64,000 nucleotides of DNA from Heterodontus francisci (taxonomy: Eukaryota). Positions 1 through 64,000 of this stretch are shown in pieces (the first letter of the stretch is position 1; every line of letters starts with the position of its first letter). The notes below the pieces were generated by a model that was not told where the DNA came from, did not search any database, and saw nothing but the letters and a program-made list of their open reading frames with translations. Location of the stretch: the NCBI RefSeq assembly GCF_036365525.1, contig NC_090387.1:90127691-90191690 (forward strand), written 5' to 3'. The position numbers were made by a program, and so were the translations under genes.

Positions 1-240
1 CCATTGTCTGGCATCGCCCTCGCTGGCCGTTCCCGGGCCTTGCCCCCTCTGACCACTCCACTCCCGCGCCTTGTCCGCTCTGACCACTCTGTCTCTGGGC
101 CTTGCCTTCTCTGACCGTTCCAATCCGGGGCATTACCCCCTCTGATTACTCAGCTCCCAGACATCACCCTCTCTGTCCACTCTGTTCCTGGCCCTTGCTC
201 CCTCTAACTGCTCTGCTCTCAGGGCTCTCTCTTAATAACC
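1..240. repeat. Degenerate minisatellite, ~30-bp unit (CCCCTCTGACCACT...GGGCCTTG)
   Basis: CTCTGAC(C/T)AC-like cores recur about every 30 nt. Confidence 0.7.
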
Positions 241-779
241 ACTCAACTTACAGCCGCGCCCTCTCTCTTTATGTGTTCATGGATGTCGTGCACGTACAAC
301 ACCGCCTGTTGTCTTTAACTAATGACCATCTGTCAGATATATCACTATCATGAGACTCTGTATGAATCCGATCATTATATAATAGGGTAATATAACAAGG
401 GTAAAGAATAAGAGTTACACTACTAAATCTGCACCCTTATAAAATACAAGAGAGGTGTATTTCAGCAGTCGAGTGAGCATGTGGTCCCAGCTAATTTACA
501 GTGTCTGAGGGACCCTATTCCCAGCAGAGAAAGAAAATAAATACTGATATTTTTATAGCTCCGTTCACAACTTCCGGAAGTCGCAAGGCGCTTTGCAGTA
601 AATGAAGTACTCTTGAAGTGCTGTCACTGTTGCAATGTAGGAAATAGGGTGGCTCAAGGCCGATTAGGAAGCTCCTACAAACTGTAATAAAAACTGTAAT
701 AATCGCCTTTGTCTCTTCTGTATCATACTGTGTTTCTATTAAAATCTGTTTTAGTGATTTTGGTTGTGCTGGCTGTGTG

Positions 780-3150
780 GCACTAATAAGGGCATAGTCG
801 GAGTGGCTGGCAGGGATACTGGCATGCTCTCCTGGCACTGTGTCCTAGCAATGCTTTGCAAGAAATGAGTCTAGGCATGATGCGTCAATTTTAGAGACCC
901 TGTCGGCAGTATCCCTCACAGCCAAAATGGCAGCAATGCATGCTTCCATTGGAGTGGGGTTGGGGTGGGGGTGGGGGGAGGGGGGGGGGGTTGCTGCCAG
1001 GAAAACTGTCAGAGCGGGCAACAGTGGATTCATCTCCATGGAGCTCATCATTGAGTTCATTGTTGATAGTATTGTTTCCATGCTCTGCGTTAAGCTGTGA
1101 CACAATTTGGAGCTGGAATTGTGCTTGCCCTGAGCCTTTCCACGCAGGCCTGCTGGCAGGCTGTCCAGTGCACCAACAGGTTCAGCAGACTGCGCCCACG
1201 AATTCAACATCTGAGCCCTCTGAAGCAGCGACAGATCTAGCTGGCACTTTTAGCACCCCATCCCCGTCTTCGCTCCTGCACACTTGTTGCCAGTGATTTA
1301 GCGAGGAATGAAACCTTCCGGAGGCTTCTCTCTCACTTTTACATGGTGTCAGCTTGAGCTGCCGCTTGGTCCAGTCTTATCGAGTCATGCTGTATCTTCC
1401 CTCTCCTGGAGTGGAAGGGGTCTGTTCACATTTTCATCATCTGAAATGGAAGAGAGGGACAAGGTTTTCTTTTAGTGTGCCGAGAGAAAATAGAGGGAAA
1501 TGGGTACTGAAAGGTGACTCAGTTTGTAATGCGGAATGGTAACGTGAGATAGAAGTAAGAAAGGAAAAGAGGGCAAGTTGTGAAGAAACCGTGTGCGACG
1601 TCTCCTCGAGCATTGCCATTCAACTCAGTCATCATTCTGCCCCTGTCCATGAAGGCCAGCACACTATAATACACAGGGAACACAATGTGCAGGTGAACTG
1701 GGCCTTTTCCAGTTGCAGCCTTCTGCAATGTGTTGTAAACAAACCTCTCCTACAAGAAAGTATAGGTTAGTGACATTGTTCAGAGGTGTTCTGTGAATGT
1801 CCCTGTTAAAGTTGATTCATTCCTATGTTGTGTGTAAGGTATGAGATATGACGAAGAGGGAGTAGCAATACTGATGAGAGGAGGAGGTGTAGAATAAATG
1901 ACTATCAGTAAAAGGCAATAAAATGAGCTGCGCTATAGCGATTGCAGGACAGTGAAGGGTAGCAGGGCAGGCAACTAATGTGAGTAGCAAGGCTGCAAGT
2001 GGTGGAGTTGTGAACAGAGTAAGAGAGCAGTATTGTGACCTTGGGAACATCGCTTGACTCTGCCTTTGACTCAGCTAATCTGCTGCTGAAACCCTTATCC
2101 ATGTCTTAGTCACCTCTGGAGTTGACTATTCCAACTTACTCCTGGCTAGCCTCCCATGTCAAACCCTCCATAAATTTAAGGTCATTCAAAACTCTGCTGT
2201 CCTGCCCTAGCTCGTGCCAAGTCCCGGTCACCTATATTTCCTATACTCACTGACTTCCGTTGGCTCCAGGTTAAGCAACGCCACCATTTTCAAATTGTCA
2301 TCTTGTTTTCAAATACCTCAACAGCTCCGTTTTTTTGCAACTTCCTCCAATTCCACAACCCTCCGAGATATCTATTGCCCTCCAATTAGGGATTCTTGAG
2401 CGTCCTTGATTTTCATTGCTCCACCATTGGTTGTCAGGCCTTCAGATGTCAAGGCCGGAAGCTCTGGGATTCCCTTCCTAAACATTCCCACCTCTCTAAC
2501 TCGCGATCCTCTTTAAAGACGATCCTTCGAACCTAACTCTCCGACTAATTTTTTTGTCATCGGCCCTCATCTTATGTGGTGTGATACTTTATACCATAAC
2601 GCACCGGTGGAGCGCTTCGAGACGTTTAATTGCGTCCAATGCTCTATATAGATCAAAGTTATTGTTACTGTTGTTCTTGTTATTGGCGGTTGTGAGGACT
2701 CTGATGATCTCATGGAACATTTTACGCTATTGCAGCCGGTCCTTGGAGCTAAGCTGCTGGCATTAATCTCCGTTGCAACCTCGTCCCACTGACGGAGGAC
2801 CTGCTGCCTGAAGGGCTTCTGTCCCACACGGGGGGAGAACTGGATGTCCCTCCTGTTGTGCACCGCCTGCGCCAAGGCCTCGTAAAACACATCAGAGAAT
2901 CTGGGGATCTAATCAGTTGGTTGCCATTTCTTTACTCAGAAACGTTTTCTTTTGTTGCAGCAGCATGCACCTCCCATTTAGGAGGAGCTGGTTGCTTTTA
3001 AGTGGCGTCAGTGGAACTGTATTTGCCGCCTCCTAACAGTAGTCAGTTAATAGAATGGTCATCGGCAATCTCCTGCAACGGCAGGTCTGCCCAGCATTCA
3101 ACTACGTCACGGATCAAGCGCAGAACTGAAATCAATGGGGATAAGCGGAA
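780..3150 (-). mobile_element. Decayed PIF/Harbinger-derived Myb/SANT-like gene remnant, interrupted by an L2 fragment
   Basis: Minus ORF 2567-2890 (EALAQAVHNRRDIQF...RQWDEVATEINASSLAPRT) resembles a Harbinger Myb/SANT-like domain. The segment at 845-1210 resembles the downstream coiled-coil exon. Confidence 0.55.
2040..2685 (+). mobile_element. L2-clade LINE 3' fragment
   Basis: Degenerate VTS-VDYSNLLLASLP and IQNSAV coding remnants, ending in a (TTG)n-like tail near 2658-2685. Confidence 0.7.
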
Positions 3151-3199
3151 AACCATTCTAATAGCTGAAATCACAACAGTCACAAAATAATATAATTGT

Positions 3200-3600
3200 G
3201 AGTATTAGAGGATAATCATCTCAACTCCGGGACATCGCTGTGGCAGTTGCTCAGGGAAGGGTTCAGTAATTCAACGTGAAGTGACTTTCCTCCACCATCG
3301 GGTCTGAAGTGCAGCTGATGATTGCAGAATGTTCAATTCCAATCACAATTCCTCAACTAATGATGTAGTCCTTGTCAGCACTAAGAACTGCAGGCTTTGG
3401 CGCAAAAGCGACAAATGACATTTAAGTCACAAGTTCCAGACCATGTCCTTCTCCAACCAAAGAGAACATACCCGCCTGTTCTTGACATTCAACAGCATTA
3501 CCATCGCCGAATCCCTCACGATACATATCCTGGCCGTTGCCATTGATCAGAAACTCAACTTGCGCAGCATGTCAAAGCCCTGGCAAGTGGGCCTCATTCT
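3200..3600 (+). mobile_element. Old fragment of the LINE family seen at 26.5-30.9 kb
   Basis: LTFNSITIAESLTIHILAVAIDQKLN matches [26 protein letters not shown] of ORF 29859-30587. Confidence 0.75.
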
Positions 3601-4349
3601 GTGCCGTAAACTGTCTATGATTCTGTGACTCACTGCCGGCGTACTCTGACTGAAGGGTCTACAATAGGCAGCATTAATGGTCCTTCTAATTATCCATCGT
3701 GTGGCTGGTTATCGCGCTCTTCTCCTGTTGCTCAAGCCGCGTTTCATGAGATTTCTTTTAAATGAGAACGAGGGTGCGCGCTGCCACTTATAAGCCATCT
3801 GCTGACATGATTTTACTCCTTGAAGCTGGCAGGGGCAGTCAAATGTTAATGGACGAATTTTCGTGGCAACTTCTAACATACCTCACATTGAACAATAGGA
3901 TCGTTTGCCTATTATCACACACAAACTGTACTTTAAGGGAGTGAAAACGTCTGTCCAAAAAAATGATCTCTTAGGGGAAAGATCATCATGGCAACCTAGG
4001 TGACAAAAGCAATCCCCCTGGTCCTGTGGACCTGACTGAGAATAAGTGATCTCATAGTAGTGGAAGCCGGTTTCGGGTCAGGCTGCTCCTCCAGAGGTTC
4101 TTTACTAAATGCAGCCTCACCAGATTTGAGTGACTTCTTGAAAGGAGACTGGGCCTCGGACTTATCCTATTCCTTTGATGCGTAATGAAGCTTGACTCAA
4201 TGTAATGCTTATCCTCTGCACCGGTTAAGGTACTATAGATAAGAATCTCCGTTGGGAAACCCATACTGAAGGCTGTGTGAGATCTAAGAAAAAGGTTTTC
4301 CATTTAACTGAAGGGCAATACAAAGACAGGTAGAAGGCCGAATTCTATG

Positions 4350-5572
4350 AATAAATTACCAACTTATTATTATTGATGAGGGCCATGCTGTTGATGTGGT
4401 GTACATAGACTTTCAAAAGGCGTTTGTTACAGTGCCACACAATAGACTTATGAGCAACATTATAGCTCATGGAATAAAATGGCCGGTAGCAACATGGATA
4501 TGGAATTGGCTGACTGGCAGGAAACAAATAGGAGTAGTTAATGGATGATTTTTTCGGGTTGGCGGAAGGTTTGTCGTGGAATTCCCCAGGGGTCAGTGTT
4601 GGGACCCTTGCTTTTCCTGATATATATTAATGACCTAGACCTTTGTGTACAGGGCACAATTTCAACGTTTACAGATGATACGAAACTTGGAAGCATTATG
4701 AACTGTGAGGTGGACAGTGTGGAAATTCAAAAGGACATAGACAAGTTGGTGAATTGGGCATACAGGTGACAGATGAAATTCAATGCAGAGAAATATGAAG
4801 TGATTCATTTTGTTAGGAAGAACATGAAGAGAAAATATAAAATAAAGGGTACAATTCTAAAGGGGGTGCAGGAGCAGAGGTACCTTGGTGTATGTGTGCA
4901 TAAATCATTGAAGGTGGCAAGTCAGGTTGAGAGAATGGCTAATAAAGCATACAGTACCCTGGGCTTTATTAATAGGGACATAGAGCACAAGAGTAAGGCA
5001 GTTATGTTGAACTTATATAAGACACTAGCTCGGCCTCAGCTGAAGTATTGCGTCCTGTTCTGGGTGCCACACTTTAGGAAAGACGTGAGGGCATTGGACA
5101 GAGTGCAGAAAAAAATCGCGAAAACTGTTCCAAGGATGAAGAACTTCAGTCATGAAGATTGATTTGAGACATTAGGGCTGTTTTCCTTGGGGAAGAGAAG
5201 ACTGAGAGGTGATTTGATAGAGGTATTAAAAATCATGAAGGGTCTGGACAGAGTAGATGGAGAGAAACTGTTCCCAGTCGTGAAAGGATCGGGGATGAGA
5301 GGACAAAGATTTAAAATATTTGGTAAGAGAAGAAAAAGTGACGTAGGAAAGACTTTTTTCACGCAGAGAGTTGTTAAGGTCTGGAACGCACTGCCTGAGA
5401 GCATGATGGAGGCAGTTTCAATTGAAGCAATTTTATATGAAAAGGAAGAATGTGCAGGATTACGGAGAGAAGGCGGGGTAATGGAACTGAGTAAATTGCT
5501 TTTGCGGAGAGCCAGTACGGACAAGACGGGCCGAATGGCCTCCTGCGCTGTAACAATCCTGTGATTCTCTTA
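4350..5572 (+). mobile_element. 5'-truncated CR1 LINE (RT C-terminal half and 3' UTR)
   Basis: [41 protein letters not shown] and FFTQRVVKVWNALP, with frame disruptions. Confidence 0.92.
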
Positions 5573-5669
5573 TTCTTGTCCAACCTAAAACGTATTTTTA
5601 AAAGTTACTTCCACCTCGATCCCTGCTTCAGCTATCAGACGAGGCAATTCAGCCATAAATGACGGGTTT

Positions 5670-5957
5670 GGAATGGTTGATGTCATCCTGTAACAGCCGT
5701 CATTTCCTTACCCCCGCCAATAGGGGTGCGGATAATTCTTAACCCCGCCCCCCAACCCTTTACTTTCAACAACACGCACGGGCCAGTATTTCATGACTTC
5801 GGGTCCCGACCTCATTATTTCCCTCCACCCCCACAGGAAATGCTTAACCAGGGGACGTCAATCCTCATTGTGAGGTTTTCCACACTGCGACCGCTCAGCG
5901 TTCTTAGAAACCATCACTCGTTCAGGTCTGTTCCTCCGACAGATCAATTGGTTCAAA
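5670..5957 (+). promoter_or_regulatory. Candidate TATA-less promoter of gene A
   Basis: CRE-like TGATGTCA (5678-5685) and GGACGTCA (5853-5860), GC boxes (~5711, ~5742) and an ETS core CAGGAAAT (5834-5841) directly upstream of the ATG. Short motifs only. Confidence 0.4.
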
Positions 5958-6012
5958 ATGTTGGCGAATAATGTACTTCAGTACCTCTCTATTCTGGGAA
6001 TCATTTTCACAG
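5958..6012 (+). CDS. Gene A exon 1, signal peptide MLANNVLQYLSILGIIFT(G)
   Basis: ATG, hydrophobic core, donor CAG|GTAACT, phase 1. Homologous to the gene B leader (Q...LGII..G). Confidence 0.88.
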
Positions 6013-9000
6013 GTAACTGCCCTTTGTATGACCCTCTTTCTCACCAAATAACTTTCCTTTCATGTCAAATGCATCGCTTTCCTCTGTACTGTTTGACTGA
6101 CTCCCTTATCCTCGAGCTTTTTTTCCTGCAATGTTATCTCTCACTGATTCTTCCTATAGGCTACAGCGAAACGTCGGTCAAAGTGACTCAGCTCCCTGAG
6201 AGTGCGAGCACAAACATGGGTACAAACATCTCCTTTCATTGCACGCTTCCCTTCTTTCAAGACGGCCCACCTGTGAAAGTCTACTGGTGGAAGGAGGGTG
6301 AGAATCATTTTTTAAGCACAGGACAAGATGATAGAAAAGTAATTGGCTTCAAGACTAAATTCAGCGGCTTCCTTCGGATAATCAATGTGAGTGTACAGGA
6401 CTCAGGAGTATACTATTGCACTGTCACTCATCGAGGCAAAATCGTTGGAAACGGAACAGGGTCGAAATTAGTTGTAACGGGTAAGTATAAACACCACGAA
6501 TGAGATCGCTGTAACTGTAATATTTCACAGCAAAGATACCCAGCGGATCATTCGTGCTTTCGAATATTTTCATTCTACACTGGCTCACACGTCAAAGCAC
6601 TTCCCAGTTACCTTTTGAACGATTCAGTTTGGAACTCAGATTCCAACTGCTTCTTTGTATAACTTCAATTTACACAGAAAACTTGATAGAGTTACATATT
6701 GATGAGTAATGCAATGCTTCGCCACCATTAAACAAATTAAGTGTGCTTTTAATTCCTGCAGATAGTGTAAACGCGTTCTATCGGATAAACTGCTCGTTCA
6801 TCAGCCCGATTTTCCTCTTAGAAGTCAATTGATTAAAAGATAGCTGTAAAAATCGGCCCCAAAGTTAAACTAGAGTTCAATATGTGAACAGATTCATCGT
6901 ACGATTTACGAGCACTATCTATATAACAAACGCTTCAAATTTGCAATATAAGTGGAGGATGATCCGTCACTGAAGTATATGGGCTGCAATGATCTTCTAT
7001 GGACACGTTTTAACTTCGAGTGATAATCTAAAAACGGCCATAGCAAATCGGCAGCCTGCGTCACATTTGTTCTGACATAAATGGTAATAAAAATCGATAG
7101 AGATATAAAACGGACTGTCGATTTGCTATCACCCGTGTTACACTCTCGCGCAAAAGCAAAACCGACTCGGAGGTGTTTACCTACCGTCGTAAGCTGGCGT
7201 CTTATTCTATTTAATGAGGCAGATTTTCAATTTGCACATCCAGGGTGAACCTGGAGCTGGGAATGAGCCACCTGTTATGGAGACCGTTCCTGATAAGGAA
7301 AATAGAGGTCCAGCTGTTTATATACGGGTTTATCGATCAGAAATGCCAACTAGCAAGTTCGAAATCTCCTCCAGTATTGCCTGTGTGGCTCACTGGTGTG
7401 AGTCCTGCCTCTGAGCTTATGAACTTAAGTTTCATTCCAGAGACTTGAATATGTAATCCAGGCTGACCTTTCAATGTAGTACTGAGGGAGTGCTGCACTG
7501 TTGGAGATGCCGCCTGCCTGATAAGTCGTTCACGCGCGAGCCCATCTACGCTCTCAATTGGATGTAAAAGATCCTACGGCACTATTCGAAGAATTGCGGG
7601 GGATGTTGGCCAATACTTATCCCACTGCAAGCCACTGAAACAGATTTCCCTCTTATTAGTGGATCCATGCTTTGTGCAAATTGGCTGCAGTTTCCCCATC
7701 ATAATATGATGGTATAATTCGAAAGTACTTCATTGTCTGTGTTGGCTTATCGGAGCTGATATTTACTCCCGTCTACGGGTTTATAATTACTTGAACCACA
7801 TATTGAGAGTTTTGAAAGCGGGGTGATAATAACAGTTCATGGCCTCAGCCTGTATCCTGGGCCAAGAAACCTAAATCTCTATCATTTTCCGAATCGTCAG
7901 TAAATAAGATATTGAGCAGTTTCTGAGTTCTGAAGCCTCGACCGCTTCGACAAATTGTGCTTTTTCACCAGTTGTAATACTGGCGCCCTTAGACAGGCTT
8001 TAAATCGATTCAACCCGCTCCTCGGTTCTTTGTGCAACAGATGATTTCAACAAACTTCCTAAATTGCGTAAGTCGTATTATTTGTTTCGTCGAAGGAACC
8101 GTCGAGGGGTTAAGCAGTCTATGATCTTTACCCTTATGGAAAGATCCAGTCTTTCCCCTGAGGTGTATTTTAAATTTGTGAGTTTAGCTTTAAGAGATTG
8201 AAGAACAATCCTCCCTTGTTCCAATTGTTAAAGCCTGAAAATCAGTACTGAATAATAGAATACAACAAGAAATTCTAACGAGCAAATGCGATCGAAAATT
8301 ATACCATTTTTTCAAGAATAAAGAGGGGAACATAAACATCAAGTTTAAATTTAGAAGGTGCCGCTACCAATGTGGCTGCTGAAAGCGCAGAGAAAACAAT
8401 GTCCTGTCACAAATGCAATGATGGGTTTCTAATCTTCAATGATTCACATGTGACTTTTTTTACCTCCATTTTCTAGTTCCGCCAACTCTACTGAAAATTA
8501 CGTCTCAGGAACCTAAACAAGATCCTTCTGCATCTCTGACTGTTGTGTGCACGACATCTCCCTTTTACCCGGAGAATATCAGCATCGTTTGGTATAAGGA
8601 TGGCACCAGAACTTCAACAGGGATAAATCAAATTATTGAACGCAACACCGATGGACTATATGAAGCTTCCAGTCAGTTGCAAGAGACGCATCCTGTCTTG
8701 CCCGGGACCATTTACACCTGCCTGGTGTCTCACAGTACCCTCCACTTTCCAGCCACTTACATTGCTACATATCTCAGCACAGGTAAGATTGCAAATTTCA
8801 GTTATTGCAGATAGAACAGATGCGACTCTTCCGGTTTCATTCATTGGTGTATTCCCCCTCTTTCACCAGGTTTTAAATCCGTGAAAATGTAGGACATCTG
8901 CTTATTTTTGTTCACTTTTAATAAGGTTTAATTCCGTGCCAAGAGCTCCGCTATTACGGTTGTTGGTCTCCTGCCTCATCCTGTGGTTCGCCTGGAAACC

Positions 9001-12000
9001 TGGAGTCACGGTTCAGGTGTGCAACTGACTCTTTAGACAAAACCGGCAGTAACTTGGGGCCTGTAATTTGGTCCGGAATCGCTGTGCCCTGCATCCTACA
9101 ATCCGTGCTCACAATCTGCTGCGGCTATTAAACACTCTACAATGTTAAAATTAATCATTGTCCCTTTCAGTTGCAATCTTATTATCAACAGGAAACTAGT
9201 TCAAAGTGAGATCTAAGAATATACTTTTTCATGTAACTATACGACGGTGAATAAAAATATAAAAATAGCATTGATTTAAATTTGTCTGTTCTTTCAGACC
9301 GCAGGTTTGCTGGGAATAATTTGTCAGACAATAACTCATTGTTTACAGCTGTGTTTGGGTGACAATTTGAACATGTCCTTCATATTTATATATTTATATT
9401 TTGTACTAATATTTTAGATCGTGAAAACATCTCCCATTCCTTACTGATTTCTAGATGTGCATGGGGTGGATTTGTATTTCTAATGGTGGCTTTCATTATT
9501 GGGATGCAATGTCATTTAAAAAGAATAAAGGTAATACAATTCTTCTGTAATTTAAAGACAGCCTTAGAGACTTAAGGAACCATTCAGTGCAAATTACATA
9601 GAATTAGATAGATATTGAAATGCAAAACAGGCTCGTTGTCCTAACAGCGCATATTGGTATTTATTCTCCAAACTCGCAGTATTCAAATCCCATGTCCATT
9701 TAACTCAGCACCTCCCCAACCTGTTATTTAATGCTGGCATGACATCTGATCCATTTCCCAACTTCAGAAGTGCCTTCCACATCTTCAAAACCATCTGTGG
9801 AAAAAGTCTTTCCTGCTCTCTTATAGTTTATGTTATATCTGTATAGATATAACATCAATGGAAAAAGTCCGGCGTAATTTTAACTTTTGATCAAAGTGTA
9901 AAGTTGGCAATATTGGATCAGCCTTAGAAATCGAACCCGATTTGCTCGAATGGAAACCAAAATCAGGCGAGATGTAGAACGGGCAGCCAATCAAATGCTG
10001 CCCGTTTTACACTATCGCCATAATTAAGTCTATTTACTCCGTCCCATCCTCCATAATGTTAAACACAGAAAAATCACCAATAATCTTCTCTGCTCTGATG
10101 AAACAGTCGCACTTTTCAAGAGTTGGTGCAGAGGCGAACTTATTTAGGTAATTGGACGAATCGGGGTGCGTTATTCTGTCACAAAGCAGCGATCTAGTAA
10201 TATTACACAGTGGCGCAGTGGTTAGCACCGCAGCCTCACAGCTCCAGCGACCCGGGTTCAATTCTGGGTACTGCCTGTGTGGAGTTTACAAGTTCTCCCT
10301 GTGTCTGTGTGGGTTTCCTCCGGGTGCTCCGGTTCCCTCCCACATGCCAAAGACTTGCAGGTTGATAGGTAAATTGACCATTAGCAATTGCCACTAGTAT
10401 AGGTAGGTGGTAGGGAAAATATAGGGACAGGTGGGGATGTGATTGGAATATGGAATTAGTGCAGGATTCGTATATAATGGGTGGTTGATGGTCGGCACAG
10501 ACTCGGTGGGCCGAAGGGCCTGTTTCAGTGCTGTATCTCTAAAAACTAAAAAAAAACTTACGCCCCTACCAGCTCACGTAATGAAATGCAACAACTCGAT
10601 GTGATGCTTGAGGGCGATGAAGTCAACAAAATGGGACGAGGCTCGTGTGGAGCATAAACACTGGCATAGACCTGTGGGGCCGAGTGGCCCGTTTCTGTGC
10701 TTTAAATTCTATATAATTCTTTGTAGACTTGAATAAGTCTTGCCATTAGCATTTCGGCAGTCATGGATTCGAATGTATAACGGTCACAGATAAACTGGCA
10801 ATACGCACACGTCTGAATCCAGATTTGTGAACATAATTTAAACTTTTGCATTAAATCTGCCAGCTGTAACCTCTGATTATGTACATACCCGCGGACTGAA
10901 TGCTTCAGTGTAAAATAGTGAACTCCATTCATTGCCAGGAGTAGAGATCTATGCGAAGCCCTCAAATTCTCATGAACAAACAGTTCATTTATCCTAAGTA
11001 ACGCCACATATAAATATGTAACTTTATTTTCAGAATCAGTAGGAAGCGGTTCGATCTATTTCATGCAAGAATGCGTTTGGTCTCATTTCAATGTTTTAAT
11101 ACTTTTACCTCCAATAGCCTGTATAGAAAATGCTCCCTTATATCTGTTCCCGATGTATTTTCCATACACATTGTTTGTTCCTTAGCAAAGATTAAAGCAA
11201 TAAACCGTCCCACCATATCTAAATCATGGAAAATTTTACATACGTTCCGAGATTTAATGCCAATTTGGGAAGATTCAGCGTCTCAAAATTTCCTCCTATC
11301 TCACCCTTTTTTTACGTTTAAGATTAACCTTGCTCTTTTTCTTCTTTCGTTCTTGTATGTAAGCCTCTTTTTGGTTTTAGTGAGAAAGTTAACGTTATAT
11401 TCCAAATGTGGTCCCCAATTGCATTTTTTTTAGCTTTCTCGGGACCGCTTGTATTCGAGGTTCTGGTTTTATGTCCTGGAATTCTATTATCTGTTTAGGG
11501 GTCTGGATGTTGAAAGTGATCTGCCTATAGTGAGATTCAGACTCTTTCTAAATCGCTGTGTGCTAATTCAATATTATTTATTGCATGAATGTTTAGGCTA
11601 GGTATAAACCTTCTCATTTACTTGTGTTAAACTTCTTAAAGGATCTATTCGCTTCGCGTTCTTTCTATAACAATTGTGTCTGCAAATCTATTTAACCTTG
11701 ACTGGTCTGCTCAGTGCGAATAGATTTGTTCTTATCCCGAACTTCCGGTGTGATTGAATAGTAACGGACGAGCTAATTCGATTGGGCTTCACGTTAAATC
11801 CCAGGTCACAGAAACCTTTTTCTTCTTTTATTACTAAGTTAAATGGCTCAAAAAAATCATGTACCGCCGACCGGCGATTTTCCTGTCGACGCTCCCTTTC
11901 GGAAAATCTGAACTGGGAGTCCGCACAATTGAAGTGAGAGCATAAATAAATAACTTGTTTTGTATTTCGGTCCCTGCAGACAGACGCGGATGCAAAAGCG

Positions 12001-12057
12001 CCTTACGTTGCAATACCATTGACAGACTCCAAACATAACTACAGGGATAAACTTTAA
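5958..12057 (+). CDS. Gene A: non-rearranging antigen-receptor-like IgSF receptor (leader-VJ-C1-TM-cytoplasmic), NKp30/VJ-C1-like
   Basis: Exons 5958-6012, 6160-6480, 8477-8782 and 9418-9530 join in frame through canonical phase-1 GT-AG introns with no stops. The terminal exon 11980-12057 is tentative. Confidence 0.85.
6160..6480 (+). CDS. Gene A exon 2, V-set Ig domain with germline-joined J-like G strand
   Basis: Acceptor TTCCTATAG|G. VKVTQ.P...FHC...YWW...DSGVYYC...[11 protein letters not shown]. Donor ACGG|GTAAGT. 321 nt. Confidence 0.95.
7005..7170. mobile_element. Palindromic MITE-like element; related copies at ~9875-10030, 16500-16575 and 20230-20340
   Basis: Inverted arms ATAGCAAATCGGCAGCC / GGACTGTCGATTTGCTAT. 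Confidence 0.5.
7370..7745 (+). mobile_element. DeuSINE (SacSINE1/AmnSINE1-like); minus-strand fragments at ~560-650 and ~22790-22910
   Basis: Deu-domain-like GTACTGAGGGAGTGCTGCACTGTTGGAGATGCC...GGATGTAAAAGATCC...TGTGCAAATTGGCTGC. Confidence 0.75.
8477..8782 (+). CDS. Gene A exon 3, C1-set Ig domain
   Basis: Acceptor TTTTCTAG|TT. LTVVC..SPFYPENISIVWYKDG...NTDGLYEASSQL...YTCLVSH (C1 signatures FYP and YxCxVxH). Donor CAG|GTAAGA. 306 nt. Confidence 0.95.
9418..9530 (+). CDS. Gene A exon 4, connecting peptide and TM (DRENISHSLLISRCAWGGFVFLMVAFIIGMQCHLKRIK)
   Basis: Acceptor ATTTTAG|AT, hydrophobic helix then basic residues, donor AAG|GTAATA. Aligns without gaps to the gene B TM exon. Not in the ORF track. 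Confidence 0.88.
10208..10557 (+). mobile_element. HE1-type V-SINE
   Basis: tRNA head GGCGCAGTGGTTAGCAC...GGTTCAATTC, V-domain GTGGGTTTCCTCCGGGTGCTCCGG, CR1-like tail GGGCCGAAGGGCCTGTTTC, A-rich end. Confidence 0.9.
11980..12057 (+). CDS. Gene A candidate terminal cytoplasmic exon (TDADAKAPYVAIPLTDSKHNYRDKL*)
   Basis: Acceptor TTTCGGTCCCTGCAG|A. Phase 0 matches the TM donor. Contains YxxI. No clear polyA signal found. Confidence 0.5.
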   Translation, partial: TDADAKAPYVAIPLTDSKHNYRDKL

Positions 12058-12849
12058 AGGAAAGGGCAGCATCTGGATGGGAGTCGAAACAGACAGCGTC
12101 AGATTGCTCACCCTAAACCAACAAAATACATCACGATGCAACAAATAGGATGCATCTGGTTCGGAATCGAGCGGTTTTCCTCATGGACGCCCGATTCGCA
12201 ACGTCTGTATTATGCTGGGAAACAAGTCGCATTTGGAATCTATTATGTAAAATCCTGGCTGCTATTGCAACTCCAGGTCTTCTGTTATGTTCCTGTAAAT
12301 CGATTAGTAAAATGTGTATTCCAATGTCACTCGCTTTAGTAGAATTTTCACATGGTTTAGGGTTCACATTATAAATTGTGACTGTCTGTAATGTATTTTG
12401 CTCATTAATATTCAAGACAAAACTACTTTTAATAATGTTTAACACATTGCATAGTTCAGTCATTCCTGACACGTGGCCTGCTAAATCTGAAGCAAATTAT
12501 TAGTTAACGTTTAATCACAAACATGCTTTAATAATATCGGGCTCAGAAATGTTCCGGTTCTGAAATGTAGTGACATTGCGACTGTTCTTTCCTTAAAAAA
12601 ATACAGAACGAATCGCGTAGAATTTCTACGGAAAACTGTCTTCTTAAACATCCCTCCCCGGCCCCTCCACCTCGCCTTCAACAATAAGGGCAAGGAGCAC
12701 ATGGACCTCTTTGTCATGAGATCGAGACCATCCGATCAGCTGCCTCTGCCGCACTCTCCTTTCTATTAGCCCAGGGGGTCAAACTTCCTGCCCTAGGCCT
12801 GAACTTGCAACTTCCTCAACTTTCTGTTATCTCCACTCATGTCCCGTCT

Positions 12850-14540
12850 GAGCTAATCCTTTCCATGTGACCCACCTCCTGCTCCCTCAATCTTATTCCC
12901 ACTAAACTGCTGACAACTAAACTTCCCTCCTGATCCCCATGTAGCCAATATCGCAAATGGTTCTCTGCCTTCAGGTGTTGTCTCTCTCTCCTTTAAATCT
13001 GCCATCATCACCCCTCTATTCAAAAAACAACCTTTGACCCCACCACTCTTGCAAACTATCATCCCTTCTCCAGCCTCCCTTTCTTTTCTGAAGTTCTTCA
13101 ACATTTTGTCACCTTCCAAATCTGTTCCCATCTTTCCCAGTACTCCGTTTAAATCCCTACATTCAGGCTTCCAGCCCTGCTCGAGCACCGAAACAGCTCT
13201 TATCAAAGTCATAAATGGCATCCAATTTGACTGTGACAAAGGCAAACGATCCCTCCTGTCCTTCTCGACCTGTCTGCAACCTTTGTGTTGGAGAAATTTT
13301 TCTGAGCTTTGCTAATTATTACTTAACTTTGTAGAAGCAGAAAAGCAGGACACAGCTTGTAGCTAATCTAACCACAACCAACTTGTAGACAGAGCAGATA
13401 ACCACAATCAGACGTTACGGCCAGATATGGTGTCTGGAGTGGGCATTGAATTAAGGAACTAGCTTGTTATTGTTGAAACTGATGTTTTGCTGACCTCGGA
13501 CTCTGCATGGTGCACAGTCACGTAGGCGGTCTTGTGATCATCTTGTGGGCGTTTATCTAATTGTGAAATTGTTAGCTCTGCCTCTGTTATACTATATAAA
13601 TCCACGGCGATCTGTAGCTCTTTGGGAGTAGCACTGGACCGCCTTTAGGTAAGGTGTGCTGCCCCATGATATCATGCAATAAAGTGTTTGATTTTCAATG
13701 TCTAGTCCGGAGAATTTGTTCAACAATTGGGCACAATCTGGATTTTCTCCAACACTTTGATATGCTGGGTGGGACTGTTTTCACCTGCTTCCATTCTTAT
13801 TTAACGAATCATAGCCAGTAAATCACTTAAAATGTCTTCTGTTCCCACTCTCATACAGTTGCATCAAGTGTCCCCAAGGATCTATCCTCAACTCCCTCCT
13901 ATTTGTTAGCTGCCTCTCGACGACATCATTGATGCACAGCTTTACCTCACTTCAACTTCTCTTGATTCCTCCACTGTTGAGAAGTTATCAGACTGCTTAC
14001 CTGACATCCAGTACTGGATGAGCAGAAATTTCCTGCAATTAAATATTAGGAAGACAGAAGCCCCTTCTTTTGATCCCTGCTCCAAACTCCATTCCCTAGC
14101 AACCAATTCCATCCCTGTCTGCAATCGGCTACCAGTCAAACAATTTCTCGATTTTAAAATTCTCATCCTTGTTTTGAAATCCCTCCATGTTCTAGCCCAT
14201 CCCTATCTCTGTAATCTACTCCAGTTCCACAATTCCCAGAGATAGTGTGATCATCTACTTTTGGCTTCTTGAGTGTCTGATGTTATTCCTTCCAGTACTG
14301 GTGGCCATCGCTTCAGTTGCCTAGGCCCTAAGCTCTGGAATTCCCTCCCCACACGTCCACACCTTTCTACCCCGCTTTCCTCCTCTAACACACTGCTTAA
14401 AACGATTCTCTTAGGTCAAGATTTTGGCATTTTATCGAATATCTCGGTGTCTTATTTTATAATGCTGCTGTGGAAACGCCTTGGGACCTTTTATTACGTT
14501 AACAGCGTTTAACAAATATAAGTTTTTAATGTTGTTGTCG
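12850..14540 (+). mobile_element. L2-clade LINE fragment split by a solo LTR
   Basis: HSGFQPCSSTETALIKVIN, WMSRNFLQLNIRKTEA and FSCLGPKLWNSLP, with a TTG-type tail. Confidence 0.8.
13286..13754 (+). mobile_element. Solo LTR with 5-bp TSD CTTTG
   Basis: Termini TGTTGGAGAAA...TTTCTCCAACA. CTTTG at 13281-13285 and 13755-13759. Internal TATATAAA (~13593) and AATAAA (~13678). Confidence 0.88.
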
Positions 14541-14791
14541 TAGAAACTGGAGACAAGAAGAACTTTCTTTTTACCCTTTAACTCAGTTCGATTTCAGGAG
14601 AAAGATTTGTCTGAATGTTTTGCAATGGAATGTCCCGGTGTTTTCTAAAGGTATTCTCCATATTGTTGCTTTATACGCAATTTTTAAATAAAGTAGCCAT
14701 TAAATCATGATTCTAGCATTTAGGCGTAAATGGTTTAGCGCTAATAGTTTAAATCATGTCATCATTTTGATAACAAATATTGCAATACTCT

Positions 14792-15003
14792 AAAATAAAA
14801 GCAAAATACTGCGGATGCTGGAAATCTGAAATAAAAACTAGAAATGCTGGAACCACTCAGCAGGTCTGGCAGCATCTGTGGAAAGAGAAGTAGAGTTAAC
14901 GTTTCGGGTCAGTGATCCTTCTCACTGTCCCGAAACGTTAACTCTGCTTCTCTTTCCACAGACGCTGCCAGACCTGCTAAGTGGTTCCAGCATTTCTTGC
15001 TTT
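14792..15003. mobile_element. Hairpin-shaped non-autonomous Penelope-repeat element with 14-bp TSD
   Basis: Inverted copies of AGAAATGCTGGAACCACTCAGCAGGTCTGGCAGCATCTGTGG. TATTGCAATACTCT at 14778-14791 and 15004-15017. Confidence 0.85.
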
Positions 15004-15334
15004 TATTGCAATACTCTGATTGCCAAGCAAGATTTTTTACTGGCGTTTCTTTCCTTCAGCAGGTGCGTTTGCTGCAATATCAGGCACACAATAAAGTATT
15101 TCAGAAATTGCAGATTAAAAACCCAAGCTTGGCGCTAATTTGCCAATGTCTTACTATTCATCTCCCTGTTTTACAAACTTGGCGCCGTTCCGCTCTCTGG
15201 CCGCATCTTTCATTTGAGGACGTCGGTATCTGCTGACAACACCCCAAGCTCATGTATCTGAGACATGTTTGTTTTCATAACCTGTACATATCATGGATCT
15301 CAGTGAAGAGGTCCAAGCAAATTAAAATTGGCAA

Positions 15335-15926
15335 GTCATGTTGCAGCCGTACAGAAACTTAGTTAGGCCACACTTAGAATATTGCGTGCAATTCTGGTCG
15401 CCACACTACCAGAAGGACGTGGAGGCTTTGGAGAGGGTACAGAAGAGGTTTACCAGGGTGTTGCCTGGTCTGGAGGGCATTGGCTATGAGGAGAGGTTGG
15501 AAAAACTCGGATTGTTTTCACTGGAACGACGGAGGGGCGACATGATAGAGGTTTACAAAGTTATGAGCGGCATGGACAGAGTGGATAGTCAGAAGCTTTT
15601 TCCCAGGGTGGAAGAGTCAGTTACTAGGGGTCATAGGTTTAAGGTGCGAGGGGCAAAGTTTAGAGGGGATGTGCGAGGCAAGTTTTTTACACAGAGGGTG
15701 GTGAGTGCCTGGAACTTGCTGCCATGGGAGGTGGTGGAAGCAGATACGATAGCGACGTTTAAGAGACATCTTGACAAATAGATGAATAGGAAGGGAATAG
15801 AGGGATATGGGCTCCGGAAGTGCAGAAGGTGTTAGTTTAGGCAGGCATCAAGATCGGCTCAGGTTTGGAGGGCCGAATGGCCTGTTCCTTTGCTGTACTG
15901 TTCTTTGTTCTTTGTTCTTTGTTCTT
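15335..15926 (+). mobile_element. Young CR1 3' fragment
   Basis: [17 protein letters not shown]...FFTQRVVSAWN, with a (TGTTCTT)n tail. Confidence 0.93.
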
Positions 15927-17799
15927 AGTTCAATAAGATAACGGCCTTCTCTGGTGTTCTACTGGTACTACAGATTTGTTTAAGTCCTGTCGACATATCT
16001 TTCATTATCCCGATACGATCCAATGTGCAGTATTGCGGGTCAGGTTACCAGACTGCCAGAGCGGCTTAATACACATTGTACTACACAAACAGGCAAGGTA
16101 AGATAATATTTGTTATTCAGCAAATTCTAGGGCATCGTGATTTCGATAAGCTCCCGCTCATTAATCAGTCCTGACGGTAACCAGAAAATAAACAGGAAGG
16201 TACCTGACAGTAATGGAATTCGCCAATTTCAAATGCGCAATAATGGGTTATACGTGCGTGTGCATATATATATGATATGCTGTGAAGAATAAAAGTGATC
16301 TTGAGTCAACCCACTAGCCTACCTTTGCCGCATTTTTCCTGTATCCTAAGGTAAAGTTCCTCATTCAGTTTTGTGCTCATAAAGGTGAGAGAAGTCCTGC
16401 TGAACGGACCTCTTCCACCATGAGATAGTGGAGTTGCATTTTCGTATTTACTCCGTGGGCGCAGAACAGGAAGGAAATCTGGCGGGGAATTTCACTTGGC
16501 CTGAATAGAACCCGCCAGATTTTCCTCCCGTTAGTTTCAATGGGACGAAATTCCGGCGAGTTCTGTTACCGGCCTGTAAATGTACCGACCACATTTTCCT
16601 TGCTGCGCGCGCCGCCCAGCCAATGCTCAGCTCAAAACGACTGAAGTACACCTCCAAACATCATGTAAAAATAGTGTTCTGTTCGTAACCACATTTCAAG
16701 CTGTCCACTGTTAACTTCTGACTCTTAATTTCTTCTGTGCTTAAAGATCAAATCCAAATTCAACTCCTTCCAGTTCTTAGACTTTTAGTTAATAAGACAT
16801 CAGATGAAAGCCTCCGTTGTTCAAAGTTGTTGCACGTATGAGGAAAATCAACAAGAAGTGAACGAATGGGCTACAAATAAAGCCGAGGCAAATTTCATTC
16901 CATAAGTGTTTATAGAATCATACAGGCAGGAGGGGACCATTCGGCACCTTGAATCTGTTCAACTGTTCAATTAGATCACGTCTAATTGGACCTTAAATCC
17001 CTTACCCGCCTTTTCTCGATATCCCTTGACTTTCTAATATTCTACATTTTCTGACATCCATTATATTGGCACCCCTCCCAACACAGGGAAGATTGCAGAT
17101 CTCAATTATCCTACAAACCGAACCGTTTGCAGTGCCCCCTCCCCACTCCGATCAGTTATGTACTTTCACTCAAATCTCATCATCTGTTGAATTCTGCTGC
17201 ATGTTAAACTCCAAGGCCTTTGCAACTGCTGTTAGCATCTTGTACCTCAGTGGCAGCCAGGGTCGAAATAGCGAATTGATGCTTTGAGCAATATCGGGCA
17301 GTAACTCCTGATGTAAACTGCGCTCAGACTCGACAGCAAGCTGTAATTTTAGCTATTAGCCATTTTAACAAGAAATAAACAAATTATCACACTGAAGTGA
17401 GGTGAAACGGGCTTTGGTTTTAAACTATCAGACAAAATCATAATTTTATCCTTATATTTAAGTTTTGTATCAATAAGAAAGCACTTTCATATCAAATTTG
17501 AGTTTAAGGCAAAATAATGTCGAACACATTCGTCAAGCTTGAAAAACATTAAACATAACACGGCACTTTTTATTACTTTTATTTTGTTTCCAAAAACTAT
17601 ACATGAAATGTAAAAGCACTAACATAGATTAACCGGTTTCCGATATTTTAGGTCGTGATCTTGTTGAGTTGAACAACGTACTTTCTCATATTAATACATT
17701 TCACTTAAATCCTGAAGCTCCTGTGATCTCCCGTTACTTACAGATTTCTGCATCAGCAGGGGGCCGGTCTAACCAAATCGCCATTTCGAAAAACACGTA

Positions 17800-19560
17800 T
17801 GAGTAAATGATAGGCAACACGGATTTGTTGAAGGCAAATCGTGTCCTGCATAGTTGACTGCTCTTTACTTAAAAAATTGAAAAAGGTAGGGAACGCTGGT
17901 GTAGTTAATGTTGTGCACATTGACTTTCAAAGGGCAGTTGCTAAGGTATCATTTAATAGAGTTACGAGCAAAATTGAATCCCAAGGGATTAAATTGGCCG
18001 TCGTGGTATGTGTACGAAATTGGTAAGGTGCAGAAAACAAAATACTGGTTAATGGCTATTTTAAAGCAGGGGTGGGAGAAGGGGTAGTAAACAATAATAT
18101 TCCCAGGGTCAGTATTGGGATAACTACTTTTTTGATATGAATTAATATATATTAATGACCTGGACTTGATATACAGTGCATAATTCCAAAGCTTGAAGTT
18201 GATACGATTGGCAGAACTGTGAGAAGCTACTGTCGTAAATTGTGAGAAGCTACTGAATCTGTCTTCACTCAGGGGATAATGCTGCTAATATCGCAGCAAA
18301 GAAGAACGCGGTGGAAAAATTGGTTAGGTTAGAAATAGACAGAGGAGGTACTTACACGTCAGGCCGCATACAAAGTAAAAAAGTCACCCGGTCCAGAATG
18401 GATGCATCCCAAGTTGCTGAGTACATAGTTTATAATCGGAAATAGCAGAGGATTTGAACGCAAACTTTCATCTTTCTTGGATATGGGAGTAGTGCCAGAG
18501 AATGGAAGCGTTGCAAATCTTGCACCCCTGTTCAAAAAAAGTAGGTAAACAAACCAGTTAAGTACAGGCCAGACAGTCTAATGTACCTTTGTGAGGAGTC
18601 TTCAAGAGACCATAATCCGTGAAAACGTGTAAAGAAAATTGGTTAATAAATGACAGTCAACATAGATTTGATTAAGGCAAATCGTTTCTGACAAACTTAA
18701 TATATATTATTGACCTGGACTTGGATTTGTGGGGAATAAGTTTAAATCAGATAACACAAAGCTTGGAACTGTAAGGAGGAAAGTAAAAGACTTCAGGAGC
18801 ACATCGGTAAACATGATCGGTGAAATATCATAGCTGTGAAGCGATGCATTTTCTAAGGAACAGTGAAGATAGGCAATATAAATTAAATGGTAAAACTGGT
18901 GCAAGAACAGAGAGACCTGGGAGTTACCATATACTAATTCTTGAAGGTGCAGGGGAAGTTGATAATATTGTTAAAAAAAAGGGAATCCTCGGCTTTATAA
19001 ATGGAGGCATAGAAGCATTGAATAGAGAAGCAGGGAAGTTATGCTAAACCTTTATGAATCACAGGTTAGGCCTCAACTGGAGCATTGTGGCCAATTCTGC
19101 GTACCACACTTTAGGAAGGGTGTCAAGGCCTTGGAGAAAAAGCAGACGAGATTCACCAAAATGGTATCGGAGAACAGGGACTTCAGCTAGATGGAGAGAC
19201 GTGAGAAACAGAGATTGTTCTCCTGAGAGCAGAGGAGGTGAATGGGAGTTTTAATAGATGTGTTCAAAATGTTGTGGGGTTTTGATAAAATAGATAGCGA
19301 TAAACTGTTTGCATTGGCAGTGGGGTCGATAACCCGAGAACACGGATAATTGACAACAATCCAGCGATTCGATCTGATCCGGAATGCACCAGCTGTGGTG
19401 GATGACGATTCAATAATACCGTTCATATATTTGAAAAGGAGGAATATGGGAAACGAGCAGGTGTGTGGAACCGATTGAATAGTTTCTCCAAAGATTCCGC
19501 ACAGGCACTACGGGCCGAATGGGCTCTGTCTCTCCTGACTGCTTCTTTAATTCTATGCTC
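17800..19560 (+). mobile_element. Patchwork of old CR1 fragments
   Basis: Degenerate HGFV.GKSC, DFQRAVAKV, KSPGP.WMHP and 3' UTR motifs. Confidence 0.75.
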
Positions 19561-19689
19561 GGGCGGATATCATGTTTGAATGTTTCCTGCGCAGAGCAAT
19601 GCCAGCAGGCCCCAAAATCCAGACTCCATCCATTCGCAGTTTCAGTCAGTGCGGGTCCACAGCCTTGACGTTTCCCTTCCGCCGTTGTT

Positions 19690-22600
19690 AGGCTGACTGC
19701 CCTGTAAATATTGGTTTAGTCTTCCTTCCTTTTCTGAACAGGGGTGTAACTTTTGCAAAGCTCGGGTTCTTTGGCACCAATCCCTTATCCAAGGAGGATT
19801 GAAACATCATGGCTATAGCTTTCGCTATTTTCATCCTTACTTGCCTCAGCAACACAGTATGCATCCCATCTTGACCCGGTGACTTTCCTTCCTGAGTTCT
19901 GCACGTATTTTCAGCACACCCTCTTTTTGAATTTTTATCCTCTACAATGTCTGTACCGGGCAACCCCCCCTGCCCTGCAACCGCCCCCCCCCCCCCCCCC
20001 CCACCCCCTCCACCACCACCCCCACTCTTTTATTTTGACAATGACAGCATGTTCTCATTTAGTGAAGACAGATACAAAGTTAGCAGCTCAACCATACGGT
20101 CTGCCTCCACAAAAGTTGTTCTCTAATCAGTTGCACCGTTCATTTTACTCCCCAAGCAGATAAATCCTATTTCAGAACCCCATGTTCGGTTAGTAGCTTG
20201 AATTACTCGAAAATTAATCGGAATGTGGATTTAGTTTTTATGGGGTATAAATTTGCCTTGGGCAGAAACGCAAAGTGGACGGTAGCATATCTGTAGCCTC
20301 ATTTGCTCTCTGTTCGATTTTCCTATCCATTGAAGTAGAACCATAGAACCGTAGAAAAATTACGGCACAGAAGGAGGTCATTCAGCCCGTCGTGTCCGTG
20401 CCTAGCCGGAAAAACACTAGCCGCTCAATCTACTCCCACCTTCCAGCACCTGGTCCGTAGCTTGTCGGTTACAACACTTCAGGTGCAGGTCCAGGTACCT
20501 TTTAAAAGAATTGAGGGTTTCTGCTTCCATCATCGTTCCTGACAGTGAATTGCAGACACTCACCATCCTCTGGGTGAAAAGGGATTTCCTCAGGTCCCCT
20601 CTAATCCTTCGACCAGTCACCTTAAATTTGTGCCCCTGGTAATTGACGTCTCCACTACGGGAAACATCCCTTCCGTCTACTCTATCTGGCCCCCTCATAA
20701 TTTTGTACATCTCTATTAAGTCACCCCTCTACCTCCTGTGTTCTAAGGAAAACAACGCTAGCCTATCTTTCCGCTTAGCTGCAACCTTCGAGCCCTGGCA
20801 ACATTCATGTTAATCTCCTCTGTACTCTCCTGCGAAATTATGTCCTTCCTGTAACGTGGTGACCAGAACTGTGCACAATACTCCAACTGTGGCCTAACCA
20901 GCGCTTTATACAATTCCAGCATTACATCCCTGCGTTTGAATTCTATACCTTGGCCAATAAAGGAAAGCATGCCATATGCCTTCTTTACCACTCTATCTAC
21001 CTGTCCTGCCACCTTCAGGGACCTGTGGACATGCACTGCAAGGTCTCTCACTTCTACCCCTTTCAATATCCTCCCGTTTATTGTGTATTCCCTCGCTTTA
21101 TTTGCCCACCCCAAATGTATTACCTCATATTTCTTTCTACATTGGATTGCATTTGACACTTTTCTGCCCACTCAACCAAACCATTGATATAATTCTGGAG
21201 TCTACAACTATCCTCTTCACAATCAACCACATGCCCAACTTTTGTATCATCAGCAGATTTTTTTAATCAAGCTTTCCACATTAAAGTCCAAATCATTAAT
21301 ATATAGTACAAACAGCAAGGGATCCAACACTGAGCCCTGTTGAACGGCACTGGAAACAGCTTTCCATCTGCAAAAACCTCCGTCCACTACTACCCTTTAT
21401 TTCCTGTCCCTGAGCCAATTCTGGATATAACCTGCCCTACTCCCCTGTATGCCATGGACTTTCACTTTATTGACCAGTCTGTCATGTGGGACCTTGTCAA
21501 ATGCCTTACTGAAGTCCATGTAGATTACATCCATTGCACTACTCTTACCAATCCTTCTGGTTACTTCATGGAACATAGAACAGAGAACATAGAATAGTAC
21601 AGCACAGTACAGGCCCTTCGGCCCACGATGTTGTGCCGAACCTTTAACCTACTCTAAGATCAAACTAACTACCTACCCTTCATTCTACTATCATCCATGT
21701 ACCTATCCAAGAGTCGCTTAAACGTCCCTAATGTATCTGCTTCTACTACCACCACTGGCAGCGCATTCCACGCACCCACCCACTACTTCGTCAAAACAAA
21801 AATCAATTAAGTTCGTAAGACATGACCTTCCCCTACAAGTCCCGGCTAGCTATCCCTGATTAATCCGTGCCTTTCTAAGTGGCAGTATATCCTGTGCCTC
21901 AGAATAAATTCTAGCAATTTACGCACCACCGAGGTCAGACTGACCTACCTATAAATATTTGACCTATCCCTCGCACCCTTTTTAAACAATGGTACAACGT
22001 TTGCAGACCTCCAATCGTCTGGTTCCTCTACTGTATCCAGTGAGGATTTGAAGATGATCCGCACCCCATCCATTATTCGCTCCCTGGCTTCCTTTACCAA
22101 CCTGAGATGCAATCCATCCAGCCTGGCGATTTATCCAAGGATTTTCAAGGATGTCAGACCCTCTAATCTGGCGGTAGTGAGTGCAATGAGTCAAAATATT
22201 ATAATTGCATTATAAGAAATAGGAGCAAGAGAAGACCATTCGGCCCCTCTAGCCTGATCTGATTGTGGCCTTAACTCCACTTTCCTGCTGCCCCCATAAC
22301 TCTTAACTACCTTGTATATCAAAATTATCTCTACCTCAGCCTTGAATATAATCAATGATCCAGCCTTCACTGATCTCATGGGAAGATAATTCCAAAGATT
22401 AATGACCTTCTGAGAGATGAAATTCCTCCTCATCTCTGCCTTAAAAAGGAGACCCCTTATTTTGAAACTGTGTCCCTGAGTTCAAGATTCCCCTACGAGG
22501 GGAACATCCTCTCAGCCTGTCAACAACCGCCCCCGACCACCTCCCCCCACCCCCCTCTACCCCCGCCAGAATCTTACATGTTTCAACAATCTCATTCTTC

Positions 22601-22760
22601 TCAACTCCAATGAGTACAGGCCCAACCTGCTCAAGGTTTCATGATAGGAAAGCCCCTTCATCACAGCAATCAGCCGAGTGAACCTTCTGTGAACTGTTTC
22701 CAATGCAAGTATATGCCTCCTTCAGTAAAGAGAACAAAACTGTACGCAATATTGTAGGTG
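19690..22760 (-). mobile_element. Minus-strand CR1 fragments, including a young CR1 tail nested at ~21568-21783
   Basis: KSPGQDGMH, KKAYGMLSFI, LYKALVRPQLEYC. The nested tail is near-identical to 27590-27790 reversed and is flanked by TACTTC. Confidence 0.85.
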
Positions 22761-24315
22761 CAGTCGCACTGTCCAGTTTTTCTCATCCGAAAGCCTGCAC
22801 CTGTAGAAGTGCAGCACTCCCTCAGCATTCAACTTAAATGTCAGCTTGGTTTACGTGCTTAAACGGTTGAAGGCCAGAGGACAGACTGTCACCAATGAGC
22901 CAACACTAGAACTGACAGATTAGAAAGACGACAGTTACTTGAGTAACTTAGTAGGATCTAACATAAGATGAGTGGAGTTCACAGAAAATCCAGAAAGTAG
23001 TCAAAAACTACAAGTCAAAAACTCTAAACAAGACATAGTTTTAAAACAGATATCGGAAAGTGTATTTTGTTTTTGCTCACAGCTAAAATAATACTTCAAC
23101 TGTTTGCACTGCAAACGATAATGGGAGAGCTGGGTTTCAAGGCCACGAATTTTAGTGGACAAACTGTTCTTGTGTTGTTTCTTGACTGTTCCTGTTCTCA
23201 TCGTCCATTTAACACTGATCTGCTATCCAGTGCGTCACTGTTGTTTGAGTATTCGCAGAAGGTCTGGAGAAAAGAGAATTAAGTTCATGGGATATTGATG
23301 AAGTTTTTATTTGCCTTTTGCTATTTTACTGATTCATAAGAAGAAAGCTAATACTTAGAAGTAGTGTAGATTGTAGAGATGTGAAACGAAGACAGAAATA
23401 CAGGGCAGTTTAGTCCGCATCTGTGAGGAGAACATATAAGTTACTGCTTCGGATGCGAACTCCATTTCAAAACTAAAAATTAAAGGCGCGACGGCATATT
23501 GGTACAACATGTAATCGCTCCTCTTTCGACTTGTAGGGGTAAAAAATTCTCTAATCCATTGCTGTAGCGACATCGTGAATATCGTTCGCTAGAAATATCG
23601 AACAGGTGAAATCAAAGAATGGTGACAACACAGAAAGGGCCATTTGGCCCGTCGAGTCGGTGCCAGCTCTCTGGAAGAACATCCACCTCGTCCCACTCCT
23701 CCACCCTTTCCCATCAGCCCTGCATTTTTCCTCTTCAAGGACTAAGCTAATTTCCTTTTGAAAGTCATGATTGAATCTGCCTCCATCGCCTAACAGACAC
23801 TGCACTGAAGATTATAACCGGTAGCTGCTTAAAAAAAGCTTTTCCTTCAAGTTTATATACAATTTGTATGCTTATTTTGGAGGAGAAAACATTTCTGCTG
23901 TCCTTTATATGCACCGAATTGCAGTTGTCTCAAAAGTGCATACGAATTCGTATCACAAAGCGTTAAGTCGTTATCCCCATTACCTTGTAACGTGTAATCA
24001 AAATGGCGCCACATGACCACACCACGATAAAGCCAAAAAACGATCATAATTGATTAGTTGGATCATGCCAGGAACTCTATAATAAAGACTGTAATAACCA
24101 AGTTTTAAAATGAGATATATTGCTGTGCTTTCATGCGCGATCTTACAGCTGAATGCAAAATTCAATACCCGATCGAAAGTAATAGATATGAATGTCATGC
24201 AGTGCAGAATAAAGCGCTGAAAAGTTTGGATTGTATGAATGCAAAGATTTCAAATTAAATCCGGGAAATGGGAGACAAACCGTAACTGGAATAAGAAATA
24301 TTTTTTACAAAAAGT

Positions 24316-24657
24316 AGCGCAGTAGTTAGCACCGCAGCCTCACAGCTCCGGCGACCCGGAGTTCAATTCTGGGTACTGCCTGCGCGGTGTTTGCAAGTTC
24401 TCCCTGTGTCTGCGTGGGTTTCCTTCGGGTTCTCCGGTTTCCTCCCACATGCCAAAGACTTGCAGGTTGATAGGTAAATTGGCCATTATAAATTGCCCCT
24501 AGTATAGGGAGGGAAATATAGGGACAGGTGGGGATGTGGTAGGAATATGGAATTAGTGTAGGATTAGTATAAATGGGTGGTTGATGGGCGGCACAGACCC
24601 GGTGGGCCGAAGGGCCTGTTTCAGTGCTGTATCTATAAAAATATAAATAAATAAATA
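24316..24657 (+). mobile_element. HE1-type V-SINE, second copy
   Basis: Highly similar to 10208-10557 along its length. Confidence 0.9.
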
Positions 24658-26127
24658 TCAGAAGTGTTGTTTGTTACTCAAAGGCTGCAATACCTGTTCA
24701 AGAGGGGTTACAGAACCAACACGAGGTGAATTGAAAATTTGTCTGAATGATATAATGGGAGAATTGGGATTCTTGCGTGTCACCTCATTAGTGCTTTCGG
24801 ACTGATCTCGTTTTCTCCACCTTCTTAACAAGCAATGATGCATTCTCGACTTTCACCGAACAATTTCAATTTAATGACATGGTGTGAACACAGATGCAAC
24901 GTGCGCCTTTCCTTATACTGGGCAATAATGATCCTTGTGCAATATCTGTAGCAGATGAAGGACCACAGCTGAAAGTTTCAGTGGAGAAATCCCCAAGTTC
25001 CTGGCGCCCCATCGCGACTATCATTTCTGAAATTTGTACAGATTTGTATAAAATGCTCAATGTTGTGTGCTCAAGTGTCAGGTAATTACGGTTCGGTAAT
25101 ATATTAGGTGCATAGACAGGAAAAACTAGTTAGTATGAGGTATCTTGCACATCCTGTGGAGAACTGAGGTTGCCTGCAACATGATCAGCTGGCTACAGAG
25201 AGGGCTCAAAGAAAAATTATCCTTTTAACAGTGATATACTCAACGAAGTAGAAATATCGGCCTTTGAGCTGCAGCTGGAAAAGGGTTAACGGGTGTATGT
25301 TTTGCTGCTCGTTTACATAGGTAATTACGAATTAATCTTACCTTTTACCAAAACTGCGATGCGGTTGTTGTTGCAGTGAAAACGGTTGGCCTGAATTTGT
25401 TGCTAATACTGATGTTTACAAGAGAGGAAGCGGTTCTTACCACATCTCAGTGCATCAGTACTTCAAGCTACATTTATTGCAGCATAACGAAACATGCTTT
25501 CTGGTTAGCATCTAACTATTGCACACCACCTTTCAATATAGATTTAACAACCAGGTCGTGCACCAGGTGTCAGTTAATTCTGCACTTCTTCAAATGTGTA
25601 TTTTAGTGTCTGCTACGACTCACGGGATACATTGAATCTGCCAATGGTAGGATTGGGTTTGGAGATAGAACATGGAACACTGGGAAGGACTGCGTGTTTT
25701 TTTACCACTGCAGAATTTCTCTGAATTTCGCATGCCCTCTAAATTTCAGGAAACTATTTGTTACCTTTAAACCATAGGAATGGCTTCCTATATGCGTCTT
25801 GTGCCCTTTTCTATTCACTTTCACTCTAATATGGGACTCTGACCTGTGGAGGAACAATTCTATGAGGTGATATGTGGCAATGCCCCTCTACCCTAAAGGG
25901 TTTAACCATGATGGGTACAGCATGTTGGAAAGCAACTCAAATTGTCTGCAGGAATTTGTCCCATTTTGGATTGCACCCTGGACGGACGTTCGGCATTATG
26001 CCAACGAAAACGGCCCAGATTAAATAACAAAAGCAAAATAGTGCAGATGCTTTAAATCTGAAACAAGAACAGAAACACTGAACATTCTTAACAGGTCTTT
26101 CAGTATCTGTGGGCAGAGGAACAGAGC

Positions 26128-26162
26128 AAATGTTTCAGGTCTGAGACCTTTCATCAGAATTG
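26128..26162 (-). ncRNA. Minimal hammerhead ribozyme core in a Penelope terminal repeat
   Basis: Minus strand reads CTGATGA-aaggtc-tca-gacct-GAAAC. Confidence 0.65.
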
Positions 26163-26513
26163 GGAAAAGTTAGAAATGCAATAGGTTTTGAACAAGTGAA
26201 AGGGGGTTGGTGGGGAAATGAAATGACAGGATGGAGTGCAGGAGAGAAAAAATGACAAAATGTTTCATTGTGCAAAGCCAAAGGGAGGGGTAATGCGACA
26301 CGTAAGTAAACAAATATCGAGTCTCGAGGAAGTGTGAACGGCGGGAATATAAACAGAAAATGCTGGAGATGCTCAGCAGGTCGAGCAGCATCTGCAGAGA
26401 GAGAAAAATAAAATTAATGTTTAAGGTCGATGACCCTTCATTGGAAATAGGAAAAGTTAGAAAGAAGGTCAAAGTAGGTCAAACTGGGAGGGTGGAAAAA
26501 GAACAAAAGGGGT

Positions 26514-29500
26514 AGGCGGTGGCATAGTGGTATTATCACTGGACTAGTAACCCAGAGACCCAGGGTATTTCTCTGGGACATGGTTTCGAATCCCGCCACA
26601 GCATAAGGTGGAATTTGAATTTAATTAATAAATCTGGAATTACAATATAGTGGAGGGATAATGGAGGGAACTTGTGCCTGGAGTCGGAGGCGGTAGGGGA
26701 AGTCCTAAATGAATACTTTGCTTCAGTATTCACTAGTGAGAGGGACCTGGTCATTTGTGAGGGCAGCGTCAAACAGGCTGATATGCTCGAACTGGTTGAG
26801 GTTAAGAGGGAGGATGTGCTGGAAATTTTGAATGATATGAGGACAGATAAGTTTTCAGGGCCAGACGGGATATACCCAAGGATATTACGGGAAGCGAGGG
26901 AAGAGATTGCCGCACATTTGGTGATGATCTTTGTGTCCTCACTGTCCACTGGAGTAGTACCGGATGTTTGGAGGGTGGCAATGTTATTCCCTTGTTCAAG
27001 AAAGGGAATAGGGATAACCCTGGGAATTATAGACCAGTCAGTCTTACGTCGGTCGTGGGAAAATTATTGGAGTGGATTCTGAGACAGGATTTATGATTAT
27101 TTGGAAAAGCATGGTTTGATTAGAGACAGTCAGCATGGCTTTGTGAGGGGCAGGTCATAAGAAGGCGTATGGTATGTTGGCTTTCATGAACAAGGGGATT
27201 GAGTTTAAGAGCTGCGAAGTAATGCTGCAACTCTATAAGGCCCAGGTTAGGCCACACTTGGAATATTGTGTTCAGTTCTGGTCGCCTCATTATAGGAAGG
27301 ATGTGGAAGCTTTAGAGAGGGTGCAGAGGAGATTTACCAGGATGCTGCCTGGACTGGAGGGCATGTCTTACGAAGAAAGACTGAGAGAGCTAGGGCTTTT
27401 CTCATTGGAGCGAAAAAGGATGAGAGGTGACTTGATAGAGGGGTAGAAGATGATGAGAGGCATATTTAGAGTGGATAGCCAGAGACCTTTTCCCAGGGTG
27501 GAAAGGGCTATCACCAGGGGGCATAATTTTAAGGTGATTGGAGGAAGGTTTCGGGGAGAGGTCAGAGGTAGGTTCTTTACACAGAGAGTGGTGGGTGCGT
27601 GGAATGCGCTGCCAGCGGTGGTAGTAGAAGCAGATACATTAGGGACATTTAACCGACTCTTGGATAGGTACATGGATGATAGTAGAATGAAGGGTAGGTA
27701 GGTAGTTTGATCTTAGAGTAGGTTAAAGGTTCAGCACAACATCGTGGGCCGAAGGGCCTGTACTGTGCTGTACTGTTCTATGTTCTATGTTCTAATGATG
27801 GCCATGAAACCATTGTCGATTGTTGTAAAACCCATCTGGTTCACTAATGTCCTTGAGGGAAGGAAATCTGCTGTCCTTACCTGGTCTGGCCTACATGTGA
27901 CTCCAGACCCACAGCAATGTGGTTAACTCTTACATGCCCTCTGAAATGGCCTAGCAAGCCACTCAGTTGTATCTAACCGCTACAAAGTCTATCAAAAGGA
28001 ATGAACCCGGACGGACCACCCAGCATCGACCTAGGCACCGGAAACGACAACAGAAAACCCATCCCTGTCGACCCTGCAAAGTCCTCCTTACTAACATCTG
28101 GGGGCTTGTGCCAGAGTTGGGAGAGCTGTCCCACAGACTAGTCAAGCAACAGCCTGACATAGTCATACTAACGGAATCATACCTTACAGACAATGTCCCA
28201 GACACTGCGATCACCATCCCCGGGTATGTCCTGTCCCACCGACAGGACAGACCCACCAGAGGTGGTGGCACTGTGGTATACAGTAGGGAGGGAGTTGCCC
28301 TGGGAGTCCTCAACATCGACTCCGGACCCCATGAAGTCTCATGGCATCAGGTCAAACAAGGGCTATGTAACCTCCTGCTGATTACCACCTACCGCCCTCC
28401 CTCAGCTGATGAGTCAGTACTGCTCTAAGTTGAACACCACTTGGAGGCAGCACTGAGGGTGGCAAGGGCACAAAATGTACTCTGGGTGGGGGACTTCAAT
28501 GTCTATCACCAAGAGTGGCTCGGTAGCACCACTACTGACCAAGCTGGCCGAGTCCTAAAGGACATAGCTGCTAGCCTGGGTCTGCAGCAGGTGGTGGGGG
28601 AACCAACACGAGGGAAAAACATACTTGACTTTGTCCTCATCAATCTGCCTGCCGCAGATGCTTCTGTCCATGACAGCATTGGTAGGAGTGACCACCGCAC
28701 AGTCCTTGTGGAGACGAATCCTTCACATTGAGGATACCGTCCATCGTGATGTGTGGCACTGTCACCGTGCTAAATGGGATAGATTTCAAACAGATCTAAC
28801 AATGCAAAACTGGGCATCCATGAGGCACTGTGGGCCATCAGCAGCAGCAGAATTGTACTCATCCACAATCTGTCACCTCATGGCCCGGAATATCCCACAC
28901 TCTACCATTACCAACAAACCCTGGTTCAAAGAAGAGCGCAGGAGGGAATGCCAGAAGCAGCACCAAGCATACCTCAAAATGAGGTGTCAACCTTGTGAAG
29001 CTACAACCCAGGACTACTTGCATGCCAAACTGCATAAGCAGCATGCGATAGACAGAGCTAAGCGATCCCATAACCAACTGATCAGATCTAAGCTCTGCAG
29101 TCCTGCCACATCCAGCCATGAATGGTGGTGGACAATTAAACAACTAACTGGAGGAGGTGACTCCACAAATATCCCCATCCTCAATGATGGGGGAGCCCAG
29201 CACATCAGTGCGAATGATAAGGCTGAAGCATTTGCAACAATCTTCAGGCAGAAGTGCCGAGTTGATGATCCATCTCGGCATCCTCCTGAAGTTCCCAGCA
29301 TCACAGATGCCAGACTGCAGCCAATTCGATTCACTCCGCGTGATATCAAGAAACGACTGAAGGCACTGAATACTGCAAAAGCTATGGGCCCTGACAATAT
29401 TCCGGGAATACTCCTGAAGACGTGTGCTCCAGAACTTGCCGCACCCCTAGCCAAGCTGTTCCAGTACAGCTACAACACTGGCATCTACCCTGCAATGTGA

Positions 29501-30900
29501 AAAATTGCCCAGGTATGGAACCCGGCCAATTACCGCCCCATCAGCCTACTCTCAATCATCAATAAAGTGATGGAAGGTGTCATCAACAGTGCCATGAAGC
29601 AGCACTTGCTTAGCAATAACCTGCTCAGTGACGCTCAGTTTGGGTTCAGCCAGGGTCACTCAGCTCCTGACCTCATTACAGCCTTGCTTCAAACATGGAC
29701 AAAAGAGCTGAACTCAAGAGGTGAGGTGAGAGTGACTGCCCTTGACATCAAGGCGTATTTGACCGAGTATGGCATCAAGGGGCCCTTGGAAAAGTGAGGT
29801 CAATGGGAATCAGGGGGAAATCATCCACTGACTGGAGTCATACCTAGCGCAAAGGAAGATGGTTGTGGTTGTTGGAGGTCAATCATCTGAGCTCCAGGAC
29901 ATCACTGCAGGAGTTCCTCAGGGTAGTGTCCCAGACCCAACCATCTTCAGCTGCTTCATCAATGACCTTCCCTCAATCATAAGGTCAGAAGTGGGGATGT
30001 TCGCTGATGATTGCACAATGTTCAGCACCATTCGTGACTCCTCAGATACTGAAGCAGTCCGTGTAGAAATGCAACAAGACCTAGACAATATCCAGGCTTG
30101 GGCTGATAAGTGGCAAGTAACATTCGCGCCACACAAGTGCCAGGCGATGACCATCTCCAACAAGAGAGAATCTAACCATATCCTCTTGACATTCAACGGC
30201 ATTACCATTGCTGAATCCCCCACTATCAACATCCTAGGGGCTACCATTGACCAGACACTGAACTGGAGTAGCCATCTAAATACCGTGGTTACAAGAGCAG
30301 GTCAGAGGATAAGAATCCTGAGGCTAGTAACTCACCTTCTGACTCTCCAAAGCCTGTCCACCATCTACAGGGCACAAGTCAGGAGTGTGATGGAATACTC
30401 TCCACTTGCCTGGATGGGTGCTGCTCCAACAACAGTCAAGAAGCTCGACACCATCTTGGGCAAAGCAGCCCGCTTGATTGGCACACCATTTACAAACATT
30501 CACTCCCTCCACCACGGACGCACAGTAGCAGCAGTGTGTACCATCTACAAGATGCACTGCAGCAATGCACCAAGGCTCCATAGATAGCACCTTCCAAACC
30601 CGTGACCTCTACCAACTCGAAAGACAAGGGCAGCGAATACACGGGAACATCACCACCTGCAAGTTCCCCTCCAAGTCACACACCATCCTGACTTGGAACT
30701 ATATCGCCGTTCCTTCACTGTCGCCGCGTCAAAATCCTGGAACTCACTTCCTAACAGCACTGTAGGTCTACCTACCCCAAATGGACTGCAGCAGTTCAAG
30801 AAAGCAGCTCACCGCCTCCTTTTCTCAAGGGCAATTAGGGATGGGCAATAAATGCTGGCATAGCCAGTGATGCCCACATCCCATGAATGAATGAAAAAAA
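26514..30900 (+). mobile_element. Near full-length single-ORF APE-RT LINE (CR1 group) with tRNA-like 5' head; decayed
   Basis: A box TGGCATAGTGG 26520-26530, B box GTTTCGAATCC 26583-26593. APE motifs (NIWGL, PDIVILTESYL, VGDFN, SDH) and RT motifs (GPDNIP, QFGF, GVPQGS, FADD). 3' end GGGCAATAAATG...(ATGA)n. Contains stops and frameshifts. Confidence 0.88.
26646..27790 (+). mobile_element. Young CR1 fragment with internal deletion, inserted in the 5' UTR of the tRNA-headed LINE
   Basis: EVLNEYFASVFT and GPDGIYPR; jumps from GRS to KKAYG at 27158/27159; (TGTTCTA)n tail. Confidence 0.9.
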
Positions 30901-33499
30901 GGTCTGTGATAAGGTGGAGATGGGAGACAGTATGTTGGTGGGGCAGAGCCAACGGACTTAATACTGGGACATGAGACAACAAATGCGTCTAGAGGAGGTG
31001 TGAATGAAGATTAATGAACAGCTGCCGTCCAAAACCAAATGCGAGACTGAAACAGGAAAAAAGGACACTACATGGAGGGGGAGGGGGGGGGGTGGTGAAT
31101 ATTGTGGAATGAAATTGTTGTACTCATTGTTGAGTCCAGAAGGCTGTAAAGTGCCAAATCAAAAGATGAGATGTTGTTCCTCGAGCTTGTGTTGATATTC
31201 ATTAGAACATTAGGACAGAGATGTCAGGGTGACAGCAAGATGATAAATTAAAATGACGTGACAAGAAGTCCGGGGTCATGCTTGTGGATTGAAAGGAAGT
31301 GGTCCACACAGCAGTCACCCAATCTGCATTTGGTCTCCCCATTGTTGAGTGGACTGCATTCTGAACAGTGAATATAGTATTCTAAATTGAGAGAACTATA
31401 CTTAAATCACTGCTTCATCGTGAAGGAGTATTTGACGATTTGGACAGTGAAGTGAGAGGAGGTGAAAAGTCAGATGTTGCACCTGTTGTGCTTACTTGGG
31501 AAACTACTATGGGATGAGGACCAGGTGTTGGGGGTAATTGAGGAGGGGACCAGGGTGTCGCAGATGGAATGGTCCCTCTGGAATGCTGAGAGAGAAGGGA
31601 AGGGGAAGATGTATTTGGTGATGGCGTCACGTTTGAGTTGGTGGAAATATTGTCGGATAATCTGTTGAATACAAAGGCTGGTGTGGTGGAACTTGAGGAC
31701 CAGGTGAACCCTATGCTTGTTCTGTCAGGGAGAGGAATAAGTGAGAGCACAAATGCAAGAAGTGGGTCGGACGTGATCGAGGGCCCGTCAGCCGAGATGG
31801 GGAGGAATCCTTGGTTGAGAGAAAAGAAAGACATAAGAAGCGCTGGTGTGGAAAGTTGTATCATCAGAATAGATGTGACAGAGCCGAGAAAGTGGGAGAA
31901 TGGAATGGAGTCCTGACTGGAAGCCGGGTGTGAGGAACAGTAGTCGAGATAGCTGTGGGAGTCATTGTGCCTACAACGAATATTTATGGCATCCTATCCC
32001 AGTAATTAAATTACAGGATTTGAGGAATCGAAAGGAAGAGTCAGAGATGTGAAGGTGAGAGAAGGGTGCAAATTGGAAGCAAAGTTGATGAAGTTTTCCT
32101 GTTCATGGGACTGATTCAGTCATTAATCTACTGGAAAGAATGTTGGGGCAGGAGGCCCGAGTGGGACTGCAACAAAAACTGTTCCACGTATCCTACAAAA
32201 ATCAATTCCTTTTTCCTCAACTGAGGATTCCTCCCCATCGTGGTTGACAGGGTCCTCGACCATGTCCGACTCATTACCTGCATTTCTGCTCTCATTTCTT
32301 CCCCTCCCTTCCAGAACAAGCCGTATCTTGGACCTATGCAGGTTTCCATAGCAGCGCCTTTTATTTTGAGGAACTGAGATGAGTTAAAGGAGAAGTTGTT
32401 CAATGAGATAATCAGTTCAGCTGAGGAGGGCGGTCGTGGATTGAAATTGGTTGGACTCCGTTCAAGTAAGAAGCAGAGAGCCCTCAGGTGGGGAATGGTG
32501 GTGTCGAAAATTGGACGTCTGTGAGAAGAGACAGTTAGGACCAGGAAATTGGAAACTGTTAAAGTGACGGAGAGTATCTGAAGAGTCATGGATGTAGGTA
32601 GAGAGAGACTGGACAAGGGAGATAAATTAGAGTCAAGATACGAAAATGTCAGGCCAGTGTGGCAGGAACAGGCTAAAGCGACACGTCTACCCATAGGGCT
32701 ACCCATAGCAACACATTTTATTTGGAAGAAATATGATGAGTTAAAAGAGAAGTTGTTAAAAGGCAGGATCCTGAATAGCTGCTGTCAGAAAGCAAAGGAA
32801 AGGGGAAAAATGAGAGAAAGAAGAGAGAAAACAAAAAAACAGCAATGCAAAAGGAAGAAAAATGGGGTCAGAGGTCACGATCTCATTTTATCCTAATTCT
32901 TCCTGAGGAGAACTGACTGGAACTTGTCCGCCAATAATAATCTTGAAGTCAATGGAAAGCAACTTGGATGGAAAGGATTATGGCTGGCCAATCCATTACT
33001 GCCCATTTTGGACTCTCAGCAAAGTTGAATTTCACCCCCATAGCTTTTTGTGCAATTTTCCCACAAATTTTCATAGAATCATTAGGCCGAATGTTCCACA
33101 CTTAGAAATGTTTTGGCAATCGGGACAAATTTCTAGTCCAGACTCCATTTACAACTGCAGTGGGCCTCCTAGGGTCATTTTACAGGAGGAACCAAATTAA
33201 GAGGTTGCTCCAGGATTCCTGCCCGGTTAGACAGCGAGCAGGTTGTTGAGGCAGGAGGAGAAGTCACAGTGTGAGATTGCAAGGCCAGCCGGCAGCCTTA
33301 ACTGTGTAGGCAGTGAGAGTGCAGCTAGAGTGCATTTGACCTGAGAGGGCTGGACAAAATAAAGGAGTGAAATGGCTGTGGGTAACAGCAGCCACTTCCT
33401 CATGTCCAGCAATATTTCTAACTGCAGTCTCCAGGAGATTGGAAATAAATTGGAACCCTCTGCCTGCAGAGAACGTCAGCCTTGCTGATTTACACCTTA

Positions 33500-36400
33500 A
33501 GGCAGTAGAATTAATTTATTTGCCATAGCGCTTGGATCTCCCGCTGTCCATGCGCCTCCTGCTTCCTGCGGAGCAATATTTTGTGCGTCTGTCCAGGACA
33601 GGAATGGTGGACGATGGGCCGGAGAATGGTAGCGCAGTCATCTGTCCGGAAATCCGGCGTCATGACGTTGGTTCTGGGGTTTGTCAATGGAGGGAAAGCG
33701 CAAGGTGGCATTCGATGCGCAATGCGACCTGAACGTATGTTAAATTATTGAGATGCTGATTTGAATGTATTTAAGTAACATTATAAGTGATTCAACGATC
33801 GATGACTGATTTTGTTAACAGTGGGTTACACTGACATGCCTTGGTTTCATGACCAGTGAAACCTGGTGGCACCAAGGTGAGAGGACACATTGACATGACG
33901 AGTAGGCACCCTTAAGAACGGCAGTACAGGGGAAAATGGAGGTTTGGAGGACATTGTGGGGTCACGTTGCTGCAGGCTCTGCAAGGGAGTCCAGTGTTTC
34001 TGGGGTTTTGCAAAAGGGTCTTGGGTTGCTGGAGGGCTCTGCAAAGGGGTCCAGGGTAGCAGGGACTTTGCAAAGGCGTCCAAGGTAGCGGGAGCTTGCA
34101 AGGGAGTTGGGGTTGAGGGGACAATTTGCGGTAGGCAAATTGCTGTGTGATGGGTCTGTGTGATCACACAGCTGGAGCAGAGGGTGGGCCATCATCAAGT
34201 TTGGTATTTGAGGTCCATAAGCACCTATGCAGACAGAAGTGGCACATCTCCAGGTACCAAGGCAGGCTGCCAGATGGGTAGGGTTACGTGCAAAAGAGGC
34301 AAGAGCCAACCTCACAATGACTCATTTGCAGCCATCCTGGTGTCCATCCACAGAGAGTGAAATAAAGGCTCATCTCAATACCTGAACTCTGTCGTGTGCT
34401 TCCATTTGTGTTACCTGTCTTGCGAGCAGATGGGCAATGAGCGCTAGTGGTCATGGGAGAGCACATGTTAGTAAACCTGTCATCACATGTCATATTAATG
34501 AGAGCTATGCTCACACTGGCATAGCCCTAAGAGGGAAGGGTAAGGTCTATATGTCACAATTAAGATGTAATGGCACATGGCTTTCAGAAAATGAAACCTA
34601 AAGATTTAAACAAAGGATCTTTTAATTATTTAACATAAAACATACATTTAACACCCATGAAACCCAAAGTGTTGTTATATGTTCTTTCAAATCAATTTGC
34701 AGATGCTCCTACGCAGTGTGGTCCCGGTGGCAACAGCTGGGCGGGGGGCAAGCAGCTGATCCAGTTGCCCCTTGGCCCTAGATGATTTTGGCGGGTGTCC
34801 TCTGGCTTCTTGAGGCCTGGAAGGCCCATGCTACTGGGGGTGTCCTGGACTGGTGCAGGACTCTTCTCAGGGATTGTGGCTGTTGGAACTGGGCTCGCTG
34901 TGAGAGTGGTTGAGGAGCAGGATGCCACGCTTGGAGCACTTTGAGAGAAGCCCCCAGATGTGGCTGTCAGCCTCTCATCCTCCCTTTGATGTCACTCTTG
35001 AGCCTCCCTTCTTATCAGAGAAGGACCAGGAGCTGTAGTATCATCTGGTCTCCTGTTCCTTCTCTCACCTCCCACTGCTGTGTCGAGTTCATGGCCGAGG
35101 TGATTGTGTGCAGGTCTGTGCGCATCCGTGGGATATGGCTCTCCAGGAGTGTTGCCAGCCTTTCAATGGAGGAAGCCATGTGCTAATTGTCCTGACACAT
35201 GGCAGCTGTCATGGCATAGATGGGCTGTTCCATCTTCTGCTCATGACTGCGCATGGCCTCTGGCATCTCCGTCAAATTTTGCCTTATCCTTCTCTGCAAC
35301 TCCAGCATGATCTGTGCTGTCGACACCAAAGGCTCGTCATCTTCCTGGGGCTCAGCAGTCCTTCAACTGACAGTGGTGTCGGCTGTCTCAGTCTCCACCA
35401 ACTGCTCGGGTACATGTGTGATACTCTTACCAGCTTGTGACCCTGATTCTAAAGCCGAGCGATTACCCACCAAACTGAAAGTATCTGCATTGATGGAGGG
35501 TGCAAGAGAGTGATAGGAGGGTGTATCCTATAAGTCGTCCTCCCCCTCAGTAGTTGCAGACTTCTGTGAATGGCTGCCTGCATGAGAGAACACAAACGTG
35601 TGTGGGATAGGCTGTGCAGTTCTCTTGATGTTTATCATGTGTTATGTGAGTCTCCAACATTGATGCGCATGCCGACAGTTAACAATCCTCACAGGGACTC
35701 CAATCACCCGTTGACTATTCAGTCGACGCCCGCCAGCTCCAAGGCCTCTTCCTTGGTCGAGGTAAGTAGATGTACATCTGGGATTCCTCTGCCTATCCGA
35801 GATATCTCCCTCCTATTCTGGGACCTCTTGTCCCACAGAAGGAAGAATGGAAATGATTAGGATTGGCACTGAGATCAGCATGACTGTTCATCTCTTTTCA
35901 GCCTCTGAGGGCCTACTGTCTGTCATGCCAACACTCGCTGTCATGGCAGATAAGGGGGGAGGGGCGGTGTGGAGGGGTGTGTGGGGGGGGGGGGGGGGGG
36001 GGAGGGTGAACTATGAAGGAAAGTGGCCTGTGGCTGAGAGACTTCCATGCATTCAGGAAGAGAGAGAACCCCATCTATTCAGCCAATGCTGCAACACTGC
36101 TACCCTCCCCATGACACACAACTTCCCATATTGTCACATGCAATTCTCTAGAAGGTTACTCGTGTGGAGCACTCACCTAGGACAAACGCAATAGGTCATT
36201 GACCCTCTCCCTGTACTGAACCCAGTTGTGCTGGGTGACCGCATGGCTGTTAAGCTCCTCTGCAATCTCCACCCAGGCTTGCGTGGTCATGCAGGAAGGC
36301 CTCTTCGTGCAATTGTGGGGGAACAGAACCTCCTGCCTTTCCTTTGCAGCCTGGAGGAGAATCTGCAGGGAGGCATCATTGATCTGTGGGTCCACCCTGT

Positions 36401-36800
36401 GTCTTTGCTCAGACATCGTCTTCTGGGGGGATACAGGAACCAGTTGGAAAATGTTGTTGGCTGCAACAAGCTGACAATGTGTCCAAGGCAGGGGTGAATG
36501 CAGGCTGGCAGGCCTTTAAATATGGCACAAGAACCTGCTGTGAAGTCATCTGTTGCCATAATCAATAAATAGCCTCCTGCCCCGTGATGTGATTGGGGGA
36601 CCCGCTCTTCCCCTCTGCAAAATGGGCATCTGCCGTGTAATCACACTGGGGACAGCACCCACACTACGAATGGGAACAGCATCATTACCAGGCCCACAGC
36701 TGATGCCAGTGGAAGGCTCATTAAATGCAGCCCACAGCACGGGTTCCATGCAGCTTTGTTAAAATCTCAATTACACCAAAAAATTCCTACTAATTGGTTG
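33500..36800 (-). mobile_element. Non-autonomous PIF/Harbinger-like element keeping an intron-containing Myb/SANT-like pseudogene
   Basis: 36177-36416 PQINDASLQILLQAAKERQEVLFP...QAWVEIAEELN...WVQYRERVNDL, then donor GTGAGT. A second-exon remnant near 35700-35835 reads DKRSQNRREISRIGRGIPDVHLLTSTKEEALEL. Outer boundaries uncertain. Confidence 0.7.
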
Positions 36801-37784
36801 CTGATGTGCCTAAATTGGCCCTGACAGTTGGGTTGCAATCACCACACTAAATCCGCCTCCAGGAAAAGTGTCAGGAGGCAAGAACAGGTGAGGGAACAAA
36901 CTGGAAATAGCCCTTTCTCCACAATTTTCCCAACCTACCTCCTCCAAACACTCTACCCTCATGGTTGTGCCACTTTTTGAAAGTTCCACTCCCTTTGCGC
37001 TTTCCCCATAGCCTTGCAATGTTTCTCTTTTCAGGTATTCATTCAATTCCATTTTGTAAGCTATTTTAATCTGCTTCCCCATCTTCCAGGTAGTGTATTC
37101 CAGATTATAACAAATCGCTGAGTTAAAAATATCTTCTAATCTCAGCCCTGGTTCCTCTGCCAATTATATTAAATCTGTGTCCTCCCATTACCAGCAAATA
37201 GAAATGTGTTCTCATTATTTACTTTATCAGAATTTCAAATAATTTGCAATCTTTTAAAAGTCTGGCATAACTTCTTTGCTTTTGTAATCTATACCATTAT
37301 TTATAAAGCCTGGGATCTCTTGGGCTTTTTAAACAACCTTATCACCTTGTCCAGCCATCTCCAACGATTCATGTATGTACATTCTCTGGTACATATGTCT
37401 ACCGATGCTTACATACCCTTTAAAATTGTACCATTTCTTTCATATTGCCACTGTTCATTCTTCCTTCCAAAATGTATCACATCACATTTACCTACATTCA
37501 ATTTCAACTGTCGTGTGTTGATCACTTCTCGCCCTGATTTGAACCAAAAGCATCCCCACTGAGCATCAGAGAATCTGGGAGCTCTTCCTCCCCCCAAGCG
37601 CTGATGCTTTCTCAGATACCTTGCACTGCAATTTCCTCCATGGTCCAGCGAGAAACTGGGTGAGGTAAGGACATAACAATGAGGAGATTCGCTTCTTCTC
37701 CTCCTGCCACATGCAAATGGTGGTACAAGGAGGGGGGGGGGGGGGGGGGTCAGGATTCCACTCACTACACACTTCCCTGGTATT

Positions 37785-39275
37785 CAATAAAAGCAAAACA
37801 CTGTGGATCCTGGAAATCTGAAATAAAAACAGAAAGTTCAGCATCTGTGGAGAGTGAAACAGAGTTAATGCTTCAGGTCTGTGACCTTTCATCAGAACTG
37901 ACAAGGGTTAGAAATGTAACTGGCTTTGAGCAAGTGAAAATGGAGCGAGGAGAAGAACAAACGGTAAAGTCTGTGATAGGGCAGAAGACAGGAGAGATTA
38001 AATGACAACGATGTCATGGAATAAAAGGCAAATGAAGCGGTAATAGCCGTAGTAAAAGAAAAAAGCATTTATCAGAAACAGTATTAATGGATGAATAATG
38101 AACAGCTCTATCCAAAAGCAGAAATATATTTAAAAAAACAAGTTTAAGGCTGTCACATGGTAGAAAAAAAGAATCAAAATGGCAGTCACGGTCTGAAGTT
38201 GAACTCAGTGTTGAGTTTAGTGGACTGTAGAATTCCTAATTGGAAGATGAGGTGCTGTCTTCAAACTTGCATTGAGCTTCATTGTAACACTGCAACAGGC
38301 CGAGGACATCAATGTGGGTGTGAGAGCAGGGTGATGTCAAGAAGGGAATGGTCCCTTCAGAATGCTGACAGGACAGGGGAGGGGAAGATGTGCTTGGTGG
38401 TGGCATCTCACTGGAGGGGGTCTAGAAATAGCAGAGAATGATCCTTTAGATGCGGAGGTTGGTGGGTGGAAAGTAAGGACATTGTCAAGGTTCGAGGAGG
38501 GAGAGGAAGGGGTGAGGGCAGAAGTGCGGGAAATAGGTCGGGCACCTTCGAGAACCCTGTCAACCATAGTGTTGGGGAATCCTCGGTTGAGGAAAAAGGA
38601 AGCACTGTTGTGGAAGTTTGCGTCATCAGAACAGGTGCGACTGAGATGGACAAACTGGGAGAATTGAATGAAGTCCTTACAGGAGGCAGGTTGTGAGGAA
38701 GCGTAGTTGAGGTAGTTGTGGGATTCAGTGGGCTTATAATGAATATCAGTAGCTTGTCTATTCCCAGAAATTGAGTCAGATAAGTCGAGGAAGGAAAGGG
38801 AAGTGTCCGAGATGGGTCATGTGAAGAGGAGAGAAGGGTGGAAATTAAAAGTGAAGTTGATGAAGTTTTCTAGTTCAGGTTGATAACGGGAAACAGCACC
38901 AATACAGTCATCAATGCCTCGGGAAAAGAGTTTGGGGAGGGGTCTGAGTATGCCTGGAACCAGGAATGTTCAGAATACGCCACAAAAGGGCAGGCATAAC
39001 TATACCGCCCCCCGCCAAAAAAAAAGACAGGCATAACGAGGACTCATGTAGGTACGCATAGAAACACCTTTTATTTGCAGGAAGTAAGTGGAGTTGAAGG
39101 AGAAGTTGCTGAGTATGAGAACAAGTTCAGCCAGGCGGAGGAGGGTGGTGGTGGATGGGAACTGGTTGGGCCTCTATTCATGGAAGAAGCAGAGAGCCCT
39201 CGGACTGTCTTGGTGGGGGACGGATGTGTAAAGAGATTGGATGTCCATAGTGAAGAGGAGGCGTTTAGTCTCATT
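37785..39275 (-). mobile_element. Penelope-like element fragment with terminal repeat
   Basis: VVDRVLEGARPISRTSALTPS and other RT remnants. Terminal repeat at 37785-37900 has a hammerhead-like core with one mismatch. Confidence 0.8.
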
Positions 39276-39974
39276 TTATTTCTTATCCCTGGGATTCAAC
39301 ATTGCTCGCCCCAACCAGGGTGCACAATGTGGTGGGTAACTCAACGCAGGTGGCGACAGCAGCCAAAACGATCCCAGTGGAGGAATAGAGCCCGGTGGCA
39401 GTGCTTATAGCCGCTAATTTGACCCACTTATCTTCTGTCTTGGGCTTTCTTCTCTGCTGTGGTTACCGGTCACTTTTTCCAGTTGCCGTGTACTCTGACC
39501 ATCTCCTCAGATGCTGCAGAGTGATCCACTGCCAAATGGCCGTTGTTCTCTGACGCGCTGTTTTGTTTTTTTGTGGCGGAGATATCACTAAGAGATGAGT
39601 TAGTTGTCGTTCGACAAATAAACATGGATCAGGTTCGAGATGTAGTCGGAAGAGCGGGTGGAAGTCCCACCTTCAAGCAATTCAGACCTAAAATGGAGAA
39701 TAAATTCACTGGTGCCCCCACCCCCTCTTACCAGGCCGCAGTCTTTAGAAATCAGCATCAGCCTATTTGACGACATGAATAATAAAAGCCGAGAGAGGGA
39801 ATACGTCGGTTTCAGCGCGGAGTCACTTGGAGCATATTGATCTAAAATATTATCTTTCTCAATGCTTCCCGACCTGCTCCGTGGCAATGTGACCCTCCCC
39901 CACCCCTTCCTTTATATCGCTTTTTCCAGTTATTTTATGTCATTGACTAATCATTAATTGTCTTCAACGTGTTG

Positions 39975-40255
39975 TGAACCTCTGACGTTAACGTGGCAAT
40001 TGGGATAAAGCGCATAAAGGCCGACCAATGGGACTTCGCTTTAACATCAGATTGCAGGGCCTGTTGACATAAGTTTATCACACACATTAAATACCTTATC
40101 GGCTCACATCCTGTCTGTTAATTAGTTTATCGGAAGCAGCTTTAGGCACGTGATAAACACCTCACCATATTATAAATCAGATCGGATTATCTACAAGCTA
40201 ATATTTCCAAGCCGTCAGAGTCGCAGTTCAATACCAGATCAGCAGCCATTGAACA
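39975..40255 (+). promoter_or_regulatory. Candidate promoter of gene B
   Basis: CRE-like TGACGTTA (39983-39990), CCAAT (~40026), CACATCCTG (ETS/RUNX-like on the minus strand, ~40105), CGGAAG (~40131), CACGTG (~40147). Confidence 0.35.
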
Positions 40256-40301
40256 ATGTTTGTGTGGCAGTGCATATGGGCCCTGGGGATTATTTGCGAA
40301 G
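40256..40301 (+). CDS. Gene B exon 1, signal peptide [15 protein letters not shown](G)
   Basis: ATG, donor AAG|GTATTC, homology to the gene A leader. Separated from the V exon by an N gap. Confidence 0.8.
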
Positions 40302-43300
40302 GTATTCTCCGTTATAATCAGCCCTTTTTCTTTGTTTCTTCCAATTAATCTTGTAGNNNNNNNNNNNNNNNNNNNNNNNNNNNNNNNNNNNNNNNNNNNN
40401 NNNNNNNNNNNNNNNNNNNNNNNNNNNNNNNNNNNNNNNNNNNNNNNNNNNNNNNNNNNNNNNNNNNNNNNNNNNNNNNNNNNNNNNNNNNNNNNNNNNN
40501 NNNNNNNNNNNNNNNNNNNNNNNNNNNNNNNNNNNNNNNNNNNNNNNNNNNNNNNNNNNNNNNNNNNNNNNNNNNCCATCTAACTATGCGTGCCCAAATA
40601 TATTTTATTTGTATTGTCTAACTACATTTTTAATATTTTATAGCTGCTTCCGGTCGGGTGTCACAAACTCCTGAACGCACCAGTGTGATGGCCGGTACAG
40701 ATGTTACTTTCCATTGCACGGCGAGCTCTGTTCAGAATAATTCAGATGTGCGTGGTTATTGGTGGAGACTTGGCGACAATGACTTACTGCAACCATCTTC
40801 TGACGGCAGAAAACGTTTTTTTCCCTTTAAGAACGGAACAACTTCCTTTCAGATCCTCAGTGTCCGTGTCTTCGACTCTGGATCCTATTACTGCGGAGTG
40901 AGATACACAGAAAACACAATCGTAAATGGAACCGGATCGAAACTTGTTGTGCTCGGTAAGCGGCCTTGGAGAGTTTTGCGACTGTTGCTATTGTAAGACG
41001 ATCATTGTAAAATAACGAAATGAGGCGGAGTGGCCGCGTTAATGAGACTTCTTTTCAAACACTGTACCTCTTGTTCAGATATTTGCAATGCAGATATAAT
41101 TGAAGCGCTTCAACTATATATAGAATTAATTAGAACGTATCATAAATTGATTTGATTATTTCGTGATTTTATCCATGACATCAGTTGATGTAAGTAATTA
41201 AGAAACATTATTTCAAATCAGTTCTGACGTTATATCACGGTTATCACCCATTATGATGTTTATTATCCAGTACATAAACGGTAAGTAGTTCTGGTTTCCA
41301 GAACACTACACTGAAGTGGGATCTGAAGGTTCACTGGATTGGATCCTGGGATGAGAGGGTTTTCCTGGGATGAGACTGAGAAAATAGGCTCTCTATTCTC
41401 TGGAGTTCAGAAAAATGAGTAGTGATCCCATTGAAACGGACACGATTCTGAACGGGCTTAACAGGGTAGACACTGACAGGTTGTTTCCCCTGGCTGGGAA
41501 TTTTGCATGCTAAAACTCGCGTGATAAGGAAAGTGATCGCCTCTAATTTCAGAGAATCTTAAAGTATAGAAACGGGCCTGTCGTTCCATCGTGCTGTGCA
41601 AGCTCTTTCAAAGAGCGAACCAGTTACTTCCACTCCCCTGCAATTCCCAAATTACTCTTTAAGTCTACCTTTTCAGTTATATCCAACTCCATTGTGAAAG
41701 TTACCATTGAATCTGTTTCCACCATGCTTTCAGGCAGGGCATTCCCGGTCATAACTATCAATGTGGAAATTGTGATTTCAAAAACTCGCATGGATCCTGT
41801 TACAATCATCTGGTTCATGGTTTGTATTAATTTTCTAGCGGTAACTTTTAATTTGGGAATTCAATTATTTTTTATTGTAAGACAAATGAAAAATCCTGGT
41901 TTGAGAAGCTGGCAAACAAACCGGGGGTGGTTACAAATTCAAGGGTGGTCCATGTTTATTTAATATTGGCAAGTGTAAAGACCCTACACATTGGGAACCC
42001 CTATTAATTTGTTGATGGAGATGGAGTGCCTACAGCTACCTCAGTCAGGGGTTTAAATTATTCATATGATTTCCCAGAACAGACAGAAGAACTAAAGTTC
42101 AAAAATCTCTCCATGAGTACTTACAGAGACAGTGTTAGAGATCCATAACGCCACAGCTGACCTCGTTTAGTTGGGCAATTGGAACCAGAAAGTTTGGGAG
42201 AGTTTGTTCTGTTATTGTTAGCAATATCAGTTATTCATGTAGGTATCAGGAATCAAACAGAAGACTTGGAGTTCGAAATAATGAGTTTAAATTGCTATCT
42301 GGGACATCCCATTTGTACCACCTGCTATAGAGATGGATGATGCATGGGGTGTCTGTTGGTTTTTTAATATGTATGCTTGCTGACAGACAAATATAAGGCT
42401 TTTGGAAAAGCAGTTGGCATTTAAACAAGAATTGGCTTTTGGAAAATGATGTTGGCTTTTGGAAAGCTGTTGGCATTTGGAAGTCAGTTGGATTCAGGCG
42501 CAAAGCAGCTCTCAGGAACCAGGAATGTGTCTGTTTTGAGGCAGGCTCATGCTCAAGCTGGGAAATCCAGATTCGTGATGTGTTGAATGTGAACTGGAGA
42601 GTTTGCTGGCCGAAGCTAGAGGGAGAATTCCCTGGTCATCTAAAACTTCGGAGACAGCTGAGAAATTAATGAAATCGAAATGAATTCCTAAGAGCTGTGA
42701 AATACTTTGGATTGGCCCCAGGAAAAGTGAACAAACGGCTAAGACCCTGTTACGTATTGGGAAATTCTTGGGGTGGAAGTTACAGTCAAATAGCAGTGTT
42801 CTGTTGACATATCGAGTCTGAAGTATATATCTTCATGTTCTGATTTAAGTTCTGTTTTAAGTTTAACATATAAGTACTTACAAATTGTACTGTTAAATTA
42901 GTAGTGTTTTGCTTTGTTTAACTCTTGTACAGTAAAGTTTTTTTTAAGACCTGGAATTTTGTGGCATAATTTACCAACAATAACGGGGAATTCGACTTTC
43001 TCTTTCTGAAAGTTAACAGTCCCGAACGGGATCATAACAAAACTGATACAATTAAGCTATTTGGTTCTCGTGTAAGTAGATTTTAAGGCGAAAGTTGCAG
43101 AGGTTGAACTGGCTGTAAAAGTAAAGACTGAACGAGCAGATGGATCAAATCCTGAAATATGGCATCAATTGTGTTATCAATTGTGTAAAAACATATCTTC
43201 TTTAATTCGTTACCCTCTGCTTGCCGACCCTCCTGCTACCAGAAATAATTATTTATTCAAGCAAAACCCCTCATCATCTTGGGCACCTCCAGTAAAACTC

Positions 43301-46300
43301 CCCTTAACCTTTTTTTGTTCTAAGAAAGACAATCTTAGTTTATCGAGTCTCTCCACAAAACTCAAGTCCCTCATCCTTGTTATGATTCTAGTGAATCTAT
43401 TCTGCACCATCTTCAAGAGCTTAACATCATTAGAGCCCCACTGTCCAACACCCAATGAACCGCGACAAGTGATTTTGTTACTAGGGGTACATTCTAAGTT
43501 AAAAGCTGTCAATAACACCCATCCTGAACCCATCAAGAGACATTTTTAATTTGAATGGATTCTTCTAAAACGAAGAAGATGTGAAGTAGCCACGTCCTAG
43601 GCCATTGTCAGTCACCACAGCGAAGAGGTTCTATGTCCCAACACAGAGGCAAGATATGAGACCATTTTGACCTTAAATGCAGCTTCCTGTAGAGACTGAG
43701 AGGGAGACCTTTATGTTTTAATTGTCATGTAGATGGTTCCAGGTTTCCTTGGGGATTTAAAACAGAAGATTAATTATTTTTTGAGCAACATTCACTCCCG
43801 AAATGGTCGCAACTGCACCCACAGATGCATTCACTCACGTGCACGCATGCATGCACACAAACACACAGACAAAAAGAGACAGATGGAGAGGAAAAGAGAA
43901 AAGGGGTTTGAAGTGAGTTAGGATTTTGGTGTCCTGCCTTCACATTGAGGATACCCTCTATAGTGTTGCGTGGCACTACCACCGTGCTAAATGGAACAGA
44001 TTTCAAACAGATTTAGCAGTGCAAATTTGGACGTCCATGAGACGCTGTGGGCCATCTGCAGCAGTAAAATTGTACTCAAACACAATCTGTAACCTCATGG
44101 CCTGGCATATCCCCCATTCCACCATTACCATCAAGCCGGGAGACCAACAATGGTTTAATGAAGAGTGCAGGAGAGCATGCCAGGAGCAGCACCCGACATA
44201 CCTCAAAATGAGGTGTCACCTTGGTGAAGCTACAACCCAGGACTACTTGTGTGCCAAACTGTGTAAGCAGCATGCAATAGACAGAGTTAAGTGATCCCAT
44301 AAGCAAATGATCAGATCTAAACTCTGTAGCCCTGCCACTTCCAGCCGTGAATGGTGGTGGACAATTAAACAACTAACTGGAGGAAGAGGCTCCAGAAATA
44401 TGCTCATTCCCATTGTTGGGGTGACCCAGCACATCATTGTAAAAGATAAGGTTGAAGCATTTGCAACAATCTTTAGCCAGAAGTGCCAAGTGGATTATCC
44501 ATCTCGGCCTCCTCCTGAAATCCCCAGCATCACAGATGCCAGACTTCAGCCAATTCGATTCACTCCACGTGATATCAAGAAACGACTGAACGCACTGGAT
44601 ACTGTAAAGACGATGGGCCCTGACAACATTCCAGCAACAGTACTGAAGACCTATGCTCCAGAATTTTCTCGTGACACTGGCCAAGCTGCTCCAGTACAGC
44701 TACAACACTGGCAACTATCCGGCAATGTGGAAAATTGCCCAGGTATGTCCTGCACATAAAAGGCAGGACATGTCGAACCCGGCCAATATTTGCCCCATCA
44801 GCCTACTCTCAATCATCAGTAAAGTCATGGAAGGTGTCATCGACAGTGCCTTCAAGCAGCACTTGCCCTGCAATAACCTGCTCAGTGATGCTCAGTTTGG
44901 GTTCCGCCAGGGCCACTCAGCTCTTGACCTTTTTACAGCCTCGGTTCAAACATGGACAAAAGAGCTGAACTCCAGAGGTGAGGTGAGAGTGACTGCTATT
45001 GACATCAAGGCAGCATTTGACCGAGTACGGCATCAAGGAGCCCTGACAAAAACTGGACTCAATGGGAATTAGGAGGAAAACTCTCTGCTGGTTGGATTCA
45101 TACCTAGCACAAAAGATGATGGTTGTGGTTATTGGAAGTCAATCATCTCAACTTCAGGATATCAAAGCAGGGGTTCCACAGGGTAGCGTCCTAGGCCCAA
45201 CCATCTTCAGCTGCTTCTTCAATGATCTTCCCTCCATCATAAGGTCAGAAGTGGGGATGTTCGCTGAAGATTGCACAATGTTCAGCAGCATTCATGACTC
45301 GTCACAGACTGAAGCAGTCCGTGTAGAAATGCAGTAAGACCTGGACAATATCCAGGCTTGGGCTGATAAGTGGCAAGTAACATTTGCGCCACACAAGTGC
45401 CAGGCAATGACCATCGCAAACAAAGGAGAATCTAACAATCATCTCTTGACATTCAATGGCATTACCATCGCTGAATCATCTACTATCAACATTCTGGGGG
45501 TTACCATTGACCAGAAACTGAACTGAAGTAGCCATATAAATACTATGGCTACAACAGCAGATCAGAGGCTAGGAATCCTGCGGCGAGTAACTCATCTTCT
45601 GACTCCCCAAAGCCTGTCCACCTTCTACAAGGCACAAGTCAGGAGTATGATGGAATAATATCCACTTGCCAGAATGGGTGCAGCTCCAACAACACTCAAG
45701 AAGCTCCACATTATCCAGAACAAAGCAGCCCACTTGATTGTAACATCCACAAATATGCACTCCAGCCATCACTGATGCACGGTGGCAGCAGTGTGTACCA
45801 TCTACAAGATGCACTGCAGCAACATACCAAGGCTCCTTAGACAGCACCTTCCAAACCCGCAACCTCTACCAACTAGAAGAACAAGGGCAGCAAATGCATG
45901 AGAGCACCACCACCTGCAAGTTCCCCTCCAAGTCACACTCCATCCCGACTTGGAACTGTATCACCGTTCTTTCACTGTCGCTGGTCCAAAATCGTAGTAC
46001 TCCCTTCCTAATAGCACTGTGGTGGACCAACCCCCACATGGACAGCAGCGGTTCAAGAAGACAGCTCACCACCACCTTCTCAAGTGTAATTAGGAATGGG
46101 CAATAAATGCTGGCCTAGCCTGTGACACCCACAGCCCCATAAATGAATAAGTAAAAAAGAACATTCCTTCAAGGCACAAAAACCCCAAAAGTAAAGGCAG
46201 TCAACCGTGAATAACAAAGGATTGTATATGATTAAAAGAAAAGGCCTATGAAGTTGTCAGAACTAGTAGTAAACCTGCAGATTGGGAGGATTTTAGAATA

Positions 46301-49300
46301 CAGCAAAGGAGGACCAAGAAACTGATAAAGAAAGGGAGAATAGAATATGAATGTAAGCTAGCAAAAAATATAAAAACGGACTGTAAAAACTTCTATTGGT
46401 ACGTAAAAAGGAAACGTTTGGCTCAGACAGGCAGAGTCAGGAGAATATATAATGGGGAATAGAGAAATGGCAGAGAAGTTAAATGATTACTTTGTGTCTG
46501 TTTTCACCGAGAAACGTACAAGAAATCTCCCCAAATTAGAGATCCAAGGGATTATGGGGGATGAGGAATTGAAGGAAATTAATATTAGTAAGAAGGTTGT
46601 ATTGGAGAAATTAATGGGGCTGAAGACTGATAAGTCCCCAGGATCAGTTATTCTACATCGCAGAGTGTTGAAAGAGGTAGCTATGGAGATAGTGGAGGCA
46701 TTGGCGATTATTTTCCAAACTGCAGCATAGATTCTGAAGCGGTTCCTGCAGATTGGAAGGTCGCAGATGTCACTCCACTATTTAAGAAGGGAGGGAGAGA
46801 GAAAATAGGGAATTACAGACCTGTTCGTCTTACACTGGTCGTTGGGAAAATGATGAAATCTATTCTAAATTCTGTGATAAATGGACACTTGGATAATAAT
46901 GATCTGATTGGGCCCAGTCAACATGGATTTATGAATGGGAAATCATGTTTGGCGAAGCTCTTGCTGTTTTTGATGATGTTACTAAAAGAATTGAGAAAGG
47001 AGCAATTGACTTGGATTTTCTGAAGGCTTTTTATAAAGTCCCCCACAGGAGGCTGGTTCACAACATTAAAGCACATGGGATAGGAGGTAATATTTCTGAT
47101 AGTGACAGTTTGTTTGTCAGGATGGAAGTGGCTGTGATTGGTTATTCAGATACTTATTTCATTCAACTCCACTGATGATTAGCCCAAACCTCACTTTCTG
47201 CTGTTCGTTCAGAATAACTTTTTTTCTGTCAAGTTATTCTTTTTTCTCTCTTTACAGTTTTGGGCAGAATTTTTTTTTCTGAGCTCAAAATGGTCCCGGG
47301 ATCAATGTATGACTTGTGTGGACGTAATAATTTTTCCCATTTGTTACAAATGTAAAATCTTAACGTGAACAGTTTGACTCAATATTACCTAAATAAATAT
47401 TGCCTGTTTCACAGAATCACAGAATTGTTACAGCACAGAAGGAGACCATTCGGCCCATCGTGTCTGCAGCGGCTTTCTGAGTGAGCAATTCACGTAGTGC
47501 GATTCCCTTGCCTTCTCCCCAAAACCCTGTGCATTCTTCCTTTTTCAAGTAACTACTTAATTCTCTTTTGAAAGTCTCGATTGAACCTACATCCTCCACA
47601 CTCTCTGGCAGCACATTCCAGATCCTAGCTACCAGCTATATGAAGAGTTTTTCCTCATGCCGTCATTGCTTCTTTTGCCAACTACCTTAAATCTGTGCCC
47701 TCTCATTTTTGATCTTTTCACGAGCACGAACAGTTTCTCTGTATCTATTCTGTCCAGACCTCTCATGATTTTGAATTCCTCTATTATATCTCCTCTCAGC
47801 CTTCTTTTCTTCAGGAGAAACAGTCCCAAATTCTCCAATCTATCTTCATTAGTCCCAAATTCTCCAATCTATCTTCATAAATTAAGTTCGTTATCCCTGA
47901 AACCATTCTCATGAATCTCTCCAATGACTTCAAATCTTTCCTCAATGTGGCACCCAAAACTGGACGCAATACTCCAGCTGAGGCTGAACTAGTGTCTTAT
48001 ACAAGTTCAACATAAGCAACTTGCTCTTGTGCTCCATGCCCCTATTAATAAAGCCTAGGATGCTGTATGCTTTACTAACCACGCTCTCAACCTGTCCTGC
48101 CATCTTCAATGACTTACACGCACGCCCCCCTGTTCCTGCACTCATATTAGAGTTGTATCTTTTATTCTATATTGTCTCTCCAGGGTCTTCCTACCAAAAT
48201 AGTAGGAAGGCCATGGTCTTCCTTCACATTTCTCCGCATTGAATTTCATCTGCTACTTGCCCGCCCATTCCACCAGCTTGTCTATGTCCTTTTGAAGTTC
48301 TGCACTATCCTCCTTACAGTTTACAATGCTTCCAAGTTTCGTATCATCTGCACATGTTAAAATTGTGCTCTGGACACGAAGGTCTAAGTTATGAATATAT
48401 ATATATCAGGAAGAGCAAGGGTCCCAATACTGAACCCTGGGGAACACCACTACAAACCTTCCTCCAGTCCGAAAAACATCCATTCACCACTATTGCCTGT
48501 TTCCTGTCACACAGCCAATTTTCGTATCCATGTTGCTGTCTCTTTTATTCCATGAGCTATAACTTTGATCTAAAGTCTGCTGCGTTGCACTGTATCAAAC
48601 GTCTTTTGCACGTCCACATCAACAGCACTGCCCTCATCAACCCTCTCAGTTACAAATTCAAAAAACTCCATCAAGTTAGTTAAACACGATTTTCCCTTAA
48701 CAAATCCATACTGACTTTCCTTTTGTCCCTGTGACTATTAATTTTGTCCTGAATTATTGTTTCTAGACGTTTACCCACCACCGAAGTTAAACTGACTGGC
48801 CTGGAGTTGCTGGGTTTATCTTTACATCATTTTTTCAACAAAGGTATAACATTTGCAATTATCCAGTCCTCTGACCCACCCCTGTGTCTAAGGAGGACTG
48901 GAAAATTATGACCCGGTCCTCCGCAATTTCTACTCTCACCTCCCTCAGTATCCTTGGATGTATCTCAAACGGTCCTGCTGTTTTATCAACTTTTAGTATA
49001 GACAGCCGACCTAATCCCTCTTCCTTATCAATTTAAATCCTAGTGTATTAATTGCCCACTATTTCACCGTGATCTGGGTAGCATCTTATTCCTTGATAAA
49101 GACAGATACAAATATTCATTTAATACCTCAACTATTCCCCCACCTCCATGTATGCGTTTAATGGAGAGGTGATGGCATAGTGGTAATGTCAATAAACTGG
49201 TAATCCAACAATCTGGGCGAATATCCCAGGAGGCACAAGTTCAAATCCAACCATGGCAACTGGTGGAATTTAAATTCAGTTAGCTAATTTAAGAAAATCT

Positions 49301-52300
49301 GTAATTTAAAGCTGGTCTTCTAGTGCCATGAAACTATCATCGATAGTCATAGAAACCCATCCGATTCACCAATGTTTGTAAGAGAAGGATATCTTAACTG
49401 CCCTCCGAAATGGCCAAGCATGCCACTCAGTTGTCAATGGCAATTAGAGATGGGCAACAAATGCCAGCGATGCCGACATCCATGAAAGAACTTTCCAAAA
49501 AAATCCCCCTTTTGGACCCTAATCGGCCCTCCTCCTCCTTTTACTATTAATATGTCTATCCCTGTCATTCTCTTTTCATACTCCTTCTTTGCTTCTCTTA
49601 TTTGCTTTTTCACTTCTCCTCTGAACCTTCTATATTCAACGTGTCTCTCCATTGTATTATCTATTTTGCATCTGTCATAATCACACGTTTTATTCTTCAT
49701 CTTCATTTTTATCTATTTTGTTATCCATGGAGCTCTGTTTGCTATACCTTTGCACTTTGAAGGTAATATATCTTGACTGTGCCTGATATATCTCTTCTTT
49801 GAAGGTAGCCCAATGTTCTGCTACCATTTTCTGCCAACCTTTCATTCCAATTTATTCGACCCAGATCCATTCTTACCCCATTGAAGTTGGCTTTCCCCCA
49901 GTTAATTATTCTTACTCTAGACTGTTCTTTCTCATAGACAACATAAACCTTATGATACAATGATTACTGTGCCCAAAATGCTTTCCAACTGATATTTGAT
50001 CGCCTCCTTTCTCATTGGACTGGAAACATTCTGCTGTAGAAATTTTTCCTGAACACAGTCGAGGAACTCTTCCACTCTCTACCCATTCCACTACTATACC
50101 CCAGTCTATATTCAGATAATTAAAGTCCCCCATTATAGCATCCAGTCCTACCTTTCTTTGAGCTAGGTATCTGTTATAGCCGCAACATCATACTCCCACA
50201 TGTCAATTTGCACCTGTAATTCACCAATCTTATTAACTACACTCCGTTCATTCATGTACATGCACATTAACCCTGATTTAAACTTCATTACTTGCTCCCT
50301 TACTCTGGCCCCATCTTATAACTTATTATTCCTTTATCTGGTGCTATCTATCTCTTCCAATATGATGTGCATCTTGGTAGTACTAACACTCTCACCTTAT
50401 GCACCTTATTCCTCTTATTTTACCTTTATACGCTGGTGCCCGCCCGTCCCCACCCCCCACCCCCCCTCCACCCCCCACCCCCACCCCGCACCCACTTGAA
50501 ATTTAGTTTAAACCCGCCCCAACCACACTTGTGAACCTCCCCGCGAGGATATAGGTCCCAGTCCAGTTGAGGTGCAACCCTTTCCTTTTGAATAGGTGTC
50601 TCCTGCCCTCGAACTGGTTCCAATGCCCCAAAAATCTGAAGCCCTCCTTCCTGCCCCATGCTTCAAGCCACGCATTGATCCTCCTTATATTCCTATTTCT
50701 ACTCTTGCTAGTATGTGGCACTGGGAGTAATCTAGAGATTACAAACCTCGAGGTCCTACTCTTTACCTTCCTCCCTAGCTCCTGAAAATCTGACAGTAGT
50801 GCCTCAATACCTGCCCTTGCTATGTCGTTGGTACCAACATGCACCACAATTTATTTAAACCTACCTAAAACAAAACTGAGCAAAAAGATACTGACGTTCA
50901 GTGTAAAGGTGATTTCTGCGTGGACTAAGGTCAAAGCGGCGATGGCCTGTGTGTCTGGTCGCACAAAATACTTTCTCCGATTAGCGCAATACTGTTTTAA
51001 ATTGTCCGCATGTTATACTAGAACGTTAATGGGAGAATCAAGTTCAGAAATACAAACCAGAAATGCTGGAACCACTCAGCAGGTCTGGCAGCATCTGTGG
51101 AAAAAGAAGCAGAGTTAAGGTTTCGGGTCAGTGACCCTTCTTCGGAACCTGAAGAAGGGTCACTGACCCGAAACCTTAACTCTGCTTCTCTTTCCACAGA
51201 TGCTGCCAGACCTGCTGAGTGGATCCAGCATTTCTTGTTTTTATTTCAGATTTCCAGCATACGCAGTATTTTGCTTTAATTTGAATCAAGTTTAGAGTTG
51301 GGAAGTAACTAAAGTTTAATTTGGAATTATCCTATCATTCAAGAAGCAGATAGCGAATTCTATCAGTGATTTATTTTTTTACCTGTGACCCAGAGTCGTG
51401 CCGTTATATTCAGGAAGACTGGATGCCAAACAGAACTAAAATAGCTAAGTCCAGATGATCAGTGTATGCTTGTTCCACAGCTTCCCCGGAGCCCGTGAGA
51501 CTGGTTCCCAAAGCAGCCGGAACCAACTCATCTACTCTAACACTTGTGTGTGAAACAGCCGAGTTCTACCCGGAGGGTCTCACCTTCACTTGGTATATAA
51601 ATGACATCAACATTGTGATGGGGATCAGCACCATTAAAAAGCTCAATTCGGAGGGAATGTATGAAGCTTCCAGCAGTTTGAAAGCATCACAGCCAGCCCA
51701 GAGCAGGGCTGTTTATACCTGCGTGGTATCTCACCGCACACTGCAGAGTCCAGCTGTCGCTGTTTACTTTGATTCCAATTCTAATTCAGGTAAGATGCTG
51801 ACATTTGTGCAGATATTGTCAGTCACTGACTACTATCGATCTGTTTTATTTGTGTTCAATCCTTTTAAAGATTGATCTTATTTGCGGAGTTGTAAAGCAG
51901 ATAAAATACATTTCCCACCGCCGGAGGAATAGAGTGTAATTGATGCAGATCATAATTATAAACTGAATTAAATGAATCTTTAGCAGATTCAATTCCTCGT
52001 TATTTAACAGAGATAGAAATACACAGAATTCCTTATTCTCATTTGTTGAAGTATTTTTTTGTTTACTGATTCCATGATATCACAGGCGGATGAAGAATAA
52101 CGCTGCGACTTGCGACACAGTCTTCATAACTTCAAAGCTCATCATTGGCGTGGTCGGTGAAAATCCAACAATTGTATTTTAACCCTGAAACGTAGATAAT
52201 ATGCGTTCTGGATTCACTTTCAGAGGAAACATGAATCAATGAAACTATATTGTGTATCGAATTAATGAAATCAGCTGGGGCAAGTTAACAGTCTCAAGTC

Positions 52301-52563
52301 CTCATGCCTTGCTCTGGAAGCACGAGAAATCTACATCGTACAACTAACAGCCAGGTTGCAAAGCATGGGCGACAATGAAGAACTGGGTATTGATTATTAC
52401 TAATAATAGTTTTATTATCTTCCTTGCAGTTGGTAGACCTTCACTCAATTATCCACTGATTGCTGGATGTACAGCGAGTGCACTGATATTTCCAGCCCTC
52501 GTCACCTTCATTGAGAGGTGTTGCCAACTCAATAATTGTAAAGGTAAAGAGCCTCCTATGTAG
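40256..52563 (+). CDS. Gene B: paralogous non-rearranging VJ-C1-TM IgSF receptor
   Basis: Exons 40256-40301, 40644-40955, 51481-51789 and 52430-52543 are all phase 1, open, with canonical splice sites. The 3' end is unresolved: read-through stop at 52561-52563, or downstream exons not found. Confidence 0.83.
40357..40575. other. Assembly gap (219 N)
   Basis: Run of N. Confidence 1.
40644..40955 (+). CDS. Gene B exon 2, germline-joined VJ-type V domain
   Basis: Acceptor TTTTATAG|CT. RVSQTP...FHC...YWW...DSGSYYC...[11 protein letters not shown]. Donor TCG|GTAAGC. 312 nt. Confidence 0.95.
41798..43039 (+). mobile_element. Probable solo LTR
   Basis: Termini TGTTACAATC...GATCATAACA (TG...CA, imperfect inverted repeat). 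No clear TSD. Confidence 0.5.
43930..46160 (+). mobile_element. 5'-truncated second copy of the 26.5-30.9 kb LINE family
   Basis: Colinear with 28720-30900 (HIEDT...[18 protein letters not shown], same 3' end). Confidence 0.92.
46160..47095 (+). mobile_element. CR1 ORF2 middle fragment
   Basis: [25 protein letters not shown]. Confidence 0.85.
47415..50850 (-). mobile_element. Long decayed CR1 including the ORF1 SGNH/GDSL esterase part
   Basis: 50503-50847 VHVGTNDI...GLHLN, then GDFN (APE), RT remnants and the 3' UTR. Confidence 0.88.
49162..49503 (+). mobile_element. tRNA-derived SINE made of the head and tail of the 26.5-30.9 kb LINE
   Basis: A box TGGCATAGTGG 49173-49183, B box GTTCAAATCC 49239-49248. 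Follows the LINE 5' UTR up to CCACTCAGTTG, then the LINE 3' end GGCAATTAG.GATGGGCAA.AAATG. Confidence 0.85.
51045..51282. mobile_element. Hairpin-shaped Penelope-repeat element with TSD and hammerhead core, in gene B intron 2
   Basis: ~100-bp near-perfect inverted repeat centred at ~51147. GAATCAAGTT at 51035-51044 and 51283-51292. CTGAAGA 51149-51155, GAAAC 51170-51174. Confidence 0.88.
51481..51789 (+). CDS. Gene B exon 3, C1-set Ig domain
   Basis: Acceptor TTCCACAG|[22 protein letters not shown]...[12 protein letters not shown]...YTCVVSH. Donor CAG|GTAAGA. 309 nt. Confidence 0.95.
52430..52543 (+). CDS. Gene B exon 4, TM ([38 protein letters not shown])
   Basis: Acceptor TTCCTTGCAG|TT, donor AAG|GTAAAG, ungapped homology to the gene A TM exon. 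Confidence 0.88.
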
Positions 52564-53227
52564 CTTCATTCTGAAACATTTGTGATTGGAAAAAAAGGGA
52601 ACAACATGACGTCAGGCAGATGAAGAAACGTTAAAGAGTGTACAGGGATGAAATTCTGTTGATATCTCGGACAACTGTAATTGGTTCCATGATCTGAAAT
52701 AGATGATTTGTCCACAAGTGGCTTAAATGCACTCAACATGCATGATAAACGAACCCCGGTTTTATCTTTTTCTGGATGCATGCCGACATAACTACTGTGT
52801 CCCCTGAACCCCCATCCCTGGTGCAGCAGGGTTAGTTTCCCCGAGATGCGCTGATTTTTTTCAGCGCAAATAGTCCGAATTCGGTCAACCCAATGCAAAA
52901 GGTTGATGAATTGTAATCAGCCATTAGGTGCAGACAATCTAGTTGCCACAATCGTTTGCGCTAGTGTCAAAAACATTACACTGGAACAAGCGCTGCCAAC
53001 AAAACCGAATGCGTACGCCCCCGGATCATAATTGCGAGTTTCCTCCAATGTCCTTCGAAGAGGGTCTTCGAATTAAGTTGTACTTTTAAGCACAAGGTCA
53101 CTAAAATGGAAATTTTAAAACCTTTTCTATGTATTTTAGTTTATGAAGGAACTGATTACTGTACATCAAATGTTACTAGTAAATGGTTCTGTTTAGCTTT
53201 TAAATTTAGATTAGTTAGATTAGGTTA

Positions 53228-54980
53228 GATTAGGGTCAATCAAGGATAGTAGTGGGAAGTTGTGTGTGGAATCAGAGGAGATAGGGGAAGCGTTAAATGA
53301 ATATATTTCGTCAGTATTTACAGCAGAGAAAGAAAATGTTGTCAAGGAGAATACTGAGATACAGACTACTAGGCTAGATGGGATTGAGGTTCACAAGGAG
53401 GAGGTGTTATCCATTTTCGCACTTTCCAAAATTGCTAAGTCCCCTGGGCCAGATGGGATTTATCCTAGGATTCTCTGGGAAGCCAGGGAGGAGATTGCAG
53501 AGCCTTTGACCTTGAACTTTATGTCGTCATTGTCGACAGGAATAGTGCCGGAAGACTGGAGGATAGCAAATGTTGTCCCCTTGTTCAAGAAGGGGAGTAG
53601 AGAGAGCCCTGGTAATTATAGACCTGTGAGCCTTACTTCGGTTGTGCGTAAAATGTTGGAAAAGGTTATAAGAGGTGGGATTTATAATCATCTTGAAAAG
53701 AATAAGTTCATTAGAGATAGTCAGCACGGTTTTGTGAAGGGTAGGTCGTGCCTCACAAACCTTATTGAGTTTTTTGAGAAGGTGACCAAACAGGTGGATG
53801 AGGGTAAAGCCGTGGATGTGGTGTATATGGATTTCAGTAAGGCATTTGATAAGGTTCCCCACGGTAGGCTATTGCAGAAAATACGGAAGTATGGGATTGA
53901 AGGTGATTTAGTGCTTTGGATCAGAAATTGGCTAGCTGAAAGAAGACAGAGGGTGGTGTTGATGGCAAATGTTCATCCTGGAGTTTAGTTCCTAGTGGTG
54001 TACCGCAAGGATCTGTTTTGGAGCCACTGCTGTTTGTCATTTTTATAAATGACCTGGATGAGAGTGCAGAAGGGTGGGTTAGTAAATTTGCGGATGACAC
54101 GAAGGTCGGTGGAGTTGTGGATAGTGCCGAAGGATGTTGTAGGTTACAGAGGGACATAGAAAGGCTGCAGAGCTGGGCTGAGAGATGGCAAATGGAGTTT
54201 AATGCGGAAAAGTGTGAGGTGATTCACTTTGGAAGGTGTAACAGGAATGCAGAGTACTGGGCTAATGGGAAGATTCTTGGTAGTGTAGATGAGCAGAGAG
54301 ATCTTGGTGTCCAGGTACATAAATCCCTGAAAGTTGCCACCCAGGTTAATAGGGCTGTTAAGAAGGCATACAGTGTGTTAGCTTTTATTAGTAGGGGGAT
54401 CGAGTTTCGGAGCCACGAGGCCATGCTGCAGCTGTACAAAACTGGTGCGGCCGCACCTGGAGTATTGCGTGCAGTTCTGGTCACCGCGTTATCGGAAGGA
54501 TGTGGAAGCTTTGGAAAGGGTGCAGAGGAGATTTACTAGGATGTTGCCTGGTATGGAGGGAAGGTCTTATGAGGAAAGGCTGAGGGACTTGAGGTTGTTT
54601 TCGTTAGAGAAGGAGGAGGAGAGGTGGCTTAATAGAGACATATAAGATAATCAGAGGGTTAGATAGGGTGGATAGTGAGAGCCTTTTTCCTCGGATGGTA
54701 ATGGCAAACACGAGGGGACATAGCTTTAAGTTGAGGGGTGATAGATATAGGACAGATGTCAGAGGTAGTTTCTTTACTCAGAGAGTAGTAGGGGCGTGGA
54801 ACGCCCTGCCTGCAACAGTAGTAGTCTCGCCAACTTTAAGGGCATTTAAGTGGTCATTGGATAGACATATGGATGAAAATGAAATAGTGTAGGTCAGATG
54901 GTTTCACAGGTCGGCGCTACATCGAGGGCCGAAGGGCCTGTACTGCGCTGTAATGTTCTATGTTCTATTCTGTGTTCTAT
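53228..54980 (+). mobile_element. Young 5'-truncated CR1 LINE
   Basis: Long RT ORFs (HGFVKGRSCLTNLIEFF, FADDTK) with few frameshifts; TGTTCTA tail. Confidence 0.95.
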
Positions 54981-55599
54981 TATTTTCAATTATTTAAAAT
55001 CGGGTTACTCACAAGTACGGGACTAGACACTTCGATTAAAAATATTTAGTTTTGTCATAATTCCATTTTCAGCTGTATTAATAAAGTTGCACCACAGCAT
55101 CACTCTTAAATGTATCAATGAATGTTATTTAATGCACGTTTTAAATTGCACTTTAATATGCTGCCTGTTTGCGCTGGTTCATGGCAATGTTTCGGCAATA
55201 TGCAAATTAGGTTCAGTGAAAACGTGAGGAAAACATTCTTCTCAAAACTGGCACATTTGTGAACGGACTTTGCGTCCGCTCGCTAATTATGCCCAAAGCA
55301 GAAAGTCTAAAGGAAAGTTGCCTCTGCACCAGCCCATCACATATTCACAATGCAGATTCAGAATAAATCTGCCTCTCCAGAGTGTGAAGCATCGAGTGAT
55401 CGGGGAGTGCTTCATATTAGTCGGGAAATTGGTACAAGTGGTAAGTCAGTGCAGAGGGGTAAGGAGATGCTGCTTTTTGTTTGTCGTTAACTCCTGTAGC
55501 TGATGAGTGTTACTCTTTTGTCTCTAAACTAGGAGATTAACTTGATATTGCTTTAATTTACTAAATTAGCAACAAATTAAATAATCAAATAAATACATA

Positions 55600-58500
55600 C
55601 ATAAGGTGAGACACATTTGAAAGGGCAGGTGGTGTGTTATAACTGCAACACGTGGGATTTTATGGAAAACATCTCAGACAGCCATATCCATGGTAAGTAT
55701 CTGCAGCTCCGGTAACTTTGGCCCAGAGTTGTTGCATTGAAGTCTAAGCTCCAGACAATGTGGGCTATCAGGGAGGGGAGAGTCACCTGTACGCTTTGTT
55801 CCAGGAGGCAGTCACACCCCTTAGGTTAGGTTAAATAGAACTTTAAAGTTGGTCAATAGTCAGGAACAGGTGGGTGTGACTGCAAGTGAGGCACAAGGAT
55901 CTAGGATGTACTGATGTACTTGCTACCTCTGTGGATGAGAACAAGAACTGCAGGTTGGATGGATAAACGGACCATAGAACTATGGTGCAGGAAGCCAATC
56001 ATGTGGGTGGAATAAAAAAGAATGTGGTAGTGATAGGGCACATAGGGAAGAGTGTTATGAATACCGGACTTTGTAACTTGATTGTTTTAAAATGATTTTT
56101 AATGTAGTGTAAAGATAGAGCTGGAGGAGGCATGCAACCTCATATCAACTCTGCTAAAAGACATGACAGGAATATTGGTTACTTGGACAAGAAGAAACCC
56201 AGATCAAAGATCCTTTTGAAAAGCACATAATGCAAGATTATAACACCCGACAGACGATGGGTTTCGGTTTCCCAGACTCTCAGATCATAAACAGGGAGCC
56301 AGTGGCTCTGAAAATGCAAATTCGAGTTACAGTTGCTAACATCTGGAAACAAAGGAAGGCCTGAGTGGTTCTGCTATAGCCAGACTTGTGGGCTCTGTAT
56401 ATTTAAAAAGCAAATGACTATTGCCCTTTTGATTCTGGATAAATTCTACAGACTTTGAGAAATCTGCAGGCTGTAAGGAAGATGGGAAGACAACGAGTAG
56501 TGCTGGCAGCCTCAGGAGGGAGAGAGACAGAGTACACCTGCTCTTGGAACACTGATACAGCGAAAGGCTACAAAAACTTGAAACTGAGTTGAAAGTTGAG
56601 GTTTGCAGAGAAGGAAAAGAACAACAGGGTCACCAGAGAACGCCTTATTCACAGAAGTCCAAATTAAAAGTGCTTGAAAGATGTGAGCAAAGAGGACATT
56701 GACTTTGAGACTGTCTGGGAGATATAGCCCACTGCAACTGGGAGGAGTTTGGGTCTTTTAGCTGCAAAGATTTTGCTTCAAGGAGGACAATGTAATGTAT
56801 AAATGTGTGAATTTTGAGGTGTTTTATTAAGTGAAGAAAATATCTTTCTCTATAGCTTGGAGTATCAGTTACTTACTAAGTACTATTTAGTTAATGGTGA
56901 TTTTATTTTAGTTTCGTTGTTATAATAAAAGCTTTAAAATGTTAAATCTTGCTGTCTAATTCTTTAACTTGGTCCAGGGAGTTTGTATGTCGTGTTTTAA
57001 TGTGAACAGCCTCACTGGGGCTGTAACAGTTGATACTGCTCTCTGCAGCTGGGTGGCTACCAGGTGCTAGGGTTAAAGACATCTCCCCATTGCTGGAGAC
57101 AAACTTATAGTGTGAAGGGGACAATCCAATTGTCATGGTCCACGTAGGAACTAACTACATTGAGAGAACTAGGAATGATTTTCAGCTGAGAGAGTTTGAG
57201 GAGTTAAGACTCCTAATTAAAATGCAGAACTTCAAAGGTAATGATTTCTGGATTGTCAGCTGAGCCACAGGCCAAGTGGTATAGGGTCAATCGAATTAGA
57301 GAATTAAATGCGTGGCTCACAGAGTTGGTGTGGGACGAGGGGGTTTCGATTCATGGGGCACTGAGACCAATACTGGTGAATAAGAGAGCTATTTCGTTGG
57401 AATGGGCTCCATTTAAACTGGGCTGGGATCAGTAGCCTGGTGAATAGTATAACTAGGGCTGTGGATAGAGCTTTAAACTAAAAGAGGTGGGGGAGGGGGT
57501 CATGTGAAGGAAGATTTAGAAAGCTAAAAAGAAAAGTCGAGGCAACAGAGCAGTGACGAATAAGACAAGCAAAGTAGGACAGAAAAAGAAAGTTTAATGG
57601 TAATAGTGCATTAGTCAATAAGATCTATGTAATGAATGTAATCTATGTAATGAATAACAAATAAAATTAAAGGCTCGTTATCTGAATGCATGAAGCACTT
57701 GTAATAAGATAGTTGCACCAATAGAGATGAATGGTTCCAATCTAATCGCCATTACAGAGACATGGTTAGAAGGTAACTGAGGTTATGAAATAAATATTCC
57801 GGGGTACACAACAGGCAGAATGGAAAAGGAGGAGGAGTCTCCCTGATAGTAAAGGATCATATCAGAATGGTAGTGAGAAAGGATTTGGGCTCAGATGATC
57901 AGGGGGTAGAATCAGTATGGTGGAGATCATAAAGTGCTGGTGGGTGTAATTTATAAGCCCCCCAACAGTTGTTATGCCATTGGACAGCGCATTAAGCATG
58001 AAATAATTGGATCTTGTAAAAAAAGGCAATGTAATAATCGTGGGGGACTGCAATCTTCATATAGATGGTACAAATCAAATTGGCAAAAGTAGTCTGGAAG
58101 CTGAGTTTGTAGAACACTTTCATGACATTTCCCTGAAACAATACGTCGTGGAATCAACTGGGATAAAGCTAATTTAGATCTCGTATTATGCACTGAGGTA
58201 GGGTTGATTAGTAATGTCATAGTAAAAGATCCTCTGGGAAAAAGTAATCATAATACAATTGAATTCCATATTAAGTTTGAGAGCGACATACTCCAGTCGC
58301 AAAGAAGCACTTAAATTTACACAAAACCAATTACATAGGTATAAGGTGAGAGCTGAGTAGGGTTGATTGGGTATATAGACTGAAATGTATGATGTTAAAT
58401 AAGTTGTGGAAAACATTCAAAGAAATAATTCAAAACGTTCAACGATAATACATTCCAGTTAAACACAAAATAAAACTCCACGAGAAAGATCTATTCATGG

Positions 58501-60425
58501 ATTACTAGAAAAGTTAACAATAATATTAGATTAAAAGAGGCTTCAAAGAAGAATAGTAAGTTTAGTGATTGGAAGAGTTTAGAAACCAGCAAAGGTGACC
58601 AAAATGTTGATGAAAAGGAGTAAAAAGAATATGAGAATAAATTAGCCTGGAATCTAAAAAACAACAGATAGTTCTAAGAGCTTTAGAAAGTATATAAAAT
58701 GAGGACAGTAGCTAAAGCAAATGTCCCTTAGAGGTAGAGACAGGAGAAATTATCACGGATAATAAGAAAATGGCAGAGATGTTGAACAAATATTTTGTGT
58801 CCATCGTCACAGTAGGAGACATAAATTTCATACTAGAAATAGAGGGTAACCAATGGGCTAATAATATGGAGAAAATTAAGGTAATTAATAACTGCAGAGA
58901 AAAAGTATTGGAGAAATTTAAGGAACTAAAAGCCGAAAAATCTCCAGGATCTGATGATCTACATCTAGTTGCAGAGATACTGGTTGCACGGGTTACGATT
59001 TTCCAAAATTCCCTAGATTCTAGAACATTCCCGGTGCATTGGAAGTTAGCAAATAAAGCGCCTCTATTCAAGAATGTAGGGAGAGAGAAAACAGGGAACT
59101 ACAGGCCAGTTACCCTGACATCAGTCGTGTTAAAATTGTTAACAATTACCTTTGACAATCATAGCGTGATCAGACAGAATCAACATGGTTTTACGAAAGG
59201 GAAATTGTGTTTGACAAATGTGTTACGGTTTTTGAGGCTGTAACGAGTAGAAGTGATAAAGGGGGAACCAGTAGATGTAGAATACTTGGATTTCCAAATG
59301 GCAATCAATAAGTTACCACATGAAAGGTTAATATACAAGTAAAGGGCTCATGGATGTCGGGGCAATATAGCAGCATTAGGATGGGAGATTGGTTCATGGA
59401 CAGGAAGGAGACAGTAGAGATAAATACGGCATTTTCGAGCTGGCAGGCAGTAATAAGTGAAGTGCCACAAAGATCAGTGCTAGGTTCTCAGCTATTAACA
59501 ATCTATATTAATGACTAAGAAGAAGAAAACCGAGAGTAATGCATCCAAGTTTGCCGAAAATACTAAGTTAGGTGGGAATGTAAGCTGTGAGATGGACAGT
59601 GAGAGGCTGCAAAGAGCTAGAGACAAATTACGTGAGTGGGCAATACATTGTGCATTGAGTATAATGTGGGGAAATGTGAGGTTATTCACTTTGACATTAA
59701 GAACAGAAAAGCAGATTTTTTTTTAAGGAGTGAAAGACTTCTTAAATGTTGTTGTCCAAATGTACCTGGGGTTACTTGTACAGGCCACACTGAAGATTTT
59801 GCATGCAGGTAACAGCAAGCAATTGCAAAGGCAGATGGCATGTTCACCTTTATTGGAGTACAAGTAGAAGGACAATTTGCTGCATTTATATAGGAATTTG
59901 GTGAGACCATACCAGGAGTACTGTATTTAAGTAAGGAATTACTTGCCTTAGAGATGGTACAGAGAACGTTCAGCAGATTGGTTCCTGGGATGACAGAGCT
60001 GTCTTATGGCGAGAAGCTAAGTAAACTGTGCCTATACTCTCTAGAGTTTAATAAAAAGGAGAAGTGATCTAATTGAAACATACAAGACTCCAAAGGGGGT
60101 CGACAGGGTAGATGCTAGGAGGTGTTTTCCCCTAGCTTATGAGGCTAGAATAGGGGGGACAGTCTCAAGATAAGGGGCCGATCATTTAGAACTGAGATGG
60201 AGGAGAAATGTTGTGAGTCTTTGGAATTCTCTGCTCAGATGTCTGTGGATGCTCTATCCTCCAGTATATTAAAGGTTGAGATAGATCTTTGGTCTCTCAG
60301 GGAATCAAGGGATCTGGGAAAGGGCTGGAAAGTGCAGTTAAGGCAGAAGATCGGGCATGATTGTATTGAATAGCCAGTAGGTGCCAGGGCCATATGGCCT
60401 ACACCTGCTGATATTTCTTCTATCC
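55600..60425 (+). mobile_element. Near full-length old CR1 (ORF1 esterase, APE, RT) interrupted by an LTR
   Basis: VHVGTN at ~57138, YLNA and ITETW APE remnants, RT remnants, 3' UTR. Confidence 0.82.
56053..57028 (+). mobile_element. Probable solo LTR inserted in CR1 ORF1
   Basis: TGTTATG...CTGTAACA termini, AATAAA near 56924. CR1 ORF1 resumes immediately after 57028. Confidence 0.65.
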
Positions 60426-60430
60426 TTATA

Positions 60431-61199
60431 GGCTGAGTTTTACAAGCCTCTCAACGTCAGGGGTCATGGCGTGGGTGGGGGGCATAAAATTCTACCGGGA
60501 GAGGCCTGCCTCGATCCGCAAAGTCAAGAAGGCCCTGCTGGATATTAGCAGTGGCAGATAGGCCCCGGTGCAGCCCCCACGATGCTGGGTGGTGGGGCGT
60601 TCATCTAAATATTTAAATGAGCATTAATAAAATGAAAATTAACTTGCCTGCTGACAGCGGCCATCCCACGCCGAATTTACATTCGTGCAGCTTCCGAACA
60701 CCATTGGAGTTCCCAGGCGAGACACTGGTGGGGAGGAATGAAATTATCAGGGCAGGAGGGATGGGGAGTGGGGAAAACACTTTTTATTGGCTGTGGGGAT
60801 ATTGGGAAGGGGTTGAAGGGTAAATGTCAGATGGTTGGGGTGGAACGTTCAGGTCGGGAATAAAATAAGTTTTGTGGATTTAGGGCAATGAAATGACCAA
60901 TGATGGGGTGGGGAGGGGGGGGGGCGAGGATGTTGCGAAAGGGCCTCCATCTTCTAATTCTTTAATATACATTCAAAAATGTAAATTTTTGCTAAGGGTT
61001 TGAAGCTCTTTAAAATGGCGCTGGCGCCTGCATGGCGGCGTCGGACGCCATTGCCGGAGAGCCAGCGGCTGCCGGCTGTACCGCATCGGGGGCGGCCGCT
61101 CCAGCTCCTCCATTTAAATAAGCCCCGGTGCAGGGGCTGTGCGGCGGCACTTCCAGGTCGGAAGGCTGCTGCTTTTGCAGCACTGATAAAATTCAGCCC
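60431..61199. mobile_element. Non-autonomous Harbinger-like TIR element (MITE)
   Basis: TIRs GGCTGAGTTTTA / TAAAATTCAGCC (11 of 12 match). Confidence 0.65.
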
Positions 61200-62099
61200 A
61201 ATATTTCTACAGCCTTAGTAAGAATCATAGAGTCATTTACAGCACAGAAGGAGGCCATTTGGCCCATCAAGTCTATGTTGGCTCGCCACAGTGACATGCT
61301 GTCAGTCCCAGTCCCGGGCTCGAACCCTGTGGCCTTGCCAGTCTATTTCTCTCAAGTGGCCATCCAACTTCCTCTTGAAGTCAATGATTCTCTCCGCTGC
61401 CACCACATTTGTGGGCAGCGAGTTCCAGGCCATTGCCACACAATGTGTAAAAAAAGTGTTTCCTCAAATTTCCCTTGCATCTTTTGCCCAAACACTTCCA
61501 GGGTTGCATACAGTAGAAACCTTCCTCTACACTGCCTCATCAAACACTCTCAGGCCAGGCACAGGACAGCTTAGATACAGCATAAAGCCCCCTCTACCCT
61601 GAACCATCAAACACTTCTATGTGCACTACAGTATGGCTAGATACAGAGTAAAGCACTTACAGCATTCGGTAAGCACTTCCAGACCAGGTACTGCATGGGG
61701 TGGATACAAAGTAATCCTCCATCAACACTGTCCCACCAAACACTCCCAGAGCGGTTGCAGCACCGTTTAGCTAAAAAGTAAGTCACAATTCAGTTTCTCA
61801 CTGAGTGCAGAAGAGGTGATACTGCTTTTCGTTTTCTCGGAATTATTTAAATTCAAAGGATCACAACGGTATTTTATTACTTATAGTGAATTGCCAGACT
61901 TTCCAAACAGGAAGAAAAATGTGCAGAACGCAGTTACAAATTTTTTAAAAACTGCATTTCCAATAATAACATACAGATATTTATACATTTTTATTCAAAC
62001 ACTATTTCTGTAGATCTTCAATTTAGTTGCAGTTGATCCACTTGGATTCATACCGCACTCTGCTGACTAATTAATGTCCAGAGCTCACCAGAAACGTCT

Positions 62100-64000
62100 T
62101 TGATTTTTGCACTGTCTGCACTGAGTGCTGCGGAGTGTGAAGAAGGGTGTTTGGTGAGTGAGAGGGTTCAGTGAAGAGGAGAACTATAAAATAATTAATG
62201 AAAATGAATTTACTATAATTAATACAATAAAGATGGCGGGACAGGTTACAGCATGTGGGAGCTCCTGGATACCAAGGTAATTCATGGCAACCACGTCTCT
62301 AGTTAGTGTCTGCGGTTTGAGGGGCTTTGACTCAGAGTAGATGAGCTGGAGCTGAACTGCAAACATTGCTATGCATCAGGGACGGGAAAGGTTACCTGGA
62401 CACTTTGCTCCAGAAGGCACCCCTTAGGATAGGATGATCTGATTTGGTCAGTTGTCAGAGACAGGATGGTGTGACAGTGAGTCAGACAGGTAAGGGAATT
62501 GAAAAGGTGGGAGTGGAGCAGCCTCGGCCCTTGTGAGTGAGCAACAAGTTCAAGGTTCTTTCAGCTTGTATGGACAAGAGTGAGGGCTGTAATGTGGATG
62601 AGCAGACTGACCATGGCACCATGGTACAGAAAGCTATTCAAGTGAGAGGAGTTAAAAGTAATGTAGTGGTAGGAGGGGATAATATAGTCAGGGGGATAGA
62701 CGCTGTTCTCTGCAGCCAAGAGCGACAGTCCAGAAGACTGTACTGCCTGCCTGGTGCCAGGGTTCGGGACATCTGCTCATGGCTGGAGAGGAACTTGCAA
62801 TGGGAGGGGGAGGATCCAGTGGTCATGGTCTACAAAGGTACCAATGACATAGATGGGGCTAGGAAAGTGTACTGCATAAGGAATATGAGGAGCTCGTCAC
62901 TAAATTAAAAAGGAGAACCTCAGAGGTAATAATGTCTGTATTATTACCTGAGCCACGTACAAATTGGCATGGGTAAATAAGATTAGAGAGATGAACGCAT
63001 GGCTGAAAGACTGGTGTGGAAAAAGTAGGTTCCAGTTTGTGGGGCACTGGCATCAGTAGTGGGGTAAGTGGAGGCTATACCGTTGGGAAGGACTTCACCT
63101 GCACCATGCTGGAAACAGTGTTCTAGCGAGTTGCATAACTAGGGAAGTAGAGAGAGCTTTAAACTAAATAGAGGGGGGAAGGGATCAGTGGAGAAGATTG
63201 AGTAAATTAAAGGGAAATGACAAGGCAATAGATCAAGGTAGCAATAAACGTAATAATGATCAGAATATGGCAGGAAGGGACAGTGATTGTAAACTTAACA
63301 GTGTGCCAGCAGATAGGGCCAGAGGTTTCAAAAATAGTACAAAAAATTGATTAACGGTTCTTTATAAAAATGCTTGCAGTATTCGCAATAAAACGGGTGA
63401 ATTGTCATCTCAAATAGAAATTCAAATGTATGGCCTGATAGCCATTACAGAGATGTGGCTAAAAGGAAACCAAAGCTCGGACCTGAATATCCGAGAGAAC
63501 ATGACATTCAGGAAGGAAAAGAAGCTGGGAATAGGTGGTGGGTGGTGTTCATTAAAGAGGGCATTTGTACTGTAGTGAGAGATGACATGATTTCTAAAGA
63601 TCAAGATGTAGTATCAGTTTGGATGGCACTAAGAAATAACAAGGGGCATAAAACATTTCTCAGAGTTGTTTATAGGCTACCAAACAGCAGTGATAATGTA
63701 AATCAAGTATAAATCAGGAAATCAGAGGTGCATGTAACAAGGGTAATATAGTAATCATGGGGGATTTCAATCGACATATAGACTGGGAAAACTTATTAGT
63801 ACTATTATTGTGGAGGTCAAATTCTTGGAATGTATGTGAGATGGTTTCCAGAGTAGCATGTTGAGGAAGCAGCTAGGGTACAGGCTATTTTAGATCTAGC
63901 ATTGTGCAATAAAAAAGGGCTAATGAATAATCTTGTTGCAAAGGAGCCTTTAGGAAAGAGTGACCATAACATGATGGAATGGTTCCTACAGATTGGAAGG
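62100..64000 (+). mobile_element. CR1 5' part (ORF1 esterase and APE), decayed
   Basis: VVVGGDNIVRG...CLPGARVRDI...KGTNDI; APE remnants ITEMW, VVYRLPNS and SDHN. Confidence 0.85.

Follow-up and report, generated by a model that had tools for sequence, protein, structure and literature searches.

Non-rearranging VJ-C1 genes, as represented by UrIg/UrIg2, PRARP, NKp30 and SIRP, stand at the core of the debate on the origin of antigen receptors. NKp30 (NCR3) combines a germline VJ-type V domain with a transmembrane (TM) Arg and has no C domain, and the NITRs, which are not known outside teleosts, constitute a paired multigene family in which a VJ-type V domain is joined to an I-type domain. In the rearranging Ig and TCR chains, the Phe/Trp of the J motif packs the V-V interface. 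The PRARPs, reportedly present from bony fish to birds, are said to be non-rearranging proteins composed of VJ, C and TM segments with tyrosine-motif tails and to be encoded by a linked gene pair. The SIRPs are defined by one V-set domain plus two of C1-set type, and they include ITIM-bearing, positively charged TM and neutral short members (PMC12975943). In sharks, UrIg and UrIg2 present a non-rearranging single-exon VJ, a split leader and C1-type domains (PMC12227049; PDB 9dmx), of which there are three in UrIg, which is secreted, and 9-11 in UrIg2 (PMC12227049).

The two shark genes analyzed here, termed A and B, share features with each of these systems. Like the PRARPs (Fu et al. 2019, J Immunol 202:1992, as cited in PMC10751288 and PMC11599192, and hence compared by description only), they encode a non-rearranging VJ followed by one C domain and a TM segment, as judged by exons and RNA joints; unlike the PRARPs, the family to which they belong has been seen only in cartilaginous fishes. 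They differ from UrIg and UrIg2 in that a single C1 domain plus a TM segment, rather than at least three C1 domains, follows the VJ. A germline VJ-type V domain in innate activating and inhibitory receptors is a trait in common with NKp30 and the NITRs, neither of which appears among the top PDB matches of the V exon. In contrast to NKp30, however, V is separated from stalk and TM by a C1 exon. With the rearranging Ig light and TCR chains they share the V-C1 layout, the split leader, phase-1 introns and a G strand of the form G-x-G-[ST]-x-L-x-V, but they lack RSS and separate J segments, present Asn instead of the J Phe/Trp, show no predicted V-V pairing and belong to a family whose members have ITIM tails or a TM Arg of their own.

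Structure of the two genes

The window, by which we mean the whole 64-kb stretch of Heterodontus francisci DNA analyzed, harbors two intact genes on the same (+) strand (Table 1). Genes A and B have a common layout of split leader, single-exon V(J), one C1-set exon and TM exon, with an AG acceptor and a GT donor at every internal exon, and encode RefSeq proteins of 246-261 aa. This layout, together with the J-type strand GTGSKLVV in both genes, had been proposed from the letters alone, and it is upheld by the sequence, Pfam, RefSeq tiling and the RNA of gene A. Pairwise alignment of A and B yields 44.1% identity in V (45/102) and 42.9% in C1 (39/91), and the family alignment 40.8% and 36.0%, respectively, close to the values first estimated by manual alignment (about 40-45% and 35%). 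The predicted lack of RSS and of separate J segments also holds, with zero RSS-like heptamer/nonamer pairs on both strands of the 64 kb, where shuffled sequence yields approximately one. Since V and J occupy a single exon, RSS are absent and RNA joins V to C1, the genes do not rearrange. No further family exons or pseudogene pieces were found in the window, the remaining matches to family gene models being LINE fragments that were picked up through chimeric gene models.

Table 1. Exons of genes A and B and the assembly gap, in window positions.
Feature	Position	Strand	Remarks
Gene A leader exon	5958-6012	+	Start codon ATG at 5958; 18 codons and 1 further nt; phase 1; donor GT
Gene A V(J) exon	6160-6480	+	V-set; AG acceptor, GT donor
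Gene A C1-set exon	8477-8782	+	Reads FYPENISIVWYKDG ... YTCLVSH
Gene A stalk/TM exon	9418-9530	+	113 nt; reads SLLISRCAWGGFVFLMVAFIIGM
Gene A last coding exon	11980-12057	+	tblastn, exon tiling, RNA joints
Gene B leader exon	40256-40301	+	ATG at 40256; residues 1-15 of RefSeq P0011 plus 1 nt; GT donor at 40302
Assembly gap	40357-40575	.	219 N as written in the assembly; inside gene B leader-V intron (intron 1)
Gene B V(J) exon	40644-40955	+	Pfam V-set 41.3 bits; residues 17-119 of P0011
Gene B C1-set exon	51481-51789	+	Contains YTCVVSH; Pfam C1-set 44.7 bits; residues 121-222 of P0011
Gene B stalk/TM exon	52430-52543 (donor used) or to 52563	+	Residues 224-260 of P0011

The exons of gene A match its RefSeq isoforms P0001 and P0005 exactly, the leader exon tiling with residues 1-18 of both and the TM exon with residues 168-204 of P0005. 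The V(J) exon contains the motifs YWWK and DSGVYYC and the germline G strand NGTGSKLVV, and scores 39 bits against the Pfam V-set (cut-off 26); the C1 exon scores 50.3 bits against the C1-set (cut-off 21). One RNA contig extends by 123 letters 5' of the V-exon start, and RNA also covers positions 8476-8782, that is, the C1 exon. All the RNA joints of the gene are of the GT..AG type. V is spliced straight to C1 (6480 to 8477) in runs X1 and X2, and the spliced RNA that had been put forward as a test of the original prediction therefore does exist for gene A. The joints 8782 to 9418 and 9530 to 11980, both in run X1, connect the TM exon to a last coding exon that was absent from the earlier exon list, and in which the frame then reads TDADAKAPYVAIPLTDSKHNYRDKL up to the stop codon. 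A joint that skips the TM exon (8782 to 11980, isoform X2) is present in 3/3 runs, as compared to one run for the TM-containing form, and opens the other frame of the last exon, which reads RRGCKSALRCNTIDRLQT and stops at 12036-12038. Skipping of the TM exon with the ensuing frame shift hence yields a soluble isoform. The 3'UTR runs on past 12059. In the TM segment of gene A, an Arg and a Cys sit in the outer third, which places the gene in the TM-Arg type described below. One YxxI motif (APYVAI) is retained in gene A as well, and both this motif and the occurrence of the TM-skipped form in more runs than the TM form weigh against the paired-receptor reading given below.

For gene B, the exon joins are taken from the RefSeq model P0011, the RNA joints being those of gene A. 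The assembly gap begins 55 nt past the leader donor (40302) and ends 68 nt before the V acceptor (40643), and it interrupts no exon. The codon split across the gap-bearing intron gives Ala, which is residue 16 of the RefSeq protein, and the paralogue P0017 is colinear across the region, so that no exon is expected within the gap. Two ends are available for the TM exon. The GT donor at 52544 corresponds to RefSeq isoform X2, which gains one codon from an exon without a located position, and read-through leads to GKEPPM and the TAG at 52561-52563, giving a tail similar to that of Mustelus P0021. Gene B has a neutral short tail without any signalling feature, and a sensitive tblastn search detected no ITIM exon relics 3' of either gene.

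A family of mixed signalling types in cartilaginous fishes

Genes A and B belong to a family for which 63 named proteins were collected from about 14 species of sharks, rays and chimaeras, as expected from the proposal that they form part of a multigene family of germline IgSF receptors in cartilaginous fishes. An exhaustive HMM search retrieved 343 proteins at E<=1e-30, and many further representatives carrying the family motifs were present in a set clustered at 50% identity. Among the top 150 HMM matches, all the short proteins (up to 520 aa) bear motifs like NG.G[ST] and Y.C.VSH, and 10/10 of those sampled are chondrichthyan. On the basis of the named matches and of this sample of ten, the family was found in this search only in cartilaginous fishes. 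Its members are filed under automatic names such as Ig lambda light chain-like, SIRP-alpha/beta-like, tapasin-related-like, B7H6-like (NCR3LG1-like), CD276 and MHC II beta-like, much as the original prediction had anticipated in warning of mis-annotation as SIRP-, tapasin- or light-chain-like genes, and full-text literature searches found no description of this V-C1 family.

Sharks and rays are represented inside both the A and the B clades, indicating that the two lineages split before the shark-ray divergence and that the duplication is as old as had been supposed. The closest horn-shark paralogue of gene A is P0006, 80% identical in V-C1, and the horn-shark paralogue group of this gene includes the ITIM-tailed P0007 and P0008. 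In the gene B clade, the tail is short and neutral in 6/7 members, drawn from sharks and rays; gene B represents a conserved neutral short-tail lineage.

Among 82 members, 31 have an ITIM tail, 14 a charged TM segment and 14 are short forms. The long-tailed paralogues present four tyrosine motifs, including LxYAxL (ITIM) and TEYAxL (ITSM-like), with a spacing of 22-23/14/23. In the TM-charged members an Arg or Lys occupies one recurrent column in the outer third of the TM segment and the tail is short, and in the third type the tail is both short and neutral. On the tree the types intermingle and switch at least 23 times, and sister pairs of unlike type occur, such as P0023 (ITIM) with P0033 (TM-Arg) and P0009 (ITIM) with P0004 (TM-Arg). 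Such a mix of ITIM-tail, TM-charged and neutral short members is the pattern of paired receptors, their putative roles being read from the motifs. We consider it probable (roughly 0.7) that A and B are neighbouring members of a large chondrichthyan family of germline paired innate immunoreceptors. As to its kind, the family is unremarkable among paired IgSF receptors, and both genes already figure in RefSeq.

Relationship to SIRP, Ig, TCR and B7 molecules

A closer tie to SIRP has to be weighed, under which A and B would be cartilaginous-fish SIRP proper, co-orthologues of SIRP alpha, beta and gamma with one C1 domain in place of two. SIRP-alpha-like or SIRP-beta-like is the NCBI name of many members, and the family resembles SIRP in its non-rearranging V, which has a J-like G-x-G strand and is succeeded by a C1-set domain, in its triad of paired ITIM, charged-TM short and neutral short members and in its soluble splice variants; the tyrosine spacing given above may also resemble that of the SIRP-alpha tail. 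The family departs from SIRP, however, in the N-G-T sequon conserved on its J strand, in its large chondrichthyan expansion and in its single C1 domain, the RNA of gene A joining V to C1 and C1 to TM. Profile scores point in both directions. The best single C1 match of the family profile, among the four chains with per-domain scores, is SIRP-alpha d3 (49.7 bits), but Ig lambda V-C (82.5 bits) outscores SIRP-alpha d1-d2 (67.1 bits), and UrIg2 V-C1 (59.5 bits) falls below both. The high whole-chain score of 9dmx consists of three C-domain matches of some 20-22 bits each, and UrIg2 was accordingly discarded as closest relative. The V domain of gene A alone matches Ig light chains (1.5e-8) ahead of SIRP-alpha V (4.8e-5), and SIRP is absent from the top 60 matches of either C1 exon searched singly. 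A protein search with a four-tyrosine tail only (residues 228-335 of P0048) compared 78 word-sharing candidates and returned matches that all came from the same species, with no SIRP among them, a result that is blind to distant relatives and thus uninformative on SIRP. In the ESM atlas, the tail gave no usable match, and whole gene B fell near Ig-like, SIRBL, kappa-like, NCR3LG1 and tapasin-like clusters at an undiscriminating 0.95-0.96, so that the presence of SIRBL among the nearest clusters agrees with a SIRP affinity without singling it out. According to the HMM scores, A and B do not nest as plain orthologues inside SIRP or germline-joined IgL genes, which had been named as a possible refutation, and we regard a SIRP identity as unlikely, if still deserving of attention. 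The RefSeq name 'immunoglobulin lambda-1 light chain-like', and Ig lambda being the best two-domain PDB match, suggest that A and B might be Ig light-chain genes joined in the germline, or else such genes in dead form. This notion is largely refuted by the TM exons of both genes and the ITIM tails of their paralogues, by scores above 160 bits within the family versus 55-58 bits for Ig kappa chains and by intact frames and canonical splice sites in both genes and transcription of gene A, and appears scarcely credible.

The structural evidence bears on two further identities. An AF2 model (mean pLDDT 83) shows V and C1 folds, and its residues 118-219 (C1) superpose on MHC II, IgNAR C and CH3 domains with rmsd 1.5-2.1 Å. 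A structure search places B7-H6 in its first row (Z 15.1), and NCR3LG1-like or CD276 is the automatic name of some members, as might be expected if A and B were B7/B7H6-like ligands instead of receptors. Nevertheless, that row is level with dozens at Z 13-15, among them PD-L2, BTN, MHC II C1, IgNAR, TCR V, CD79b, SIRP-gamma and UrIg2, and such a tie designates no single nearest fold. The J-type G-x-G strand of the V domain and the receptor features of the family, namely the recurrent TM Arg and the paired ITIM/ITSM tails, also speak against ligands, which we hold to be very improbable. Another conjecture makes A and B the partners in a two-chain, germline TCR-like heterodimer, a relic of the pre-RAG antigen receptor, for they are adjacent on the same strand, have V(J)-C1-TM exons with split leaders and an outer-TM Cys in both, and each lineage has been kept from sharks to rays. 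In a complex test, moreover, the A and B ectodomains scored 0.63 versus 0.00 for the best control, a mark reached by 51/78 solved complexes and 2/108 mismatched pairs (in eukaryotes, 39/65 and 2/126) and also passed by 7/44 blind neighbouring gene pairs. The runs share at least 95% of contacts, with partner pLDDT of at least 81. The predicted contacts, however, run from C1 to C1 only, with zero V-V contacts, and use the C/C'/F/G strands, as opposed to the ABED face of Ig and TCR C domains. The pass discriminates neither among family partners nor between hetero- and homodimer, and it could reflect the model's memory of Ig-like dimers. In 36 aligned members the G-x-G of the J-type strand is invariant or nearly so, but the position of the Phe/Trp of the Fv interface is Asn, within an N-G-T sequon, in most of them, and ITIM and TM-Arg forms, such as self-sufficient paired receptors typically have, occur in the A clade. 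A TCR-like heterodimer thus seems quite improbable, and we give equally little credence to the proposition that A- and B-type chains pair via C1 as a germline two-chain receptor in a family sister to the Ig/TCR lineage and not a SIRP offshoot. Of the TCR-chain architecture originally invoked for these genes, the domain layout stands, but the J Phe/Trp has given way to Asn and the family has ITIM tails or a TM Arg of its own. The likeness to TCR is one of architecture only, and these signalling features obey the logic of innate paired receptors.

Outlook on a probable germline paired-receptor family

If A and B are members of a germline paired innate receptor family, as we favor, the typical product would be a type I membrane receptor in which a signal peptide precedes a V domain that has its J strand built in, one C1-set domain and a TM segment, and which ends in a tail that varies. 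The V domain may bind a candidate ligand as a single, non-Fv-like unit. ITIM forms would recruit SHP-type phosphatases, and the TM-Arg forms, gene A included, would associate with an ITAM-bearing adaptor similar to FcR-gamma or DAP12. The TM-skipped transcript of gene A might provide a soluble decoy, and gene B, with its TM Cys and Cys-rich juxtamembrane region, might serve as a partner or as a chain that does not signal, possibly by way of the predicted pairing of C1 with C1.

The family is large and expressed; it predates the divergence of sharks and rays and extends to chimaeras. Databases list it under no fewer than seven automatic names that mislead, and giving it a name of its own, with a proper phylogeny, would lead to a cleaner annotation of shark genomes. 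Were A and B to constitute a two-chain receptor, the pre-RAG antigen receptor would have in them an extant, non-rearranging counterpart. As paired receptors, they would give the cartilaginous fishes a candidate functional counterpart of the SIRP, KIR, LILR and NITR types, and provide an additional V(J)-C1 lineage on which models of the proto-MHC and of antigen-receptor precursors may be tested.

Exon organization, transcripts and surrounding repeats

The window has the composition of vertebrate DNA (43.6% GC, CpG observed/expected ratio of 0.49) and protein searches place it in the horn shark, Heterodontus francisci. The original prediction of a same-strand gene pair, each member with a leader, a V domain with built-in J strand, a C1 domain and a TM segment, is confirmed by exons, Pfam domains and splice sites. 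Every internal exon of genes A and B is flanked by an AG acceptor and a GT donor. In both genes the leader, V and C1 exons end in phase 1, and the G strand NGTGSKLVV lies inside the V exon, which is then spliced straight to C1. The predicted absence of RSS and of separate J segments is in agreement with this placement and with a scan of both strands of the entire 64-kb window, which returned zero RSS sites where about one is expected from shuffled sequence.

Checked exon by exon, RefSeq proteins correspond exactly to the exons, and a single residue from a split codon separates successive pieces: isoforms P0001 and P0005 for gene A, and P0011 (261 aa, "immunoglobulin lambda-1 light chain-like isoform X2") for gene B. 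The latter takes one extra codon from a downstream exon not placed in the window, and the alternative read-through tail of gene B (GKEPPM*) is similar to that of the orthologue-like Mustelus protein P0021. No coding sequence is expected in the assembly gap of gene B intron 1, because the codon split over this intron yields Ala, residue 16 of the RefSeq protein, and because paralogue P0017 is colinear with gene B at that position.

Spliced transcripts are borne out for gene A by RNA contigs from three runs of one sample, in which only exonic parts of the gene are present. All joints are GT..AG: V to C1 (6480/8477), C1 to TM (8782/9418), TM to last exon (9530/11980) and C1 to last exon (8782/11980). 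The last of these skips the 113-nt TM exon, so that the last exon is read in a shifted frame and a TM-less isoform results. All three runs contain this form and one run contains the TM form; contig depth cannot rank the two. A single contig (run X2, record 12) covers the V end, C1, the last exon and ~690 nt of 3'UTR. RefSeq isoform X3 of gene A (P0005) is spliced from a donor at ~6290, which follows WWKE within the V exon, so that half of the V domain is lost; this joint is absent from those seen in the gene A RNA contigs.

RNA contigs are also stacked, at very high summed depth, over two intronic stretches of gene A. Loose A-rich ends lie behind 10543/10544, and the pile-up comes from an abundant SINE or LINE-tail repeat outside the gene proper. 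Several LINE copies take up the 28-kb spacer that separates the genes as well as the 10.5-kb V-C1 intron of gene B. Some RefSeq paralogue models are chimeras that include transposon sequence: P0030 matches LINE reverse-transcriptase ORFs at its N-terminus, and P0003 matches repeats at its C-terminus.

Features of the two genes and of the surrounding sequence, in window coordinates
Feature	Position	Strand	Remark
Gene A leader exon	5958-6012	+	
Gene A V exon	6160-6480	+	Pfam V-set, 39 bits
Gene A N-G-T sequon, G strand	6454-6462	+	
Gene A C1 exon	8477-8782	+	Pfam C1-set, 50.3 bits (cut-off 21)
Gene A TM exon	9418-9530	+	
Gene A last coding exon	11980-12057	+	
Gene B leader exon	40256-40301	+	
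Assembly gap	40357-40575		219 N, between leader donor and V acceptor; true length may differ
Gene B V exon	40644-40955	+	Pfam V-set, 41 bits
Gene B N-G-T sequon, G strand	40928-40936	+	
Gene B C1 exon	51481-51789	+	Pfam C1-set, 44.7 bits (cut-off 21)
Gene B TM exon	52430-52543	+	Alternative: read-through to TAG 52561-52563
Gene B Cys-rich juxtamembrane segment	52510-52563	+	
Stacked RNA contigs	7460-7659, 10060-10659		
Transposon matches via chimeric models	4653-4964, 29558-30152, 44815-45400, 54072-54431		
Transposon matches via chimeric models	10293-10457, 24392-24589	-	
LINE copies, long RT/endonuclease ORFs	26500-30900, 43900-45900, 53200-54600		

Extent and signalling types of the family

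A multigene germline family in cartilaginous fish had been proposed, and database searches substantiate it. A profile search retrieved 63 chondrichthyan proteins from sharks, rays and a chimaera (among them Heterodontus, Scyliorhinus, Mustelus, Carcharodon, Chiloscyllium, Hemiscyllium, Heptranchias, Pristiophorus, Leucoraja, Pristis, Hemitrygon, Mobula and Callorhinchus) before mammalian Ig kappa chains at ~1e-10. When 1.84 billion representatives were searched exhaustively by HMM, 343 proteins reached E<=1e-30; family motifs (e.g. NG.G[ST], Y.C.VSH) occur in all short entries (<=520 aa) among the top 150, giant multi-Ig proteins set aside, and all ten matches looked up are chondrichthyan. Many of the horn-shark members lie on one 99.65-Mb record. 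The automatic names include the anticipated misannotations (Ig lambda light chain-like, SIRP-alpha-like, SIRP-beta-like, tapasin-related-like) together with NCR3 ligand 1-like, CD276 and MHC class II beta-like, and no description of the family turned up in the literature that was searched.

Members fall into three classes: those with a long tail carrying four tyrosines, V.Y..L, TVYAQ, LTYAxL (ITIM) and TEYAxL (ITSM-like), at a spacing of 22-23/14/23; those with a short tail and a TM whose outer third carries an Arg or Lys, recurring at a single column; and those with a short neutral tail. A tree of 82 members, with Ig kappa as the root, shows these classes mixed down to sister pairs, and at least 23 type changes are required. 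Such mixing corresponds to the birth-and-death pattern typical of paired receptors. Gene A combines a TM Arg (LLISRCAWGG) with a short tail in which one YxxI motif is kept; its closest horn-shark paralogue, P0006, is 80% identical over V-C1, and their group also holds the ITIM-tailed P0007 and P0008. The gene B clade (support 100/100) has a short neutral tail in six of seven shark and ray members, most of which combine a TM Cys with a Cys-rich juxtamembrane segment. The segment of gene B, similar to those kept in its relatives, may be a site of palmitoylation.

Both sharks and rays are represented in each of the A and B clades, and the duplication is thus older than the shark-ray split, as the original prediction of an old event had it. 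Its identity estimates (V ~40-45%, C1 ~35%) are close to those measured by pairwise alignment (V 44.1%, C1 42.9%) and within the family alignment (V 40.8%, C1 36.0%).

Relationship to known receptors and predicted pairing

Compared with PDB chains, in bits per stretch, the family profile scores 82.5 against Ig lambda V-C, 67.1 and 49.7 against SIRP-alpha d1-d2 and d3, and 59.5, 40.0 and 33.6 against UrIg2 V-C1, C3 and C2. UrIg-type molecules have three or more C domains (PMC12227049). Genes A and B have one C1, and single-C1-exon searches reveal the high whole-chain UrIg2 score to be the sum of three weak domains; a UrIg-type identity was therefore rejected. So was an NKp30-type identity, NKp30 having no C domain, and a rearranging or germline-joined IgL identity was also discarded for both genes. 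The family matches SIRP in paired-receptor logic and partly in sequence, whereas genes A and B have one C1 against two in SIRP. PRARP has the same architecture as genes A and B.

The AF2 model of the gene B protein (mean pLDDT 83) shows V and C1 domains and a TM helix. The structure search confirmed the folds but, all top matches being tied at Z 13-15, singled out no nearest family. HMM alignments place a family Asn opposite the Phe of the light-chain FGxG motif, the J-motif aromatic being replaced by the Asn of an N-G-T glycosylation sequon kept in most of 36 aligned members; if glycosylated, this Asn would prevent V-V pairing of the Fv type. A complex test was passed by the A and B ectodomains (0.63 versus 0.00 for the best control), at a mark that 51 of 78 solved complexes and 2 of 108 mismatched pairs also attained (39/65 and 2/126 for eukaryotes), with at least 95% contact agreement between runs and partner pLDDT of at least 81. 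The predicted contacts lie in the C1 domains only, via strands C, C', F and G. This modelling supports a capacity for C1-mediated dimerisation and not binding as such, homo- and heterodimers not being told apart by the test, and the pass may stem from Ig dimers that the model has memorised.

The original observation is confirmed and its reading largely right: genes A and B, though annotated, are uncharacterised and belong to an unnamed family of germline V(J)-C1 paired immunoreceptors that has to date been encountered in cartilaginous fishes only.
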